Notes: generated from the sequence alone by a model not told the origin. 64,000 nt of DNA from an uncultured bacterium (GCA_963843795.1 CAWJLW010000006.1:2232001-2296000), one strand, 5' to 3'. Positions 1 through 64,000 are shown, counted from the first letter of the stretch. Made by a program: numbers and translations.

Positions 1-2013
1 TGGCACACGATTTATCACAATATCGAAACCGTGCCAGCCAGTCGCAAAATTGTTGTCGGTATTAATCCATAAATTCATCCAATCAACGTCTGTTTTAACG
101 CGCTTTGTAATCGGGTTCACAGTGCGCCCATAGAAACTGAAACTTTTCGCATCGCGCGCGACTTTGCTGGCTTCAAAGTCGTTGCGTCCGGTCTTGTCGG
201 TGTAGCGCGTCGTAACGTTCCAACTCGCGTGATTGCGCGCTTGCACATCGAAGCGGTCATCGCGAAATTCTGGCGCGACTGAACGCCAGTCATTGAAACT
301 GCCGTCTATCTTGATTAAACGCGACGCGCTGACAACTTCGGGCGCACGCACGCCTTTGTAGCGACGCACATTGTCAATCAATTGCAAAGTGAACGTGTCT
401 CCGTGACCGCCGCGCATTGGTTCGATATCGCGCGAAAATTCGCGATTGAACTGATCGACGAAGCTGACCGGCCCCGCGCCCGCAAACGGCGCGCTCTGGT
501 CGAAACGACCGGCAATCCACTCGTTCCAGCCGGTTACGAAGACAAACGGCGGAGCAGTTTCCAAAGCACGCTGCCACTGTTCGTTAAAATTGCGCCCGCT
601 GAAATCAGTTTGTTCGGGCGCAGGTTCCAATCCAGCGTGAAAGCTGCGACCATAAGCGCGCGGATTGCTTAAGACGCCCAGCTTGCCATCGACCGCATTT
701 TGCGCCACCCCAACCGTCATTTGCTCAACCGCGCCTTTATCATCGCGAAAAATGTGCTGCGGAAAGGCTTCGAGCCAGCCCCATTGATTCGGGCCGGTCG
801 GGCCTTCAAAATAACTTGGCTGCGGCTTGCGAAACGTGAAAAACTCGTCGATATCGCGCTTCAATTGCGCGGCTTTCTCCGCACTTTGCACGACAGAATT
901 TTCTCCGGCCAGCGTGGTAAGCGTGGTTTCACCCACATAACGAATGGCGAAGGTGCGGTCGCCGGGCGCGGGCAAACCGTCGGCGTAAGCGCGCCCGCCC
1001 TCGTAAACATCGCCCGAAAGCGTCCACCAGCCAATAGCATTCTTCGGCACACTCTGCTCGAGATAATAATCGCCCGCAGGCAGCGCGCGTTCCAGTTCTA
1101 CGCCGCCAAAGGAATTATCTACCACGTTTTCCAACTGGCGCTGCGCCAGAACGCGCCCGTTTGGGCGATCATATAATTTGACCGTCGCTCCCGAATTTTT
1201 GCCACTCCAAGTCGGAAAAGTGCCGCCAACAAAAGTGAACGACTTCAGGGCGCGAAAACTTTGGCCCAGCGAAGCACCTTTTTCCAAACGCGCCGGTTCG
1301 CGCCCGCTTTGTTGCAACGCGTCTTGGCTAATCAATTTCGGATCGGCCATAATCAGCGGTTTTTTAACGCCGTTTTCGTCGGGCCATCGAAACCACAATT
1401 CGGGCGTAATGTTTTCGTGGTAGAAATCTTGATAAAGCGTTTTCACGACCGCAGTGGGCGACCAGAACGGCGTCAAGAACGCGATTTGCGGAGTTTGTCC
1501 ACCTTCGCGACGAATTTGTGACCAGACGCGGCTTAGGGCACGATACGAGCGTGGATAAGTTAACTGGTTAGTGACATCGAAAATCACTACATCAACGCCC
1601 GCATCGCTCAACATTTGTGCATGCTTGCGTAACACCCATTCGTCGTCGGAACGATAATAACCAAACAAGGGTTCGCCCCAATGGTGCGGCGCGCCAATCG
1701 GCCCCCACAACGGATTGTCGGGCTGATTAATGGCATTGGGTTCACGGGCGAGAATTTTCGATATATCGAACGGGCCTTGCGAGCCGTGTTCGCCCAACCA
1801 GAGAAAATAGAACATCCCTACCGTATGATTGGCTTTAGGCGCGCCGACTTGTTCGTGTGTGGGCACAATTCGCCCCAAATCGTCCATCGCCGCCCACGTA
1901 TCGGGACGCGTGTCCCACGACGCAACTGCTTGGGCGCGTGCAATTGACGAAAACAAAGCACACGACAAAGCGCATCCGCTTAAATATTGGAATAATCGAC
2001 GGCGACTTTTCAT
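1..2013 (-). CDS. Secreted glycoside hydrolase, GH99/GH71-like TIM barrel (3' end runs off the window)
   Basis: Hand translation from ATG 2013 is open to base 1. Signal peptide MKSRRRLFQYLSGCALSCALFSSIARAQ, then motifs FYFLWLG, HWGEPLFGYYRSDDEWVLRKHAQML.DAGVD..IFDVTN and FVTGWNEW. Absent from the ORF track because it is truncated. Confidence 0.75.
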   Translation of the reverse strand, partial: MKSRRRLFQYLSGCALSCALFSSIARAQAVASWDTRPDTWAAMDDLGRIVPTHEQVGAPKANHTVGMFYFLWLGEHGSQGPFDISKILAREPNAINQPDNPLWGPIGAPHHWGEPLFGYYRSDDEWVLRKHAQMLSDAGVDVVIFDVTNQLTYPRSYRALSRVWSQIRREGGQTPQIAFLTPFWSPTAVVKTLYQDFYHENITPELWFRWPDENGVKKPLIMADPKLISQDALQQSGREPARLEKGASLGQSFRALKSFTFVGGTFPTWSGKNSGATVKLYDRPNGRVLAQRQLENVVDNSFGGVELERALPAGDYYLEQSVPKNAIGWWTLSGDVYEGGRAYADGLPAPGDRTFAIRYVGETTLTTLAGENSVVQSAEKAAQLKRDIDEFFTFRKPQPSYFEGPTGPNQWGWLEAFPQHIFRDDKGAVEQMTVGVAQNAVDGKLGVLSNPRAYGRSFHAGLEPAPEQTDFSGRNFNEQWQRALETAPPFVFVTGWNEWIAGRFDQSAPFAGAGPVSFVDQFNREFSRDIEPMRGGHGDTFTLQLIDNVRRYKGVRAPEVVSASRLIKIDGSFNDWRSVAPEFRDDRFDVQARNHASWNVTTRYTDKTGRNDFEASKVARDAKSFSFYGRTVNPITKRVKTDVDWMNLWINTDNNFATGWHGFDIVINRVP

Positions 2014-2045
2014 TTTTAGAATTACCTTTTGAGAAATTTCAAAAT

Positions 2046-2600
2046 TCAACCTATCGTATTGCCGCCGATACCGCGGAGAAAATACCACGCTCCGACGATA
2101 ACTCCGGCCATCGACAGGCAGGCTTTATATTCCAGTGGCAGATGCGCAAAAATGAGCGCGACCACCCACAGCACAACGATAAAGGGTGCCGCGAAGCGCG
2201 CCACGTCGGTGTAGTTTTCTTTTTGCGCGATCCACTCGAAGAAGTTCATTTCCAGCGTATTGTTGCAAACCGGACAAACGCGCGCTTTTACCGGAACATC
2301 CGAGTCACAGCGCTCGCAAACTTTGAACTCATCGAAGCCATCGCCCTGTAAGCCCCGTTGTTGACGCGCTTGACGAGCGAGCGCTTTTTTGAGCTGATTC
2401 TTGCGCGTCTGCGTCGTCGGGCCATTGGGGTTGATGTTGATGGAAGTGCGCCAGTGATGAATGGCCGCGTCGAGTTCTCCAGCTTCCCAATGAAGCTGAG
2501 CCAATGAAGCGTGCGCCGCAGCGTTCTCAGAGTTTTCGGCGATGGCCTGACCAAAACGCTCGGCGCGCGTTTTATAATCGGAAGGACGTTTAGCTTTCAT
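2046..2600 (-). CDS. TPR + zinc-ribbon membrane protein
   Basis: TPR-like helix pair (AHASLAQLHWEAGELDAAIHHW), CERC..CPVC, two C-terminal TM helices. Confidence 0.65.
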   Translation of the reverse strand: MKAKRPSDYKTRAERFGQAIAENSENAAAHASLAQLHWEAGELDAAIHHWRTSININPNGPTTQTRKNQLKKALARQARQQRGLQGDGFDEFKVCERCDSDVPVKARVCPVCNNTLEMNFFEWIAQKENYTDVARFAAPFIVVLWVVALIFAHLPLEYKACLSMAGVIVGAWYFLRGIGGNTIG

Positions 2601-2657
2601 GGCAATCTTCACCCCAAATTGTGCGCTGCAAGTACTTGCAGCGCATCGTGAACGGTT

Positions 2658-3218
2658 TCAGGGCTTTTGAAAATGGTGATAATCCAGTCGCGTTGTCCAA
2701 CGCCCGCCCCATTCCCAACCGCGACTTTCAAAAATGCGCACTGCGTCGCTGTCTGCTGTCAGTGTGCCCATTTGACGCACATCATAAACCGCATCAGGCG
2801 GCAAAACTAAATTCGTGCCGTCGGAATTGGGTTTGATATACGGATTCTGGCGCGGATTGATGTCGATGGCGCGGCCCGTTGCGTGATGCGATAAATTTTC
2901 GCCGCCCGCTATCGCGCGATAATTGAAGCCAGAGGAATTGTTAACCCGCATTGATTCATCATCCGACCAACCAAAACGCGCAACGGGAATGACTTTTTCG
3001 ATGGGAAAGCGCATCGTGCATAGTGCGGAAAAAATTTCTAGCACTTCCTTGGCCAAATCGCGCGCGACAACGATTTGTCCGCAGTGCACAAAGCCATCGA
3101 AGCCGATAGTGTGCACGGCAAGTACTTGCTGCTGGGAGATAATCTCGACAGGTGCCGGACAAGCACGCAAAGCCTCTTCATCGGTTACATCGCTGTCGAT
3201 AATGAGCGTTCCATCCAT
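2658..3218 (-). CDS. M15 family metallopeptidase (D,D-carboxypeptidase-like)
   Basis: Motifs FNYR...SHHATGRAIDINP and GWEWGGRW...DYHHFQ. Confidence 0.9.
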   Translation of the reverse strand: MDGTLIIDSDVTDEEALRACPAPVEIISQQQVLAVHTIGFDGFVHCGQIVVARDLAKEVLEIFSALCTMRFPIEKVIPVARFGWSDDESMRVNNSSGFNYRAIAGGENLSHHATGRAIDINPRQNPYIKPNSDGTNLVLPPDAVYDVRQMGTLTADSDAVRIFESRGWEWGGRWTTRLDYHHFQKP

Positions 3219-3264
3219 AAGAAACTGAATTTCACTCCAATAAATTTACAGAACATTCAAAATG

Positions 3265-3300
3265 CAACAGCGCAGTCGAAATAAATCGGCTGCGCTGTTG
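3265..3300. terminator. Stem-loop downstream of the GtaA-like gene
   Basis: caacagcgcagtcga-aataaa-tcggctgcgctgttg. Confidence 0.6.
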
Positions 3301-3315
3301 GATTTCTATGACGCA

Positions 3316-5946
3316 TTAATCGCGCGGTGTGACCGTCACTAGACCAGCGTCGATATATTGACCACCCGTGGTTTGATGAACGTGAATCGCCATCACATTC
3401 GGCGCGCCCGCTTTGAGTGCGGCGCGGCCTTGCGCTGAAAGCGGAATCGCTTCGTATTTCGCGGTGAAGCCACCGACTTTGGCCGCCAGCACGCCGTTGA
3501 TATAAACCTCGGCGTCTTCGTCGTGATACATCGACAAAAACAAGTTGGCCGGAATCGGGCCAGCGGGCATCTCAAAAGTGCGGCGAATCCAGATGTCGCT
3601 CGAACTCCAACGAGTGCGCGAGACTGCGCCCGGAGGATCGGTGCCGAAACCGCCTTCTCCCTGCTTCCACGCGCTGTCATCATAGCCCGCAGCGAACCAA
3701 TCGCCCTGCGGTTTTTCAAACGAATAGCGCCACGTTTTAGGCGTTTCCTGGCTGGTCGCGACAACCGCTTGGATGAGAGGACGCTTGGGAATGGAAGCCC
3801 ATGCGTTCACATTGATGTTATTTGGATCGCGCTTGGACCACTTGTTCCATAGCTGCGCATCGTCCAGCATCGGCAAGAAAACGCCGCCGATGACCGGACG
3901 CGCCGTAAAGCCAACTTTGCGCGCGTTCATGGTGCGATACCAGTCGGTTAGCGGCCTGCGGTCGGGGGTTTCGTTGATAAAGCGCCAGACAGGATCGATC
4001 AATGCATCGAAATCGGCGCGGTTCGGGGCCAGCGTCGCCGTCCACACCGTCCAATCCAATTTGGTGTACCCGTCGCGATTATCCAGTGGCAAACCATAGG
4101 GATTGAGCTTGGTTTTGTAGAACGCGTATTCTTTGTTGATTACATCGCGCGGGAACAAGTTGTAACCCAGAATTTTGTCCCACACCAAATTGTATTTCTG
4201 ACTCCAGGTGCCGGGCCGGTCGAAGGCCAAACGAAAATGATCGCCATCGTCGGCTTCTTTCACCCAGCGCGCCGCCATATCACGGGCCAGGGCGTCGTAT
4301 TTATCGGCACTGGTGGTATCACCTTTCATGCGGCTCATCATCGCATATGACTTAATGCCCATGATGGCTTTGATCGACAGATTGACGTTATGCGCCAGAT
4401 GGCCGGAAAAATCGTCGGTCGAAAGCTGATTTTCGGGATCGAAACCTTTATCGGCCAGATATTCTGTCCATTTGGTCAATGTGGGCCACCATTTGTCAGC
4501 GAAGCGCGTGTTGCCGTCGATTTTGGAAACTCCGGCTAACAGAATTAGCATATTGCCGGTTTCTTCAACCGGCATCTGATTTTCTTCGCTGGTTTCTCCG
4601 CCGCCATACGTCTGGCCAGTCGCTTTGGGATACGTGCCGACATCATGCGGCGCATATGGAAACGTCCAGTTTTCAGACGAACTGTAGTTCAACATTGGAA
4701 CCAAAGTCGCTTTGACCAGAGTCGGTGCCATGAACAGAAAATGCGGCATGGCCGGGTAAAACACATCAACCGTACCGATGCTGCCGTTGGAATCGTTTTC
4801 CTTCGAAAACATCATCGGCGCACCTTTGGAATCGGCGACGATTTTGTTAGCAGCCAGCGATTGACGATGCGAAAGCGCGCAAATCTGCGCGTATTTCTCG
4901 CCATAACGCGCGGTCAAATCGCTCATCAGAGCCGTATCGAAATCGGCACATTTGCGCTGCAACATTGGATAATCGCGCGCGGCGACCTGCAACATTTGCG
5001 CAGCGTTCATGCCGTTGCGACGCCAGTACGGGCGCAGCTGGCGGCCCATCCAGTTAATTGAAAACAAATCGTCGTAGCCGACCATCGCATAACGCGAAAC
5101 GACCTTGCTTCCAACGCGGCCCAAATCGAACGATTGGGCTGCGACCAGCGAATCATCTGCCGAAGAACGCGGCATTGAAGTGTCGTCGCGACCATTCAAA
5201 AAGCCATCGGGCGTAAAATCGCCGATTGCCAGTTCGCGCGAAGTCAAACGAGAACGCGAGCTTTTCTGCGGCGCAGCAGCGTAAACATACCCCCAGTCGA
5301 TGCGCAAATTGTCGCCGCTTTTCTGCAAAACCGGCTGCGCCTGAGTGCCGATGCGCATCGAGGTCAAATCGCCAAAACGCTCGCGCTGCCACACGACAGG
5401 CTGTGTGACTTCATTAACCGCGACTTGCGCGCTGACATCGTTATAAATCGAAACTTTGTGCGACTTGCCATCGTTCGATTGCACGTCCCACGTCAGATAC
5501 GTGACGGGCCGCGAAACCACATCGAGTTCGGTCGGCAAAGCCGGTGTGGTAAAAGTGAGCGTGACCTGAGCGTTTTCGTTGCTGAAAGTGTAAATTGTGC
5601 GCGTGGGAAGTACTTGTAGCGAGGTTTGCGGCATTGCGGGCAAGTTGACGGGCGTGTCGCCCATCAAGCGCAGGGTTTCGCCATCAATGCGAATCAGGCT
5701 CGACAGCGATTGTTCACGATTCGTCCAATGACGCGTCGGGCCATCGGTCAATTTATCGTAGTTCGACCAGATGCTGAAATATGGATCGTGCGTAACGAGC
5801 GGCACCGAAGGTGGGCGCAACGAATTTGTCGAGGAAGAGGAAGCGCCTTGCGAGTGAGCTACAGAACCACAGGCCGACAAAGCAGCGACCGGCAGCGCAA
5901 CTTGTAGCCAGCGCATGCGAGAAAGAACAGGTGAATTAAATTGCAT
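3316..5946 (-). CDS. Glutaminase GtaA-like (DUF5127/DUF4965/DUF1793) secreted protein with C-terminal beta-sandwich domain
   Basis: RPPSVPLVTHDPYFSIWS, FSKENDSNGSIGTVDV, PHDVGTYP, QMPVEETGN, QLSTDDF, WSQKYNLVWD; signal peptide. Confidence 0.85.
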   Translation of the reverse strand: MQFNSPVLSRMRWLQVALPVAALSACGSVAHSQGASSSSTNSLRPPSVPLVTHDPYFSIWSNYDKLTDGPTRHWTNREQSLSSLIRIDGETLRLMGDTPVNLPAMPQTSLQVLPTRTIYTFSNENAQVTLTFTTPALPTELDVVSRPVTYLTWDVQSNDGKSHKVSIYNDVSAQVAVNEVTQPVVWQRERFGDLTSMRIGTQAQPVLQKSGDNLRIDWGYVYAAAPQKSSRSRLTSRELAIGDFTPDGFLNGRDDTSMPRSSADDSLVAAQSFDLGRVGSKVVSRYAMVGYDDLFSINWMGRQLRPYWRRNGMNAAQMLQVAARDYPMLQRKCADFDTALMSDLTARYGEKYAQICALSHRQSLAANKIVADSKGAPMMFSKENDSNGSIGTVDVFYPAMPHFLFMAPTLVKATLVPMLNYSSSENWTFPYAPHDVGTYPKATGQTYGGGETSEENQMPVEETGNMLILLAGVSKIDGNTRFADKWWPTLTKWTEYLADKGFDPENQLSTDDFSGHLAHNVNLSIKAIMGIKSYAMMSRMKGDTTSADKYDALARDMAARWVKEADDGDHFRLAFDRPGTWSQKYNLVWDKILGYNLFPRDVINKEYAFYKTKLNPYGLPLDNRDGYTKLDWTVWTATLAPNRADFDALIDPVWRFINETPDRRPLTDWYRTMNARKVGFTARPVIGGVFLPMLDDAQLWNKWSKRDPNNINVNAWASIPKRPLIQAVVATSQETPKTWRYSFEKPQGDWFAAGYDDSAWKQGEGGFGTDPPGAVSRTRWSSSDIWIRRTFEMPAGPIPANLFLSMYHDEDAEVYINGVLAAKVGGFTAKYEAIPLSAQGRAALKAGAPNVMAIHVHQTTGGQYIDAGLVTVTPRD

Positions 5947-6254
5947 AAAATCCTTTAAAGAAATTTGATAGAACTGTTTGTAAAAACGCATACATCTGAT
6001 TTTTCAGCTTTCAAGTATTTACAAAGCTGAAATTTATTGTCTATTGATAGTGAAGGGACAAGTTTACTAATTTTCTATGAGGAAAAGGCCGAGACGAATG
6101 AGACAATACTGTGAAATGCGAACCGAAAAATATTCGGGAAATTTTAGAGTCGGCGTGAAAGGTTAAGTTTCTTTTGCCACGATAGCTTGATAAGAATGGC
6201 AAGAAGGGGTTTTGCTTTGTTACACTGCAGACTTCAGGTTTGGAACAGTAAAAT

Positions 6255-7701
6255 ATGAAAGCAAAATTGCCTAAAAACGAAGAAGCACGTTTGCAAGCGT
6301 TACACGAACTATCAAATATTGGATACTTTGCCACAGCAAGCATATGATGACATTGCTCAGTTAGCAGCGCAAATTTGTGGAACACCCATATCTCTGGTCA
6401 GCTTGGTTGATGAAGAGCGTCAATGGTTCAAATCAAAAGTCGGATTGAACGTAAGTGAGTTGCCGCGCGATATTGCGTTTTGCGCGCACGCGATTCTCAG
6501 ACCAGACGAACTGTTCATTATTCCTGATGCAGAAGAAGACAAACGTTTCTTCGATAATCCACTCGTCACGGGCAACCCTTACATTCGCTTTTATGCCGGT
6601 GCCCCTCTGGTTACACCCGATGGCGAATCTTTGGGCAGTCTGTGCGTTATCGACCGCGAGCCGCGCCAATTGAGCAGAGAACAATTGCAAGCTTTGCGCG
6701 CGCTGGCGAGGCAGGTTATGGCGCAAATGCAATTGCAAAGATCGTTCATCGAACTGTCGCAAACCATGCAAGAACGCCGCAAAATCGAAAGAAATTTGCG
6801 TGAAAGCGAACAACGCTTTCAAACCTTCATGAATAACAGCCCGGCACTGGCTTTCATCAAAAATTCAGCGGGCGGTTACGAATATATCAATCAACCGTTT
6901 TTGCATCGCTTTAATTTGCAAGAATCCGAAGTTTTGGGCAAAAGCGATATGGAACTGTGGCCCGCAGATGCCGCATCTGAACTGCGCGAGCACGACCTGC
7001 AAGTACTTGCAGGGGAAGAAACCGTCACTTTGACAGAAACCGTGCCCGATGACGATGGGCAAACAAGTCACTGGCTTTCGTTCAAATTTCCTTTAGCAAG
7101 CTCCAACCAGCGTTTTCTAGCGGGCATGTCGATTGATATCACGCAAAGTAAACGTTACGAACAGCAGATGAAGGAATATCAGGAAAAGCTGGAAGAATTA
7201 GTGACAAAACTGGAAACCCAGAGCAGCACCGACAGCCTGACCGGACTTTTGAACCGCCGCGCCTTTCAGGAAAAGTTGGAAGATGAGTTCGAACGCGCCC
7301 GTCGTTACACCGTGCCGCTGTCGCTGTTGATGCTGGATGTCGATAAGTTCAAAGCCTTCAATGACAGTTTTGGTCACGTCGCAGGCGACGAAACCTTGCA
7401 AACCGTTTCGCACGCGTTAAAAGAAAAAGCGCGCGCCACCGATTCGGTCGCGCGCTATGGCGGCGAAGAATTCATCATTGTGTTGCCCAACACCAGCAGC
7501 GACGGCGCGCAAGTTCTGGCCGAGCGCTTTCGACGCGTCATAGAAGACACGAAATGGCCACACCGTGCAATCACGATCAGCGTCGGGATCGCCACTCTGA
7601 CACCTGAAATTTCCAGTTGCGATCAGTTTGTCGATGCCGCCGACAAAGCTTTGTATCGTGCCAAAGAGAAAGGCCGCAACCGCATCGAAAGCGCAAACTA
7701 A
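6255..7701 (+). CDS. GAF-PAS-GGDEF diguanylate cyclase (apparent +1 frameshift near 6309)
   Basis: ATG 6255 gives [18 protein letters not shown], which joins [15 protein letters not shown] after removing one base. GAF ([15 protein letters not shown]), PAS, D.LTGL.NRR and intact RYGGEEF. Confidence 0.9.
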
Positions 7702-7722
7702 CATTTATTCTCACTCAACGAC

Positions 7723-7761
7723 AAAACAGCCGCGCTCCATCTTCGGAGCGCGGCTGTTTTT
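7723..7761. terminator. Bidirectional intrinsic terminator
   Basis: aaaacagccgcgctcc-atcttc-ggagcgcggctgttttt between convergent genes. Confidence 0.8.
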
Positions 7762-7790
7762 ATTGCAAGTATAGTACTTGCAGAACTCAA

Positions 7791-10037
7791 TTATTTTGTG
7801 GCTTTGGACTTGGCTTTATCAATGCCCAGATCGAAGAACTGTCCGCCGGAAGTCTGATGCACATGAGCCGCGATGACATTTTTTCCAGTTTTCAACGCCG
7901 CGCGCCCCGCCGCATTCATCGGTAAACGCACATAACCGCTGGTGTAGCCGGTTGCGCTCGCGGCCTGCACGCCGTTGATGTAGATTTCGACATCTTCATC
8001 GTGGAAAACCACGAACTCTAAATCTTTGGGCGCACTCGCCGGAAAATTAATTTCGCGACGCACCCAGATATCGGAAGTTTTCCACTGCGTTTTCACGCCG
8101 CCCAGTTCGCCGCCAAACGGCGCTGGCCCGCTTTTCCATTGCGCGTCATTAAAACCAACGCTTGTCCAGTTGTCGGCGGGTTTGCTGGTGACATAACGCC
8201 AGTTCTGCGCTTCGTCCTGCGAAGTTTCCAATAACAAGGGATTCGGGTTCGGCGGCAAACTCAGCCACACGCCGCGGTTGGCGGCGGCGACGATTTTCGG
8301 ATCCGGTTTGATAATCGCTCGATCATACGACAGCAAACCGTTGGCTTCGGCTTCCACATCGGACAATTGCGTGTAAACCGTGGCGCTCAGGCCGGGATTA
8401 TTTTTCAATTCATACACGGTTTTCATGTATTCTTGATAGCGCTTGGTGAGTTGCCAGGAGTTCTCGAATAAGCCCTGATAACCCCACGAATCGGCCTGCC
8501 ACATATGGCCTTCTTCGCGCTTGCCCAAGCCACCAAATTCGCCCAACACAGCAGCGCGCTTGGCTTCGGGTTGAGGCGAGCCGGGATTGGGGTATTTGTG
8601 CATATCAATCAAATCGCCGACGTTTTTATCCGTCCAGCCACTGGCGTTATTCAGCAAACGTGATTGATCCAAAGTGCGCAAATAAGCGGTCAGCGCTTCG
8701 GTGTTGTGCTGACCCCAGCCTTCATTAAACAAAGTCCACACGACGATAGATGGATGATTGTAAAGCTCATCTACTATTTGTGTTAATTCATGTTTGAACT
8801 GCGTTTTGGCTTCGTCCGATGCGTCGGGTTTGTAGGCTTGCGGCATATCCTGCCAAACTAGAACGCCCATTTTGTCGCAGTGGTAATACCAGCGCGATGG
8901 CTCGGTTTTAGCGTGTTTGCGCAACATATTGAAGTCCAACTGCTTGGCGACTTCGACATCGTATTTCAAGGCTTCATCGGTCGGTGCGGTGTAAATGCCA
9001 TCGGGCCAGTAACCTTGATCGAGCATTCCGATTTGAAAAACGAACTTGTTGTTGAGCATCATGCGCGTGCGACCCTGCGCGTCTTTGCCCAGCGAACTTT
9101 TGCGCATCGCGAAATACGAATCTACACTATCGCCACCCGTGCCATCAAGCTTGACGCGGAGGTTATACAAACGTGGATTTTCCGGCGTCCACAGCTGCGC
9201 ATTACGAATGGGAATTTTCCATTCCGCACCGCCCAGCACACCAACCACACGATTGATCAATTTGCCCATGTAGCGCACTTCGACCACGCCGCGCTGCTGC
9301 GTGCCGTTCACGCCAATTTTCAAGCGCAGATGGCCGGTATCGATGTCGGGCGTCATCTTCAAATTGGCGACATACGATTGCGGCACGGCTTCCATCCACA
9401 CCGTTTGCCAGATGCCGGTTGTCGGTGTATAAAAAATGCCGCCCGGCTTATCGACCTGCTTTCCGCGCGCCTGCTGATCGCTCATTGGATCGAGCACGCC
9501 GACGATAATTTCCTGCGGGCCGTTGGGCTTCAGGGCGCTGCTGATGTCGAACGAAAAGCCATCGTAACCGCCGGTGTGAGTTCCCAGATTACGGCCATTA
9601 ACCCAAACCGTCGTCTGCCAATCGACCGCGCCGAAATGCAGCAAAACTTTTTGACCGTTCCAATCTTTCGGGGTTTGGAAAGTGCGACGATACCACAGCT
9701 TTTGATTCGTACCAACGCGTTTCATCACGCCCGAAAGCGCGCTTTCGATGGCGTAAGGCACCAAAATCTGGCCGTCGTTTTTGGTGGGCGCGCTGTTTTG
9801 GGTTTGGGGCGAAAGCGCATAATTCCATAAACCGTTCAGGCTCTGCCAGTTTTTGCGCACCAATTGAGGGCGCGGATATTCGGGAAGCGGATTAGCAGGC
9901 TTCACATCTTTGGCCCAGCGCGTTTTGATACGGCCTTCGCCGATTTTCCAGGTTTCAGCGGCGCGCGCTTGCGCACCTAACGCCGAAAGTGTCAGAGCGC
10001 CCAAAACGGCAATTCCGACAGCGTTTGTCTTCTGCAT
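7791..10037 (-). CDS. Glycoside hydrolase family 2 (beta-galactosidase-like), secreted
   Basis: PEYPRPQL, LHFGAVDW, H.GGY, GIWQTVW, LDQGYWPDG.YTAP, WTLFNEGWGQ, LGEFGG; RBS AGGAG. Confidence 0.92.
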   Translation of the reverse strand: MQKTNAVGIAVLGALTLSALGAQARAAETWKIGEGRIKTRWAKDVKPANPLPEYPRPQLVRKNWQSLNGLWNYALSPQTQNSAPTKNDGQILVPYAIESALSGVMKRVGTNQKLWYRRTFQTPKDWNGQKVLLHFGAVDWQTTVWVNGRNLGTHTGGYDGFSFDISSALKPNGPQEIIVGVLDPMSDQQARGKQVDKPGGIFYTPTTGIWQTVWMEAVPQSYVANLKMTPDIDTGHLRLKIGVNGTQQRGVVEVRYMGKLINRVVGVLGGAEWKIPIRNAQLWTPENPRLYNLRVKLDGTGGDSVDSYFAMRKSSLGKDAQGRTRMMLNNKFVFQIGMLDQGYWPDGIYTAPTDEALKYDVEVAKQLDFNMLRKHAKTEPSRWYYHCDKMGVLVWQDMPQAYKPDASDEAKTQFKHELTQIVDELYNHPSIVVWTLFNEGWGQHNTEALTAYLRTLDQSRLLNNASGWTDKNVGDLIDMHKYPNPGSPQPEAKRAAVLGEFGGLGKREEGHMWQADSWGYQGLFENSWQLTKRYQEYMKTVYELKNNPGLSATVYTQLSDVEAEANGLLSYDRAIIKPDPKIVAAANRGVWLSLPPNPNPLLLETSQDEAQNWRYVTSKPADNWTSVGFNDAQWKSGPAPFGGELGGVKTQWKTSDIWVRREINFPASAPKDLEFVVFHDEDVEIYINGVQAASATGYTSGYVRLPMNAAGRAALKTGKNVIAAHVHQTSGGQFFDLGIDKAKSKATK

Positions 10038-10181
10038 GAATTCTCCTAAGGTTGATTTATTCTCACAGTTTGCCCGTTTTGCCATTTGCCGTCAGGCAGG
10101 CGCACGAAATGCTGCTGCAAGTACTTGCAGCGCATCGAGGCGCAATTTTTGCCAGAAGCGCGCTGGATTTCAATTTTCATC

Positions 10182-10955
10182 ATGCAAAAACAGATTAACG
10201 GTCTCAACATTGAATATACAGAACGCGGTAGCGGTAAGACCGCGCTGTGGTTTTCGCACTATTTCGGCGGCTCGTCGCGCACCTGGAACGAAGTTATCGA
10301 AGGCATGGCAAGTACTTGCCACTGCATCGCGCCCGATTTGCGCGGTTTCGGTGCGTCTGAAGCGCCCGCCGAAGCGGAGAATTACCGCATCGCCAAAAGT
10401 GCCGACGATATGGAAGCCTTACGCGAAGAATTGAACGTGGAAAATTTCGTTTTGGTTGGTCATTCCATGGGTGGCAAAATTGCGCTCGAATGGGCCTCGC
10501 GCCAGCCCGCAGGTTTGCAGGGTCTGGTTTTATTGGCACCTTCGCCGCCAACGCCGGAACCGATGAGCGACGTTGACCGGGAAAGCTTGCGTCACAGCCA
10601 CGGCGACACTGAAGCGATGAGCAAAATCATTGGCGAAATTACCGCGCAAACCTTGTCACCGGAAATTTTTCAACGCACATTGGAAGACGACTTGCGCGTT
10701 TCCAAAGCCGCGTGGAATGCGTGGCTGGATGTCGGTAGTCGCGAAGATATTTCGTCGCAAATGACGCGTATCAATGTGCCAGTTCACCTTTTGGCGGGCG
10801 AAAAAGATTCAGGTATGCCCGCTGAAATGTTGCAGCGCGAAGTCGTGGCGCGCTTGAGCGATGTAAAATTTGAAGTCGTGCCCGATTGCGGGCATTTGAT
10901 TCCCGTTGAGCATCCGCAAATCGTGATCAACGCCATTCACAATATTTTGCGCTAG
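10182..10955 (+). CDS. Alpha/beta fold hydrolase
   Basis: APDLRGFG, GHSMGG nucleophile elbow, CGHL.P.E.P. Confidence 0.9.
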   Translation: MQKQINGLNIEYTERGSGKTALWFSHYFGGSSRTWNEVIEGMASTCHCIAPDLRGFGASEAPAEAENYRIAKSADDMEALREELNVENFVLVGHSMGGKIALEWASRQPAGLQGLVLLAPSPPTPEPMSDVDRESLRHSHGDTEAMSKIIGEITAQTLSPEIFQRTLEDDLRVSKAAWNAWLDVGSREDISSQMTRINVPVHLLAGEKDSGMPAEMLQREVVARLSDVKFEVVPDCGHLIPVEHPQIVINAIHNILR

Positions 10956-10999
10956 CTTTCTTTGCAAGTACTTACAGCACATATTTTCATCACAAAATT

Positions 11000-11716
11000 A
11001 TGGACAACACCAATTCAGAAAATTCGGACACCCGCGCCTCGACGCAAGACATCATTGCCGAACTGGTTAAACGCGGCGCTTCTATGGAGCAGATTGCGCT
11101 CCTCAAAGACCCGCGCGCCAACACGCCCGATGAAGCTTTGCTGGCCCTAAAAACCGGCAATGCGCGTTTTTATGCGGGCAGTGATGCGCGCCAGAAGATT
11201 TCGATTAACGAGCGGCGCGCGCAAATTATTGCGCAAACGCCGTTTGCCGTCGTGTTTGGTTGCGCCGATTCGCGCGTGCCGGTTGAGATTGTTTTCGATC
11301 AGGGGCCAGGCGATTTGTTCTCAATTCGCGTGGCTGGTCACGTCGTCGAACCGGCAACGCTGGGGTCGATTGAATACGCGATTCGTTATCTCAAAATTCA
11401 TCTCATCGTGGTGCTGGGACACGAAGGTTGTGGCGCGGTCGCGGCGGCGATGCAGCAGCCCGCGCAGCGCGACGAAGCGCCAGAATATGTGCGCTTTTTA
11501 CTGGATAAAATCGCACCCGCCGTGTGCGATTTGCCACATATCAACGACCACAAAGCGCGTATGCGCGAAGCTGTGGTTGCTAATATCGTACATCAAAAAG
11601 CCGTTCTGGAAACTAATCCGGTGGTGAGCAAAGCCATCGAAGATGGGCAAATCAAAGTCGTGGGCGCATTCTATGAAATCGGCTCTGGCGCTGTTGATTT
11701 TCTTGATCTGGACTGA
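11000..11716 (+). CDS. Beta-class carbonic anhydrase
   Basis: GCADSRVP and GHEGCGAV zinc-ligand motifs. Confidence 0.93.
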   Translation: MDNTNSENSDTRASTQDIIAELVKRGASMEQIALLKDPRANTPDEALLALKTGNARFYAGSDARQKISINERRAQIIAQTPFAVVFGCADSRVPVEIVFDQGPGDLFSIRVAGHVVEPATLGSIEYAIRYLKIHLIVVLGHEGCGAVAAAMQQPAQRDEAPEYVRFLLDKIAPAVCDLPHINDHKARMREAVVANIVHQKAVLETNPVVSKAIEDGQIKVVGAFYEIGSGAVDFLDLD

Positions 11717-11734
11717 ACTCTAACGTCCCATAAA

Positions 11735-11768
11735 GCAAACGCCCTGCAAGTACTTGCAAGGCGTTTGC
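11735..11768. terminator. Hairpin built around a GCAAGTACTTGC core
   Basis: gcaaacgccctGCAAGTACTTGCaaggcgtttgc just after the carbonic anhydrase stop. Confidence 0.55.
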
Positions 11769-11802
11769 GCACGCAATTAACGGCAAGCCACCGTAAAACT
11801 TT

Positions 11803-12396
11803 ATGTTTGAATGGGTCAGAGGAATTTTAGATTCGATGGGCTACGCGGGGGTAGCGTTTTTGATGTTTTTGGAAAACGTTTTTCCGCCGATTCCCTCCGA
11901 ATTGGTGATGCCCGCCGCCGGTTTCGCAGCAACCAAAGGCGAATTGAGTTTGGTCGGCGTAATTATCGCGGGCACTCTGGGTTCGGTTCTAGGCGCGCTG
12001 CCTTTGTATTATCTCGGCGCTGTCATTGGTGAAGCTCGCTTGAAAAAATGGGCTGGAAATTATGGCCGTTGGCTCACAGTTTCTCCGGACGAAATCGACG
12101 GCGCCAAAGGTTGGTTTGAAAAACATGGGAACATCACGGTTTTGTTTTGCCGCCTGATTCCCGGTGTGCGCTCGCTCATTTCGCTTCCCGCTGGCATTAG
12201 CAAAATGAACCTGGTGAAATTTCTGCTTTACAGCAGCGTCGGTGCCGGTTTATGGACAGCGCTTCTGGCTTTTGGCGGGCAAATGTTGGGTAACAACTAC
12301 GAAAAAATTCAGGGCTGGCTTAATCCGCTCTCGTGGGTTATTCTGGCCGCCTTCATCGGCATTTGGATTTATCGCGTGGTCAATTTCAAAAAGTGA
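11803..12396 (+). CDS. DedA family membrane protein
   Basis: LENVFPPIPSE.VMP.AGF and RLIPGVRSLISLPAG. Confidence 0.93.
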   Translation: MFEWVRGILDSMGYAGVAFLMFLENVFPPIPSELVMPAAGFAATKGELSLVGVIIAGTLGSVLGALPLYYLGAVIGEARLKKWAGNYGRWLTVSPDEIDGAKGWFEKHGNITVLFCRLIPGVRSLISLPAGISKMNLVKFLLYSSVGAGLWTALLAFGGQMLGNNYEKIQGWLNPLSWVILAAFIGIWIYRVVNFKK

Positions 12397-12398
12397 CG

Positions 12399-12923
12399 TC
12401 ACAGCTCGCACTTTTTCACAACTTGAAGTTCCAAGGTTTCATTTTCGCTAACTGCATCGGCTACGCGCCCCAAAACGCGACCCAGAACTGCGGCTTCTTC
12501 TGGAGTTACGCGCGCCACAAACAATTCGGCTATCGCTTGCGCTTGAATCGGCCACGCCGCGCGCCGCGCTTCCAAGCCTTGTTGGGTAATCGTCGCGAAA
12601 CAGCCGCGCTTATCGCGCGGACAATTTTCGCGCTTGAGCAAGCCTTCGCGTTCCAAGCGATCCACCAAACGCGTCAGCCCACTCCGACTCAGCACCACGC
12701 TTTCGGCCAACTCGCTCATGCGCAATCGCTCGTGCGGCGCTTTTTCAAGCGTCACCAGCACGTCATACCAGCTCAGCGGAATCTGAGCCCCAACCTCCAA
12801 TCGTTGCTCGACCTGTCGTAAAAGACGGGCGTGCGCGCGCAACAATTGAAACCATGCCTGATGATGCGTATGCGGCACATAAGCCGCTTCATTCACTTTT
12901 GTTTCCTTCGCTGTCGAAACCAT
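12399..12923 (-). CDS. MarR family transcriptional regulator
   Basis: YDVL..L, MSELA...LSRSGLTRLVDRLE.EGL, DKRG....IT..G. Confidence 0.92.
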   Translation of the reverse strand: MVSTAKETKVNEAAYVPHTHHQAWFQLLRAHARLLRQVEQRLEVGAQIPLSWYDVLVTLEKAPHERLRMSELAESVVLSRSGLTRLVDRLEREGLLKRENCPRDKRGCFATITQQGLEARRAAWPIQAQAIAELFVARVTPEEAAVLGRVLGRVADAVSENETLELQVVKKCEL

Positions 12924-12944
12924 AAACAAAATTTTATAGTAAAG

Positions 12945-13005
12945 TAGTTGCAAGTGCAACTAATTTGGGCTTATAATGTGACGAGTAGTTGCAACCGCAA
13001 CGACT
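12945..13005. promoter_or_regulatory. Two putative MarR operators flanking a sigma70 promoter for azoR
   Basis: TAGTTGCA-AG-TGCAACTA (12945-12962) and AGTAGTTGCAACCGCAACGACT (12984-13005); TTGCAA (12948)-18 bp-TATAAT (12972). Confidence 0.7.
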
Positions 13006-13065
13006 TCGCGCTGCAGGAATTTAGAGATTTGCATCGCGCCACCAGAGAAATATAAGGGAGACAAG

Positions 13066-13668
13066 ATGACACAGATTTTACGTATTGATTCAAGTCCGCG
13101 CGGAGAGCGCAGCCATTCGCGCGCGTTGACCGCAGCGTTTGTCGAAGAACTGAAAAAGCAGCATCCTGATGCCGAAGTGGTGTACCGCGATTTGGGACAC
13201 AATCCGGTTCCTCATGTCAATGAGAACTGGGTTATCGGCGCGTATTCCGATCCGGCAACGCACACGCCCGAAGTGGCGGCAGCGCTGTTGATTTCCAACG
13301 AGCTGGTCGATGAGCTGTTCGCTGCGGATATTATTGTCATTGGCGCACCGATGCACAATTTTTCGATTCCCTCGACGCTCAAGGCTTATATCGACCAGGT
13401 CGTGCGCGTCGGGCGCACTTTTACCCAATCTTATGAAGGCCTAGTGCAGGGCAAAAAGTTGTTTATTTTGTGTGCGCGCGGTGCCAGCGGTTACGGGCCA
13501 GGCGAAGCGATGGAAGCGATGAACTTCCAAAGCACTTATCTCAAAACGATTTTCGGTTTTATCGGCATTACCGATGTCGAGTTCATTTACGATGAAAAAA
13601 CCTTGAGCAATGAAAGCAATTTGGACGCTTCCCTCGCACAAGCTCAGCAGCTCGCTCAAACCGTTTGA
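13066..13668 (+). CDS. azoR: FMN-dependent NADH-azoreductase
   Basis: ILRIDSSPRG..SHSR.L, APMHNFSIPSTLKAYID, YLKTIFGFIGITD. Confidence 0.92.
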   Translation: MTQILRIDSSPRGERSHSRALTAAFVEELKKQHPDAEVVYRDLGHNPVPHVNENWVIGAYSDPATHTPEVAAALLISNELVDELFAADIIVIGAPMHNFSIPSTLKAYIDQVVRVGRTFTQSYEGLVQGKKLFILCARGASGYGPGEAMEAMNFQSTYLKTIFGFIGITDVEFIYDEKTLSNESNLDASLAQAQQLAQTV

Positions 13669-13691
13669 AATTCGACAATTTACAAGAAAAT

Positions 13692-13725
13692 AATGCGCGA
13701 CAGTTGAATTTAACTGTCGCGCATT
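13692..13725. terminator. Terminator hairpin between convergent azoR and rimI
   Basis: aatgcgcgacagtt-gaattt-aactgtcgcgcatt. Confidence 0.7.
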
Positions 13726-13730
13726 TCGCT

Positions 13731-14189
13731 TTAACTTTCGATTGTCCAGATTCGCTTCATTACCAGTGCGGCACTGCCATCGGGATAATAATCGGGTCGT
13801 GCGCCGACAATTTCAAAGCCACAACCAAGATATAATTGTTGCGCTGCAATATTATCTTCGCGCACTTCTAAAAATAATTGTCTGACGCCACGACTGAGAG
13901 CGATAGAAATCAAGTCATTCAACAACCGCGCGCCCAGCCCGCGCCGCCGCCAGTTTGTTGCGATAGCCAGACGATCAATTTCGCCTTCTTCTCGCACGTT
14001 CCACGCGATGACGTGACCAATAATCTGGTTTTCGGCGGTGGCAACCAGCGCAAAGTACTTGTCATCGTTCAGCACGTTTTGAATAGTTGCGCGCGTCCAA
14101 GGCGGCGTTAAACATTCGCGCTCCAAATTGCTGATGGCTTCGCTGTCGGCGGGCGTCGCAGCCCGTGCAAGTACTTGCACGGCATTCAT
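13731..14189 (-). CDS. rimI: Ribosomal protein S18 alanine N-acetyltransferase
   Basis: GNAT RRRGLG, LFLEVREDN..A..LY...GF...R..YY; overlaps the tsaB stop. Confidence 0.88.
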   Translation of the reverse strand: MNAVQVLARAATPADSEAISNLERECLTPPWTRATIQNVLNDDKYFALVATAENQIIGHVIAWNVREEGEIDRLAIATNWRRRGLGARLLNDLISIALSRGVRQLFLEVREDNIAAQQLYLGCGFEIVGARPDYYPDGSAALVMKRIWTIES

Positions 14190-14983
14190 AGGGGTTTCAA
14201 CGGCAAATCGCGATTGCGTTCGGCAGCCGAAGGCGCGAGATACAAAGGCTGCAAGCTCAAAGCGTCGTCGGCTTCTCCATTTTGCAAACGCGACCATGCG
14301 GCCAGAGCGATTTCTATTGTCGCGCTTTGAATATCAATCAAAGCAATCGCAGCGTCTTGACGACTGTCTTGCAAGGCCGATTGAACGCTTTGCCAATGCG
14401 CGCCAGCCATCGTTTTTTCGCCGGTTTCATCATCGGCATCGAGCGCACCGACGAGCAGCGGCGGAGCTTCAATTCCGCGCGCCAGAGCTTGTGTCAGCAA
14501 AGCGTCGATCAAAGTTGTGGGCGTGTCGATCCATTCTTCTTGCGCGGTAATGAGATAATCGGGATGCATTTCGTAGATTTTTCCGTAGGCCACGCCGGGA
14601 CGACAGGGCGCGATGGCTAAGTAAAGCGCATTTTCTTCGTCTTGGTCGTTGCGCCATGCGGCGTAAGCGAGCGCATCGAACGACGGCACGCCCACGAGCG
14701 GAATATCGCGCGTTTGCGACAGGGTTTTCCAGGTCGAAAGTGCAATGCGCAAACCCGTCCATGAACCCGGCCCGATGCCAATCGCCAAAGCATCCACATC
14801 TTGTAATTGCCAACCGACGCGCGATAAAAGTTCATCGGTTAAAGCGATGAGTTCTTCGGCCAACGCGCGACCATCGGGCAGAATGGCGACTTGGAGGCTT
14901 TCGATATCATTCGTGGTGGTGTCGATTTCTACGGCGGCCAGTGCACACGGCGTGCGGCTGGCCTCAAGTGCCAAAATTTTCAT
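14186..14983 (-). CDS. tsaB: tRNA t6A37 biosynthesis protein TsaB
   Basis: MKILALEAS, AIGIGPGSWTGLRI, LQPLYL. Confidence 0.92.
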   Translation of the reverse strand: MKILALEASRTPCALAAVEIDTTTNDIESLQVAILPDGRALAEELIALTDELLSRVGWQLQDVDALAIGIGPGSWTGLRIALSTWKTLSQTRDIPLVGVPSFDALAYAAWRNDQDEENALYLAIAPCRPGVAYGKIYEMHPDYLITAQEEWIDTPTTLIDALLTQALARGIEAPPLLVGALDADDETGEKTMAGAHWQSVQSALQDSRQDAAIALIDIQSATIEIALAAWSRLQNGEADDALSLQPLYLAPSAAERNRDLPLKPL

Positions 14984-15447
14984 AATGAATTTAAGGTGAG
15001 GTGGCGTAAATCGGGATTTTCATCATCGTGCGCGATGTCGATTTGCCAGCGCGGGCGCGGCCAGCCCTGCAAGTACTTGCCGATACACTGCGGCCATTCG
15101 ATCACGCGAATCGCGTCGTCGCGGCTAAGAAAATCTTCGATTCCCGCATCGCGCAGCGCGTCGTTATCGCCATCTAAATCTTCCAGTCGATAAGCGTCCA
15201 GATGCAATAGCGGCAGCCGTCCACCGAGATGTTCGACGATTAAAACAAAAGTCGGCGAATTGATAACTGCATCGATTTTCAAGCCTTGCGCCAAACCTTG
15301 CGCGAAAGTCGTTTTGCCCGCGCCGAGTTCGCCACGCAGCCACAAAACATCGCCTTTTTGCAGGTGGGCAGCAAACTGCTGGGCGTAGTGGCGCATCGCG
15401 TTGGCGTCGGGAATGGAAATAATTTGTTCGGATGGAGAATTTGGCAT
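14980..15447 (-). CDS. tsaE: tRNA t6A37 biosynthesis ATPase TsaE
   Basis: GELGAGKTTF, SPTF, HLDAYRL, IEWP. Confidence 0.95.
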   Translation of the reverse strand: MPNSPSEQIISIPDANAMRHYAQQFAAHLQKGDVLWLRGELGAGKTTFAQGLAQGLKIDAVINSPTFVLIVEHLGGRLPLLHLDAYRLEDLDGDNDALRDAGIEDFLSRDDAIRVIEWPQCIGKYLQGWPRPRWQIDIAHDDENPDLRHLTLNSL

Positions 15448-15667
15448 CGCGTATAGTATGGAAAAATCGGCACGCTTCATGGTAGAACTTCGGCAGCGCA
15501 AAACTTCTGGTGCAAGTACTTGCCGGGCCTCTGCAAGAGATCGAATTCATTTTGCGTTGACTTGCAACGAAACACCTTTTATAATGAGGGCAAGTTTGCC
15601 GCATTCCGCCGCTTCCATTGAAACTCGATTTAGCTTTTCAACCGTCACTATTACAGGAGCCGCTTTT

Positions 15668-16771
15668 ATGATTCCGAACCGTTCTCGCGCCCCATTTTCG
15701 CGCGCGCGTTTATTTTCCCTTGTGGGCTTGTCCGCCGCGTTGAGCTGCGGCGTTACTGCTGTTTACGCTCAAAATTTACCCGATTCAGCATCCATTAACG
15801 AAAGCAGCGCCACCGCGACCAGCAAGGGCGGCGCTGTTACGGTGCGTCCCGGTAAAAGTTTATACGTCACGCCCGATTTGCGCACAGCGGTCGTCGGTGC
15901 AACCGAACTGAGCGGCAATGTGGATTTGGCCAAACGTGGCATGGCCGCAGCAATGGCGGCGATTTCCGTGTTGCCCGGTTACACCGATATCGCACCGCGC
16001 GAACTGGCTACTGCGATGCAAGGTTTCAAAAAAGACGCCCTGCGCGCCCCTGAATATCAGGCGCTGAAAAAATCAGTCAGGGCCGACCGCGTGCTTTCGA
16101 TTACGCTGGAAGCGGGCGAAAATAACGACAATCTCAGCACCTACAGCGCGGTCGCCGAACTGTTCGATACCACGACCGGCGGTTTGGCTGGACGCGGCGA
16201 AGGAAGTTACACCGCCACACCCAACAACGCCAATCCGGCGCGCGTTCCCGAATCGACTTTGCCAGCATCCAACGTCGCGCGCGGTAATACCGTGGACGCA
16301 CCAACCGGAACGTTGCAAGAGCGTGCTGTGGATGGCGCCATTGCACGCGCGGTTTTCGCGCTCAATGATCCGCTGATCACGCGCGGAGTTGTGCTGCACA
16401 CGATTGTTCCTGAACAGATCAAGTCCAAAAAAAGCACCGTAGCGGCGCCTTACTATGCGCGTATTTCGCTGGGCGAAATGGCCGGCGCGCGCAATGGCGC
16501 TTCGGTCGAATATTATTCGCCGCAGGGACAGCGTTTGGCGTTTGGCACTATCGTCGATATCGGGCCGGGCGAAGCATTGGCAACGATTGCACCCGAAAAC
16601 GCTTTTCCGAATATTCACACCAATTATGAAGTGCGCATGACTGATAATCCGCCACTGGGCCGCGCCGGTCGCACTTCGGCCCAAAGCTACGAAAGCGATT
16701 GGCGATCTTTCGAAACCCAGTTCGGCATCTCACTTGGCGTCGCTCTGGCTACTTCGCTGATCTTTTTCTAA
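15668..16771 (+). CDS. Secreted hypothetical protein (CsgG/FlgT-like architecture possible)
   Basis: Signal peptide ending AVYAQ, RBS ACAGGAG, hydrophobic C-terminal tail; family assignment is weak. Confidence 0.6.
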   Translation: MIPNRSRAPFSRARLFSLVGLSAALSCGVTAVYAQNLPDSASINESSATATSKGGAVTVRPGKSLYVTPDLRTAVVGATELSGNVDLAKRGMAAAMAAISVLPGYTDIAPRELATAMQGFKKDALRAPEYQALKKSVRADRVLSITLEAGENNDNLSTYSAVAELFDTTTGGLAGRGEGSYTATPNNANPARVPESTLPASNVARGNTVDAPTGTLQERAVDGAIARAVFALNDPLITRGVVLHTIVPEQIKSKKSTVAAPYYARISLGEMAGARNGASVEYYSPQGQRLAFGTIVDIGPGEALATIAPENAFPNIHTNYEVRMTDNPPLGRAGRTSAQSYESDWRSFETQFGISLGVALATSLIFF

Positions 16772-16793
16772 TTTTCCGACGGTTTTTCATCAG

Positions 16794-16825
16794 AAAGCGC
16801 CCTGCAAGTACTTGCAGGGCGCTTT
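16794..16825. terminator. 32-bp perfect palindrome centred on GCAAGTACTTGC between convergent genes
   Basis: aaagcgccctGCAAGTACTTGCagggcgcttt. Confidence 0.7.
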
Positions 16826-16841
16826 TCCCGTTTTATGTATC

Positions 16842-17882
16842 TCAAAAATGCGTCCACGATGGCGGTAAAGTGCGCCTTTGATCGTTGCCATCAACCACAA
16901 GGACCAACGCTTCCTCGCGTTCAACGACGCGACCGATAATCGTGCCGTGTGTGCCACACGCGCGCAAAATTTCGCACGCCGTTTCCGCGTGCTCGGGCGC
17001 GATGCTCCACAAAAGTTCGTAATCTTCGCCGCCTCCCAAAGCCCAATCCAACGCGTCGACTTGGGCGATTTCAGCAGCGCGTTGCAAAGCGGGCGTTAAT
17101 GGAAGCAGAACGCTATCAATTTCTAAAGTGACTCCTGAGGCGCGTGCGATATGGCGCGCATCTCCAGCCAGCCCATCTGAAATGTCTAAGCACGCGTGCA
17201 GCGCGCCATGCGGCAATGTTTCGTTCAAAGCATGAGCTTCACGCAAGCGTGGCGTAGGGCAAAAATGACGGGCCAATAGTTCGGTCGCGACTTCGGGCGG
17301 CAGCGCACATTCGGGATGCAGCAATGACCATAAGCCCGCTGCCGATTCGCCGGTCGCGCCGCTAAGAACCAGCACATCGCCAATCTGTGCGCCATCGCGA
17401 CGCAGAGGCGCACATTTTTCTGACATATCGCCGATGGCAGTGATGGCGATGCTGAAATCGTGCGGCGCACGCGTGGTATCGCCGCCAATAATCGGACAAC
17501 CAAAGCTGGTAGCCGCTAGATTCAAGCCTTCGTAAAACTCATCGAGCCATTGCAAGGTGATAGTGGGCGAAAGCGCAAGAGCGATAACTGCTGCGACGGG
17601 GCGCGCGGCCATTGCGGCCAGATCGGACAAATTCACGCACAAACTTTTCCAGCCCAAATCGCGCGCACTTGTCCAATCACGGCGAAAATGCACGCCTTCG
17701 ATTAAAGCGTCGCAAGTGACAATTGGCACGCGCAGCGGCTGCAAAATCGCCGCGTCATCGCCAACCGACAAAACAATATCAGTGCTGGACGACAATTTCG
17801 ATTGCAAGCGTTCAATGAAACCGAATTCACCAAGTTGGCTCAACTTTGTTTTTGATTGAACATCAAGTTCTTGCGGGTTCAT
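16842..17882 (-). CDS. thiL: Thiamine-monophosphate kinase
   Basis: GEFGFI, GDDAA, VNLSDLAAM, GGDT, DISDGL, GGEDYEL. Confidence 0.95.
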   Translation of the reverse strand: MNPQELDVQSKTKLSQLGEFGFIERLQSKLSSSTDIVLSVGDDAAILQPLRVPIVTCDALIEGVHFRRDWTSARDLGWKSLCVNLSDLAAMAARPVAAVIALALSPTITLQWLDEFYEGLNLAATSFGCPIIGGDTTRAPHDFSIAITAIGDMSEKCAPLRRDGAQIGDVLVLSGATGESAAGLWSLLHPECALPPEVATELLARHFCPTPRLREAHALNETLPHGALHACLDISDGLAGDARHIARASGVTLEIDSVLLPLTPALQRAAEIAQVDALDWALGGGEDYELLWSIAPEHAETACEILRACGTHGTIIGRVVEREEALVLVVDGNDQRRTLPPSWTHF

Positions 17883-18580
17883 GAGTCGAGATTGGGCACG
17901 AGAGCGCCGTCAAACAGCGCCCGGAGTTCGCGCACGGCGCGCGTCATTTCATCGGGATCGGACTTAGAATCGAGCGGGCCAGTAACAGCAGAAATCACAC
18001 ACGCCATGCGCGCGCCAGTCGGTGCCAATGTGTGGATATTACCAGCGCCGACACCGCCGATAGCGGCGACGGGCAGCGCTGTAGCACGACAAATTTCGGC
18101 AAGTTTTTCCAATCCGATAGGAGCACCCGCATCGCTTTTGGTGAGCGTGCCGAAGATGGCACCAGCTCCGATGTAATCGGCTCCTTCGTGCGCGGCCAAT
18201 TCCGCTTCGCGCGGCGAGTGACACGACACACCGATGAGTGCGCTTTCGCCCAATAATTGGCGCGCTGCTGCGGGCGGAAAATCGTCCGGCCCCAGATGCA
18301 CGCCATCGGCCTCGCTCCACAACGCGAGATCAACACGGTCGTTGACGATGAATAACGCACCGGCATCGCGCGTCAGACGGCGCAATTGATGAGCGATGGG
18401 CAAAACCTGAGGCAGCGGAGAAACTTTGTCGCGCAGTTGTAAAATCTGCGCGCCGCCCGCGAGCGCCGCCCGCGCGATGGCCAGATGGCCGCCGCCCAAT
18501 TTGGCATCGGTAATGACATACAAACCGTGCAACGCATCGAAACGAGTGCACTTGTTGGCCTCGGCCGCATTGATTTTCAT
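17879..18580 (-). CDS. thiE: Thiamine-phosphate synthase
   Basis: LYVITD, QLRDK, IVNDRVD, GVHLG.DD, GADYI, TLTK, AIGG. Confidence 0.95.
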   Translation of the reverse strand: MKINAAEANKCTRFDALHGLYVITDAKLGGGHLAIARAALAGGAQILQLRDKVSPLPQVLPIAHQLRRLTRDAGALFIVNDRVDLALWSEADGVHLGPDDFPPAAARQLLGESALIGVSCHSPREAELAAHEGADYIGAGAIFGTLTKSDAGAPIGLEKLAEICRATALPVAAIGGVGAGNIHTLAPTGARMACVISAVTGPLDSKSDPDEMTRAVRELRALFDGALVPNLDS

Positions 18581-18797
18581 GAGGAATTTTCGGGTCAGGC
18601 CGTGCCAGTTGTGCCGATAAAGTGCACTGTGTGCGACACTGATTTTTCTGGTGGCAATTTTTCTCTACGCAGGCAGTGTGACACGAAACCTTGTGCCGGT
18701 AAACTTCGTTTGAGACCATTCGTGTTAGAATGGCACAGTTGATATATTGCTTAGATGAAAAGTGTTTTTGGCCGCGATTTCGCAATTTTTCCTGCTT

Positions 18798-20249
18798 ATG
18801 ATTCAATCCGCTTCTTTTCGGCCTGCCGATAATCACACAGCCGAAGCGACCACGCGGCGCTGGCTGCGTTGGACTTTGGAAACTGCTGGAGATAAAAGCG
18901 ATGTCGGACACGCGGCAGCGCGTTTAGTCGCTGCGCTGTGCCATCTCGTTGAAGCTCGCGGTGCCCTACTCTTGAGCCGTCGCGCCGACAGCGAACAGTT
19001 GTGGCCGCTGGCCTGTCACTTTTCAGCGACGAAGCGTACGCTGGTTAACGGCGAATTTTTCGACGTTGATTTCGATGAAGAGCAAAGCACACAATCGCAA
19101 AACGCTCATCCACATTGCGCGCGCTTCCAGAGTTGGCCCGGTCGCCCTTTAAGCGCCGACGAAGTGGCCACCGATCTTCAACCTTTCCTGCATGCGCTGG
19201 GCGATTTTCTCACACAAAAACATGCTTCTGAAGAAGCGGCTTCCGAGAGAGCGAATGACGCATGGCAGGAAATCGAATTTGAAGGGCCCGATGGCAGCGG
19301 TCACCATGGCAGTCAGAACGCGCGGCAAGTACTTGCCGGAATGTTTTCGGGCGCTGCACAGCGCACAAATGAGCTTCTCGATAGCGATAATGTAAGTTCG
19401 GATGTGGCACGTTCGCCTTCGAGCATCACGGTCGCCATGCAAGACAAGCAAACGAAAAGCAATGGCGATTTCAGCCGGCGTAGCACGCCCAATTTGCTGC
19501 TGCCCCTGCACGATTTTCACAATGAGGGTGGCGAAACTTCGCTCTGTGGATTGGTCGCATTGTGGTTGGATGATGATGCCGCGCTTTCGGCTTCGCAGCA
19601 GCCCTTATTGCAAGCAGCTTTGGTGCAAAGCGAAGGTTGGTTGGCCAATGCACAGCGTACCGAACGTCTGGGACGTTCGTATCGTGATCTGGCGCAGGCG
19701 ATGGCACGCGCGATTGACGAGCGTGACAGCGGGCGCGAGAACCGCTCGCCCAGCGTAGCTTATCTGTGCGATCTCATCGGCCACGCGCTGCATCTGGATG
19801 ACGTTTCCATCGAGCGTTTGGAGTTCGCCGGTTTACTGCACGCTGCAGGTCGCATCACGCTGCCCGATAAGATTTTGCACAAGCAGGGCGCGCTCAAAGC
19901 CAGCGAACGCGATGCGGTAAGAAAAGCATTGTGCATGGGCGCGGTCTGGTTTGAAGAAGTCGATGGATTACGCGAAGTCGCGCTGATGATTCGGCATCAA
20001 AACGAGCGCTTCGATGGCAGCGGTTTTCCCGATGGACTTAAGGGAGAAGAAATTCCGCTGGGCTCGCGCGTTCTGGCCATCGCATTGCGATTCGCAGCCA
20101 TGACGCAGCCGCGCGCTCAACGGGCCGCGTTGCCTTTGGTGGGCGGTGCTTTTCAAAACTTGCGCTCCGAAGCCGGTAGCGCTCTCGATCCACAAATCGT
20201 GCAGGCCTTTTTCCGCGCGATGGGCGAAAAGGAAAGTGGGATTGAATAG
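18798..20249 (+). CDS. HD-GYP-like domain protein with degenerate active site
   Basis: C-terminal HD-GYP fold (ERFDGSGFPDGLKGEEIPLGSR, AGSALDPQIV) but LLHAAGR in place of LLHDIGK. Confidence 0.8.
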   Translation: MIQSASFRPADNHTAEATTRRWLRWTLETAGDKSDVGHAAARLVAALCHLVEARGALLLSRRADSEQLWPLACHFSATKRTLVNGEFFDVDFDEEQSTQSQNAHPHCARFQSWPGRPLSADEVATDLQPFLHALGDFLTQKHASEEAASERANDAWQEIEFEGPDGSGHHGSQNARQVLAGMFSGAAQRTNELLDSDNVSSDVARSPSSITVAMQDKQTKSNGDFSRRSTPNLLLPLHDFHNEGGETSLCGLVALWLDDDAALSASQQPLLQAALVQSEGWLANAQRTERLGRSYRDLAQAMARAIDERDSGRENRSPSVAYLCDLIGHALHLDDVSIERLEFAGLLHAAGRITLPDKILHKQGALKASERDAVRKALCMGAVWFEEVDGLREVALMIRHQNERFDGSGFPDGLKGEEIPLGSRVLAIALRFAAMTQPRAQRAALPLVGGAFQNLRSEAGSALDPQIVQAFFRAMGEKESGIE

Positions 20250-20397
20250 GTGAAAGGTAGAAGTTTCGAGCGCCAGGTTATTGCTTTTTGCAAGTACTTG
20301 CAGAGTAAGATTCGCGTTCTTTTTGAAACTTCCAGCTTCCAGCTTCTCCATTTCACTTTCCGATAAATTTACAGCGAACTGAAAAAGGAATTTGGGC

Positions 20398-21618
20398 GTG
20401 GCAACAGAAACTCAACTTATTCGGATTTTACCGGCGTGTCTGATGGCGCCTTTGCCCGAAGGCTGGACAGATTTGGGACCGGATTACACCATCGAACTGA
20501 TGCCCGAAGTCGAGCATCCCGCGGCGGTGGCAATTTCTCTGGAAACGACCGAGCCAGACGTTTTGCTGCTCGACGCGGATCGCGGCGATATGGATCCGTT
20601 TCTAGTCGCCAAAAATGCTATCGCGGCGCGCGAAGGTTTGGCCGTTGTTTTCGTATCGGAGGATTCCGCGCCCGACCGTTTGCGGCGCGCGATGTTGGCC
20701 GGTGCCGAGGAGTATCTGCTCAAACCCTTAGACGCCGAGTCGATGAAGGAAAGCATCAGCGCCATCGCTTCGCATCGCACGCTGCGTCTGGTCGAAAATA
20801 CGCCCGAAGTTTCGATTGAAAGTACGCGACGCGGAGGGCTGGTTGTTGGCGTAGTCTCGGGTAAAGGTGGCATGGGCAAAACTACGATAGCTGCCAATCT
20901 GGCGGCCATCGTCGCAAAGACTTCCGATAAAGTTGCTTCGCTGGTCGGATTGGAAAGTGGCGACGGCGCGGTCGTTTTGAACTTACATCCCAAAATGGGT
21001 TTGCTCGATATGGCCAACGCCGCGCTCGAAGACGAAGGCTCTTACACGCCGGAAATCTTGAAGCAGTTCGGCGCCGAACATCGCAGCGGGCTGATGTATT
21101 GGACGTGGAGCGGTTCGGGCACTGCGGGCGGCGGCGGAATGCCAGACGATTTCCTGCAACGCACTTTCGACCTGTTCCGCGACGTGGCCGATGTGACGAT
21201 CATTGATTTTCCGCTTCTCACGGCCGATGAAGCCGCGCCAGTTTTGCCCCTGTTGGACATTATCCTGGTTGTATCGACCAGTTCCGATTTGCTGGCCCTG
21301 CGCTCGACGCGCACGTTTCTCGATTTGATGCCGCCCGAAGTAAGACAGCGCATTCGCATTGTTCTCAATCGCGCCGATCCCTCCGATATGATTTCGCGCG
21401 AAGATTTCGAGCAGACACTGGAACACAAAATTGCCGCTGTGCTGCCCAACGAACCGCAAACTACCGCTCATGCGATCAACATCGGAACGCCGTTCGTGCT
21501 GACGCAATCGCAAAGCGAAGTCGCGATCACTCTGCGAGCACTGGCGCAAAAGCTGTTCAAACTGCCTACCAACGAAGAAACCGCGCCGCGCAAACGACGC
21601 TTCATGCTTTTCGGCTAA
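20398..21618 (+). CDS. cpaE: CpaE/TadZ-like receiver + MinD-type ATPase
   Basis: REC (PDVLLLD, AMLAGAEEYLLKP), SGKGGMGKTTIAANLA, IVLNR, AINIGTPFV. Confidence 0.85.
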   Translation: MATETQLIRILPACLMAPLPEGWTDLGPDYTIELMPEVEHPAAVAISLETTEPDVLLLDADRGDMDPFLVAKNAIAAREGLAVVFVSEDSAPDRLRRAMLAGAEEYLLKPLDAESMKESISAIASHRTLRLVENTPEVSIESTRRGGLVVGVVSGKGGMGKTTIAANLAAIVAKTSDKVASLVGLESGDGAVVLNLHPKMGLLDMANAALEDEGSYTPEILKQFGAEHRSGLMYWTWSGSGTAGGGGMPDDFLQRTFDLFRDVADVTIIDFPLLTADEAAPVLPLLDIILVVSTSSDLLALRSTRTFLDLMPPEVRQRIRIVLNRADPSDMISREDFEQTLEHKIAAVLPNEPQTTAHAINIGTPFVLTQSQSEVAITLRALAQKLFKLPTNEETAPRKRRFMLFG

Positions 21619-21633
21619 AACTTAATTTCTCGT

Positions 21634-21672
21634 AAAAAGCCGCTCATCTCAAAACGATGAGCGGCTTTTTTT
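21634..21672 (+). terminator. Intrinsic terminator
   Basis: aaaaagccgctcatc-tcaaaac-gatgagcggcttttttt. Confidence 0.85.
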
Positions 21673-21786
21673 GCAAAAATTTTCCGACACAGGCATTTTG
21701 TGACGTTTTTGAGACGCTCGAATTTTAAGCTCAAGGTGAATCAATTCAACAGAGAAAATCGAAAGCGCAGTTGAAAAGGAGACAAG

Positions 21787-22458
21787 GTGAGAACAATCAA
21801 ACAAAAAAAGCTCTCGGCGTGGTGCTTCGTGTTGATGGCCAGCATCGGCCTAGCACTGCTTTTGAACGCGCACGTTTCGCAGGGGCAAGGCAATAAACCC
21901 AGTTTGCGCGACCGCATAAAAATACCGAAAAGTTCCACCACAGAAGAAACCACACCACCCATAACTGCCCAACCAGCACCCAAAAGTACTTTGAACGACA
22001 AAATTGATGCAAGTGCCAGTGGCGTAAAAATTTGGAAAAATCAACGTTTGGTGCTTTCGGCTGAAGGCTCAACGCTGACAACTCCCGTGATTTCGGGCCG
22101 CATCAATCAAGCTCAAAACAGCGAGGGCGAAATTTGGCTGACGGTTTCTTACGACGACGGTGCACCATTCACGATGGCCAAAGCTCGCGATATTCATCTC
22201 GACACCTTAAGCAGCTCGCACGACGGCGACGCAGCCAGTCTCGACATAAGCGGCTCAAAGCCCGACGAAGGTTTGTGGCATTTCGTGCTTCCCCAGATCC
22301 GACCCGGCAATCATTTTTATCGCATCCGTGTCGAAAGCGAAATTGACGCCTGGCACACCAATTACAGCGCCCAAATCATCGCCCGCGCCAATTATACCCG
22401 AATGCCTTTCTGGAACGCGCAGCGCATTGATGGCACCATCTGGCAACCACCAAATTAA
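21787..22458 (+). CDS. Secreted hypothetical protein
   Basis: RBS AAGGAG, GTG start, signal peptide; no recognised domain. Confidence 0.65.
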   Translation: MRTIKQKKLSAWCFVLMASIGLALLLNAHVSQGQGNKPSLRDRIKIPKSSTTEETTPPITAQPAPKSTLNDKIDASASGVKIWKNQRLVLSAEGSTLTTPVISGRINQAQNSEGEIWLTVSYDDGAPFTMAKARDIHLDTLSSSHDGDAASLDISGSKPDEGLWHFVLPQIRPGNHFYRIRVESEIDAWHTNYSAQIIARANYTRMPFWNAQRIDGTIWQPPN

Positions 22459-22497
22459 ATTTGTGAAGGACTACTTTCACTCACGGAGCAAAAGACC

Positions 22498-23238
22498 ATG
22501 AAATTCAGCATACCTTTGAAATCTATAGCGCTAAGCGGCACTTTGTTGGCAATCGGCGTCGCGGCAGGCGCAGCCACCAGTGCGCGCTTGACACTCAATG
22601 GCAAAACCGCTTCGAATGATGTGCGCGTTATCGCTGGCAGCGCTTATGTCAAGCTGACCGATGTAGCCCGCGCCTTGGATATGGTTGTGGTCAAAAATGG
22701 CAACGGCTACGAAATCAAAAAAGCAGGCGGCACCGGCCAAGTCGGAAATTTGAACGGCAAAATCGGTGATGTGCTGTTCGATGGCAAATGGCGTTTGCAA
22801 GTTTTGGAAATGCAAACGCCCGAAGCTTACACCATTAAAGCGCCCGATGTCGAACCGACCACCAATGCGTGGGATTTAATCAAGTGGGATCGAGCCAGTC
22901 AAACCATGCGCGCCACTTCCGGCTACCATTTGGTGTTACTGCGCTGCCGTGTGACCAATGGACAAAAAACCAAACAAACGCTGTGGACTTCGCCTAACGA
23001 CGAAGCAATGCACACCGCTCTAACCGATTTGAACGGCGGCTCGCACATTCCCGCCGCCTACGATTACGCGGGGGCAGCAAATCAAACCAAGCCCTTGTTG
23101 CCCGGCGAAATTATTAATTTTGCCCTGTTATTTAGTGTGCCCAACGATACGCGCACCAAAGACCTGATTTTTTCTCTAAAAAACAACGAATACGCCACTA
23201 AGCCTACCGATGTGCGCGTTTCACTCGACCCACAGTAA
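22498..23238 (+). CDS. Secreted hypothetical protein (DUF4352-like Ig fold C-terminus)
   Basis: Signal peptide, YVKLTDVARALD, C-terminal LLPGE.....LLFSVP pattern. Confidence 0.65.
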   Translation: MKFSIPLKSIALSGTLLAIGVAAGAATSARLTLNGKTASNDVRVIAGSAYVKLTDVARALDMVVVKNGNGYEIKKAGGTGQVGNLNGKIGDVLFDGKWRLQVLEMQTPEAYTIKAPDVEPTTNAWDLIKWDRASQTMRATSGYHLVLLRCRVTNGQKTKQTLWTSPNDEAMHTALTDLNGGSHIPAAYDYAGAANQTKPLLPGEIINFALLFSVPNDTRTKDLIFSLKNNEYATKPTDVRVSLDPQ

Positions 23239-23399
23239 CCCATCAACACCTCGCGGCCATCAGCAAGTACTTGCAGCGCTTCTCTGCAAAATGGGAATGT
23301 AACAGCCGATCAACATCGACACCCCCCGACAAAAGCCATCGCGTGCAATTTCGCGATGGCTTTTGTCACATCGACCTGCTTTCGGCGTGTTTGCACCGA

Positions 23400-23439
23400 C
23401 CAAAAAGCGCATGGCAAGTACTTGCCATGCGCTTTTTGG
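23400..23439. repeat. 40-bp perfect palindrome centred on GCAAGTACTTGC
   Basis: ccaaaaagcgcatgGCAAGTACTTGCcatgcgctttttgg. Confidence 0.9.
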
Positions 23440-23888
23440 GAATTATTTGAACCCACCACGCAAAAAAGTTGCGTGCGGACAGCAAACTCAGGCTTTTTGA
23501 TGTCAAAAACCAACCACTTCAGGGTATAAAATGGCGGTGCACTACGCAGTAGCATCCGTTTCGACAATTTTTGCCGTCCGAAGCTTGTGCCGCAAAAATG
23601 TGCGAAACATCACAATAACAAAAGAAAACAAAGCCTGACCATTGCTTTATTTTGAAATTGGTTTAAAATGAAGGCGATTTGAACCGTTGATTTCTCGGTC
23701 GAATTTTCTAGTTTGGTTCACGATAAACCACAATAATTGCATTCCTGAATATTGTCTTGCCAAACCGGCAGCCACTTATGAACGCCCTTAGAATTGCAGA
23801 CGAAGCATCCGGCACTATGAGCATCCATTCTCAGTCGTCTCAGTTTCAGTCTCCCCGTCCACAGATCACATTTGTGAGGAGTTATTCG

Positions 23889-26699
23889 ATGAACACGGCG
23901 AACACCGTACCGTCCCACGCCGCCCATGTCCCACCCGATATTGCACAAAATTCGCCAGAAGTTTTCGAAAGTAGCGCTTCCTTTCACTCGCTGTGGAGAG
24001 CTTCTTCGCGCAAGCCCGCGCGTTGGAGCGCATTGGCTCTGCTGGGTCTGTGGTTCACGATGTTGCCTGCCGTTGCCGCGCCCGATGCCAGCGTAGAATC
24101 CAGTTCAGTGCAGGCTTTGCCGCGCTGGATTGCGCAAACCGCGCCCGCGGAGAATTCTACGTTGCCTTCGCTAAGTGTTGTGCCGATTCCGACACCGTCG
24201 CGCGCTTATTTTCACGAGCGCCAGTCATTGATTCCCGATGAGAACACGAACGATTCCCGGCCCACACTGCTTTCTAAACCTCAGCCCCGACCCGCTACAA
24301 GCGCCAAAATCGTGCGCGTCAGTAGCGCGGTGCGTCCCACTGCCAAAACTCGTGCGCGCGTCGCCGCCAACAATGCTGTTCGAAACGTGAAATTCAAAAG
24401 TGAGGCTTTGGCGCCCTTGCTGCCCAAAGCGATGGCTCACAGCCAGTCGCGCGTGGCCGATTTGCCCGCCGCAACCACGCCGCCGCCCAGGTTGCCGGAA
24501 ATTATCAACTCCGGTACGGGAGCCAACACGACCGATAGCCAATCGCTGCCGCAAGGTTTGCCAGCGATGCGTAAAATCATCGAAGTTTCGGCGCTCAAGC
24601 TGCCGCTGGGCAATGCACTGCCAGAGCGCTATCGCGCGGCTGCGGTTTCTGCCGACAATCCCAACGCCCCAACGCGCCGAACGCGATTGGCTCAAGACTC
24701 CGAAGCGCCGCCGGTACGGCCCGAAGAGCCGGTTACCAGTTCGGATCGTCTGCCCAACCAAATCGAAGTTTCGGTCGGCACCTTTGTGGTGTTATTGACC
24801 ACGACCGACTTGCAAACTGTGGCAGTCGCCGACCCGAACGTGGCCGATGTCGCCGTAGTCAATGCGCGCGCGGTGCTGGTGAACGGCAAAACCCCGGGCG
24901 TGACCAGTTTGGTCATTGTAGATAACGCAAAAATCCGTCAGTACCAAGTGCGCGTCACGCCTGCCTCGGGCACACGCCCTCTGGACATCGTTCAGCAGAT
25001 CGGTTTGCCCGGCGTGACGGTGCGTCAAGTGCAAGACTCGCTAATTTTGGAAGGCGAAGTCGCCAATGCCGACGAGGCCAAACGCGCTGCCGAAGTGGCG
25101 GCGGCCTATAATCCGAAAATTATTAATCAATTAGTGGTGCGCGATGCAATGGGCATCGAAGGCACCAAGTCGGCACAAATTCAAGACACAATAAACTTGC
25201 CCAATGTGCGCGTGCGTAGCGTTGGTGAAACCGTGTTTTTGGACGGCACCGTCGAAACGCAAGCCGAGTATCAGCGCGCCCAAACCGTTGCTGAAGCGCT
25301 TGCGACCAAAGTTGTCAATCTGTTGGCGCTTCCGACAACAACCATCGAGCAGGCACGCGAAGCGATTACCGGTAGCATCACAGAATTGCAGCCGCTCCCC
25401 GGCCAAACCTTGCCCCCGCTGACGGTAAAGCAGGTTGGCGATCAGATTATTCTCAGCGGCCAAGTGCCTAATCAGGCGCAAATCGAGCAAGCGTTGGCCG
25501 CCGCCGGACGAACTGGCTTACAAGTCGTTAATCGCTTGCAAGTCGCGGCTGCGCCCTCAATCAACGACGCGTTGTCAAGTGTGGTTACCGCAGCCATCGG
25601 ACGTCCCAACATTCGAGTCAGCGGTTCCGCACAGCGACTGGTGTTGGAAGGTCATGTGCCCGATTCCAATGCGGCGGTGGCAGCGGTGCAGATCGCGCGT
25701 GCCTTTACGCGCGAAGTCGATAACCTGCTGCAAGTAGAAAATCCAATTTTGGTTAACGTCGATATTTCTATTGTCGAAATTAACAAAACCAACGCCCGTA
25801 ATTTGGGCATCCAATTGGGTTCGGCTTCGTTGCTCACGGAAAATATTGTGACTACGCCCGCGACCGTCGTGCCCGGCACACCTGCCAATGGCACAACGCC
25901 CGCAACGCCTGCGACCGTAATTCCTGGCACGACACAGCGCACGACAACTATCGACCCGACTTTGCGTCCCGGTCTTTTTGGCCTTGGCGAAAGTGTGACG
26001 GGCGCGTTTCGTAATCTCGATCCGCTGCGCGTGCGATTGGACGCACTTTACACCAGCGGCAAGGCGCGCCTGCTTTCGAATCCGCGCACGACGGTGATTT
26101 CGGGCCGCACCGCGACCTTTCAGGTCGGCGGACAGGTTCCTGTGCCGTCGCTTTCGTCTGCGACCGCAACCGGGACGACAACCGGCATCACGTTTAAGGA
26201 TTACGGTATCTTGCTTGATGTGACCGCCAACGCGAATGCCGATGGCGTAGTCACGATGCGCGTGCGTGCCGAAGTTTCTGCGCCCGACTTCACGACCGGA
26301 GTGACACCTCCGGGCGGAGGTAGCCCGATTCCAGGCTTCACGCGCCGTTCGACCGTGACCGAAGTGACCACAACGCCCAACGGAACTCTGGCGTTATCCG
26401 GTTTGGTTTCGAGCGATGTCACGGCCAACATCAACAAAATTCCGATTTTGAGCCAAATTCCCATTCTAGGCAAATTGTTCCAATCGAAATCGTTTCAGCG
26501 CAACGAAAGCGAACTGGTTATCTTTGTGCGACCTACTGTGATTTCAGGATCGCTGGCTGCAGGCCAAACCGCTCCCGGCGGCGTCGTCGCTTCGGATAAT
26601 ACGACTAACATTGGCACGATAACCGGCAATCCCGGTATCACCACGTTCAACAACGGCGCCAGCATCATCAGTGGTGGCGGTGCAGCCACCGCACAGTAA
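23889..26699 (+). CDS. cpaC: CpaC/RcpA-type Flp pilus secretin with several BON-like domains
   Basis: RBS GAGGAG at 23876; [21 protein letters not shown]-domain, BON-like repeats, secretin core ([51 protein letters not shown]). Start uncertain. Confidence 0.9.
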
Positions 26700-26825
26700 A
26701 CGGCACAGTAATTACGCAGCAACGATATTTCGCAAGTACTTGCAGCGGGCAAAAAGTCTCGAAGCACGTTGCAAGTACTTGCGGTGCATAAAACCCGGGG
26801 CATTGCAGCGGGGAAGGAAATTATC

Positions 26826-27995
26826 ATGGCACGCAATAATCGACCTATCATCATCGGAGCCGCCGTTCTGGGCGTGCTGGCATTGCTATCGACAATGTTC
26901 ATCTTGTTTTCCGGCGGCTCAGCGCCTACACCCGCACCCGGCGTAGGGAGCGGGCCAGCACCTATCGAAGCACCCAAACAGGTGCAATACGAAGCGATTC
27001 GCGACATTCCGCCGCGCACCGAACTGACTTCTTCGATGTTTCGTCCCGTCGATGCCGATGCCAGCAACGCCATTCCCGGCGCACTGACCACGCTGGACGA
27101 TTTGAATGGTCGTCTGTCCAACGAAACCATTGGTGCCGGTCAGGTCGTGACGCGCGACATGACTGTCGAGCCGGTTGCCCGGGTGATTCCAGCGAATATT
27201 CCGATTCCGCCCAACACGCGCGCGGTGGCCATTTTCGTCGATCCTAACCAAACCGCTGCCGGTTTGGTAGATCGCGGGGACCGTGTCGATGTCATCGCGA
27301 CTCACACTTTTCCAGTCACGACCGGCCCCAACCAGCGCGTTACGGGTTCGGCGCAAGTCACCAGCGGCCGCGTCATCGCACAGGATCTATTAGTATTGGC
27401 CGTCGATAAATCTATCGCAGCGCCGCCAAAAGTCGCACCCGCACCAGCAGGGGCTCAGGACCCCAACGCCGCTGCTGGTGCAGCGGCTCCGCCTCCGGTG
27501 CCCACTCCGGTGCCGCCACCAGCCAATGCCAACTCCGGTGCCAGCATGCGGGTTTTGTTAGCCGCTCCCATCGAAGTAGCCGCGCGTTTGGTTGCTGCCG
27601 AACAAGATGGCAAGCTCCACATCGTGATTCGTAACCCGTCAACCACCGAGCAGTTTCCCGTTCCTGAAGCGCGCGAATATCCTTCGCGCGTTGTACAAAA
27701 TCCAGTCGCAGCCTCTGCCAAACCCGCCGCTGCTAACAACGGGAACAACAATTCGGCTAACAACAATGCGGGCGGCAATGGGACGCGCTCTCGTCGTAGC
27801 AACGAGGATATGATGGGAAGCTCACAGCCCATGATGCCCGCTCCCAACGTTAATACACCAGTTATCCTGCCACCGGCCGCTATTCCACCATCCAGCAATT
27901 CCAATGTGCCGCCGCCCGCTCCTGCTCCCAATCCTGAAAAGGAAATCACCGTCATTCGTGGAACGGAAAAAACTCGCGTCATCGTGCCACGCTAA
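26826..27995 (+). CDS. cpaB: Flp pilus assembly protein CpaB/RcpC
   Basis: N-terminal TM, SAF (AIRDIPPRT), RAVAI.V...AAGLVDRGDRVDVI, IAQDLLVLAVD, Pro-rich tail ending ITVIRG. Confidence 0.88.
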   Translation: MARNNRPIIIGAAVLGVLALLSTMFILFSGGSAPTPAPGVGSGPAPIEAPKQVQYEAIRDIPPRTELTSSMFRPVDADASNAIPGALTTLDDLNGRLSNETIGAGQVVTRDMTVEPVARVIPANIPIPPNTRAVAIFVDPNQTAAGLVDRGDRVDVIATHTFPVTTGPNQRVTGSAQVTSGRVIAQDLLVLAVDKSIAAPPKVAPAPAGAQDPNAAAGAAAPPPVPTPVPPPANANSGASMRVLLAAPIEVAARLVAAEQDGKLHIVIRNPSTTEQFPVPEAREYPSRVVQNPVAASAKPAAANNGNNNSANNNAGGNGTRSRRSNEDMMGSSQPMMPAPNVNTPVILPPAAIPPSSNSNVPPPAPAPNPEKEITVIRGTEKTRVIVPR

Positions 27996-28002
27996 AATTC
28001 CT

Positions 28003-28050
28003 AAACGGAGAAAGCGCTCTGCAAGTACTTGCAGAGCGCTTTTTCCGTTT
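28003..28050. terminator. Bidirectional hairpin centred on GCAAGTACTTGC
   Basis: aaacggagaaagcgctctGCAAGTACTTGCagagcgctttttccgttt between convergent cpaB and the metal permease. Confidence 0.75.
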
Positions 28051-28058
28051 TACATTCA

Positions 28059-29189
28059 TCAGGTGCGCTTTTTGATGCTCGCGAAAATCAACGCTCCTAG
28101 AAGCCAGATGAAAGCAAATAAAACGCTGGCCGCCGAAGCCGGAACGTCGAACGAAAATAACGAAAAATGTAAGCCCAATACAACTGAAGTTGCGCCTAAC
28201 AACGGCGCTAATAGCAGCGCATTTTTCATGCGATCACACAGCAACAGTGCGGTCGCGGCGGGCATGACCAACATCGCTGAAGTGAGCAGAACGCCACCGG
28301 CGCGAATCGAAAGCGCGATGGTAATTCCAATCGTCAGAAAAAGCGTAAAATCCCACAGCGCGGCGTTCCAGCCCAGCGTTGTGGCCTGATCGCGGTCAAA
28401 AGAAACCAGAGTCCATTCTTTGCGAAACAAAGCGTGCGCACCCGCAATGACAAAGAAAATCGCCGCCATTTGCAGTGTTTCAGTACTATCGACCGTTAAT
28501 ACGTCGCCCTGCATCAACTTCAACATTTCGGCTTCGCCGTGTGCGTTTTTGGCGATGAGCATTACCCCGACTGCTGCGGCAATCGCGTAAACCAAACCAA
28601 TCGAAGTCTCGCCCGGAAAACGGCGCGAAGCCAAACGCAGCGAAAACAAAATCGTGCCCAGCAAAGTAAGAATTGCCGAAGCCAGCAGAGGCGAAAAGCC
28701 CAGTAATAAGCCCAATGCCACACCCGCCGAGGACATTTCGGCTAAAGCTACACCGACGAAAACGATGCGTTTCAACACTACATAAACGCCCAGATAACCG
28801 CACAGCAACGCCACCAAAAGTGCCGCAACTAAAGCGCGACGCATAAATTCGTGTTCCGGCCCAGAAAACGAGCTCCACACCTGCCACCATTGCACCGGCT
28901 TCGGATCGTGCAACTGCGTCAATTCGTCGCTCGCCACGCCGTGTTGATGCGGCACAGCGGGCGCAACAGGTAACGGCGTTAAAGACGCGTCGGGCGTCAT
29001 GGAAACAGTGGGAATTTGGTCGGGAATCGGCTCATCTTCGATGTTCTGTGCACGCGCACCGGTGAAAGCAGTGAATGACAGCAAAATACACAGCAGCAAA
29101 GGTGTAAAGCTGTGCTGCAAGTACTTGCGGGAATTCGCGGCAGTGCTTCCTCTAACTAGAGCTAAATTTCTCAGCAGATTTTTCATCAT
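28059..29189 (-). CDS. Zn/Mn ABC transporter permease (ZnuB-like) with N-terminal extension
   Basis: FMRRAL, LGVYVVLKRIVF, SFDRDQA..LG, GVLLTSAMLVMPAATA. Confidence 0.9.
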   Translation of the reverse strand: MMKNLLRNLALVRGSTAANSRKYLQHSFTPLLLCILLSFTAFTGARAQNIEDEPIPDQIPTVSMTPDASLTPLPVAPAVPHQHGVASDELTQLHDPKPVQWWQVWSSFSGPEHEFMRRALVAALLVALLCGYLGVYVVLKRIVFVGVALAEMSSAGVALGLLLGFSPLLASAILTLLGTILFSLRLASRRFPGETSIGLVYAIAAAVGVMLIAKNAHGEAEMLKLMQGDVLTVDSTETLQMAAIFFVIAGAHALFRKEWTLVSFDRDQATTLGWNAALWDFTLFLTIGITIALSIRAGGVLLTSAMLVMPAATALLLCDRMKNALLLAPLLGATSVVLGLHFSLFSFDVPASAASVLFAFIWLLGALIFASIKKRT

Positions 29190-29938
29190 GCCACCACCCG
29201 TCGTCCGCCGACTTCCATCACTTGCAGCGGCAAACCGTAAAAATCGCTGAGGAATTCGCTTTGCATCACATCATGCGCGGACGCGAACGCGCAGCGTCCA
29301 TCACGCAAAAGTCCGATTTCGCGCGCGTGATTAGCGACTGTGTTCAGTGAATGGCTCACCATCACGACCGCGAAATGGCGCGCGGCGTGCAGTTCGTCCA
29401 GCATCTTCATAATGGCGCGCTCGCCCGCGATGTCCAAATCGTTGGTGTGTTCGTCCAAAACCAGCACATCTGGCGCGCCAATGAGCGCACGCGCTACCAA
29501 AGCGCGCTGTTTCTGGCCGCCCGATAGCTCGCGATACAAACGCTCGCCCAAAGCCGCAATGCCAACTTCTTCCAGCGCAGCTTGCACTTGTTGTTCGTGT
29601 TCGCGCGATGGGCGACGCACAATTCCGATGCGCCGATACAAGCCCATCATCACAACTTCATTGACGCGCAGTGGGAAAATTTCATCAACGTTTTGCAGTT
29701 GCGGCACATAACCGAAATGAACCTCGTCCGCGCGCTCGATGCGACCGGTTAGCGCGGAAAGCAAACCCAAAATCGACTTGAGAAGCGTGGTTTTGCCCGA
29801 ACCATTCGCGCCGACAATCGCGACGTAATCGCCGCGCGCCACAGTGAAATCTAAGTCGCGCAAAATCGCGCGTCGTCCGTAGCCCAGCGTCACGTTTTGA
29901 TATCGCAACAATGCGTTTTTCTCTATATTCTTATTCAT
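29186..29938 (-). CDS. Zn/Mn ABC transporter ATP-binding protein (ZnuC-like)
   Basis: GANGSGKTT, GYVPQ, LSGGQKQR, LVLDE, MVSH. Confidence 0.93.
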   Translation of the reverse strand: MNKNIEKNALLRYQNVTLGYGRRAILRDLDFTVARGDYVAIVGANGSGKTTLLKSILGLLSALTGRIERADEVHFGYVPQLQNVDEIFPLRVNEVVMMGLYRRIGIVRRPSREHEQQVQAALEEVGIAALGERLYRELSGGQKQRALVARALIGAPDVLVLDEHTNDLDIAGERAIMKMLDELHAARHFAVVMVSHSLNTVANHAREIGLLRDGRCAFASAHDVMQSEFLSDFYGLPLQVMEVGGRRVVA

Positions 29939-29984
29939 CGCAAGAAAAACGCCGGTGCAAGTACTTGCACCGGCGCATAAATCG

Positions 29985-30896
29985 TTAAAATGCGTTGCGC
30001 GTGGTATCGACCAGTTTGTCGAGCATATTGAAATACGCGCCCGTGTTGAGCGAACTCACCGAATACGGACCGACACTGACTTTACCGCCGACTTGCTTGG
30101 CGACCAGGTTCGGATAGCGCAGCGGGTAAATGCCCTCAATGAGAATCGCTTTGACATTATTTTGCTTCATCGCCGCCAGCAGATCGTTGATGTGGCGCGC
30201 GTTGGGTGGAATGCCGGGACGCGGCTCCATCGTGCCCAGCTGCTGAATGCCAAAACGACGCAAAAAATAATTGTAGTTGCGATGATATGTCACCAGTTTT
30301 TTGCCGGCATAGGGCGCGAGTTCGCGCTTCCATGCTTCGGTTTTAGCCAATAGCGTTTTGCGAAAATTGGCGTAACCCGCGCGGTAATCGCCAGCGTTTT
30401 TAGGATCGACCTTCACCAATCCTTTGGTGATATTGCGCGCGGCGTAAATCGCATATACCGGATCGTAGTAATAGTGCGGATTGCCCTGTGGGTGTACGTC
30501 ACCCGACGCGCCATTGATAGCACTTTGTGGAACTTCAATTTTCGGCACCTGATATGAAGCATCGACATATTTGCTGCCGCCGGGCCGAATTTGCGTGTTG
30601 CCGGTCGCGTTGGAAAGCGAAGCCAGCCACGGATCGAGACCCGAGCCCACGCTCACCACCAAGTCGGCTTTTGCCAAACGCGCCACATCGCTGGGCCGCG
30701 CTTCGACTGTATGATAATCCTGATTGGGTTTGGCAACCGAATAAACGCTCACATCGCTGCCGCCAATATCTTTGGTGATGGCCGCCAGTTCGGGAATCGA
30801 AGTCACCACATCGGTGGCCGCTTGCGCGTTAGAAACGGCAAGCAGAAAAGTTGCGCCGCCCAGCGCAAGAGTGAAAATACGAGAAATCTGTTTCAT
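29985..30896 (-). CDS. Zn/Mn ABC transporter substrate-binding protein (ZnuA/TroA-like)
   Basis: QDYH.VEARPSD, GDVHPQGNPHYYYDP, VTYH, EPRPGIPP..RH. Confidence 0.92.
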   Translation of the reverse strand: MKQISRIFTLALGGATFLLAVSNAQAATDVVTSIPELAAITKDIGGSDVSVYSVAKPNQDYHTVEARPSDVARLAKADLVVSVGSGLDPWLASLSNATGNTQIRPGGSKYVDASYQVPKIEVPQSAINGASGDVHPQGNPHYYYDPVYAIYAARNITKGLVKVDPKNAGDYRAGYANFRKTLLAKTEAWKRELAPYAGKKLVTYHRNYNYFLRRFGIQQLGTMEPRPGIPPNARHINDLLAAMKQNNVKAILIEGIYPLRYPNLVAKQVGGKVSVGPYSVSSLNTGAYFNMLDKLVDTTRNAF

Positions 30897-30967
30897 GATA
30901 GAACTCCTATTGGAAAAATGAAATTTGGAACGTAGAATCGGCGCTGCATGTACTTGCAGCACGGATT

Positions 30968-32560
30968 TCATTCGAGGTTGTGGGTGTGCGGGCCGAGGCC
31001 AAAAACGAACTGCAAAATCGCCTGATTGTAGCTGCCGCCCAGCGGGCTATCGCCGAGTGTGAGTTGCAAGCGCGTGTAAAATTGTTCGGTGAACTGTTTG
31101 GTATAAATGAGCGAACTCGCGTTTTCGCGTGCGTTCGCGGCTTGGGGAAAGCCGGAGTTTTCATACAGCAAACCCAGATCAGCGTATTTGCTGAAGCGGT
31201 AATTGGCCAAGCTATAGTAGCCCGAAGCCGAATTAAAAACCTGTTCCAAACCATTGGATGGGCGCGAGCGGAAATACTCCGAGCGCAAAAGCAAGCGTTT
31301 GTTGGCGCCACTGAATTTGCGATAGGAAATATCCAAACCGCTCAGCGTGTTGCGCCCGCCCGCGAGTGTGTTGCCGTTGCCATCGACCGCCGAAGCGCCA
31401 CCGCGCGCATAAGACGCGCCCACTTCTAATTCTTGCTTGGGCCCCAGCGGAATGCCGCTCCACAAACGAGCGCTTTGGAAATTTCCCGAAAACGCTGCGC
31501 CCGCGCCGACTGGAAGCGTAGTGCCGAACGGATCGTTACCGATGCTGCCTGCGCCGGTGCCCTTCCAGATGCCGATATCGAGATTGGTGTAAATTTTTCC
31601 GGTCGGCAGCAAATAGCGAAACAGCGCGCCGTTTCCAGTCAAGGCTTCTCGCGACACCAAATTCTGAAACGGCAACAGTTGACGCGTATAAAGCCAAGAA
31701 TGATTGTGCTGTTCGCCGGTGCGCCCAAAGGGGACAAACTTGCGCCCAACGATAACATTGAGATTCTTCCGCACGCCGATGAAATTGAGATAGCTTTCTT
31801 CAATTTGCAGTGGTTCATCTTCACTGGGCGAGCCAACGATAAATGCTTGCGCTGCGACGTTCGGATAAACCGCGCCCTGAATTGCCAATTCGCCTTCGGT
31901 AAGACGCAGCGCGTTACGCTCTTCGTTGCGCTTATCGCTCGACAGAATACCTTTGACCTGACCGACAAAGGAAACATCGGGCAACAACAAATAATTGCGG
32001 TTGCCCGCCGCGTTGGTTTGGTTGCCGGTTTCGCCAGTTGTTGCGGCCACTTCGCTGGATGCATTCGGCGCCGAAGGAGCGTTTGGCGCGGCGGGTATGC
32101 CCGCGTTAACGTCGTCCGGCGGCGCGTCAATCGGTGGCACGACGCCAGAGGCTAAATCCGAAGTGGTCGCGGCTGGCGTGTTTGACGCAACAACACGATT
32201 GCGCTTGAGTTCTTCGACATCGCGCAGTAATTGCTCCCAAACCGCGCGCGGAATGGTGATGTTGTCGCTGTCTGCTGTGGTTGCAGAAACATTTGGCGTG
32301 GGAACAGGCGCTGCAGTAGGCGACGTTGTACCCGGTGCGGCAGGCACCGGCTGCGATGCTGGTGTTTTGGGCGTTTCGATTTTGGGAGCGTCGGGAGTGA
32401 CGGGCTGTGGGGAATTTGTTGGCGTGGTGGGGACGATAACATCGGGGATTGGGTCGTCCAAATCGTCTTGCGCATTGGCGCGCGTGTGTTGAACAATCGC
32501 CAGTGGCGACAAAGCGCACAGCGTGAGCAGCGCGCGGGCTTTGCGTGAGTAAAAACGCAT
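30968..32560 (-). CDS. Putative outer-membrane beta-barrel protein of the metal-uptake operon
   Basis: Signal peptide, Pro-rich linker, short coiled coil, then LPDVSFVG, E.ELA.Q.AV.P, IEESY, G.KFVPFGR...HNH and terminal LQFVFGLGPHTHNLE. Confidence 0.7.
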   Translation of the reverse strand: MRFYSRKARALLTLCALSPLAIVQHTRANAQDDLDDPIPDVIVPTTPTNSPQPVTPDAPKIETPKTPASQPVPAAPGTTSPTAAPVPTPNVSATTADSDNITIPRAVWEQLLRDVEELKRNRVVASNTPAATTSDLASGVVPPIDAPPDDVNAGIPAAPNAPSAPNASSEVAATTGETGNQTNAAGNRNYLLLPDVSFVGQVKGILSSDKRNEERNALRLTEGELAIQGAVYPNVAAQAFIVGSPSEDEPLQIEESYLNFIGVRKNLNVIVGRKFVPFGRTGEQHNHSWLYTRQLLPFQNLVSREALTGNGALFRYLLPTGKIYTNLDIGIWKGTGAGSIGNDPFGTTLPVGAGAAFSGNFQSARLWSGIPLGPKQELEVGASYARGGASAVDGNGNTLAGGRNTLSGLDISYRKFSGANKRLLLRSEYFRSRPSNGLEQVFNSASGYYSLANYRFSKYADLGLLYENSGFPQAANARENASSLIYTKQFTEQFYTRLQLTLGDSPLGGSYNQAILQFVFGLGPHTHNLE

Positions 32561-32714
32561 GGTTCTCCTGATTAATAATCGTCTGAGCGTCGCGTTTGTG
32601 CATTGCAAGTACTTTCAATCCACAAACGCGGCGCGACGCGACACAACCGCAAGCACATGCAAGTACTTGCGGAACGCAATTCATCACGCGGATGAACGGC
32701 AAAGTCAAAAACGA

Positions 32715-33092
32715 TTAGCAGGAGGGTGGGCCGCGCGAGCGCGAAATGGCGGATTCGCGCGATAGCAGCGCGACTGCATAGGAACGATGAACGGAAATGG
32801 CTTCCGTCACCTGGATCAGTGGCGTCGGCGCGAAAATATGGGCCTGACTGCTGTGTTGCCACTGACAAATCGCACACAACGCGTTTACAGGAGCGGTTTG
32901 GCTATCGAGCGAAACAGAAATGGCGTGCGGCGCGTGCGATGAAGAAGCAGAGGCAACAGCAACTGGCACGCCTTCCAATAAGGCGTGATGGTGCATGGCT
33001 TCGGAAAAGCCCGAAAGCCATAGCCACGGCACCAGCAATAACAGACACAGCTGTTGGCGGCGCACATCATTCATCCGTTGTTTGTTTCGCAT
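32715..33092 (-). CDS. DUF2946-like leader protein (TM-HHH, CxxC, C-terminal RGPP)
   Basis: Hydrophobic N-terminus followed by MHHH, CAICQW and SRSRGPPSC-stop; start uncertain (33074-33140). Confidence 0.75.
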   Translation of the reverse strand: MRNKQRMNDVRRQQLCLLLLVPWLWLSGFSEAMHHHALLEGVPVAVASASSSHAPHAISVSLDSQTAPVNALCAICQWQHSSQAHIFAPTPLIQVTEAISVHRSYAVALLSRESAISRSRGPPSC

Positions 33093-33163
33093 TTTGCCTT
33101 GCAGCGCGTGGAAAAACATTCCGTATCGCGCTGGGTGCAATTTGAATGAAATTTAAAAGGCGC

Positions 33164-34264
33164 TTAAAATTCGCGGTCGCTGAAAATAATTGCGGCAATC
33201 ATCAGTAAAATGGCCGAATAAACCAATCCCGAATCCCACGCGCGCCACACGTAACCAAAGCCAATCGCGGTATCTGTGACCAGTTTTTCGCGCACATCGA
33301 AGCGATCCAAACGCGGCAGCAGATAATAAACTACTTTTACCAGACCTTGCATTGGCCCAGACAGCGCGGGAGCCGCACTGCCTTCCTCGCCGCGCTCGCC
33401 CAGATTCTGCCAATACGAACTCATCTGACCGCCAAAATACACCATGAAGCAGCCGACGATGGCGGTGATGTGCGAAACCACAAGCGACAACAAAAGCGCC
33501 AGCGCCGCCATCACCATTAATTGTCCGTAATGCAAAATCAGCGCATTGGTGACATTGCCCAACACGAAGCCCATGCCAGGGCTGGGATCGGAAGGCACAG
33601 GATTCATCGCCAGCTGATAACCTTCGCGCGCGATGACAAAGCGCGCATAAGCCGCCAGGAATACAACTCCCATAGCTAACAGGCTCAGCGCCAGTGTGAG
33701 GCACAAACCCAGAAATTTGCCCAGAATGAACTCGTTGCGATTCACGGGCTTGGACAAAATTGTCAAAACCGTGCGACGCTCAACATCGGGTGGCACCAAA
33801 GCCACCCCTAAAAAAATCGCCATCAAGAGCGTGATGGTGATGATAAAGCCGAGTCCGAAATCTTGCAAAAAGCGTTCTTCATCGCCCGGCTGCAAGCTGG
33901 TGAAGGCCGAAGATGCCGCCAGAATGAGAATCGAAAAACCCAGCAACACTAGCATCCACCGCCGACGCAACGCCTCCTGCAAAGTGGTGATAGCGATAAC
34001 GCCGACGTTGGGCGTCGTCATCCACACCATGAACGCCAGCACAACGAAACCAATGTTGTCGAAAACGCCGCGCGTTTCGGGCAAACGTTCGCCACCGGGC
34101 GGCGTGCGAAAGCCATAGCGATTGAAGTAAAAAGCTAGCATCGCGATGATCAATAGCGCGATGCCCTGCCCGATGCGCCACTTGAGCGGCACCTGCATGG
34201 CCGCGCGCTCACGTGGTGTCGCCGACGTCGCAATACCGGGTGTCAAAGAAGGAGAAGCATTCAT
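33164..34264 (-). CDS. ABC-2 type permease
   Basis: IAITTLQEALRRR, DVERRTVLTILSKPVNR.EFILGKFLG, IFSDREF. Confidence 0.88.
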   Translation of the reverse strand: MNASPSLTPGIATSATPRERAAMQVPLKWRIGQGIALLIIAMLAFYFNRYGFRTPPGGERLPETRGVFDNIGFVVLAFMVWMTTPNVGVIAITTLQEALRRRWMLVLLGFSILILAASSAFTSLQPGDEERFLQDFGLGFIITITLLMAIFLGVALVPPDVERRTVLTILSKPVNRNEFILGKFLGLCLTLALSLLAMGVVFLAAYARFVIAREGYQLAMNPVPSDPSPGMGFVLGNVTNALILHYGQLMVMAALALLLSLVVSHITAIVGCFMVYFGGQMSSYWQNLGERGEEGSAAPALSGPMQGLVKVVYYLLPRLDRFDVREKLVTDTAIGFGYVWRAWDSGLVYSAILLMIAAIIFSDREF

Positions 34265-34349
34265 AGGTATTTATTTAACCACTTTTAGCGTGGTTCAATC
34301 AGGAGAATTTTTGCGAAATCCGCGCGTGCAAGTACTTGCACGCCCAAAA

Positions 34350-35940
34350 TTACGGACTTCCCGGACCCAAGGCGCGCAGGGTTAGCAAAATGCCGATGAC
34401 CGTGATAACCGCCGCGCTGCCAATTGGTAGATAACTGGTAAGCGTATTCCACCACGAAGTTTTTTCGGAATCTGAGTTTTCAAAACGACTCAACCAGCCG
34501 CGCGCCGAAACTACCATCATGCCAATCACAATTAGCACGCTCGCCAAACCCAAACTGAAAAACACGATCATCGCCAAACCATATGCAATGCGATGCAAGG
34601 CAATCGCTGAAAGCAAAACCACTAAAGCCGACGGACACGGCACAATTCCGCCCGAAACGCCCAGCGCCAACAAGGTTTTCAGCGTAATCGGTCCTTCGGG
34701 TGGCGCGTGCGTGTGACCGCCCGGCCCGTGATGATGACCATGTGCGTGTCCATCATCGTGTGAGTGATCGTGGTCATGCATATGATCGTGAGAATGATCG
34801 TGATGCGAGTGACCGCCATGGTCATGAGAATGGTTACCGTGCGAATGAACCCCGTTGCGCAAGGCAGAGGTGCGTTGCGAGAGAAGCCAGATTCCCACCG
34901 CAAAAATCATCATGCCACTAGTCGCGCCCAACATTGGAAACAAGCGTTCGGGCACGATGTAATTCGAAGCCAGAAGTGTAATCACACCCAATGCGAAAAC
35001 GCCTAGCGTATGCGTTACCGTCACGATAATGCCCAGCACAGCCGCGTGACGCAACGTGCCTCGCTGTCCGACTAGATACGCCGCCACCATTGTTTTGCCG
35101 TGTCCGGGCGAGAGCGCGTGCAAAGCGCCAAACCCAAACGCCAAAGCCAAACCAATCAACATGATGCCCGGCGTAAGTTTTTCCTGAGAAATCGCTTCGG
35201 TGAAACGCATCGTGCGGCGTATGCTTTTCCGTTCCTGCGCCCGAATTTGGTGTCAAGTTCGCCGATGCCACGCTCGGATTTTGCGCGAATGTGCTATCAG
35301 CGGTAGCAACCACGAAAGTCGCTTCAGTTCGCTGTGGTGGCACTACATCGGACGGATACTGGGTTAAATCTTTGCTTTGATCGCTCGTCGGTGCGTCCGA
35401 ATTGCTCACACCTGCCCCCGCAGCTGCGCGCACTACGACATCTTTCCACCCGGTGCGCGCAGTGAAATTGCGGTCTTCAAAGCTCACTTGCGGGCGGGAA
35501 TTGGGCGCGAAGGGCAGTTCAAAGCGCATATCAACGCGCAACGTTGGTAGATTGCCCGCGCCAGGTTTGAATTGCAACGGTTGCGCTTTGAGAGTGAGAT
35601 TTTGAGGACGATTCTCCAGCTTGATTTTCAAACCCGCGCCCCATTCTTGCGTGCGCCGGGCGAGATAAGCGGTTTTTTCGCTTTCGGTAATCTCCCCGTT
35701 GCCATCGGCGTCCATTACGGCGCGTTCGGTCACGGTGGGAATTTCGGCAAAATCGAGCAGATAGCGGCCTTCGATGCGGTCGGAATGCACGGTCAATTCC
35801 GAAAGATGATTGATCGAAAAATTGCCCATCGGGTGCGCGCGCGCCACACTGCACAGCGCGCCGAAAAACAGCACAAGCAGCGTCTGCAAGTACTTCCAGC
35901 GCTTCTGCACGCGGGTGGCTTTTAGAGAAGTCGTGTTCAT
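34350..35940 (-). CDS. RcnA/HoxN-like Ni/Co transporter with periplasmic N-domain and His-rich loop (apparent +1 frameshift near 35204)
   Basis: Signal peptide + AHPMGNFSINH; HALSPGHGKT, His-rich loop, GIVPCPSAL. The two ORFs join as HDAFTEAIS when one T is removed from TTT. Confidence 0.85.
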
Positions 35941-37280
35941 GACCATTGCGCCAGCAACGCGCGAATGCGGCGCACTGCCAACGGATGAAAATACGGATTA
36001 AATTCCAGCGCTCGCTGAAAATGCACTTTGGCCTTGGCCCGGTCGCCGCTGGCTTCAGCGATGGTACCGGCGTGATATTCCAGTAAAGCATCGCGCGTAC
36101 CTTGCTTTAGCGCGTTCTGCATCGCTTCGCGCGCTTGCGCCAGCAAACCTTTTTTGTAAGCGGCCCATGCCAACGTGTCATACGCATAAACGTCCTGTCG
36201 CTGCTCGATTTCGCCGCGCGCCAGTTGCAACGCTTCATCCAAATCACGATCATGATCGGCGTCAAACAGCGCGCGTTGACGGTCGTAAATTGTGCCCTGG
36301 GCTTTGGACAAAGTGCGCATCGCATCAATGATTTGCCATTGTTCGCGCGCTGCTTTCTCGTCGCCCCGCGCCAGGTAAATATCGCCTAATAAGGCCACGA
36401 TTTCTGGCGTAGGCACAATTTCGCTCGATTGGTTACCGAATTTCAACGCTTCGTCCCAATTTTCCTCACCGGCGTTCAAGCGCGCCAGCCCGGTAAGGCT
36501 GCGATAATCGCGCGGAAAAATGTCCAGCGCGCGCTGCCACTGCGCGCGCGCCTGTTGGGCATTGCCAACGTTGAAGAAAGCCTGCGCCAAGCGGTAATGA
36601 AACCACGCGACGGTTTCTGCAGGCCAGTCGAGCTGCGCATCGGCGGCCTTGACCGCGCGCTGCAACGCCCCAATCGCGTCTTGATTGCGTCCACCTATTT
36701 CCCATAAGCGCGCCTGCATTGCGGCCCAGTTCGGGTCACCGCCACTATAAGGAATTTTCAGCAGTGCTTTTTGAGCTTGATCGTAACGGCCCAATTCGGT
36801 CAAAACATCAACGCGCAAGCGTTGGGCGTTGACATCTCTATCGGCGATACGGTCGGCCATTTTTAGCGCTTCTTTAAAGCGATGCTGCGTGAGCAAGCTA
36901 TGGCCCAAACGATTGTAAGAGGAATTGTTAGACGGGCCAGGCAAAAGTTCTAAAGAACGACGCGTCGCTTTTTCGGCGCGTTGGGCAAAGCTGATATCGC
37001 CGGTTTCACGCATCAAGCGCGAATAGGCTTCGGCCAAATTACCCCAGCCCAGCGCGCCCGCCGGGTCTTCCTTGACGCGCGCTTCCCAAAATTGCGCCAT
37101 CGCACGCGCCTGCTGCGGGTCATAGGGCGCGCGTTGCGGCTTTGTGTTCTGCGGCGCGCTCTGCACAAGGCTAGAGACGGTTTGATATTTGGGCGCGCCC
37201 GACTGCCACAAAGCCCACGATGCACCCGTCAGCAATAGGATCGCGACCAGCGGCAAAAAGGGACGGATTTTGGCTTTCAT
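35937..37280 (-). CDS. Tetratricopeptide repeat protein, exported
   Basis: Signal/TM, multiple TPRs, HRFKEA, RQDVYAYDTLAWA, YHAG.I. Confidence 0.88.
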   Translation of the reverse strand: MKAKIRPFLPLVAILLLTGASWALWQSGAPKYQTVSSLVQSAPQNTKPQRAPYDPQQARAMAQFWEARVKEDPAGALGWGNLAEAYSRLMRETGDISFAQRAEKATRRSLELLPGPSNNSSYNRLGHSLLTQHRFKEALKMADRIADRDVNAQRLRVDVLTELGRYDQAQKALLKIPYSGGDPNWAAMQARLWEIGGRNQDAIGALQRAVKAADAQLDWPAETVAWFHYRLAQAFFNVGNAQQARAQWQRALDIFPRDYRSLTGLARLNAGEENWDEALKFGNQSSEIVPTPEIVALLGDIYLARGDEKAAREQWQIIDAMRTLSKAQGTIYDRQRALFDADHDRDLDEALQLARGEIEQRQDVYAYDTLAWAAYKKGLLAQAREAMQNALKQGTRDALLEYHAGTIAEASGDRAKAKVHFQRALEFNPYFHPLAVRRIRALLAQWS

Positions 37281-37437
37281 CAAGAATTTGACAGCGATAT
37301 CTTCGGGTTTGGAAGTGGGCAAAGCGACGCGACTTTCGATGCAACGTGCGCGATTTCAGAAATCTCATGGCGCAGAAACAAACAAACGGCGCAAGTACTT
37401 GCGAGTTCACAAGTGCTTGCGCCGTTTAAAAAGGTGC

Positions 37438-38091
37438 TTAGCGAGGTGCGCCCAGATATGGGAAGGTGCGCATAAAGCCTTTGCCACCGGAGCCAACGTT
37501 ATCCGAAGTCAACGAAGGAATCGCTTTGCCATCATCGGGCGCAAGGCCCAGTGTGGAAATTGTTTTGCCGAACACGACGCCCAAATCGGCATCGACCACG
37601 TCGTCGTCCAACTTGCGTCCACCGAATTTGCCACCGGTCGCGCCACCAGTTTCGACGCCCAGATAAGCTGCGGCGCTGTTCTGCGACAAATCGACTTTCA
37701 GCACATCAGGCACCAGAACGGCTTTGATCACGTCAGTGATGGCACGTGAACGGCCCGCCGTATTGGTCAAAAAGTTGTCGATGTCATTGGCCAATTCGCC
37801 ACTATCGCCAGTCGGCGAGATTTTGTTGTTGATTTCGTGGCGGCGATTGGAAACCGGAGCCAAGACTTCGTTGATCGCCGGACGCGCCAGACGATCTTGC
37901 TGCGTGAATTCGCTGCCAGCGCTCGGCACACTTGTCGTCATCCACACATTGATCGTTGTGGCAGGAGTCCCAGCCACCGGGCCACCCGTCGGCGAAGGAG
38001 TGGGCGTTACGCCGCCGTTGTTGTTACCGTTACAACCAGCCATGACCAGCGCGCCAGCGACGCCTACGGGCCAGAGAAATTTCATATTCAT
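37438..38091 (-). CDS. DUF4331 family lipoprotein (C-terminal half of the family fold)
   Basis: RBS AAGGAG, lipobox VMAG-C, QQDRLARPAINE, GRKLDDDVVD, FPYLGAP. Confidence 0.8.
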   Translation of the reverse strand: MNMKFLWPVGVAGALVMAGCNGNNNGGVTPTPSPTGGPVAGTPATTINVWMTTSVPSAGSEFTQQDRLARPAINEVLAPVSNRRHEINNKISPTGDSGELANDIDNFLTNTAGRSRAITDVIKAVLVPDVLKVDLSQNSAAAYLGVETGGATGGKFGGRKLDDDVVDADLGVVFGKTISTLGLAPDDGKAIPSLTSDNVGSGGKGFMRTFPYLGAPR

Positions 38092-38234
38092 GTAAAGCTC
38101 CTTAAAGCTCTCGCAAATGAAAACAACAGCTTTTGCCGTTTCATCTGCATTGTGTCGGGTCGTCAAAATACGTCGTTCGTTGTTTGAGTCGCTACGCATA
38201 GCAGCCGCTGAAAAACTGCGGCTTTTCAAATTGC

Positions 38235-38966
38235 TCAAGAAGGCAAAGTGATCGCGGTGCGGGGCATTTCAACGACAATCGACAACACGTTGAGATTGGC
38301 CAAATAATCTTTGGCCTGACCCGGCGGACGCCACGACAAACCAGTCGGCGAGTTGGGGTTGGGTGTATTGATATCGGTGCTGCGCGGCTGCGGCGGCTGA
38401 ATCGGTGTACTGCGATCCGGCAGCAGTTTGTAGAACTGTTCCAAATCGAAGAAGAACGAATCCTGACGCGGGCCAGCAAACACTTTCATACCCGCTGTCG
38501 GCGTGAACGCCACGTTGGTCTTGCCTGTCACCGCATACGGTGTTTCTTGAACCGAAGTAGTGCCAGTTTTGCTGGGCTTGACGGGACCCGAAACCTGAAC
38601 CGTCTGGTTGGGAGCGGTGCCACTGAATTTGAACTGCATCACCGAATCTTCCACATTGTCGCCAGTCGTATCAATTTTGAACTGATACAACACGTTGGGA
38701 TCGAAACCGACCGAACGCGATTGGCCAGCGGGAATCAGGCCGTGCACATTCATCACGAAGACCACATTGCGCGCATTGCTCGGAGCGGGGAACACATACA
38801 AATCGGTCAAATCAGCGCCCGAATTGCCGCCATTGTAGTTCTGTGCGGTGTCGCCGTGATCGGAACCCTGCACGCGCGGCATCTGCGTTGCGACGACGAA
38901 TGCGCCCGCAATGGCACAACCGCCCAACAGCCAACTTTTTGAAACCTTCAACTTTTTGTGAATCAT
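38235..38966 (-). CDS. DUF4331 family secreted protein (N-terminal half of the family fold)
   Basis: RBS AAGGAG, signal peptide, SDHGD, ADLTDLYVFP, FDPNVLYQFKID, FAGPRQDSFFFD, NVLSIVVEMP. Confidence 0.85.
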   Translation of the reverse strand: MIHKKLKVSKSWLLGGCAIAGAFVVATQMPRVQGSDHGDTAQNYNGGNSGADLTDLYVFPAPSNARNVVFVMNVHGLIPAGQSRSVGFDPNVLYQFKIDTTGDNVEDSVMQFKFSGTAPNQTVQVSGPVKPSKTGTTSVQETPYAVTGKTNVAFTPTAGMKVFAGPRQDSFFFDLEQFYKLLPDRSTPIQPPQPRSTDINTPNPNSPTGLSWRPPGQAKDYLANLNVLSIVVEMPRTAITLPS

Positions 38967-39326
38967 ACGATTCTCCTTTGGTTCGCCGCGCCCTAACCGA
39001 AAAATTTGCGAATTCGTTTTGGCAGAGCTACGGCCTTTCCACGTTCGTTTCCTGCTTTCAACACCCTCATTGTCAAACGAACAAGCACCACACGACATCA
39101 TTTTTCAAGAATAAAATCAGGCCGAAGAATCGCAAAAGCGAGGTCACATCCTCGAAACTCTCTTAACTCAACGCGCAACTTCATCTCCTTCCAAAAAGTA
39201 ACAGCGCGGATAACTCTTGCGAAAAATTAAAGCTGTCAATTTTCCCTCAAATAATTATACCCGTGCCGCCTATAGCAATAACAATACCTTGCACAAACGG
39301 ATATGCACTTTCTCGAAACAGTTATT

Positions 39327-39387
39327 AAATAAAAGCAATAGCCCGCAAGTACTTGCAGCGAGTACTTGCGGGCTATTGCTTTTATTT
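39327..39387. terminator. 61-bp inverted repeat with two palindrome copies, downstream of gnd
   Basis: Perfect 27-bp arms aaataaaagcaatagcccgcaagtact / agtacttgcgggctattgcttttattt with a 7-nt loop. Confidence 0.75.
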
Positions 39388-39394
39388 TCCAAAA

Positions 39395-40898
39395 TTATGC
39401 GTCGGCTGGACGCTGTTCGGATTGAAATTCGGGGTGAGGTTCGCTGCTGGGTTCGGTCGAAGGCTCGAACCATTCGGTGTGGAAGCTGCCGTCGCGGTCG
39501 GTGCGTTCGTAGGTATGCGCGCCGAAATAATCGCGTTGCGCTTGCAACAAGTTCTGCGGCAAGCGCGCCGAGCGATACGAATCAAAGTAAGCCAGCGACG
39601 CAGCCGTTGCAGGCAAGGCCACGCCATATTTCGCGCCCGTCGCCATCGCCGTGCGCCAACCGTCCTGACAGTCGGACAGAATTTCGGTAAAGAACGGATC
39701 GAGCATCAAGTTCGACAATTTGGAATCGCGCCCATAAGCTTCGGTAATGCGATCCAAGAACTTGGCACGAATGATACAGCCGCCGCGCCAGATCGCCGCG
39801 ATTTCACCCAAACTCAAATTCCATTCGAACTCGTCGCTCGCGTGGCGCATCAAGTCGAAACCCTGCGCATACGAGACAATTTTCGACGCATAAAGCGCGT
39901 TATGCACGGCTTCGATAAATGCTTCGCGGTCGCCTTCAAATTTCGGCTTTTCGGGCGCGGGCAGAATTTCCGAAGCCGCTACGCGCTCGGCTTTCATCGA
40001 GCTCACAATGCGCGCTTCTACAGCAGCGTTGATCGTCGAAACCACAACGCCCATATCAACCGCCGACTTAAATCGTCCATTTGCCGGTGCCTTTTTGCCC
40101 GGCTTTATCGAGAATCATATCGACCAGCGCGTTATCGGTTTCTTCGTCTTTGCGCGCAAAAATATCGGCGGTGATTTCGATCAGGAAAGAGTTCAATTCG
40201 CCTCCATTCCAGCGCGCGAACACATCGTGCAATTCCTTGTCGTCCATTCCCAGCACATCTTTGAGCAGCGCGTAGGCTTCGCAAATCAATTGCATATCGC
40301 CATATTCGATGCCGTTGTGCACCATTTTCACATAATGACCGGCGCCGTTGGGGCCGATATAAGTGACGCAGGGCGCGATGCGATGATCTTTGGACAGCGT
40401 ATCTTCGACTTGTGCCGAAATTTTGGTGAAGATCGGTTCGATGATTTTGTAGGCCGCCGGATCGCCGCCGGGCATAATCGACGGGCCAAGCAGCGCGCCT
40501 TCTTCGCCGCCCGAAACCCCCGCGCCGATGAACAGCAAGCCTTTTTCGGCCAATTCTTTTTCGCGCCGCATGGTGTCGGTATAAAGCGAGTTGCCGCCAT
40601 CAATGATGAGGTCGCCTTTATCCAGCAGCGGTTCAAGCTGGTCGATGACCGCATCAACGGCGGGGCCAGCTTTGACCATAATCATCACTTTGCGCGGCGT
40701 GGCCAGCGAATTGACGAACTCTTCTAGCGTGTAGCCGGGCACGATATTTTTATCTTTGGCGCGTTCGGCGGCAAACTTCTGCGTCACGGCGGTTGTGCGG
40801 TTAAAAACCGCGACTTTGAAACCTTTCGATTCCATATTGAGAACAAGATTTTCGCCCATCACGGCCAGGCCGATAAGTCCGATGTCACATTGAGTCAT
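39395..40898 (-). CDS. gnd: NADP-dependent 6-phosphogluconate dehydrogenase (apparent +1 frameshift near 40071)
   Basis: [54 protein letters not shown]. The two ORFs join as WTIKSAVDM when one T is removed. Confidence 0.96.
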
Positions 40899-41086
40899 TA
40901 CATTTCCTTTTCTGCGTTATTTGGTTTGATAAAGTGCGATGCAAGTACTTGCAGGTCACTCGCAATTTTTGGTGCGCCTTGTGGTTTATCTTATTGCAGT
41001 GCGCGTTTCCACGCCCAAAGCCTCCACAACACGTCAATTTCGATTAACATGAAACCTGTGTTGCGAAAAATCAATGGAAACGTATC

Positions 41087-41947
41087 ATGTCAAAAAACTC
41101 GTCTCCCTCAAGCCAAACCCAAACCGAATGGATAGATGTCAGCATCGCTGACGACGCGCCCTCCAACTTCAACGCGGACTCTAAAAATTCCAACAGCGTT
41201 GCGAGCGGCAATGATGCCGAACGTTCCACCGAGCCATCGTGGGCGCTTTACATAGGCTGGATCTTGTGTTTTTTGGTCGTGATCTGGGCCACCAGTTGGA
41301 TTACCAGACGCCGCGTAATCGCCGAACGCGCGCCGCTGCACATCGAAACCACTTCAACTCTCGCCCCACCGCCCGAAACGCCGAAAATGTTGTTGGCTAT
41401 CACACAAACTCCGACGCCCGCTACAGCCAACATCGTGGTTCACCTCACTGGCGCGGTGAAAAAGCCCGGCGTTTACGAACTTTCGCCACGCTCGCGCCTA
41501 CGCGACGCCGTGCATCTCGCGGCTGGCCCACTTAGCGACGCCGATTTGGAAGCCGTTAATTTGGCCGAATTTCTCACCGATGGCCAACAATACGCTATTC
41601 CTCACCGCAACGCAAACGTTCAAACCGCCGCGCCCACAATCGTCGATTCCAGCGCGCGTACTTCACGTTCGGCGCGAGTGGAACGCAGCGAGACCGTGCC
41701 CAAAGTCACGGTCAAAGCCGCGCCACGTGCGCCCAGAAACGCTCCACCAACGGCACCCCTTGATTTGAATAGCGCAACAGCGATTGAATTGGACACCCTA
41801 CCCGACATCGGCCCGACCAAAGCCGCGCGCATCGTGGAATATCGGACACAAAATGGCGCGTTCAAAAGCGTGGAAGATTTGACCGAAGTTGAAGGCATCG
41901 GCGAAAAAACGTTGGAGAAATTGCGGGCGTTTGTGTTCGTTCGATAA
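41087..41947 (+). CDS. comEA: ComEA family DNA-binding/uptake protein
   Basis: TM, SLBB (VHLTGAVKKPGVY), LDLNSAT..ELDTLP.IGP.KA.RIVEYR..NG.FKSVEDL.EVEGIG.KT HhH pair. Confidence 0.92.
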   Translation: MSKNSSPSSQTQTEWIDVSIADDAPSNFNADSKNSNSVASGNDAERSTEPSWALYIGWILCFLVVIWATSWITRRRVIAERAPLHIETTSTLAPPPETPKMLLAITQTPTPATANIVVHLTGAVKKPGVYELSPRSRLRDAVHLAAGPLSDADLEAVNLAEFLTDGQQYAIPHRNANVQTAAPTIVDSSARTSRSARVERSETVPKVTVKAAPRAPRNAPPTAPLDLNSATAIELDTLPDIGPTKAARIVEYRTQNGAFKSVEDLTEVEGIGEKTLEKLRAFVFVR

Positions 41948-41954
41948 AACACAA

Positions 41955-41988
41955 AAAAACGCGCTGCAAGTACTTGCAGCGCGTTTTT
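41955..41988. terminator. 34-bp perfect palindrome centred on GCAAGTACTTGC between convergent genes
   Basis: aaaaacgcgctGCAAGTACTTGCagcgcgttttt. Confidence 0.75.
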
Positions 41989-42006
41989 CCCATCACAAAC
42001 CGACAT

Positions 42007-42996
42007 TTAGGCTTTAATCGAATTGTATAAACGCGCCATTGTGCGCGCTTCGGCAGCCGCTTCATCAATTGTCACTAATTCAACCGGCAAATCTTTGCCT
42101 TCCAACTTGTCCCAGAACAATTGAAAAGCGTGTGGGCCGCCATTGGGCAACTGCGTCCACTCGCTGCCATCGGCGCCTTCGACGAGTTCGGAATAATAGA
42201 ACACTTTGCCGTCGCGAATTTGAATCTGTCCCTGCGTGCCGTTGAGTTCAATCGGCGCGTGGAATTTTGGATCGACCCAACTCGCTTCGACTTCGGCAAT
42301 CGCGCCGCTGGTGAACTGCAATATTCCCGCGCCATACTCATCAATATCGCCGTAACGTTTGGTCTGTGTGCCGATCATACCCGCGACATTTTCAACTTCG
42401 CCGCACACGCCGCGCAGCACCCAGAGAATAATGTCCAGCGAATGCGCGCCTAAATCGGCGAAACCGCCGCCGCCAGCCAAATTTTTATCGGCAATCCAGC
42501 GCCATTCGTCATCGAACCAACCACCCAAAGCGCCACTATGACAATTGGTGTGACGCATGCGCGTGATTTGTCCCAGATTCCCGCTCGCGGCTTCTTGCTT
42601 CAAAAAGCGCATTTTTGGGTCTGAGCGCTGAAAGAAACCAGTTTGAAACACCAAGCCCGATTGTTCGATAGCGTTTTGCATCGCATCGGTTTCTTCAACC
42701 GAATTAGCGAGCGGCTTTTCGATAAATAAATTTTTGCCCGCTGCGACCACGCGCGGCACTAAAACCGCGTGATGGGCTGTTTCGCTGCAAATCACGACGG
42801 AGGTAATTTCCGGGTCATTTAGAATCGTTTCAATATCGGGCGTGAATTTGGCACCCAATTCTTGGGCGCGCTGTTCGCCGCGCTCGCTTTGCGCGTCGTA
42901 AACCAGTTTGGCGTTCACATCATCGCGCCCGTTAATCATCTTGATAAAACCGGGCGTGTGAATGTGCGCCACACCCAGAAAAGCTGTTGTTTGCAT
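42007..42996 (-). CDS. Gfo/Idh/MocA family oxidoreductase
   Basis: FIEKPLA, GFFQR, GGG.FADLGAHSLD. Confidence 0.9.
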   Translation of the reverse strand: MQTTAFLGVAHIHTPGFIKMINGRDDVNAKLVYDAQSERGEQRAQELGAKFTPDIETILNDPEITSVVICSETAHHAVLVPRVVAAGKNLFIEKPLANSVEETDAMQNAIEQSGLVFQTGFFQRSDPKMRFLKQEAASGNLGQITRMRHTNCHSGALGGWFDDEWRWIADKNLAGGGGFADLGAHSLDIILWVLRGVCGEVENVAGMIGTQTKRYGDIDEYGAGILQFTSGAIAEVEASWVDPKFHAPIELNGTQGQIQIRDGKVFYYSELVEGADGSEWTQLPNGGPHAFQLFWDKLEGKDLPVELVTIDEAAAEARTMARLYNSIKA

Positions 42997-43048
42997 TGAA
43001 ATTATCTCCTGTAAATTCTGATGAGTAATCTAACTAACTTTCCTTCTT

Positions 43049-43962
43049 ATGTCAGCTAAAACACTCAAAACCATTGATCTCGAACTGTGCCGCAAACGCC
43101 CGCTGAACGATTTCTCCGAACAATCGGGCAAAGCCACGCGCGGCAAATTATTGGTCGTCGGCGGCAGTGCGCGCTTGCCCGGCGCCATTTTGTTATGCGC
43201 CCGCACCGCTCTGCGCACCGGCTGCGGCACCGTGCGCGTGGCGACACCCAAAAGCGTTGCTTTGGCAATCGGCGTCGCATGCCCAGAGTTGATGGTTTTG
43301 CCATTGCCCGAAACCAAAAGCGGAACGATTGCCCGCAGCGCGCTGCAGGTACTTGCCGAGCAATACGAAGCCTGTGATGCCGCCGTCATCGGGCCAGGTT
43401 TGGACGAAAACCCAGGAAACCGCGCAATTCGCGCACGAATTTGCCGCCCAATGTCCGTTGCCGACAGTACTCGATGCCAGTGCAATGTTCGCTGCAAGTA
43501 CCTGCACCAGCTTTCCCGCGTCGCGCATCTGGACGCCGCACGATGGCGAAATGCAAACCTTAATCGAACGCGAATTTGAAGAAAAAGAACGCCCGCAAAT
43601 TGCACTCGATTGGGCCAAGCGCTACGAAAATGACGCTGCAAGTTACTTGCGCCTTGAAAGGTCGGGAAACTTTTATCGCCAACAATCAAGGCGAATTATT
43701 TCGCAACATTCGCGGCACGCGAGGTTTGGGCACAGCGGGCAGCGGCGACGTGTTGAGCGGCGTGATTAGCAGTTTATTGGCGCAGGGGAACGACGAAACG
43801 ACAGCGGCAATTTATGGCGTTTATCTGCACGCTCTGGCTGGAGAAGACGCGGCGAAAATGATTGGCGAGGATGGATTGTTGGCCAGTGATTTCGAGGCTC
43901 GCTTGCCGTTTGTGCTACGCGAATTGAAACGGCGCAGGAAGCGACCCAAGCGTCGAATTTGA
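43049..43962 (+). CDS. nnrD: ADP-dependent NAD(P)H-hydrate dehydratase (two apparent +1 frameshifts, near 43412 and 43643)
   Basis: K..RGKLLVVGGS...PGA, IGPGL, VLDASA, WTPHDGEM, LKG, GTAGSGDVLSG spread over three frames. Confidence 0.9.
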
Positions 43963-44038
43963 AACTCTCAGCAAACAAAACGCCCGCAAGTCACTCGTAG
44001 CAAGTACTTGCGGGGCGTTTTGCTGTCAAAACAAACGT

Positions 44039-47000
44039 TCAATCTTTTACATCAAGGCGCATTTCATCGGAAATCGCGCGCACTTCGGGCGCATACATCG
44101 CATAACCGTTGGTCGGTAAAGCGTGGAAACGTCCAGGAATTTCAACGCGCATGCGGTAGCGCAGAACGCGAGTGCCTTGTGGCAAACGATCCACGAAAAA
44201 CGCGACTTTTTCATCGCGCAGTTCCACGTTAGAACTCAGACCGTCGCCCCAAGAACTGCCGCTGCGAATGTCTTGCGCTTCCAAACCGGCGGCTTTCATG
44301 TCCTCGAAAACCAAGTATTCGTAATCGTTTTTCGAATCAATTGTCAACTCGACTTCCACCAAATCGCCGCTTTGCAACATCGATTTATCAGCGATTTCGC
44401 TGCGATTATATTCCTGCTCTGCGGGCTGCTGCGGAACGGGAATCGGCGGCGCGAAGCGGCGAGCGGCGGGCGCATCAATCACGCCATCGACTTGCGAATC
44501 AGCACTTTGCTGAGCTTTGACGTTGGGATTACGCGTCAATTTGAAATAGCGACGTTTAATCGCGATTTCGTTGCCGCTGGCTTTGATCGGTTCTTCGAGA
44601 GAGAAGTATTCGCTATACGCGCTCCAATAAACGTTGCCGCGACCTTGTTTTTCGATGGTCAAGGTATTGTTGCCATCGTTGAGGAACAGGTCGCCGACGA
44701 TGAAACGGTTATCGAAATCCAAGGCGTTTTGCGCATTGACGCGATAGGTGCGCGCGATTTTGTCATTCAAATTCACGCGAATTGTGTAATCGACATCCAA
44801 TTCGCGCTTGATGCGCACGAAATCGGCTAAGGCATAAACCGTCAGCGCGGTCGCTTTGGTCGATTGCCAGTGATTGGCGCGCGAACGCGTCACGAGCCAT
44901 TTGCTCAGCATCGGCACCAGTTTGTTATCGGGGTCGATTTGCAAAAAAGTGCGCAGCGCGACCGCATTGGTTTCCTCGTCGTTGTTCCACCAATACCACC
45001 ACTGATTCTGCATTTGCCAGTGCGCTGTGCCGTTCTCGGCGTCGATTTTCACCGTATTTTCCAAGTTGCGCACCAGAACATTGGCTTGCTCGTTGGCGCC
45101 GATGTTATGCAGCGCAATCGCCAGCAGAGATTGCGAATAAGGCGTTAAACGCGCGCGCTGCTCGAATAATCTGCCGGTGATAATTTTGCGCGAATCGGCA
45201 CTGACAGCGTTGCGCGGCTGCATTGTGAGCGAATGCGCAATCATCGTCAGCAATTGCAAATTGTCTTCGTCACGTAATTGCTTATCGAGATAGGTAAAGC
45301 CGCGTGCAAGTACTTGCGGGCGCACTTGGACGTCCGCGTCGCGCGCAATCGCCAAACCATACATCACATACGCCGACATATATTCGTCGCTTTGCGGCGA
45401 GCCTTGCCACCAGCCCCAGCCGCCATCGTCGCGCTGCATCGCATACAAACGCCCTAAACCGTCATCGATCATTGAGGCAAGTACTTGCGCATCGTAAATC
45501 GGGTTTTTGGCACGTCCGTGATACCATAAGCGCGACGCCATTTCGCTCAAATCGCGCGCATTGGGCTGGCCTTTGGGGTAAGTGTAGCCACTGTTTTTGA
45601 CGCGCTCACCGATGGCTTCGGTCTGCGATTCGGCTTTGTAGGTCGCAGCGCGCGGTGCAAGTACCTGCAGGTCAACACCGGAATCACGCAGCGTTTTGGC
45701 GACCAGAACGCTGGGCACGAAACGGCTGACAGTTTGTTCGACGCAGCCATATGGATAATCGGCGAGATACGGCAGCGCGTCGAGCATCGTGGCCGCCATG
45801 CTCGGATTCAATTGCACATTCAAATTGCTGCTGCCGAACTTGCGTTCTTTGGGGAAGTTAATCGTGACTTTTTCGCTCTGCGCGCCCTCGTTGCGAATGA
45901 TGCCCGCTTGAGCCGCAAAACGCTGCGCGCCGTGGACCAGAACCGGAAAATTCATCTTCACGGCGTCGGATTCATCAGTGCTTTGCGCGATCATTTGTAC
46001 ATCGGCGCTGCCGTCTTTCACGACATCGACCGTCCAGTTGATGCGCGCTTCTTCGTTCGGCTCGATTTCGACCCAACTTTCGGGCGAAGTCAAATTGGTG
46101 CCGGTCGCTAATGGCGCGATTTTGGTGAGATTGATTTTGAGATTATCGCCGGTTTCCAACGCGACTTTCACGCGCTGTTTGGTCGGCAGATAATTGTGAA
46201 CATTCGCCGTCAAAACGACTTGATCGCGTTCGACGAAAAAGCGTGGCGCTTGCAAACGCACCAGCAAATTCTTGCGCGTTTCGACATCGCTTTCCGCCGC
46301 GCCGACTTGCGCGTTTTGGGTGATGCCGCGCGCGCCGACGTGCCATTTGGTCAATGAATCGGGAAAAGTCACTTTGACGGTCGCTTTGCCATTTTCTGTG
46401 ACGACAGCGGGCGACCAGAGCGCGGTTTCAGCAAAATTCGAGCGCACCTGCGCTTGTTGCAAAGGCGCAGCTTCGCTGGGCGCTGCCTCCGATTTCGCAG
46501 CCGCCATTCTTGATACCGGAGCCGCCGCTGCCAGCGGCGCTATTGAATCAGAAGCTATGCCGAATGCCATCGGTTCGTTACGAGCACCTCCGCCAAAGCC
46601 ACCGGCAAGTGCACCGCGCTGATTATAATACGGATAATAACCGCCCGCTTCAGGATTCAATTGCAACATTCCGAAACCATCGGGCAGTTCCCAACCGTGC
46701 GTGTCATATTCTTGATATTTGGCATTATCGCGCACGAAAAGTTCACCGTTGCCCGAACGCGACGAATCGAGTTGCACATTAATCGGACGGCGTTCGCCGT
46801 AGAAAAAGCCGCGCACATCGGGTGAGGTGTCTTGCTGAATGTAGAACAGGCTCGCATCGGTCACGGCGAGCGAAAATTCGCCGCGCGCCGGTCTACCCGC
46901 GTAATCGGTCGCTTCGATTTCAAAAGTGCCGGTTTCGCCGGGTTTGTATTCGGCTTTATCGCCTTTGACTTGGACGTTCAATAATGCGCGCACCGGCGGC

Positions 47001-50000
47001 ACGAAAACTTCCTGCTGGGCTTGAAAAACCTGGTAATCTTTCACCAGCGCAGCAGCGATAGCGAAGTTGGGCACGCGGTCGTGCGTGATGGAAATTTCGA
47101 TCTGACGGCTTTTGCCTTCGATCGTTATCACATCGCGGCGCAGAATTTCGCCGCTGCTTTCCTGAGTGAGCAAAACTGTTGTATCTGGCTTATCGGCCAC
47201 CAGAAGTACTTTGGCCACATCGCCTTCTTCGTAAACGCGCTTGTCCAAAACAATCGTCAAACCAGCCTGACGAAATTCAGTTTGATTAAGTTTTGGCCCA
47301 TCGATCCAAATCGTGATCGAGGCTTTGACTTCGTTGTTCTGCGCATCGACGCTTTGCCACGCGATGCGGAATTGACCCGCGCCGACGCTTTGCCATTCCC
47401 AAAACGCGCGACCTGTTTTGTCAACCGTCACAGCTTCTTCGCTAACTTTTTCTTCTTTATCGCCTTCCAACAAGCGATACACCACCATTTTGCCGGTCGC
47501 GGCGACCGGTTTATCGTTGGCGTTGCGAGTCACAATTTCGATTTGCACACGGTCGCCTTCCTGATAAAAGCCGCGTTTGGCATCGAGAAACGCGAAATAA
47601 TCCTGACTGGCGACTTTCACCGCGCCGCTGCCTTCAATGGTGCGCCGGCTGCTATCAGTGACTTCGACTTCTATCGCATAAAGCGGATTGCTGTAGCTGC
47701 GCCACCAGTAATTGCCGTCGTTCTTCTCATCGGGTTCGGTTGCGGCGACAAATGTCACTTCCGCGTTGCCCTGCGCATCGGTTTTGGCAGTGCCTTCTTT
47801 AATAATCGGCCCGCTGCCTTCGCCGCCAAGGTTGCGACGCTGATCGTCCCATGGATTCCACGACACGTTCCAGCGGTCGAGCAACCAATCATACGGCGTC
47901 GGAAAGCGATAACTCGCCCACCAATTGCGCCGCCGCACCGTGTATTTCACCGTCGCATTGGCCACCGGCGAACCGAAGTAATACTTGGCGCTGATTTTCG
48001 CCGCGATGGTTTCGCCCGGTCGCACCGCTTCATCGGGCGCATCAACCGTGACTTCAAATTCGGGACGTTTGTATTCTTCAACGCGAAAACTTGCGCCACC
48101 ATTGCTCAACGTTTTGATGTTGTTTTTGTCGCTATCATCCACCAGCGCAGCGTTCAAACTGTAATTACCCAGAGGTGTTTCTTGGGGTAAATCGAGTTCT
48201 CCATTGACACTACCGAATTCGGATGTGTCAAAAGTTTTACTCAGCAATTGCTGGCCTTTGGGATCGTTAATTGTGATTTGAACGCGCCGATTGGCAGCAG
48301 CTTTCTGATCGCCGCCTTTGTCTTGTTGCGAGACGACAAAGCGCCAGTAGACTTTTTGCGCCGGTCGATAAACGGTGCGGTCGGCATAACCGTAAATTTT
48401 GAATTCCTGATTGCGGTCGCCCCACCAGTAGCCGTTGTAACCATTACCGGTCAATGCGTAGCTTTTGCCACGCCACGCGAAAACCGAAACGCGGCTATTG
48501 TTGTAACGTTCAGCGCTGTCTTTCAAAGCTTTATCGACGAAACCGCCATCGTTGCTGGGCGCGGTTTTGGCATCGACTTTTTGCACTGTAGTGCCGTTTT
48601 CCTGTGTGTTGTAAATTTCCTTGACAATCGTATTCACGCCGCTCAGCGCCCGTCCGCTTTTAGCATCGGCCAGAAACGCGAAGGCGTTTTTGCGGTCGAC
48701 TTTCTTCAAAATCGCCAAGTCGGAAATCAGCATCAAACGCGCCGCTGCAAGTACTTGCGGGCGACTTTTATCGCGCGCCACGATGATATACGCGCCCAAA
48801 TTCTGCAATGGCGTGTCAATGGTTTCATTGCGCGGCTGATAATCATTTTTATCGCCGGTTTGGATTTCCCATTGCGCGACCGGAGCGCCGAGTTCCCTGA
48901 CGATTTGTTCAATCGAACCGAAATTGTCGCCAAATTCGGTGAAATTCACATCTTCGTTGTTGACTTTTTCGGGTCGCGCGAGATATTTTTCTAAAGCAAT
49001 CGGATAAGCCGCCAGTTGCAGCGTATTAATGTTGCGCGCATTGTAAGTCAATTTCGCTTTGACGCCTGGCGCTTGAGCGCCCATCGTGTCCAGTGAAATT
49101 TCGTGTTTTTCGATTTGCTGCAAACTGGCGCGCGCATCGCGCACCCATTTCGATTTGGGAAATTTTTCAATCACGACCAGATAAGCCGCGCGCGCTTTGA
49201 CTAAGTCATTTTGCTGCTGAAAAGTTTGCGCGATTAAGATCTGCGTTTGTGGCGCGACTTCGTTGTTCGGATATTTTTCCACCAGTTCACGCCAGGAATC
49301 GATCGCTTCTAGATGATCAAACGGATAAGGGCGCGTCACGGTTTTCTTCAATTCTGCATCATATTTACGCGCCCAACCGTCCATGCGCTGTCGATACGAC
49401 CGCAGCCACAAACCTTTGCCCAAAAGAGCTAACGCCGAATCGCGCTTGTCTTTGCCCTCGTCCAAACGCGGAATTTCGTTGTAAAGATAAATGACTTTCT
49501 TTGGCATCGACCAACCGGCCTCGAACGGCACATCAGCGGGCACATTTTCATCGAAATTTGCGTCGCCCTCTTTGCGTTTGTTCAGAACTTCGATTAAATC
49601 GTCCAATTCCTGCGCCGCCAGAGTCGCCGCGAGGTCGAAATTGAGGTCGATTTCTTCCTTGTTACTGAGCGGGTAAATCGGCCCGGCAAATCGCGCGCGC
49701 ATCACCAAATCGCGTTCTTTCTGCGCTTCGATTTTGGCGTCCTGCAAGTAACTTGCGCGACTTCTCGGCGTTTTCTTGCGATAAATAAACCTGCTGTGGC
49801 TTGGTCGCTGCATCGATTTTCGGATAATCATCGCCGTAATATAAGCGCTCGCCAACTTTCCAAGCCTGGTTAGGCAACTTGGTATACAGCCGACCCATCC
49901 AATACAACACGCGCGCTTTCCATTGCGCGCTTTGGAGCAAGGCTTCGCTCGCGGCAACCGCCGCGTTCCATTGTTCGGTTTCGCCCAGCGCCACCGCGAT

Positions 50001-50213
50001 GCGATATTCGACTTGTTCGCGTTCGGCCTTCTGGGTGTTCGGCAACAATTGACGATACAATTCAAGCGAACGCGCATACGATTTTTCGTTCCAAGCGCGC
50101 TCGGCCTGCGCACGTAAAGCAATTGGAGCTTCTGCCGCGCGAATTGAGGAAGCCATCGCGAAAAAGAAAACGGCGAGGCAAGCAAAAATGAGGTAAATTG
50201 AAAGGGTTTTCAT
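44039..50213 (-). CDS. Bacterial alpha-2-macroglobulin with N-terminal TPR region (apparent +1 frameshift near 49750)
   Basis: DRTVYRP, F.VEEYKRPEF, VRSNFAETALW, FPDSLTKW, thioester YPYGCVEQ, DGGWGWW, RDEKVAFF, AMYAPE. Signal peptide is in the ORF starting at 50213. Confidence 0.92.
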
Positions 50214-50392
50214 AACGTTTTCCTTAGTGCTATTAAAGCTTGTGACAGGAAAAGTGCGCTTTCTGTTCCCGTTAAGTGCGCTTACTATCAATAAACCAAG
50301 TTTCAGAATTTCAAAAACAAAAAAGCCCGCAAGTACTTGCAGATACGTTGCAGGTGCTTGCGGGCTTGATTTTACGTAAAACGCTTCAACTT

Positions 50393-52186
50393 TTATTGTT
50401 TGGGCGCGGGAATCGTCATGGTTTGGCTACCGCCGCCCATGCCACCAAAATTCAGACCACCCATACCGCCGGGCGCGGCGGGTTTGACTTTGGCGCGCTC
50501 TTTATCGGCCAAGTCTTTTTTGCCCAACTGGTCATACAACTGCGCGATTTGAAAGCGCATCGCATCGTCGGGATTGCTACCGCCAAACGGCGAGGGCGCA
50601 GATGGGCTTTCATCGACGGCTTTGGAAAGTTCCTGCACTTGCTTTAAGGCTTCGTCTTTCTTGCCCGCATCGGTCAGGGCGCGCGCGTAATCGGCGCGCA
50701 GCATCTTGACATCTCCGCCACCTTCGATAGCGGTTTTCAAGACTTCGATCTGCTTATCGCGCTCGCCAGCTTGTGCGTATTGTTGCGCCAACTGATAACG
50801 AATCGCGGTCGCTTCTTCGCCAGAAGCAGTCGGCAAAGCGCTCTGATATTTTTCGATGACCTGTTGACGCAACTGCTTTTGTTCGTCACCCTGTGCGGCA
50901 TACAATTTCTTGTTTTGCAAATCGTAAGCGGCCAGCGCCGGATCCAGAATTTCCGGCGGATTCTTTTCTTTCAATTCGGTGATATAAGTTGTCCACGCAT
51001 CATTGTCTTTCTGTTCCTCGAAAGTCTTCAACGTGGCCGCCTTGTTTTTCGCGTAGTCTTTGGGCAACTCCAATTTGCGACTGGTGATTAGGAACAAGTA
51101 CCAATCGCCGGTGCGCTCATCTTGCAGAGGGCCAACAAAATTGCCTTTAGCGTCGGCGATGGCCTGATTGATTTTCGGACTATAGGGCAATTGCGCAGGT
51201 GGCTTCGTGCCGATATCGCCGCCTTTAGCCTTGCTCATCGGATCATCCGATTCGGTTTTGGCAACCGCAGCGAATTTAGTCGCATCGGCATTTTTCAGCT
51301 GCGCGGCCAATTTTTCGGCTTTGGCTTTAGCTGCGACTTGAGCTTTATCCAGCGCGGCCTTGAAATCTTTGGCTTTAGCGTCGGGCTGCGGCGAAATTTT
51401 GATCTGACGCAAACCGATATTGGTCACCGATTTTTTGTAATCGTCTTCGGTTACTTTATTCTTTTCTTTAAACTGCTTTTCAAACTTATCGAGCACAATC
51501 TGGCGCGCGACTAAATCGCGGTCGTAATTTTTGCGCTGTTCAGTTTTAAAGTTTTCAATCGAGCCGCTTTGCGCTTCGATGTTGCGACGCACCGCAGCTT
51601 CGCTTTGTCCGGCCTGCGGCTTGAGCGAATCGTTGATGTATTCGTCGATTTTGTCGTCGATTTCTTTATCGGTCGCAGTGATGCCTTGTTTTTTGGCTTC
51701 GATGTACTGCGCGGCTTCACCAGCCATGCTTTCCAGCACGTTCTGGCGCATCGTGAGCAATTGTTCCGGGCCAGTCGGCTGGCCGAATTGCGCCATCATT
51801 TGCTCTTGACGAGCGGCCATATTGAGAAACATGGCGTGAGAAATTGTTTGATCGCCCACGCGCGCGACCGGTTCATCGGGACCGCGCCGACCGCCGCCCG
51901 CTCCATCGCCAAGGTTGGAAACCGGCCCCAGGCCGGAAAGAGCAAAGCCGACGGCGAAAATGACAATCAGTAACCCCAGACCAAGTTTCACAAACAGCGA
52001 TGAAAAAAGTCCCGTGCGAATGCCAGTCATCGACCACGAAGCGGGTTCTTCTTCGCGGGCGGTTATCTTGCGACCGACCGGCGTATATTTGCTCTTGACC
52101 GGCGTTTCTTTGCTGGTCGGAACTCCGCTGTTTGGAACTCCGCTGGTTCCGGTGGGAGTTTCGGCTCCCGTTGGTTTCAATGCCAT
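50393..52186 (-). CDS. SurA/PrsA/PpiD-like parvulin chaperone with C-terminal TPRs
   Basis: TM, SurA_N (VARVGDQTI, EAKKQGITATDKEID), FAAVAKTESDD..SKAKGGDIG. Confidence 0.85.
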   Translation of the reverse strand: MALKPTGAETPTGTSGVPNSGVPTSKETPVKSKYTPVGRKITAREEEPASWSMTGIRTGLFSSLFVKLGLGLLIVIFAVGFALSGLGPVSNLGDGAGGGRRGPDEPVARVGDQTISHAMFLNMAARQEQMMAQFGQPTGPEQLLTMRQNVLESMAGEAAQYIEAKKQGITATDKEIDDKIDEYINDSLKPQAGQSEAAVRRNIEAQSGSIENFKTEQRKNYDRDLVARQIVLDKFEKQFKEKNKVTEDDYKKSVTNIGLRQIKISPQPDAKAKDFKAALDKAQVAAKAKAEKLAAQLKNADATKFAAVAKTESDDPMSKAKGGDIGTKPPAQLPYSPKINQAIADAKGNFVGPLQDERTGDWYLFLITSRKLELPKDYAKNKAATLKTFEEQKDNDAWTTYITELKEKNPPEILDPALAAYDLQNKKLYAAQGDEQKQLRQQVIEKYQSALPTASGEEATAIRYQLAQQYAQAGERDKQIEVLKTAIEGGGDVKMLRADYARALTDAGKKDEALKQVQELSKAVDESPSAPSPFGGSNPDDAMRFQIAQLYDQLGKKDLADKERAKVKPAAPGGMGGLNFGGMGGGSQTMTIPAPKQ

Positions 52187-52248
52187 AAAATTGTGTCACC
52201 TCAAAAATGCCTGCAAGAAGGCTGCAAGTACTTGCAGGGCGTTTTAGC

Positions 52249-52869
52249 TTATTTAAATGCGCTCAAATGCGCCACTTCGTTCACGCTTTGCAACGCTATG
52301 CGCGCGCCAATTTCCACACGCGTTACGCTTGCATTACCGACGTTTAGGGCGCGATAACTGTGCAACGGCGCGTCAAGAATCTCGCAGATGATAACGCGAA
52401 TCATGTTCTGGTGCGTCACCAGCGCGATTTTTCCATCGCCGTCACGATATTTTCTAACGAGCGTTTGCCATGCGGGCTTCATACGCGCCTGCAAATCGCG
52501 CAAATTTTCGCCCCCTGGCGCGCGTACATCCAACGGATTGGCTTTTCTTTGCGCCCACAAATCGGGCCAGTTCGCCAGTAATTCGCGTTCGCCACAACCG
52601 TTCCAATCCCCGAAATCCAACTCGCGCCAAACCGCGCTTTCCTGCACTTTCAACCCGTGCGACGCGGCAAGCATCGAAGCCGTATCGCGCGCACGTTTCA
52701 AATCGGAACTGTAAATTGCACTCAGTTCCTCGTGCTGCAAGTACGTGCTGAGCGCATGGGCCTGTTCCTTTCCGCGTTGCGTTAACAACACATCGTTCCA
52801 ACCGGCGAAGGTCAAACGTCCCACATTGCCCGCGACTTCGCCGTGTCGAATCAGAAAAATCGTCGCCAT
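52249..52869 (-). CDS. Histidine phosphatase family protein
   Basis: LIRHGE, SSDLKRA.DTA, RELDFGDW.G, PGGE, LVTH. Confidence 0.92.
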   Translation of the reverse strand: MATIFLIRHGEVAGNVGRLTFAGWNDVLLTQRGKEQAHALSTYLQHEELSAIYSSDLKRARDTASMLAASHGLKVQESAVWRELDFGDWNGCGERELLANWPDLWAQRKANPLDVRAPGGENLRDLQARMKPAWQTLVRKYRDGDGKIALVTHQNMIRVIICEILDAPLHSYRALNVGNASVTRVEIGARIALQSVNEVAHLSAFK

Positions 52870-52948
52870 AATCTGCCCTGCACACACCTGCTTTTTAACT
52901 TCTGGAAAGCGGCCCCTTATTTTAGCATTTTTTCGACTCTGTGCGTTG

Positions 52949-54013
52949 TCAATTTTTCACTAAATCGCGCGCCATTCGCGCCGTCGAGCGCGCCAAATCC
53001 GCTAATTCTTGTCGCTTTTCCTGGCTCAAAGGTTTCGCCTGCGCGACCGCGTTTTCCAGCGCGGCTTCGTCATTCAAATTATCCAGACAGGGTGCGCCAA
53101 TGATTTCGGCCAGCGCGCGCACTTTGGGATCGTAGTTAATCGCGATGCAGCGAACGCCGCGCGAAGCGGCAAAAATCAAGGCGTGCAAGCGCATCGCGAT
53201 CATCAGTTCGCCACGACCTGCTTCGCCCACAATTTGGCGCACCGACAGCGCACTTGTATCGACAAATTCATCGCGCGACGCATCGCCATGCTGCTGCAGG
53301 TAGGTGCGCAACAGCGGCCCATCGTGTTGCGGCTGCAATGGCAGCAAACGCAACCGCGCGCCGTGACGCTTGGCCAATTTGGACAAAAATGCGCCATTCC
53401 CGCCATCGTTTTCCGGCCACGAACGCAACGCCAATGTCCAAGCTTCATGGTTCAACGGTTCAAGCCTGGGCGCATCTAACGCCCACACCGGATCAGCGGT
53501 GACGTGAATTTCGCGTTTCACGCCGATTTCGCGCAGCAGTTGCGCCGAACTTTCATCGCGCACGCACAAACAATTTGCGCCATTGAAAGCCGCGCGCGCC
53601 AATTTGCGCGACAACGATTTGTTCAATGGCCCGACGCCCTGAGCATAAATCATCAGTGGCTTGCGCGCCAACCGCGCGAAACGCATCAGACCGGTGTAAT
53701 AAACCACGTTACGCAAACTTGTCACGTCTTGAACCAAACTGCCGCCACCCGAAACGAACAAATCGCAAGCTCGAATATTTTGCAGCAGTTCGCGCGGGTT
53801 CTGGCGACCGATAGCGCGAACGGGATGCGCGGACGCGTCGTGTGCTCTCTGCGTTTGTGCTGCATCGCCCGAAGTGACGATAAATTGCGCGCTGCAAGTA
53901 CTTGCAGCATCATTTGCAGAGAATTGAGCGCCCAATTGTTGAAGAATGGCCGCTAAAACCGCTTCATCACCCGCGTTGGCGTAGCCGTAGTAACCGTTAA
54001 GAAAAACTTTCAC
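52949..54013 (-). CDS. csaB: Polysaccharide pyruvyl transferase CsaB
   Basis: GYYGYANAGDEA, SGGGSLVQDVTS, AQGVGPL, VRDESS, MRLHALIFA, YDPKV. Confidence 0.92.
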   Translation of the reverse strand: MKVFLNGYYGYANAGDEAVLAAILQQLGAQFSANDAASTCSAQFIVTSGDAAQTQRAHDASAHPVRAIGRQNPRELLQNIRACDLFVSGGGSLVQDVTSLRNVVYYTGLMRFARLARKPLMIYAQGVGPLNKSLSRKLARAAFNGANCLCVRDESSAQLLREIGVKREIHVTADPVWALDAPRLEPLNHEAWTLALRSWPENDGGNGAFLSKLAKRHGARLRLLPLQPQHDGPLLRTYLQQHGDASRDEFVDTSALSVRQIVGEAGRGELMIAMRLHALIFAASRGVRCIAINYDPKVRALAEIIGAPCLDNLNDEAALENAVAQAKPLSQEKRQELADLARSTARMARDLVKN

Positions 54014-54070
54014 GCACGCAGTTAAGCAAAAAGCGCGCAGCAGGTACTTGCACAACGCTTGTTCGATTTC

Positions 54071-55369
54071 TCAGCGGCGCGTTTTCGGGTCAAGCGCATC
54101 GCGCAAGCCATCGCCCAGAAAGTTGAACGCCAACGTGGTGAGGAAAATCGCCACACCGGGCGCTAAAATCCAGCGCCGAGATTCGACGGTCGTCAAATCT
54201 TGCGCGGCACTGAGCATATTGCCCCAGCTTGCCATCGGTTCGCGAATTCCCAAACCCAAAAAACTCAAACCGGCTTCGCCCAGAATGTAGCCCGGCACGC
54301 TCATTGTGGCCGCGACGATGGCGAAAGTGAATGTCGAAGGTAAAATGTGGCGCACGATGATTTGCAAATCGCTCTGGCCCAGAGAACGCGCGGCTTCGAC
54401 ATATTCGCGTTCGCGTACGGAAAGCGTCATGCCGCGCACAATGCGCGCCATGCCCGCCCAACCGACAAAGCTCAGAATCACGATAATTAAAACGTAAACC
54501 AGAATCGGATTCATATCTGGCGGCAAGGCAGCAGCGAGTGCGAGCAGCAGATAGAAATCGGGCACGCTCATCAAAATTTCGCAGCCGCGCATAATTAAAT
54601 CATCGGTGCGTCCACCGTAGTAACCGCTGATGCCGCCGACCAGCATGCCTAGCGAAAACGTGATCGCAATCGCCACTAAGCCGACCGAAAGCGAAATTTG
54701 CGCGCCGTAAAGCAAGCGCGAGAGATAATCGCGGCCTTGCTGATCGGTGCCCAGAAGATAAACGAAACCCTCACGCGCGCCGAACAAGTGGCGGTCGGTA
54801 GGAATGAGGCCGAACAGACGATAGGGCGCGCCATGTACAAACCAGTCGATCCAGCGCGGTTGCGCAGCATCAGGTAAATCTTCCACGCCGCCAAACGCAT
54901 TGCGATTGCGCTGCGTAAGATAAACAAAGGGCCGCCGATGCCATTCACCGCCGACTTCCTGCCAGCGAAAGCGCATCGGCGCGTGATAGGTCAGGCTGTG
55001 CCCGCCGGGTTCGTCTTCCAGGGGCGAATAGGGCGCGAGAAACGGCGCGAACAAGGCCATCGAGTACAAAACCGCCAGCGTCCATAACCCAACCATCGCC
55101 AGCCGATTTTTCTTCAATTCGCGCCATGCCAAACGTCCCGGCGAAAGTTGACCAAGCGAAGTCTCACGCGCGGCGCGACCGGTGAGAAATTGACGCTCGG
55201 CTTTGCGCTCGCTGGCACGTTGCGTCGTAGTTTCCTTTGTGGGCGCGGTCGTCGAATCTGTGATATCGGGCAGCGCAGCGCCCGCAACCAGTTGGCCTTC
55301 GTGCGCGGCTGCGGGCGGTTCGCGTTCGGGCTGAGGGCGTTCGGATTGAGAATCGGAAGACGAATTCAT
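54071..55369 (-). CDS. Peptide ABC transporter permease (OppC/DppC-like)
   Basis: LLGTD..GRD.LSRLLYG..ISL, ARIVRG, EYVEAARSLG, EAGLSFLGLG, GDGLRDALDP. Confidence 0.93.
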   Translation of the reverse strand: MNSSSDSQSERPQPEREPPAAAHEGQLVAGAALPDITDSTTAPTKETTTQRASERKAERQFLTGRAARETSLGQLSPGRLAWRELKKNRLAMVGLWTLAVLYSMALFAPFLAPYSPLEDEPGGHSLTYHAPMRFRWQEVGGEWHRRPFVYLTQRNRNAFGGVEDLPDAAQPRWIDWFVHGAPYRLFGLIPTDRHLFGAREGFVYLLGTDQQGRDYLSRLLYGAQISLSVGLVAIAITFSLGMLVGGISGYYGGRTDDLIMRGCEILMSVPDFYLLLALAAALPPDMNPILVYVLIIVILSFVGWAGMARIVRGMTLSVREREYVEAARSLGQSDLQIIVRHILPSTFTFAIVAATMSVPGYILGEAGLSFLGLGIREPMASWGNMLSAAQDLTTVESRRWILAPGVAIFLTTLAFNFLGDGLRDALDPKTRR

Positions 55370-55519
55370 AAAAGTGAAGTTGGGCAATGGCTCGAAATGG
55401 ACGTTTGGCGCATGGATATTCAGTGCGCAGCGAATCGCTGACGGAGATTTTACCCAACTTCTGCACGAATCTCACGGCAGCAGAGTTTAATTCGCTGGCA
55501 GATATCGGGTTCGGCAACG

Positions 55520-55557
55520 ACAAAAGCGTTCTGCAAGTACTTGCAGAACGCTTTTGT
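55520..55557. terminator. 38-bp perfect palindrome centred on GCAAGTACTTGC after the second cpaE
   Basis: acaaaagcgttctGCAAGTACTTGCagaacgcttttgt. Confidence 0.75.
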
Positions 55558-55571
55558 GAGATGATTATGGT

Positions 55572-56801
55572 TCACGGACCGAAGAATTTCGCGAAGAATC
55601 CGCCTTTGCCGGTACCATTGCTGGTGCTGCCTTCGGTTTCGCGGCCCAGCAGCTCGAGAGCGAAATCGTTGATGCGGCGCGCGATAAGCGAACTGGTCGC
55701 ATGAGTAACAAACGGTTTGCCCTCGTTGATGCTGGGGACAACAGTGCGTCCATCGGAAGGCACTTGCAAACGTACCGGAACGCCCAGCGATTCTTCGACT
55801 TCCTCGACCGAGATGCCGGTATCACTGTTGGCGCGGTTCAGCACAACGTGAATTTTTTCCGGCGCATACAATTGGCGCAACATATCCAGCGCGATGCGCG
55901 TTTTATGCAAAGCCAGCAAATCCAAAGTCGTTAAAAGAAGAATCGTGGTAGCAGCATCTAACGCGGCCAGCGTCGTATCTTGCAATTGCGACGGCGTATC
56001 GACAATAACCCATTGGTAAGACGAGCGCATCACATCGAGAACCTGTTCGACCGAATAAACCGTGATACTTTCAGCGTGTTGGGGCGACGAGGGCGCGGCC
56101 AGAACGCGCAGGCCGGATGCTTCGTGCGGCGTAAGATATTGTTCAACCAAGTCGGCATCCATTCCCATCGCGCCTTTTTGCGCCAGACCCGCCAGCGTGT
56201 GCTCGGGGCTGAGATTGAGCATCAAGTCGATGTCGCCAAATTGAAGATTCAAATCAACCAAAGCCACGCGGCCTTTTTGTCCCTGCGCATTTAAGGCGGT
56301 GGCCAGAGCAATACCAAGATTAGCCGATAAAACGCTTTTCCCCGCACCGCCTTGAGGTGAATAAATCGCGATCATCTGTCCGCCGCCGGTGCTGACTTCA
56401 GCGCCCGATTCGATGGCCGCACGATGCTTTTGCAGTGTGTGGTGAACCGAACGGATCGTGTTGAGCAAGTCGTCCACGCCGACCGGCTTAACCAGCACAT
56501 CGCGCGCGCCTCCGCGCATCAAACGGCGCACCAACTCCATATTGACGCCATCGATGAGCACGATGACTGCACTTTCGGGCGAAGCGAGTTGCAAATTCTC
56601 GACGGATGTAGTGATGTCGGGCGCGGCCACAGAGCCGTCGACTAGCACCACAGAAGGACGCAGCGAACGCGCCATCTCAATGGCTTCCTGTCCTTCGCGC
56701 GCATCGCCGATGACTTCGATGGTGCGGTCGCGGCCCAGCAAATTCACCAGCTCTTGCCGCGATACCGACTTGGGGTCAGCCACTAAAACCGTGATCGCCA
56801 T
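55572..56801 (-). CDS. cpaE: CpaE/TadZ-like receiver + MinD-type ATPase (second copy)
   Basis: REC, SPQGGAGKS..ANL, VALVDLNLQFGD, IVDTP, VVLNR, INEGKP. Confidence 0.88.
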   Translation of the reverse strand: MAITVLVADPKSVSRQELVNLLGRDRTIEVIGDAREGQEAIEMARSLRPSVVLVDGSVAAPDITTSVENLQLASPESAVIVLIDGVNMELVRRLMRGGARDVLVKPVGVDDLLNTIRSVHHTLQKHRAAIESGAEVSTGGGQMIAIYSPQGGAGKSVLSANLGIALATALNAQGQKGRVALVDLNLQFGDIDLMLNLSPEHTLAGLAQKGAMGMDADLVEQYLTPHEASGLRVLAAPSSPQHAESITVYSVEQVLDVMRSSYQWVIVDTPSQLQDTTLAALDAATTILLLTTLDLLALHKTRIALDMLRQLYAPEKIHVVLNRANSDTGISVEEVEESLGVPVRLQVPSDGRTVVPSINEGKPFVTHATSSLIARRINDFALELLGRETEGSTSNGTGKGGFFAKFFGP

Positions 56802-56958
56802 GAAAATTTATCCTAACTCAAACCGTGTCCGACCTATATCTATGCAGCAAATACTTGCCACCGTCTGGGCGCTGTGTTCTGTATTTACCTGCCGCGATGT
56901 TCTTATAACGACATTATTCTAGCGAGATTGTTATCACATTCTATGCCAGTGCGCTGGG

Positions 56959-56998
56959 GAAATATCAGGCCCGCAAGTACTTGCGGGCCTGATATTTC
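56959..56998. repeat. 40-bp perfect palindrome centred on GCAAGTACTTGC
   Basis: gaaatatcaggcccGCAAGTACTTGCgggcctgatatttc. Confidence 0.9.
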
Positions 56999-57006
56999 GA
57001 GAATCG

Positions 57007-60000
57007 CTACTGTTGTTGCGCGGTGCCCAACACGCCGAAAGCGGCGGCTCCAGTCGCTGGATCCGGCAAGCCGGGCAAGCCGGGCACGCGCTTAACAGTT
57101 TCCATCGTATTGACCGAGGCATCCGAGCGCAAGATGCGTGGAGTCAAGAAAATAGCCAATTCGCTTTCGTTATTTTCAAAGCGCTTGCTTTTGAACAGAC
57201 TGCCGATAATCGGCAGGCTGGACAAAATCGGCACGCGCGAAGTTTGCAATCGGCGGTCGTTGGTAATCAAGCCGCCCAGCACAATCGTGTCGCCTTCGCG
57301 CATATTCATTGTGGTGTTGACCGAACGCACGCGCTCGCCAGGAATCAAAGAACCGTTGAGCGTGATGCCGAATTCGTTGGCCAGTTCGGTGACATCGGCG
57401 CGAATCTGCAAAATAATCGTATCGTCATCGGTCATCGTCGGGCGCATTGTCAAAATAATGCCAAAGCGTCGGAACACAATGCTCTGTCCGACTGCTTGAC
57501 CAGTCGCCACCGCACTGGGTACCGGACGCTCGCCCCCAATCACGATCTGCGCTTCGGCGCCTTCAATGGCGGTCAGGTTCGGCTTGGAAAGAATGCGCGC
57601 GTTACCGTTTTGATAAAGCGCGTTCAAACGCGCACGCAAAGGATCGAGCAGTTGCAACGGCCCGCCGCCGGCAAACCCGTTGCCGCCCACCGCGATACCG
57701 GGCCGGAAAGTCGGATCAACTTCATTGGTGACGGTTGCGGGCGTGGCTCCGGTCGTGGTTCTCTCGCCGGTTGGGCTGACAACAGTTGTGCCTGGATTGC
57801 CCGGAGTTGTAGTGCGAGAAAGCAAAGTCGCCGAACCGACTTCGACGCCCAAATTGCGCAGCGAAGTACGCGAAATTTCCACAATCGCGGTTTCTGCCGT
57901 TACACGACGCACTTGTTGCCCCACGCCGTCGAGAACGCGCACGAACATCTGCACGTTAATCGGCTGACGGTAACCCGCCGCGGGCTGCTGCGCTGCGTTG
58001 ACCGGATTGCTCAAATGTTCGGGATCGCTGATGAAGCCCGGCGCTTGCACACTACCCACGCCCGCCACGGGAACCGGCGTAAACGAGACCGAACCCGGCC
58101 CGCTGGCTCCGTAACCATAGGGCGTTACCACACCGCCGTTAGGAGTTGCAAAAGGCACCGAACCCGCCGCAATCGGCAAACCGTTCGCGCCCGTCACTCC
58201 ATTTCCAAAACCTACGCCGCCCAAACCAGTGGGCAAGCCGCTTCCACCGCCTGTAATAGCGCCCGTAGGTGCCGTTGCACCCGTTGTCGCTGTCCCACCC
58301 GCGTTAGGCGTTACACCTGTGCCGCCACCCGCTGCGACCTGAGCGTTGAATTGATACTGGGGGACGCTGCCATTCACATCCGCCATCGGTGCGTAAAGTG
58401 CGTTGCCCTGAGTGCCATTGGCACCCGGCGCGCTGTTGGCGCCATTGGTTGGCAAGTTGGTATTGGGAATATAGCGAGGTGGCGCGCCTTGACCGCTCTG
58501 CACTCCCGGCACGCCAGCCCCCTGTTGATCGCCGCTAATCGCCAGCGCAGGAATCATCACCGCGGCGTAACGTCGCACCGTGTCGTATTCAACGCGGTCG
58601 CGCACCGTTCCGTAAATGGCGACGGCGTTGCTGGCTGTGCGCACTGCCGACACTGTTTTAACGCCAGTCACTTCCTGCAAACGCTCGGTGATACGCTGAT
58701 CTTCGCCCTGCAAAACGGGCCGGTCGGTGCCGTAATACTTGCTCGATTCGCCACCAGTTACACCATTGTCGGGACTGTTGGGGTCACGCACTACGATAAA
58801 AGGCAAAATTCGCTGATTGAGTGAACCAAGCAGACCCATTAGAGCCTGCGCATCTTCGCGTGACGCGACTGTCGCTTTAGCAGCCAGGCCGGTTGGCAGT
58901 GAAACCAGTTCTACTGAATCGTTGCCAGTAATTTGTCGAATTTTGGATTGCAAAACTTCTTCGCCGCTCGCGCTCTGCATAGGATTATTGATCTGTTGCA
59001 AAGTCGGCGACTGTGGATCGAGATACAACGAAGAAATCACTTGTTCGCGCGGCACAAAAAGCGCCGCCGTGCTAATCGCCGCACTAACTTCGGCGGTGTC
59101 GCGCAAAATTCCGCCCAGCGTAGCAGCCAAACCGCCGTTAGGCTGTTGAATCACGCGCACCGTAATGCGCGGGTCATTAAGGGCGCTGCGAATCGCCATT
59201 TCCACGTTCGCCGGATCAATCTGTGTGACAGGTACATCTTGCGGCGTTGGCGCCTCGACCACGATGTTGAAAATTTCCGCGCGCCCGACCACGTCATTGG
59301 GACTTTGTGCCACGAAAACTGCCAGTGTCGAAAGTCCGGCCTGCGTGCCACTAATTGCGATTGTACGCGCGTTCATTGCCCGCGCATCCATTACTGCGAC
59401 ATCCGAATAATAAACCGATAAAATGTTCTGGCTGAACTTGAGAAAACGCGCCAGTCCCCGCGTGATTGTAATCGTGCGCCCGCTCTGCCCTCCATTGACG
59501 CTGGTTTGTGCTACGCCACGCATCTGTGCCGCGTTGGGAGCCGGAAAACGATTGGCCTGCGCGGAAGGCTGAATAGTTTGTGGTGTCATCTCCAGACCGG
59601 AAAAATCCGGCGCGCCCAATCCCCATGGTAACGTCTCATTCTTTCTCAGCGGAGGGAGCGTTGGGTCCAACGATGATGTCCCCATCGAAGGCATCGGCAC
59701 CAGAGATTGAGTAGTCAATTCCGCGTCGCGAGGCGTTGGCGAAGAACTGGTTTTTTCGGCAGCAGCAACCGGCACGGGCGGCTTGTTTGCAAGCGGCGTC
59801 GCAGCGCGTTCGGGGCGCGGTACGGCAATCGGATTGGGCACGTCGCCGGTCGCGGCAGTGGGCGCTTGAACCGTAATGTCGGCAGGCGAACTACCGGTGG
59901 CCTTCACCACAGTCGCAGACGCGCCAGCAACCGTTGTAGCGGCACTTTTAGAGGGCACGCGCTGTCCCTCGGCGTTCAACACATCGAAAACGTAACGTGT

Positions 60001-60454
60001 TTTCGTGCCATCCGCTTTGGTCACTGTGATGGCGGCCCGTCCGGGACGCTTGGTATCAACCAACAAGAGATTACCTTTGTCACCCCGTTTAACAGAAAGG
60101 CCGACGACCGACGCGCCCTGCTCGTAGTCGAAAGTCGCGTTGGGTTCGAGAGGAAAAGAGGCTTGCGATTTCAAAGGCAACAAAATAGTGCCGTCATCGG
60201 CGACCTGATACGAAGGGCCGTTTTGAATTTTCGCCGCCACCGAAGACGCACTCTCCTGCGCGCGCGCCGGGGCAAGTGCCCGGCGCGCCCGACAAAGTGC
60301 CACACAGCGACAACAAAAACAGAGCGCTGTATCGAGATTTGCGCGCAGAAATGCTGTTCGCGAAAATGCTGTTCGCAGAAACGCCAATCAAGCGCGAAGC
60401 ATGCAAACGGTGAGTTGGCAGGGAGGGCAAAGCGACTTCGACGTGATTATTCAT
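57007..60454 (-). CDS. cpaC: CpaC/RcpA-type secretin (second copy; apparent +1 frameshift near 60280)
   Basis: Secretin core ILSKPNL..EG.EA...GGERP, FGI.L.M.P, VPILSSLPIIGSLFKS..FENNESEL.IFLTP. Signal peptide RKSRYSALFLLSLCGTLSGAP-ALAPARAQ is restored by removing one G. Confidence 0.88.
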
Positions 60455-60615
60455 GCCAGTTCAGAGCGCAAAAGCGCGTAATTAAAATAAGACGGCGACC
60501 ACAAAATCGCGCAATTCCGATATTTTCTACAATTTGAACAACGCCTGCCACTCGATTCCACAGTGCTCAGGCACCGTCGTTATTGACTTTTCACAACTGC
60601 TTACAAATTCTGTCG

Positions 60616-60645
60616 AACAGCCCTGCAAGTACTTGCAGGGCTGTT
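60616..60645. terminator. 30-bp perfect palindrome centred on GCAAGTACTTGC after the second cpaB
   Basis: aacagccctGCAAGTACTTGCagggctgtt. Confidence 0.65.
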
Positions 60646-60653
60646 TTAGCTTT

Positions 60654-61964
60654 TCACTCGCGAGGTTTCTTGACCGTATCGGTTCGCACCAGTTTGCCAT
60701 CACCGTAAACGGGAATGTCGTAAGTCGTGGGCGGTGGCGGCGACATTTTTTCGACGTTAGCGGGCGGAATAATCGGCACGTCCCGACTGCCGCCGCTTTC
60801 GGGCGAAGGAATCGTTGGCGGCCCCACATAATTGACTCCGCCGCCCCGACTGGAACGCGATGGACGCGACGCTGCGCCCGAAGAAACGTTACGGATGCCA
60901 TTGCCGCTATTAGAGCTAGTCGCGCTGCTTTTGGCGGGCGCAGGATTTTTCAGGCGAGCGGAATAAGGAGCCAGTTGCGGACGTGTAATAGAAGCGGCGC
61001 GTACAGTGGCTTCGCCGTCGGCCAAACGCACATCGCCCGCATTGTCGCCACTGATGTCGGCATTAGACGGAACGCCGGGTTCGTTGCGCGGACGCAGTAA
61101 AAAGTCGATGTTTTGTCCCGCGGCCTGCGTCAGCGCGATGGCTGCTGCCTGTTCGGGCGACACTTCAATCGTCAGCGCCGGTTCGGGACGCGGCGGTGGC
61201 GGGCCATCGGTGGGAGCTGGCGTGGGAGCCGCTCCCGGAACGGGCACAACAGTGGGTGCGGGCGCGCTACCTGCAGGCGCATCGGGACTGGTGGCCGCAA
61301 CTGGCGCAGCCGAAGGTGAGGATGGATTGGCGGTGTCGATAGAACGCGCGCTGGCCTTGTAATCGCCACGCATGGCGACTTTTACCTGCGGATAATCTTT
61401 GCCGAAGACATCGACTGCCAGCACGCGCACATTTTGAACCACCGTGCGCGCTTCAGCCTGATCGAACGACGCCACAATATCAATGCGGTCGCCCACACGT
61501 ACCAATTCGTGCAATGTATTTCTATTAGTCAGGGGAATCACCATCGCGCGCAAGCCAGGCTGCAAAGCGCCTGCGATGCCCACTTCGCTGATGTGACCGA
61601 CGAAATCGGCCTGACGTAGCGAAGTTCCGCTGGCGATGGGACGCGCTGTGATGAAACCTATGGCTTGAACGCCGGGATCGGTAACGAACGGCCCCGGCTC
61701 CATACCGGCGCGCGCATCGACCATTTTCAGCATATCCATAGTGACAATGCTACGCTCGGGAATGTCTTCGCGCGCTACAGCGATGCGAAATGCGGAAGTC
61801 GGCGCGACTGGTATTGTCTCGCCATTTTCCGTGGTTTGAGCCACAACAGGTGGCGAAGTTTGCGCTCTGTTCAGCAAGCCGCGCACGACGTAAACCAAAC
61901 CGATGAGAATCAACGCTACAGCAGCTATGAAAGCGCCGATGCGCATATTCCGATTAGTACGCAT
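60654..61964 (-). CDS. cpaB: Flp pilus assembly protein CpaB/RcpC (second copy)
   Basis: TM, VAREDIP, LQPGLRAM.I, VGDRIDI, VVQNVRVLAVD, LTIEVSPEQA. Confidence 0.9.
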   Translation of the reverse strand: MRTNRNMRIGAFIAAVALILIGLVYVVRGLLNRAQTSPPVVAQTTENGETIPVAPTSAFRIAVAREDIPERSIVTMDMLKMVDARAGMEPGPFVTDPGVQAIGFITARPIASGTSLRQADFVGHISEVGIAGALQPGLRAMVIPLTNRNTLHELVRVGDRIDIVASFDQAEARTVVQNVRVLAVDVFGKDYPQVKVAMRGDYKASARSIDTANPSSPSAAPVAATSPDAPAGSAPAPTVVPVPGAAPTPAPTDGPPPPRPEPALTIEVSPEQAAAIALTQAAGQNIDFLLRPRNEPGVPSNADISGDNAGDVRLADGEATVRAASITRPQLAPYSARLKNPAPAKSSATSSNSGNGIRNVSSGAASRPSRSSRGGGVNYVGPPTIPSPESGGSRDVPIIPPANVEKMSPPPPTTYDIPVYGDGKLVRTDTVKKPRE

Positions 61965-62390
61965 ATCTTAATTTTATCCCCAAAAAATAACGCCGTTCTC
62001 AACGCTCACGATTTCGTCTGCTGCGTTTGCGCCAAACCCAATACTCAGTAACAATTGTGTCGCCTTCATCATAGCACATTTTTTTCGCTGGTTCACAACT
62101 AACAGCAAATTTTTAGATTTCAACCCTGCTTTTTCCATCTCAGTTGCAACACGGGCGCTTGTAATGAAAATGGCGAATTTAAGTGAATTTGCAAAGGCCC
62201 CATTGAAAGAAAATTTCCGTTACAGACAAATCCTCTCTTTTCTTTTATCCACAGGCGACGCCAATTTTGAGAACACGCTCTCAATCCTTCGCAATAAAAC
62301 TATAAAACTCGCGTTGCAAGTACTTGCAGGGCACACGATTTAGCTCAATCGCTCCATGCGCGGCGCGATGCATAAATTCGATGCATGATT

Positions 62391-63827
62391 TCAAGCATGA
62401 TTTTCGTGATGGCCTTCTTTATCCGGCGGCAACTGCAAACGCAACGCGATAATACGCAGACGATCGATTTCTTCGACCAACAGATGCGCGCCATTAATTT
62501 CAACCTCATCGCCCACCTGCGCCGGTCGTCCCAATTCGTTCATCACCAATCCGGCCACGGTATCGACCTCATCCGAGCGAAAGCCCAAGCCATAAAGCTC
62601 GTTCAGTTCGTCGATTAAAACGCGACCGCGCAAACGAATTGTGCCATCTTCGCGTTGGACGATTTCGGGGTCGGGCGCATCGAATTCGTCCTGCACATCA
62701 CCAAACACTTGATGCAACAAATCTCCCATCGTGACCAAGCCCGACGTGCCGCCATACTCGTCGATGACAATTGCCATCTGTTGTTGCCGGCCTTTGAATT
62801 CGGTCAGTAAACGATCAATGGTAATGGTTTCGGGCACGCGCGGCGCCTCGCGTAACAACGGCATCAGGTTTATTTTGGCTTCGGGTTCAGCATCGCCATG
62901 CGGGAGGGTGCTTTCAAAACGCACCAGGTCGCGCAAATGGGCAATGCCCAGAATTTCATCGACCGTGCCGTGATAAACCGGAACGCGTGTGTGCGGTTCG
63001 CTGCGCAAATAATCTAAAAATTCTGCGCGTGTCATTTCGACCGGTAGGGCTTTCATCTCGACGCGCGGCAGCATTGTTTCGCGCGCGGTGATTTCCGAAA
63101 ACTTGACCACGCGATGCAACAATTCGCGCTCGGTCGCAGTAAGCTGACCCCCTTCATGGGCCTGCGTGAACAAAATATCGAGTTCTTCAGGTGAATGTAC
63201 CGAACTGTGTTCGCCGCTGGAATGGATGCCGATGCGGCGCAGCAGAAAATTGCCCGTGCCATTGAGCATCCAAATGAGCGGCGTGAACAAGCGTGCGAAC
63301 AACAGCATCGGGCGCGCGATAATCAGCGTGGTCGATTCGGTTTTGGTAAGCGCGATAGATTTTGGCATCAATTCGCCGACGATGACGTGCAGCGCCGTCA
63401 TCACGAAATAAGCCAATCCAATCGCTACCACGCCGCGCGTGAGACCGCCGCCCGTTTCAGGCAAAAACCCAAACAGCGGTTCGAACAGTTGATGAAAAGT
63501 GCGTTCGCCGATGCCGCCTAATAACAGCGAAGCGACGGTGATGCCGACTTGAGTGGCCGCAATGTAACGATCTAAATCGCGCACGGCACGCTGTACCAAA
63601 ACAGCGGATGCGTTGCCTTCGGCGGCCATCTGGTCGATGCGCGTGCGGCGCACTGCGACCAGGGAGAATTCGGAGGCCACAAAAAAACCGTTCAATAACA
63701 CCAAAAACAGCACGATGCCCAGCGAAACGGCCATCTGCTGAGGCGTCATGTGTTCGACAACGCTGGCTGCCTGAGTAGCGGCGTGAGTCGCGTCGGAAGC
63801 GGATAAAGGAGGTTGGTCAGATGCCAT
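62391..63827 (-). CDS. HlyC/CorC (CNNM-CBS) family transporter
   Basis: LNGFFVASEFSLV, QVGIT, GELMPK, CBS pair, IDEYGGTSGLVT, CorC domain. Confidence 0.94.
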   Translation of the reverse strand: MASDQPPLSASDATHAATQAASVVEHMTPQQMAVSLGIVLFLVLLNGFFVASEFSLVAVRRTRIDQMAAEGNASAVLVQRAVRDLDRYIAATQVGITVASLLLGGIGERTFHQLFEPLFGFLPETGGGLTRGVVAIGLAYFVMTALHVIVGELMPKSIALTKTESTTLIIARPMLLFARLFTPLIWMLNGTGNFLLRRIGIHSSGEHSSVHSPEELDILFTQAHEGGQLTATERELLHRVVKFSEITARETMLPRVEMKALPVEMTRAEFLDYLRSEPHTRVPVYHGTVDEILGIAHLRDLVRFESTLPHGDAEPEAKINLMPLLREAPRVPETITIDRLLTEFKGRQQQMAIVIDEYGGTSGLVTMGDLLHQVFGDVQDEFDAPDPEIVQREDGTIRLRGRVLIDELNELYGLGFRSDEVDTVAGLVMNELGRPAQVGDEVEINGAHLLVEEIDRLRIIALRLQLPPDKEGHHENHA

Positions 63828-63968
63828 GAAAATTGTCGCGTCTGGCTCGATGCACTGCGCACGTACTTGCAGCGAGTATGTATGTGCGCAGTGCATCGAA
63901 ACTTAAAACAAAAAATGCGAAATGCGTCCGGCGGAAAATTCCGCGTTTAGCATTCCGCATTTTGAAAA

Positions 63969-64000
63969 TGGAGCCGCCTGCCGGAATCGAACCGGCGACC
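63969..64000 (-). tRNA. 3' part of a tRNA (possibly Thr; anticodon outside the window)
   Basis: Reverse complement GGTCGCCGGTTCGATTCCGGCAGGCGGCTCCA: T-arm GTTCGATTC, acceptor strand and encoded CCA. Confidence 0.88.

Follow-up and report, generated by a model that had tools for sequence, protein, structure and literature searches.

Abundance of a 12-bp palindrome in the window and the genome

The window, i.e., the whole 64,000-nt stretch of DNA analysed here, carries the competence gene comEA together with gnd, tsaE, csaB, a rimI-like gene and a diguanylate cyclase gene, and a 12-bp palindrome with an AGTACT core recurs within and between the genes (Table 1). The host is a soil-type bacterium of the family Abditibacteriaceae. 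There are 36 exact copies between 2628 and 62327, as against none in 100 dinucleotide shuffles. Allowing at most one mismatch gives 48 copies (shuffle mean 0.12, largest 1), the last at 63859–63870, and thus 12 one-mismatch copies; the counts of the earlier note agree with this recount.

Table 1. Copies of the 12-mer, and the comEA gene, in the window
Position	Strand	Feature
2628..2639		exact; intergenic, hairpin centre (6 further pairs)
3118..3129		exact; coding, QVLA frame
6999..7010		exact; coding, diguanylate cyclase gene, QVLA frame
10117..10128		exact; divergent region, intergenic by our own gene calls
10308..10319		exact; coding, ASTC frame
10964..10975		one mismatch
11746..11757		exact; imperfect hairpin, 29 nt past stop codon
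14167..14178		exact; coding, rimI-like gene, QVLA frame
15069..15080		exact; coding, tsaE, KYL frame
15512..15523		exact; divergent intergenic region, no hairpin
16804..16815		exact; loop of terminator-like hairpin, convergent genes
19325..19336		exact; coding, QVLA frame
20290..20301		exact; intergenic
23263..23274		exact; intergenic, 24 nt past stop, no hairpin
23414..23425		exact; loop of 18-pair terminator-like hairpin
26732..26743		exact; intergenic, next copy 39 bp away
26771..26782		exact; intergenic by our own gene calls
28021..28032		exact; loop of 20-pair terminator-like hairpin, convergent genes
29117..29128		exact; intergenic by our own gene calls, maybe within N-terminal extension
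29957..29968		exact; loop of terminator-like hairpin, - strand
30946..30957		one mismatch
32605..32616		one mismatch
32659..32670		exact; intergenic
34328..34339		exact; intergenic, short hairpin
35886..35897		one mismatch
37391..37402		exact; with degenerate copy, two hairpin arms
39345..39356		exact; double-copy hairpin after gnd with one-mismatch copy at 39358
39358..39369		one mismatch; 13 bp from copy at 39345
40941..40952		exact; divergent region upstream of gnd and comEA
41087..41947	+	comEA (SLBB, helix-hairpin-helix), competence machinery; motif reading only conceivable
41966..41977		exact; hairpin loop (11 further pairs) after comEA, convergent genes
43345..43356		one mismatch
43494..43505		one mismatch
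44000..44011		exact; intergenic
45306..45317		exact; coding, QVLA frame; identical short-read contig spans site
45477..45488		exact; coding, QVLA frame
45657..45668		one mismatch
48747..48758		exact; coding, QVLA frame
50329..50340		exact; with degenerate copy, hairpin arms
52224..52235		exact; intergenic
52737..52748		one mismatch
53894..53905		exact; coding, csaB, ASTC frame
54040..54051		one mismatch
55533..55544		exact; hairpin loop (13 further pairs)
56847..56858		one mismatch
56973..56984		exact; hairpin loop (14 further pairs)
60625..60636		exact; hairpin loop (9 further pairs)
62316..62327		exact; intergenic
63859..63870		one mismatch

The genome (G000; 4.30 Mb, 11 contigs) contains 2,567 exact copies with overlaps (2,563 non-overlapping) and 506 with one mismatch. 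Markov models of the motif-masked genome predict 0.23, 0.21 and 0.45 copies at orders 0, 2 and 4; the order-6 expectation is 42, because near-copies leak into the model. The suspected excess over a Markov model is therefore found (fewer than one copy expected at orders 0–4), and it is genome-wide and not confined to the window, which the earlier note would have taken as a refutation. Density is 0.6 per kb, with 57–66 copies per 100 kb alike at origin, terminus and arms and no ori/ter gradient in G000, and the spacing is even, i.e., under-dispersed with gap filling. Mapping against acquired islands shows the 12-mer depleted in IS and RM islands; the two largest motif-free gaps in G000 are IS islands and a type I RM island, motif-free chromosomal islands reach 26 kb, the injection-system contig C3 is nearly devoid of the word, and some small contigs have a low density.

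A short-read contig, possibly from the same sample, bridges the copy at 45306 with 0 differences, so that absence from short-read data is not the case, and the 12-mer is also found in contigs of other species in other assemblies. No target-site duplication was seen at the G000 copies: the 53 eight-base direct repeats are not such duplications, because all of them equal the self-complementary arm AGCGCGCT. The 20-nt flanks are nearly all distinct (5,073 of 5,126), which together with the lack of target duplications argues against a mobile element. The flanks had been described as unconserved; this stands in that no element is shared, but a weak consensus is present (A-tract at -8 to -11, G/C at -7 to -3, CT at -2/-1), as is an A/T period of 10.4 bp.

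Coding copies and helically phased flanks

In G000, 756 of the 2,563 copies (29.5%) are coding and about 70% are intergenic, a 14-fold intergenic bias. The tetrapeptide QVLA occurs 569 times in the proteome, against 22–40 for seven permutations (about 15-fold up), and 498 of the 569 are encoded by the motif. Protein identity at the sites is 16–30% compared with 62–66% overall (G009, G015, G006 and dialect-free relatives), and the copies align without a uniform insertion, residues being replaced. The position of coding sites is kept in 7 of 20 and 4 of 16 cases in two other species (67–68% protein identity). The signal acts at the DNA level, since copies within genes fill gaps in the spacing, replace amino acids and hold their position across species.

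Each 12-mer lies at the dyad of an A/T pattern that is symmetric, has a 10.4-bp period and extends about 50 bp per side. At 570 deep coding sites the amplitude is 0.047, versus 0.003–0.007 for four control words, with one small control word at 0.019 (n=402). It is still 0.027 at -66 to -25 on both sides, the largest null in 200 permutations being 0.014. The phasing runs for 4–5 turns each side with an amplitude that falls with distance, and close neighbours are phased at 10.45 bp (230 pairs, 15–110 bp; none of 2,000 jittered nulls reached this strength). Half-sites are barely enriched in G000, where full palindromes account for 5,134 of 5,687 GCAAGTAC. The symmetric pattern and the phased neighbours point to a dimeric protein that probably bends or wraps DNA at these sites. 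Both the phased flanks and the co-option of the word by terminators had been overlooked in the earlier note.

Dialects in the Abditibacteriaceae

The family set comprises 27 genomes (G000 and 26 others), 7 with a dialect of the word and 20 without. Other GTAC-centred dialects are present in 6 of the 26 further genomes, namely CAAAGTACTTTG (1,231 copies in G001, 11 in G000), TCGAGTACTCGA (2,770, 2,510 and 2,261 copies in G009, G015 and G019; 0 in G000 and G001), a G012 dialect containing GAGTACTC, and an asymmetric arm in G006, AGTACGGTCGA (1,188 + 1,224 copies). Exact G006 arm pairs are inverted in a single orientation (55 of 55 in 240 kb), while 36 of 219 are true single arms; these have no strand bias (34 +, 45 -), both strands being used in 11 of 12 windows. 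Dialect words range from 8 to 24 bp, and AGTACT density in the dialect genomes is 0.7–1.2 per kb; among 236 genomes elsewhere in the phylum none is AGTACT-rich. No dialect was found in G017, which lies inside genus g6, nor in 19 other family genomes. Species dialects with a common core, island thinning, proteome distortion and terminator co-option bear out the earlier proposal of a genome-wide mark of the HIP or DUS type.

Candidate functions of the word

The reading that we tentatively prefer is that the 12-mer could be a species-specific self-DNA watermark working like the Neisseria DUS or the Pasteurellaceae USS. Both are strict words in many copies (1,465 USS, 1,892 DUS; PMC7811141), as is the present one. 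As described, Neisseriaceae have thousands of strict 10–12-mers, about one third coding (34.5% in N. meningitidis; PMC2817400), and uptake sequences have been reported in poorly conserved protein segments (PMC2817400). Tripeptide enrichment, recently acquired genes without the word and co-option by terminators are further likenesses to DUS (PMC3630211, PMC2817400, PMC1852404). The eight DUS dialects share a CTG core (PMC3630211), as the present ones share GTAC, with near-zero cross-use between species, and the inverted arm pairs plus true singles of G006 recall the DUS/USS pattern of inverted pairs as terminators (PMC1852404). The USS has helically phased T-tracts and a bent shape (PMC3458573, PMC7811141); a core with phased A/T tracts would likewise imply a bent substrate, although the USS, as described, is an asymmetric 9-mer with two tracts to one side, and the present word a palindrome with 4–5 turns in either direction. 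ComEC is present in 27 of 27 family genomes (whole in G000) and DprA in 5 of 5, and G000 has a type IV pilus locus in addition to the comEA of the window. A circular 10.6-kb element, whose 7 scanned proteins include no relaxase, bears the word 19 times exactly and 4 times with one mismatch.

Several observations weigh against uptake. Competence genes are equally present in the 20 dialect-free family genomes, pilC and gnd seem frameshifted in the G000 assembly (probably long-read errors), and the minor pilins from the pilus locus, which in G000 range from neutral to acidic (pI 4.4–5.8), are alike in dialect-bearing and dialect-free genomes. ComP_DUS (PF16732) had no match in 5 of 5 genomes, with a silent control, and no reader was identified among the candidates examined (pilins, ComP_DUS, TetR_N, histone fold, GyrA, HU-like). 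Known uptake sequences are asymmetric and read by one asymmetric site, whereas here only the G006 arm has an asymmetric core. Compared with DUS as published, most words are perfect palindromes read whole, a single copy forms a terminator loop, the phased flanks are long, the phylum is another one, and an uptake preference is only proposed. The two-sided phasing outruns the tracts of the USS and is more like the gyrase motif of 130 bp.

The main rival, possible but on the unlikely side, is an architectural or topological site at which a dimeric nucleoid protein, gyrase or a gyrase-loading factor would sit on the palindrome and wrap about 100 bp, forming a node every 1–2 kb; most nodes would lie at the ends of genes, where positive supercoils arise from transcription. 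The symmetric phasing at deep coding sites, its persistence at -66 to -25, the phased neighbours and the under-dispersed spacing all favour it, as does copy density, which falls from convergent (3.96 per kb) through tandem (3.09) to divergent (1.89) regions. The E. coli gyrase motif, the Mu strong gyrase site and BIME-2 are described with symmetric phased G/C-A/T flanks of about 50 bp per side and enrichment downstream of genes, and the symmetric 130-bp gyrase motif has a 4-bp central cut (PMC6379681), for which GTAC would fit as the overhang. A single type IIA topoisomerase is the only one in 25 of 27 family genomes, and Xu et al. proposed a chromosome-structure role for HIP1 (PMC5861425). 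However, the gyrase motif as described is degenerate, without a strict 12-bp core (PMC6379681), and its amplitude is described as flat, whereas that of the present word decays; one small control word, moreover, was itself raised. GyrA here is ordinary; the sole differences that go with the dialects are 2 columns within an insertion that is itself variable. Histone folds were absent from 5 of 5 genomes with a positive control, TetR was not found in G000 or G006, and the single HU-like protein is divergent (37–48%) in dialect-free genomes too. The dialects are patchy within the family, 26-kb islands do without the motif, and an uptake drive would more easily account for thousands of sites being replaced wholesale between species of one genus.

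The SlmA binding site, GTGAGTACTCAC, is present in tens of sites. It resembles the 12-mer as a 12-bp palindrome with an AGTACT core and has GAGTACTC in common with the G012 dialect, but occurs once in G000, where the 12-mer has thousands of sites and no terminus exclusion. SlmA SBS, matS, Noc NBS and parS number in the tens and are either restricted to a macrodomain or kept out of one, unlike a word spread throughout. The chromosome-organising site suggested earlier thus does not fit the regional types known for SlmA, MatP and Noc, because density is equal at origin and terminus and G000 gave no match to TetR_N.

Cyanobacterial HIP1 (GCGATCGC, another word) has a debated function, with transformation, repair and chromosome structure under discussion (PMC4390886, PMC5861425, PMC13756078), and saturation at about 1 per kb has been predicted (PMC4390886). 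A HIP1-type origin, by methyltransferase-linked repair bias (Elhai's ratchet) or as a hemimethylation landmark for mismatch repair, is improbable here. As described for HIP1, the word is an iterated palindrome near 1 per kb with positions kept in genes, its central 4 bp are of a methylase type, and the lineage has a conserved orphan methyltransferase; GTAC is retained in all dialects, and their AGTACT density fits the predicted saturation. The enzyme is an orphan DPPY beta-class adenine methyltransferase. Of the 27 family genomes, 20 have it whole, among them all 7 dialect bearers, 2 have a broken copy and 5 gave no match; nor was it found in 236 genomes from the rest of the phylum. Eight g2/g5 genomes that carry the gene have a GTAC observed/expected ratio of 0–0.22, compared with 0.46–0.89 in 4 of 5 without. 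This family-restricted enzyme may modify GTAC. The co-occurring methyltransferase anticipated in the earlier note thus has a conserved candidate, but one also present in 13 dialect-free family genomes. Its target is putative, no close homologue being characterised (best 36%), and its putative recognition loops are identical in all dialects, and it therefore cannot set 12 bp. Moreover, G000 has 3,264 GTAC beyond those of the motif; G016 and G025 avoid GTAC (0.14, 0.08) without the gene, and G003, G004 and G017 are at 0.32–0.48 despite it, kin not being independent. Neither a C5 methyltransferase, a requirement of Elhai's model, nor a D12 one was found in G000, and the ratchet does not explain the phased flanks. 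HIP1 as described is also an 8-bp, phylum-wide word, whereas the present word has 12 bp (8–24 across dialects) and is species-level, strongly intergenic and used in terminators, with cognate methylation only putative. In Campylobacter RAATTY/CtsM, palindrome and orphan m6A methyltransferase could likewise jointly mark self DNA, but there the methylase site is described as the entire signal (PMC10046745); the present word greatly exceeds a beta-class target in length, and it differs between dialects whereas the enzyme loops do not.

Quite improbable is a Chi-like self-mark for a defence system or end-resection motor, with unmarked DNA degraded and plasmids and phages copying the word. It would agree with the even spacing and with small plasmids and resident mobile elements that bear the host dialect, one at about three times the chromosomal density, and with an IMG/VR contig of 58 kb that bears the G006 dialect. 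Yet G000 retains long chromosomal islands without the motif as well as small contigs of low density, and RE_ScaI and PabI gave no match, though both controls were silent. Chi and KOPS have a replichore-skewed orientation, whereas the G000 word is palindromic and the G006 arm lacks strand polarity across the 12 windows.

A primary role as an RNA element (terminator or mRNA 3'-end hairpin with a protein-bound GUAC loop) is very improbable. A copy lies at most 60 nt past the stop in 1,363 of 3,448 G000 genes (with a U-rich tail in 699), 182 of 287 convergent-region copies lie within hairpins of at least 8 further pairs, and the four longest terminator-like matches in window positions 10001–30000 are all centred on the 12-mer. 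However, 235 of 448 divergent regions bear copies with hairpin extension in only 22 of 264, the 756 coding copies alter proteins, 18 compensatory palindromes occur 0–4 times each in G000, and only 1 of 84 G009 copies has a hairpin of at least 10 pairs. The primary RNA role is largely refuted and terminator use is a co-option. A REP/MITE remnant or assembly artefact is scarcely credible: a weak Y1_Tnp match in G000 (E 4e-7) and REP-like intergenic hairpins are offset by distinct flanks, missing target duplications, residue-replacing coding copies, no Y1_Tnp in G006, no Rfam match, and the word's presence in short-read and independent assemblies, and REP/MITE are recognised by an extended conserved unit, by target duplications or by a transposase of their own, none of which accompanies the 12-mer.

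In toto, the 12-mer looks like an undescribed self-DNA watermark whose protein reader was not found. We propose that a two-fold symmetric protein would read the double-stranded palindrome and wrap or bend about 100 bp around itself, and that the bent fragment would enter more readily via type IV pilus, ComEA and ComEC, or pass a later transformation step. It is conceivable, if doubtful, that the orphan methyltransferase puts m6A on GTAC and that methylation is part of the signal, as for Campylobacter RAATTY and HIP1. Biased uptake followed by recombination would write the word into permissive places until nearly all 1–2 kb fragments carry one copy, and an altered reader specificity would have the genome rewritten into a new dialect.

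Number, placement and flanks of the word in the source genome

The earlier note had described a highly iterated 12-bp palindrome in the window, GCAAGTACTTGC (core AGTACT), and had proposed that it marks the whole genome. Its counts were reproduced, with 36 exact and 12 one-mismatch copies in the window (shuffles give 0 and 0.12), and the enrichment does extend genome-wide: in the 4.30 Mb of the source genome, G000, there are 2,567 exact and 506 one-mismatch copies, where Markov models of orders 0-4 on the masked genome predict 0.2-0.45 exact copies. Judged by the source names of the nearest homologues of one gene, the organism belongs to Abditibacteriaceae. On the 3.6-Mb contig the density is 47-83 copies per 100 kb, the exceptions being the first bin (30) and the last 23 kb (none). 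The skew has its minimum near 3.51 Mb and its maximum near 1.52 Mb, with dnaA at 3.42 Mb, and the origin, the terminus and the arms all carry 57-66 copies per 100 kb. Among the main texts of freely available papers, the word GCAAGTACTTGC appears in none, and those on Abditibacter or armatimonad palindromes, methyltransferases, uptake sequences and GTAC contained nothing on the present system.

Genes were called with our own hexamer model (3,448 genes, 85.6% coding), which leaves start positions, and in a few cases the coding or intergenic label, uncertain. By these calls the 2,563 copies divide into 1,794 in intergenic DNA (2.89 per kb), 756 in coding DNA (0.21 per kb) and 13 on an edge. The word is present in 274 of the 416 convergent regions, 1,092 of the 2,055 tandem ones and 235 of the 448 divergent ones, and a copy is found within 60 nt 3' of the stop codon of 1,363 of the 3,448 genes. 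At least 8 further pairs extend the word into a hairpin at 182 of 287 copies in convergent regions, at 283 of 1,227 in tandem regions and at just 22 of 264 in divergent regions; the role of the word as a terminator is therefore real, yet secondary. The conserved feature is the sequence and not the hairpin, since each of 18 compensatory palindromes occurs only 0-4 times in G000 and both halves are needed, the full word completing 5,134 of 5,687 left halves.

Coding copies are read as QVL (496), KYL (145) or AST (115). QVLA occurs 569 times in G000 versus 22-40 times for its seven permutations, with 498 occurrences written via the motif, and ASTC occurs 133 times versus 2-8 for permutations; codon usage alone gives 0.004 for CAA GTA CTT. 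The spacing of the word is under-dispersed, with 80 gaps longer than 4 kb versus 232 in a null that preserves the coding/intergenic split, and coding copies become denser away from intergenic ones, from 0.08 per kb right beside one to 0.45 per kb when the distance is 2-3 kb. In the stretches poor in the word, where 78 of 128 listed proteins were scanned, two 26-kb motif-free gaps contain IS elements and a type I RM island, and genes for a contractile injection system lie on a 40-kb contig with three copies. Type I and Eco57I-like methylases were among the genes seen on motif-poor islands. The injection system on the 40-kb contig (C3; L253, L254) is extracellular and looks complete, including sheath, tube, baseplate, Pvc16, AAA ATPase and DUF6519 components.

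A new observation concerns the flanks. Around 570 coding copies situated at least 135 nt from gene ends, and relative to a frame-matched background, A+T content peaks at -9/-10, -20, -30/-31, -41 and ~-50 and dips between, with a period of 10.4 bp and an amplitude of 0.047; four control words gave 0.003-0.007 and a fifth, small one 0.019. The phasing is present on both sides of the word, is also seen in 1,007 hairpin-free intergenic copies, and beyond -25 amounts to 0.027 versus a null mean of 0.005 (largest 0.014 in 200 permutations). When copies are 15-110 bp apart, their distances favour multiples of 10.45 bp (R 0.32 over 230 pairs, a strength reached by 0 of 2,000 jittered nulls), which may follow in part from the flank pattern. 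Helically phased A/T flanks suggest that a protein would bend or wrap ~100 bp of DNA with the word at the dyad, a prediction that can be checked for HIP1 too.

Dialects in the family and on mobile DNA

The exact 12-mer has 0-3 copies in each of 40 relatives, and a trait of a single genome was considered until related words appeared. Counts of AGTACT are bimodal, 2,813-4,733 in six genomes (G000, G001, G009, G012, G015 and G019) and 1-285 in the other 21 family genomes; outside the family the density is at most ~0.24 per kb in 236 genomes. GTAC-centred words, here called dialects, are found in these six and in G006. The G001 dialect is CAAAGTACTTTG (1,231 copies, 63% complete), TCGAGTACTCGA is found in G009 (2,770), G015 (2,510) and G019 (2,261), and G012 uses the loose form (c)GAGTACTC(g); each dialect word is almost missing from the other clade. 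The G006 dialect is an asymmetric arm, AGTACGGTCGA (2,412 copies), of which 174 of 219 sampled lie in near-perfect inverted pairs overlapping by two A/T bases and 36 are true singles. An apparent one-strand run of this arm was a listing artefact, the sampled arms showing no strand polarity. Metagenome contigs with G+C of 60-68% and ~70% nucleotide identity to G000 represent at least two more species and have (g)CAAGTACTTG(c) as their word, with AGTACT at 1.2 per kb. Phasing similar to that in G000 surrounds the g6 dialect TCGAGTACTCGA (0.037, period 11.0, n=126) and is weak in the looser metagenome dialect (0.015); neither G012 (n=50) nor the flanks of the G006 arm showed it clearly.

Two other species with a looser form of the G000 word (67-68% protein identity to G000) keep the position of its coding sites in 7 of 20 and in 4 of 16 cases. 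Among relatives with another dialect or none (G009, G015, G006 and pooled dialect-free loci), identity at the sites is 16-30% versus 62-66% overall, G001 and G012 offering too few sites (2 and 1) to inform. Trees of RecA (careful) and ComEC (quick) did not separate genera g1, g3, g4 and g6 reliably; either two gains or a single gain followed by losses would fit them.

G017, within g6, showed no dialect in the 80 kb sampled, and its accessory stretches contain foreign dialect words. The mixed words on its metal-transport island (Table) suggest that the island passed through hosts with dialects, or that its donor was changing from one to another. Around comEC of G016 (L049), an unrelated repeat, ACACCAGCCACGTCC, forms inverted pairs with long spacers (at least 10 copies in 20 kb) and is either REP-like or another dialect system. 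A 16-mer scan across GTDB gave at least 36 loci, which among the matches listed are 35 single chance matches and contig L026, probably a misbinned Abditibacteriaceae contig.

Four terminal-repeat contigs carry the G000 word. L187 (10.6 kb) has 19 exact and 4 one-mismatch copies, ~3x the chromosomal density, and encodes a primase-helicase, PIN and HTH proteins, three of its proteins being related to G000 contig C8; L167, L177 and L186, chosen by the search pattern itself, have 1-4 copies each. Small contigs of G000 have a word density below that of the chromosome. The G006 dialect is present on a 58-kb IMG/VR contig, and viral scans with G009-type and G001-type words gave single matches only (13 and 79 loci). 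A viral scan with a 14-mer gave, among the matches listed, low-G+C phage (38-43%; L305 and L349, one 67.8-kb IMG/VR contig, and L285 and L312). The L305/L349 phage has GTGCAAGTACTTGCAC-type palindromes, mostly intergenic and directly upstream of genes, and no protein match to G000; this is likely a phage operator regulon converging on the same 12-mer.

The orphan methyltransferase and the search for a reader

For METHYLTRANSFERASE, G000 has one PF01555 enzyme (256 aa, DPPY), encoded at C6:2517368-2518135 without a restriction partner; C5 and D12 methyltransferases were not found in this genome. Of the 27 family genomes, 20 have an intact orthologue (56-75%) and 2 a broken one, and in 5 none was found; a search of 236 genomes elsewhere in the phylum was negative as well. 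In the DNA sampled, g5 and most g2 genomes have lost nearly all GTAC (observed/expected 0-0.22), and the ratio is back at 0.46-0.89 in four of the five genomes that lack the gene. G016 and G025, which avoid GTAC although they lack it, and G003, G004 and G017, which have it at 0.32-0.48, speak against this link. GTAC is a putative target of the enzyme, an assignment that we judge less likely than not. The methyltransferase is not the dialect reader; its loops are identical across dialects. Its neighbourhoods vary, with no partner gene found, and no short palindrome cluster hinting at its target was found at dnaA. Searches for RE_ScaI and PabI gave no match, their controls being silent too. Avoidance of GTAC and CTAG is extreme in g2 and g5 (one AGTACT in the 6 Mb of G005), and the families f11 and f34 of the phylum have 0-54 copies of AGTACT, with no orthologue of this enzyme found.

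G000 has ComEC, ComEA, DprA and a pilus locus, as do dialect-free relatives to the same extent. No dialect-linked candidate emerged from the comEC neighbourhoods of 21 relatives, GyrA (24 genomes) or HU (5), and the minor pilins in the pilus loci of 20 relatives are not basic and have no link to dialect. A ComP_DUS search gave no match (its control was silent too), and histone-fold, TetR and Y1 transposase searches gave no reader candidate. Gyrase is the sole type IIA topoisomerase in the family. The splits in gnd and pilC (Table) are probably long-read indel errors; overlapping contigs list no indel and do not clearly bridge the place.

Table. Location of individual features in the window, in G000 and in other loci
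Feature	Location	Observation
Two Tad/Flp pilus clusters (CpaE-like, secretin, CpaB)	window 20392-27995 and 55572-61964	secretins unusually long (980 and 1,126 aa)
gnd (6-phosphogluconate dehydrogenase)	window 39395-40898	split in two frames
pilC and probably two more pilus genes	G000 contig C6:383-403 kb	also split
Single HU-like protein	G000 contig C6:985681 (L522); also L521, L523-L525	lysine/alanine-rich tail; 37-48% identity across family
Metal-transport island of G017 (Mn/Zn ABC, RND efflux)	L238:277-11050 (contig C30); also L239, L240	mixed G001-, G012- and G006-type words
Tandem array of G016	L220:13538-13860	perfect 17-bp repeat, ~18 units
Contig in Gemmatimonadaceae-labelled MAG	L026:1-2930	77% identity to G000; three word copies

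Candidate functions and significance

We tentatively favour, at somewhat less than an even chance, the reading of the word as a transformation watermark whose reader would be a symmetric DNA-bending receptor. This is based on the dialects around a core, the permissive coding sites, the empty islands, the co-option as terminator, the asymmetric paired variant and the patchy presence, a population-genetic pattern resembling that reported for DUS and USS in PMC2817400, PMC3630211 and PMC1852404. The phased A/T flanks resemble USS as well, for which phased A/T tracts and a bent shape are described in PMC3458573 and PMC7811141. The system appears to act like DUS and HIP1, yet would belong to neither: the G000 core is palindromic, which sets it apart from DUS, and both word and host differ from HIP1.

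An architectural role is less likely, and is favoured by the long two-sided phasing, which is like that of the gyrase motif in PMC6379681. A joint reading, rather unlikely in our judgement, would make the palindrome the dyad of a sequence-positioned, nucleosome-like particle that also serves as a species barcode in DNA exchange. A lineage-specific dimeric protein, or gyrase steered by it, would recognise a methylated GTAC-centred word, ~100 bp would be wrapped at ~2,500 evenly spaced sites, and each species would have recast its whole genome, proteins and plasmids in its own dialect. A repair ratchet of the HIP1 type, as outlined in PMC4390886, is improbable, and a self-mark in defence still more so. 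That the word is an RNA element is very improbable. A mobile repeat or an artefact is barely credible, neither a longer conserved unit nor a target duplication having been found around the G000 copies, nor any Rfam match in the window.

According to bioRxiv 2025.10.24.684340 and PMC7811141, sequence-specific uptake watermarks are established in two proteobacterial families only, and PMC13756078 presents the function of HIP1 as a question open for three decades. The combination, in a separate phylum, of a HIP-like palindrome with DUS-like dialects, dialect-free sisters and an asymmetric variant provides a natural experiment, in which gene content can be compared with where the word was gained, lost or switched as a route to the reader, and transformation across dialects would be a direct test of the watermark. 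As a species barcode, the dialect could assign plasmids and viral contigs to hosts and expose misbinned contigs such as L026, and it would matter for attempts at transforming Abditibacteriaceae.
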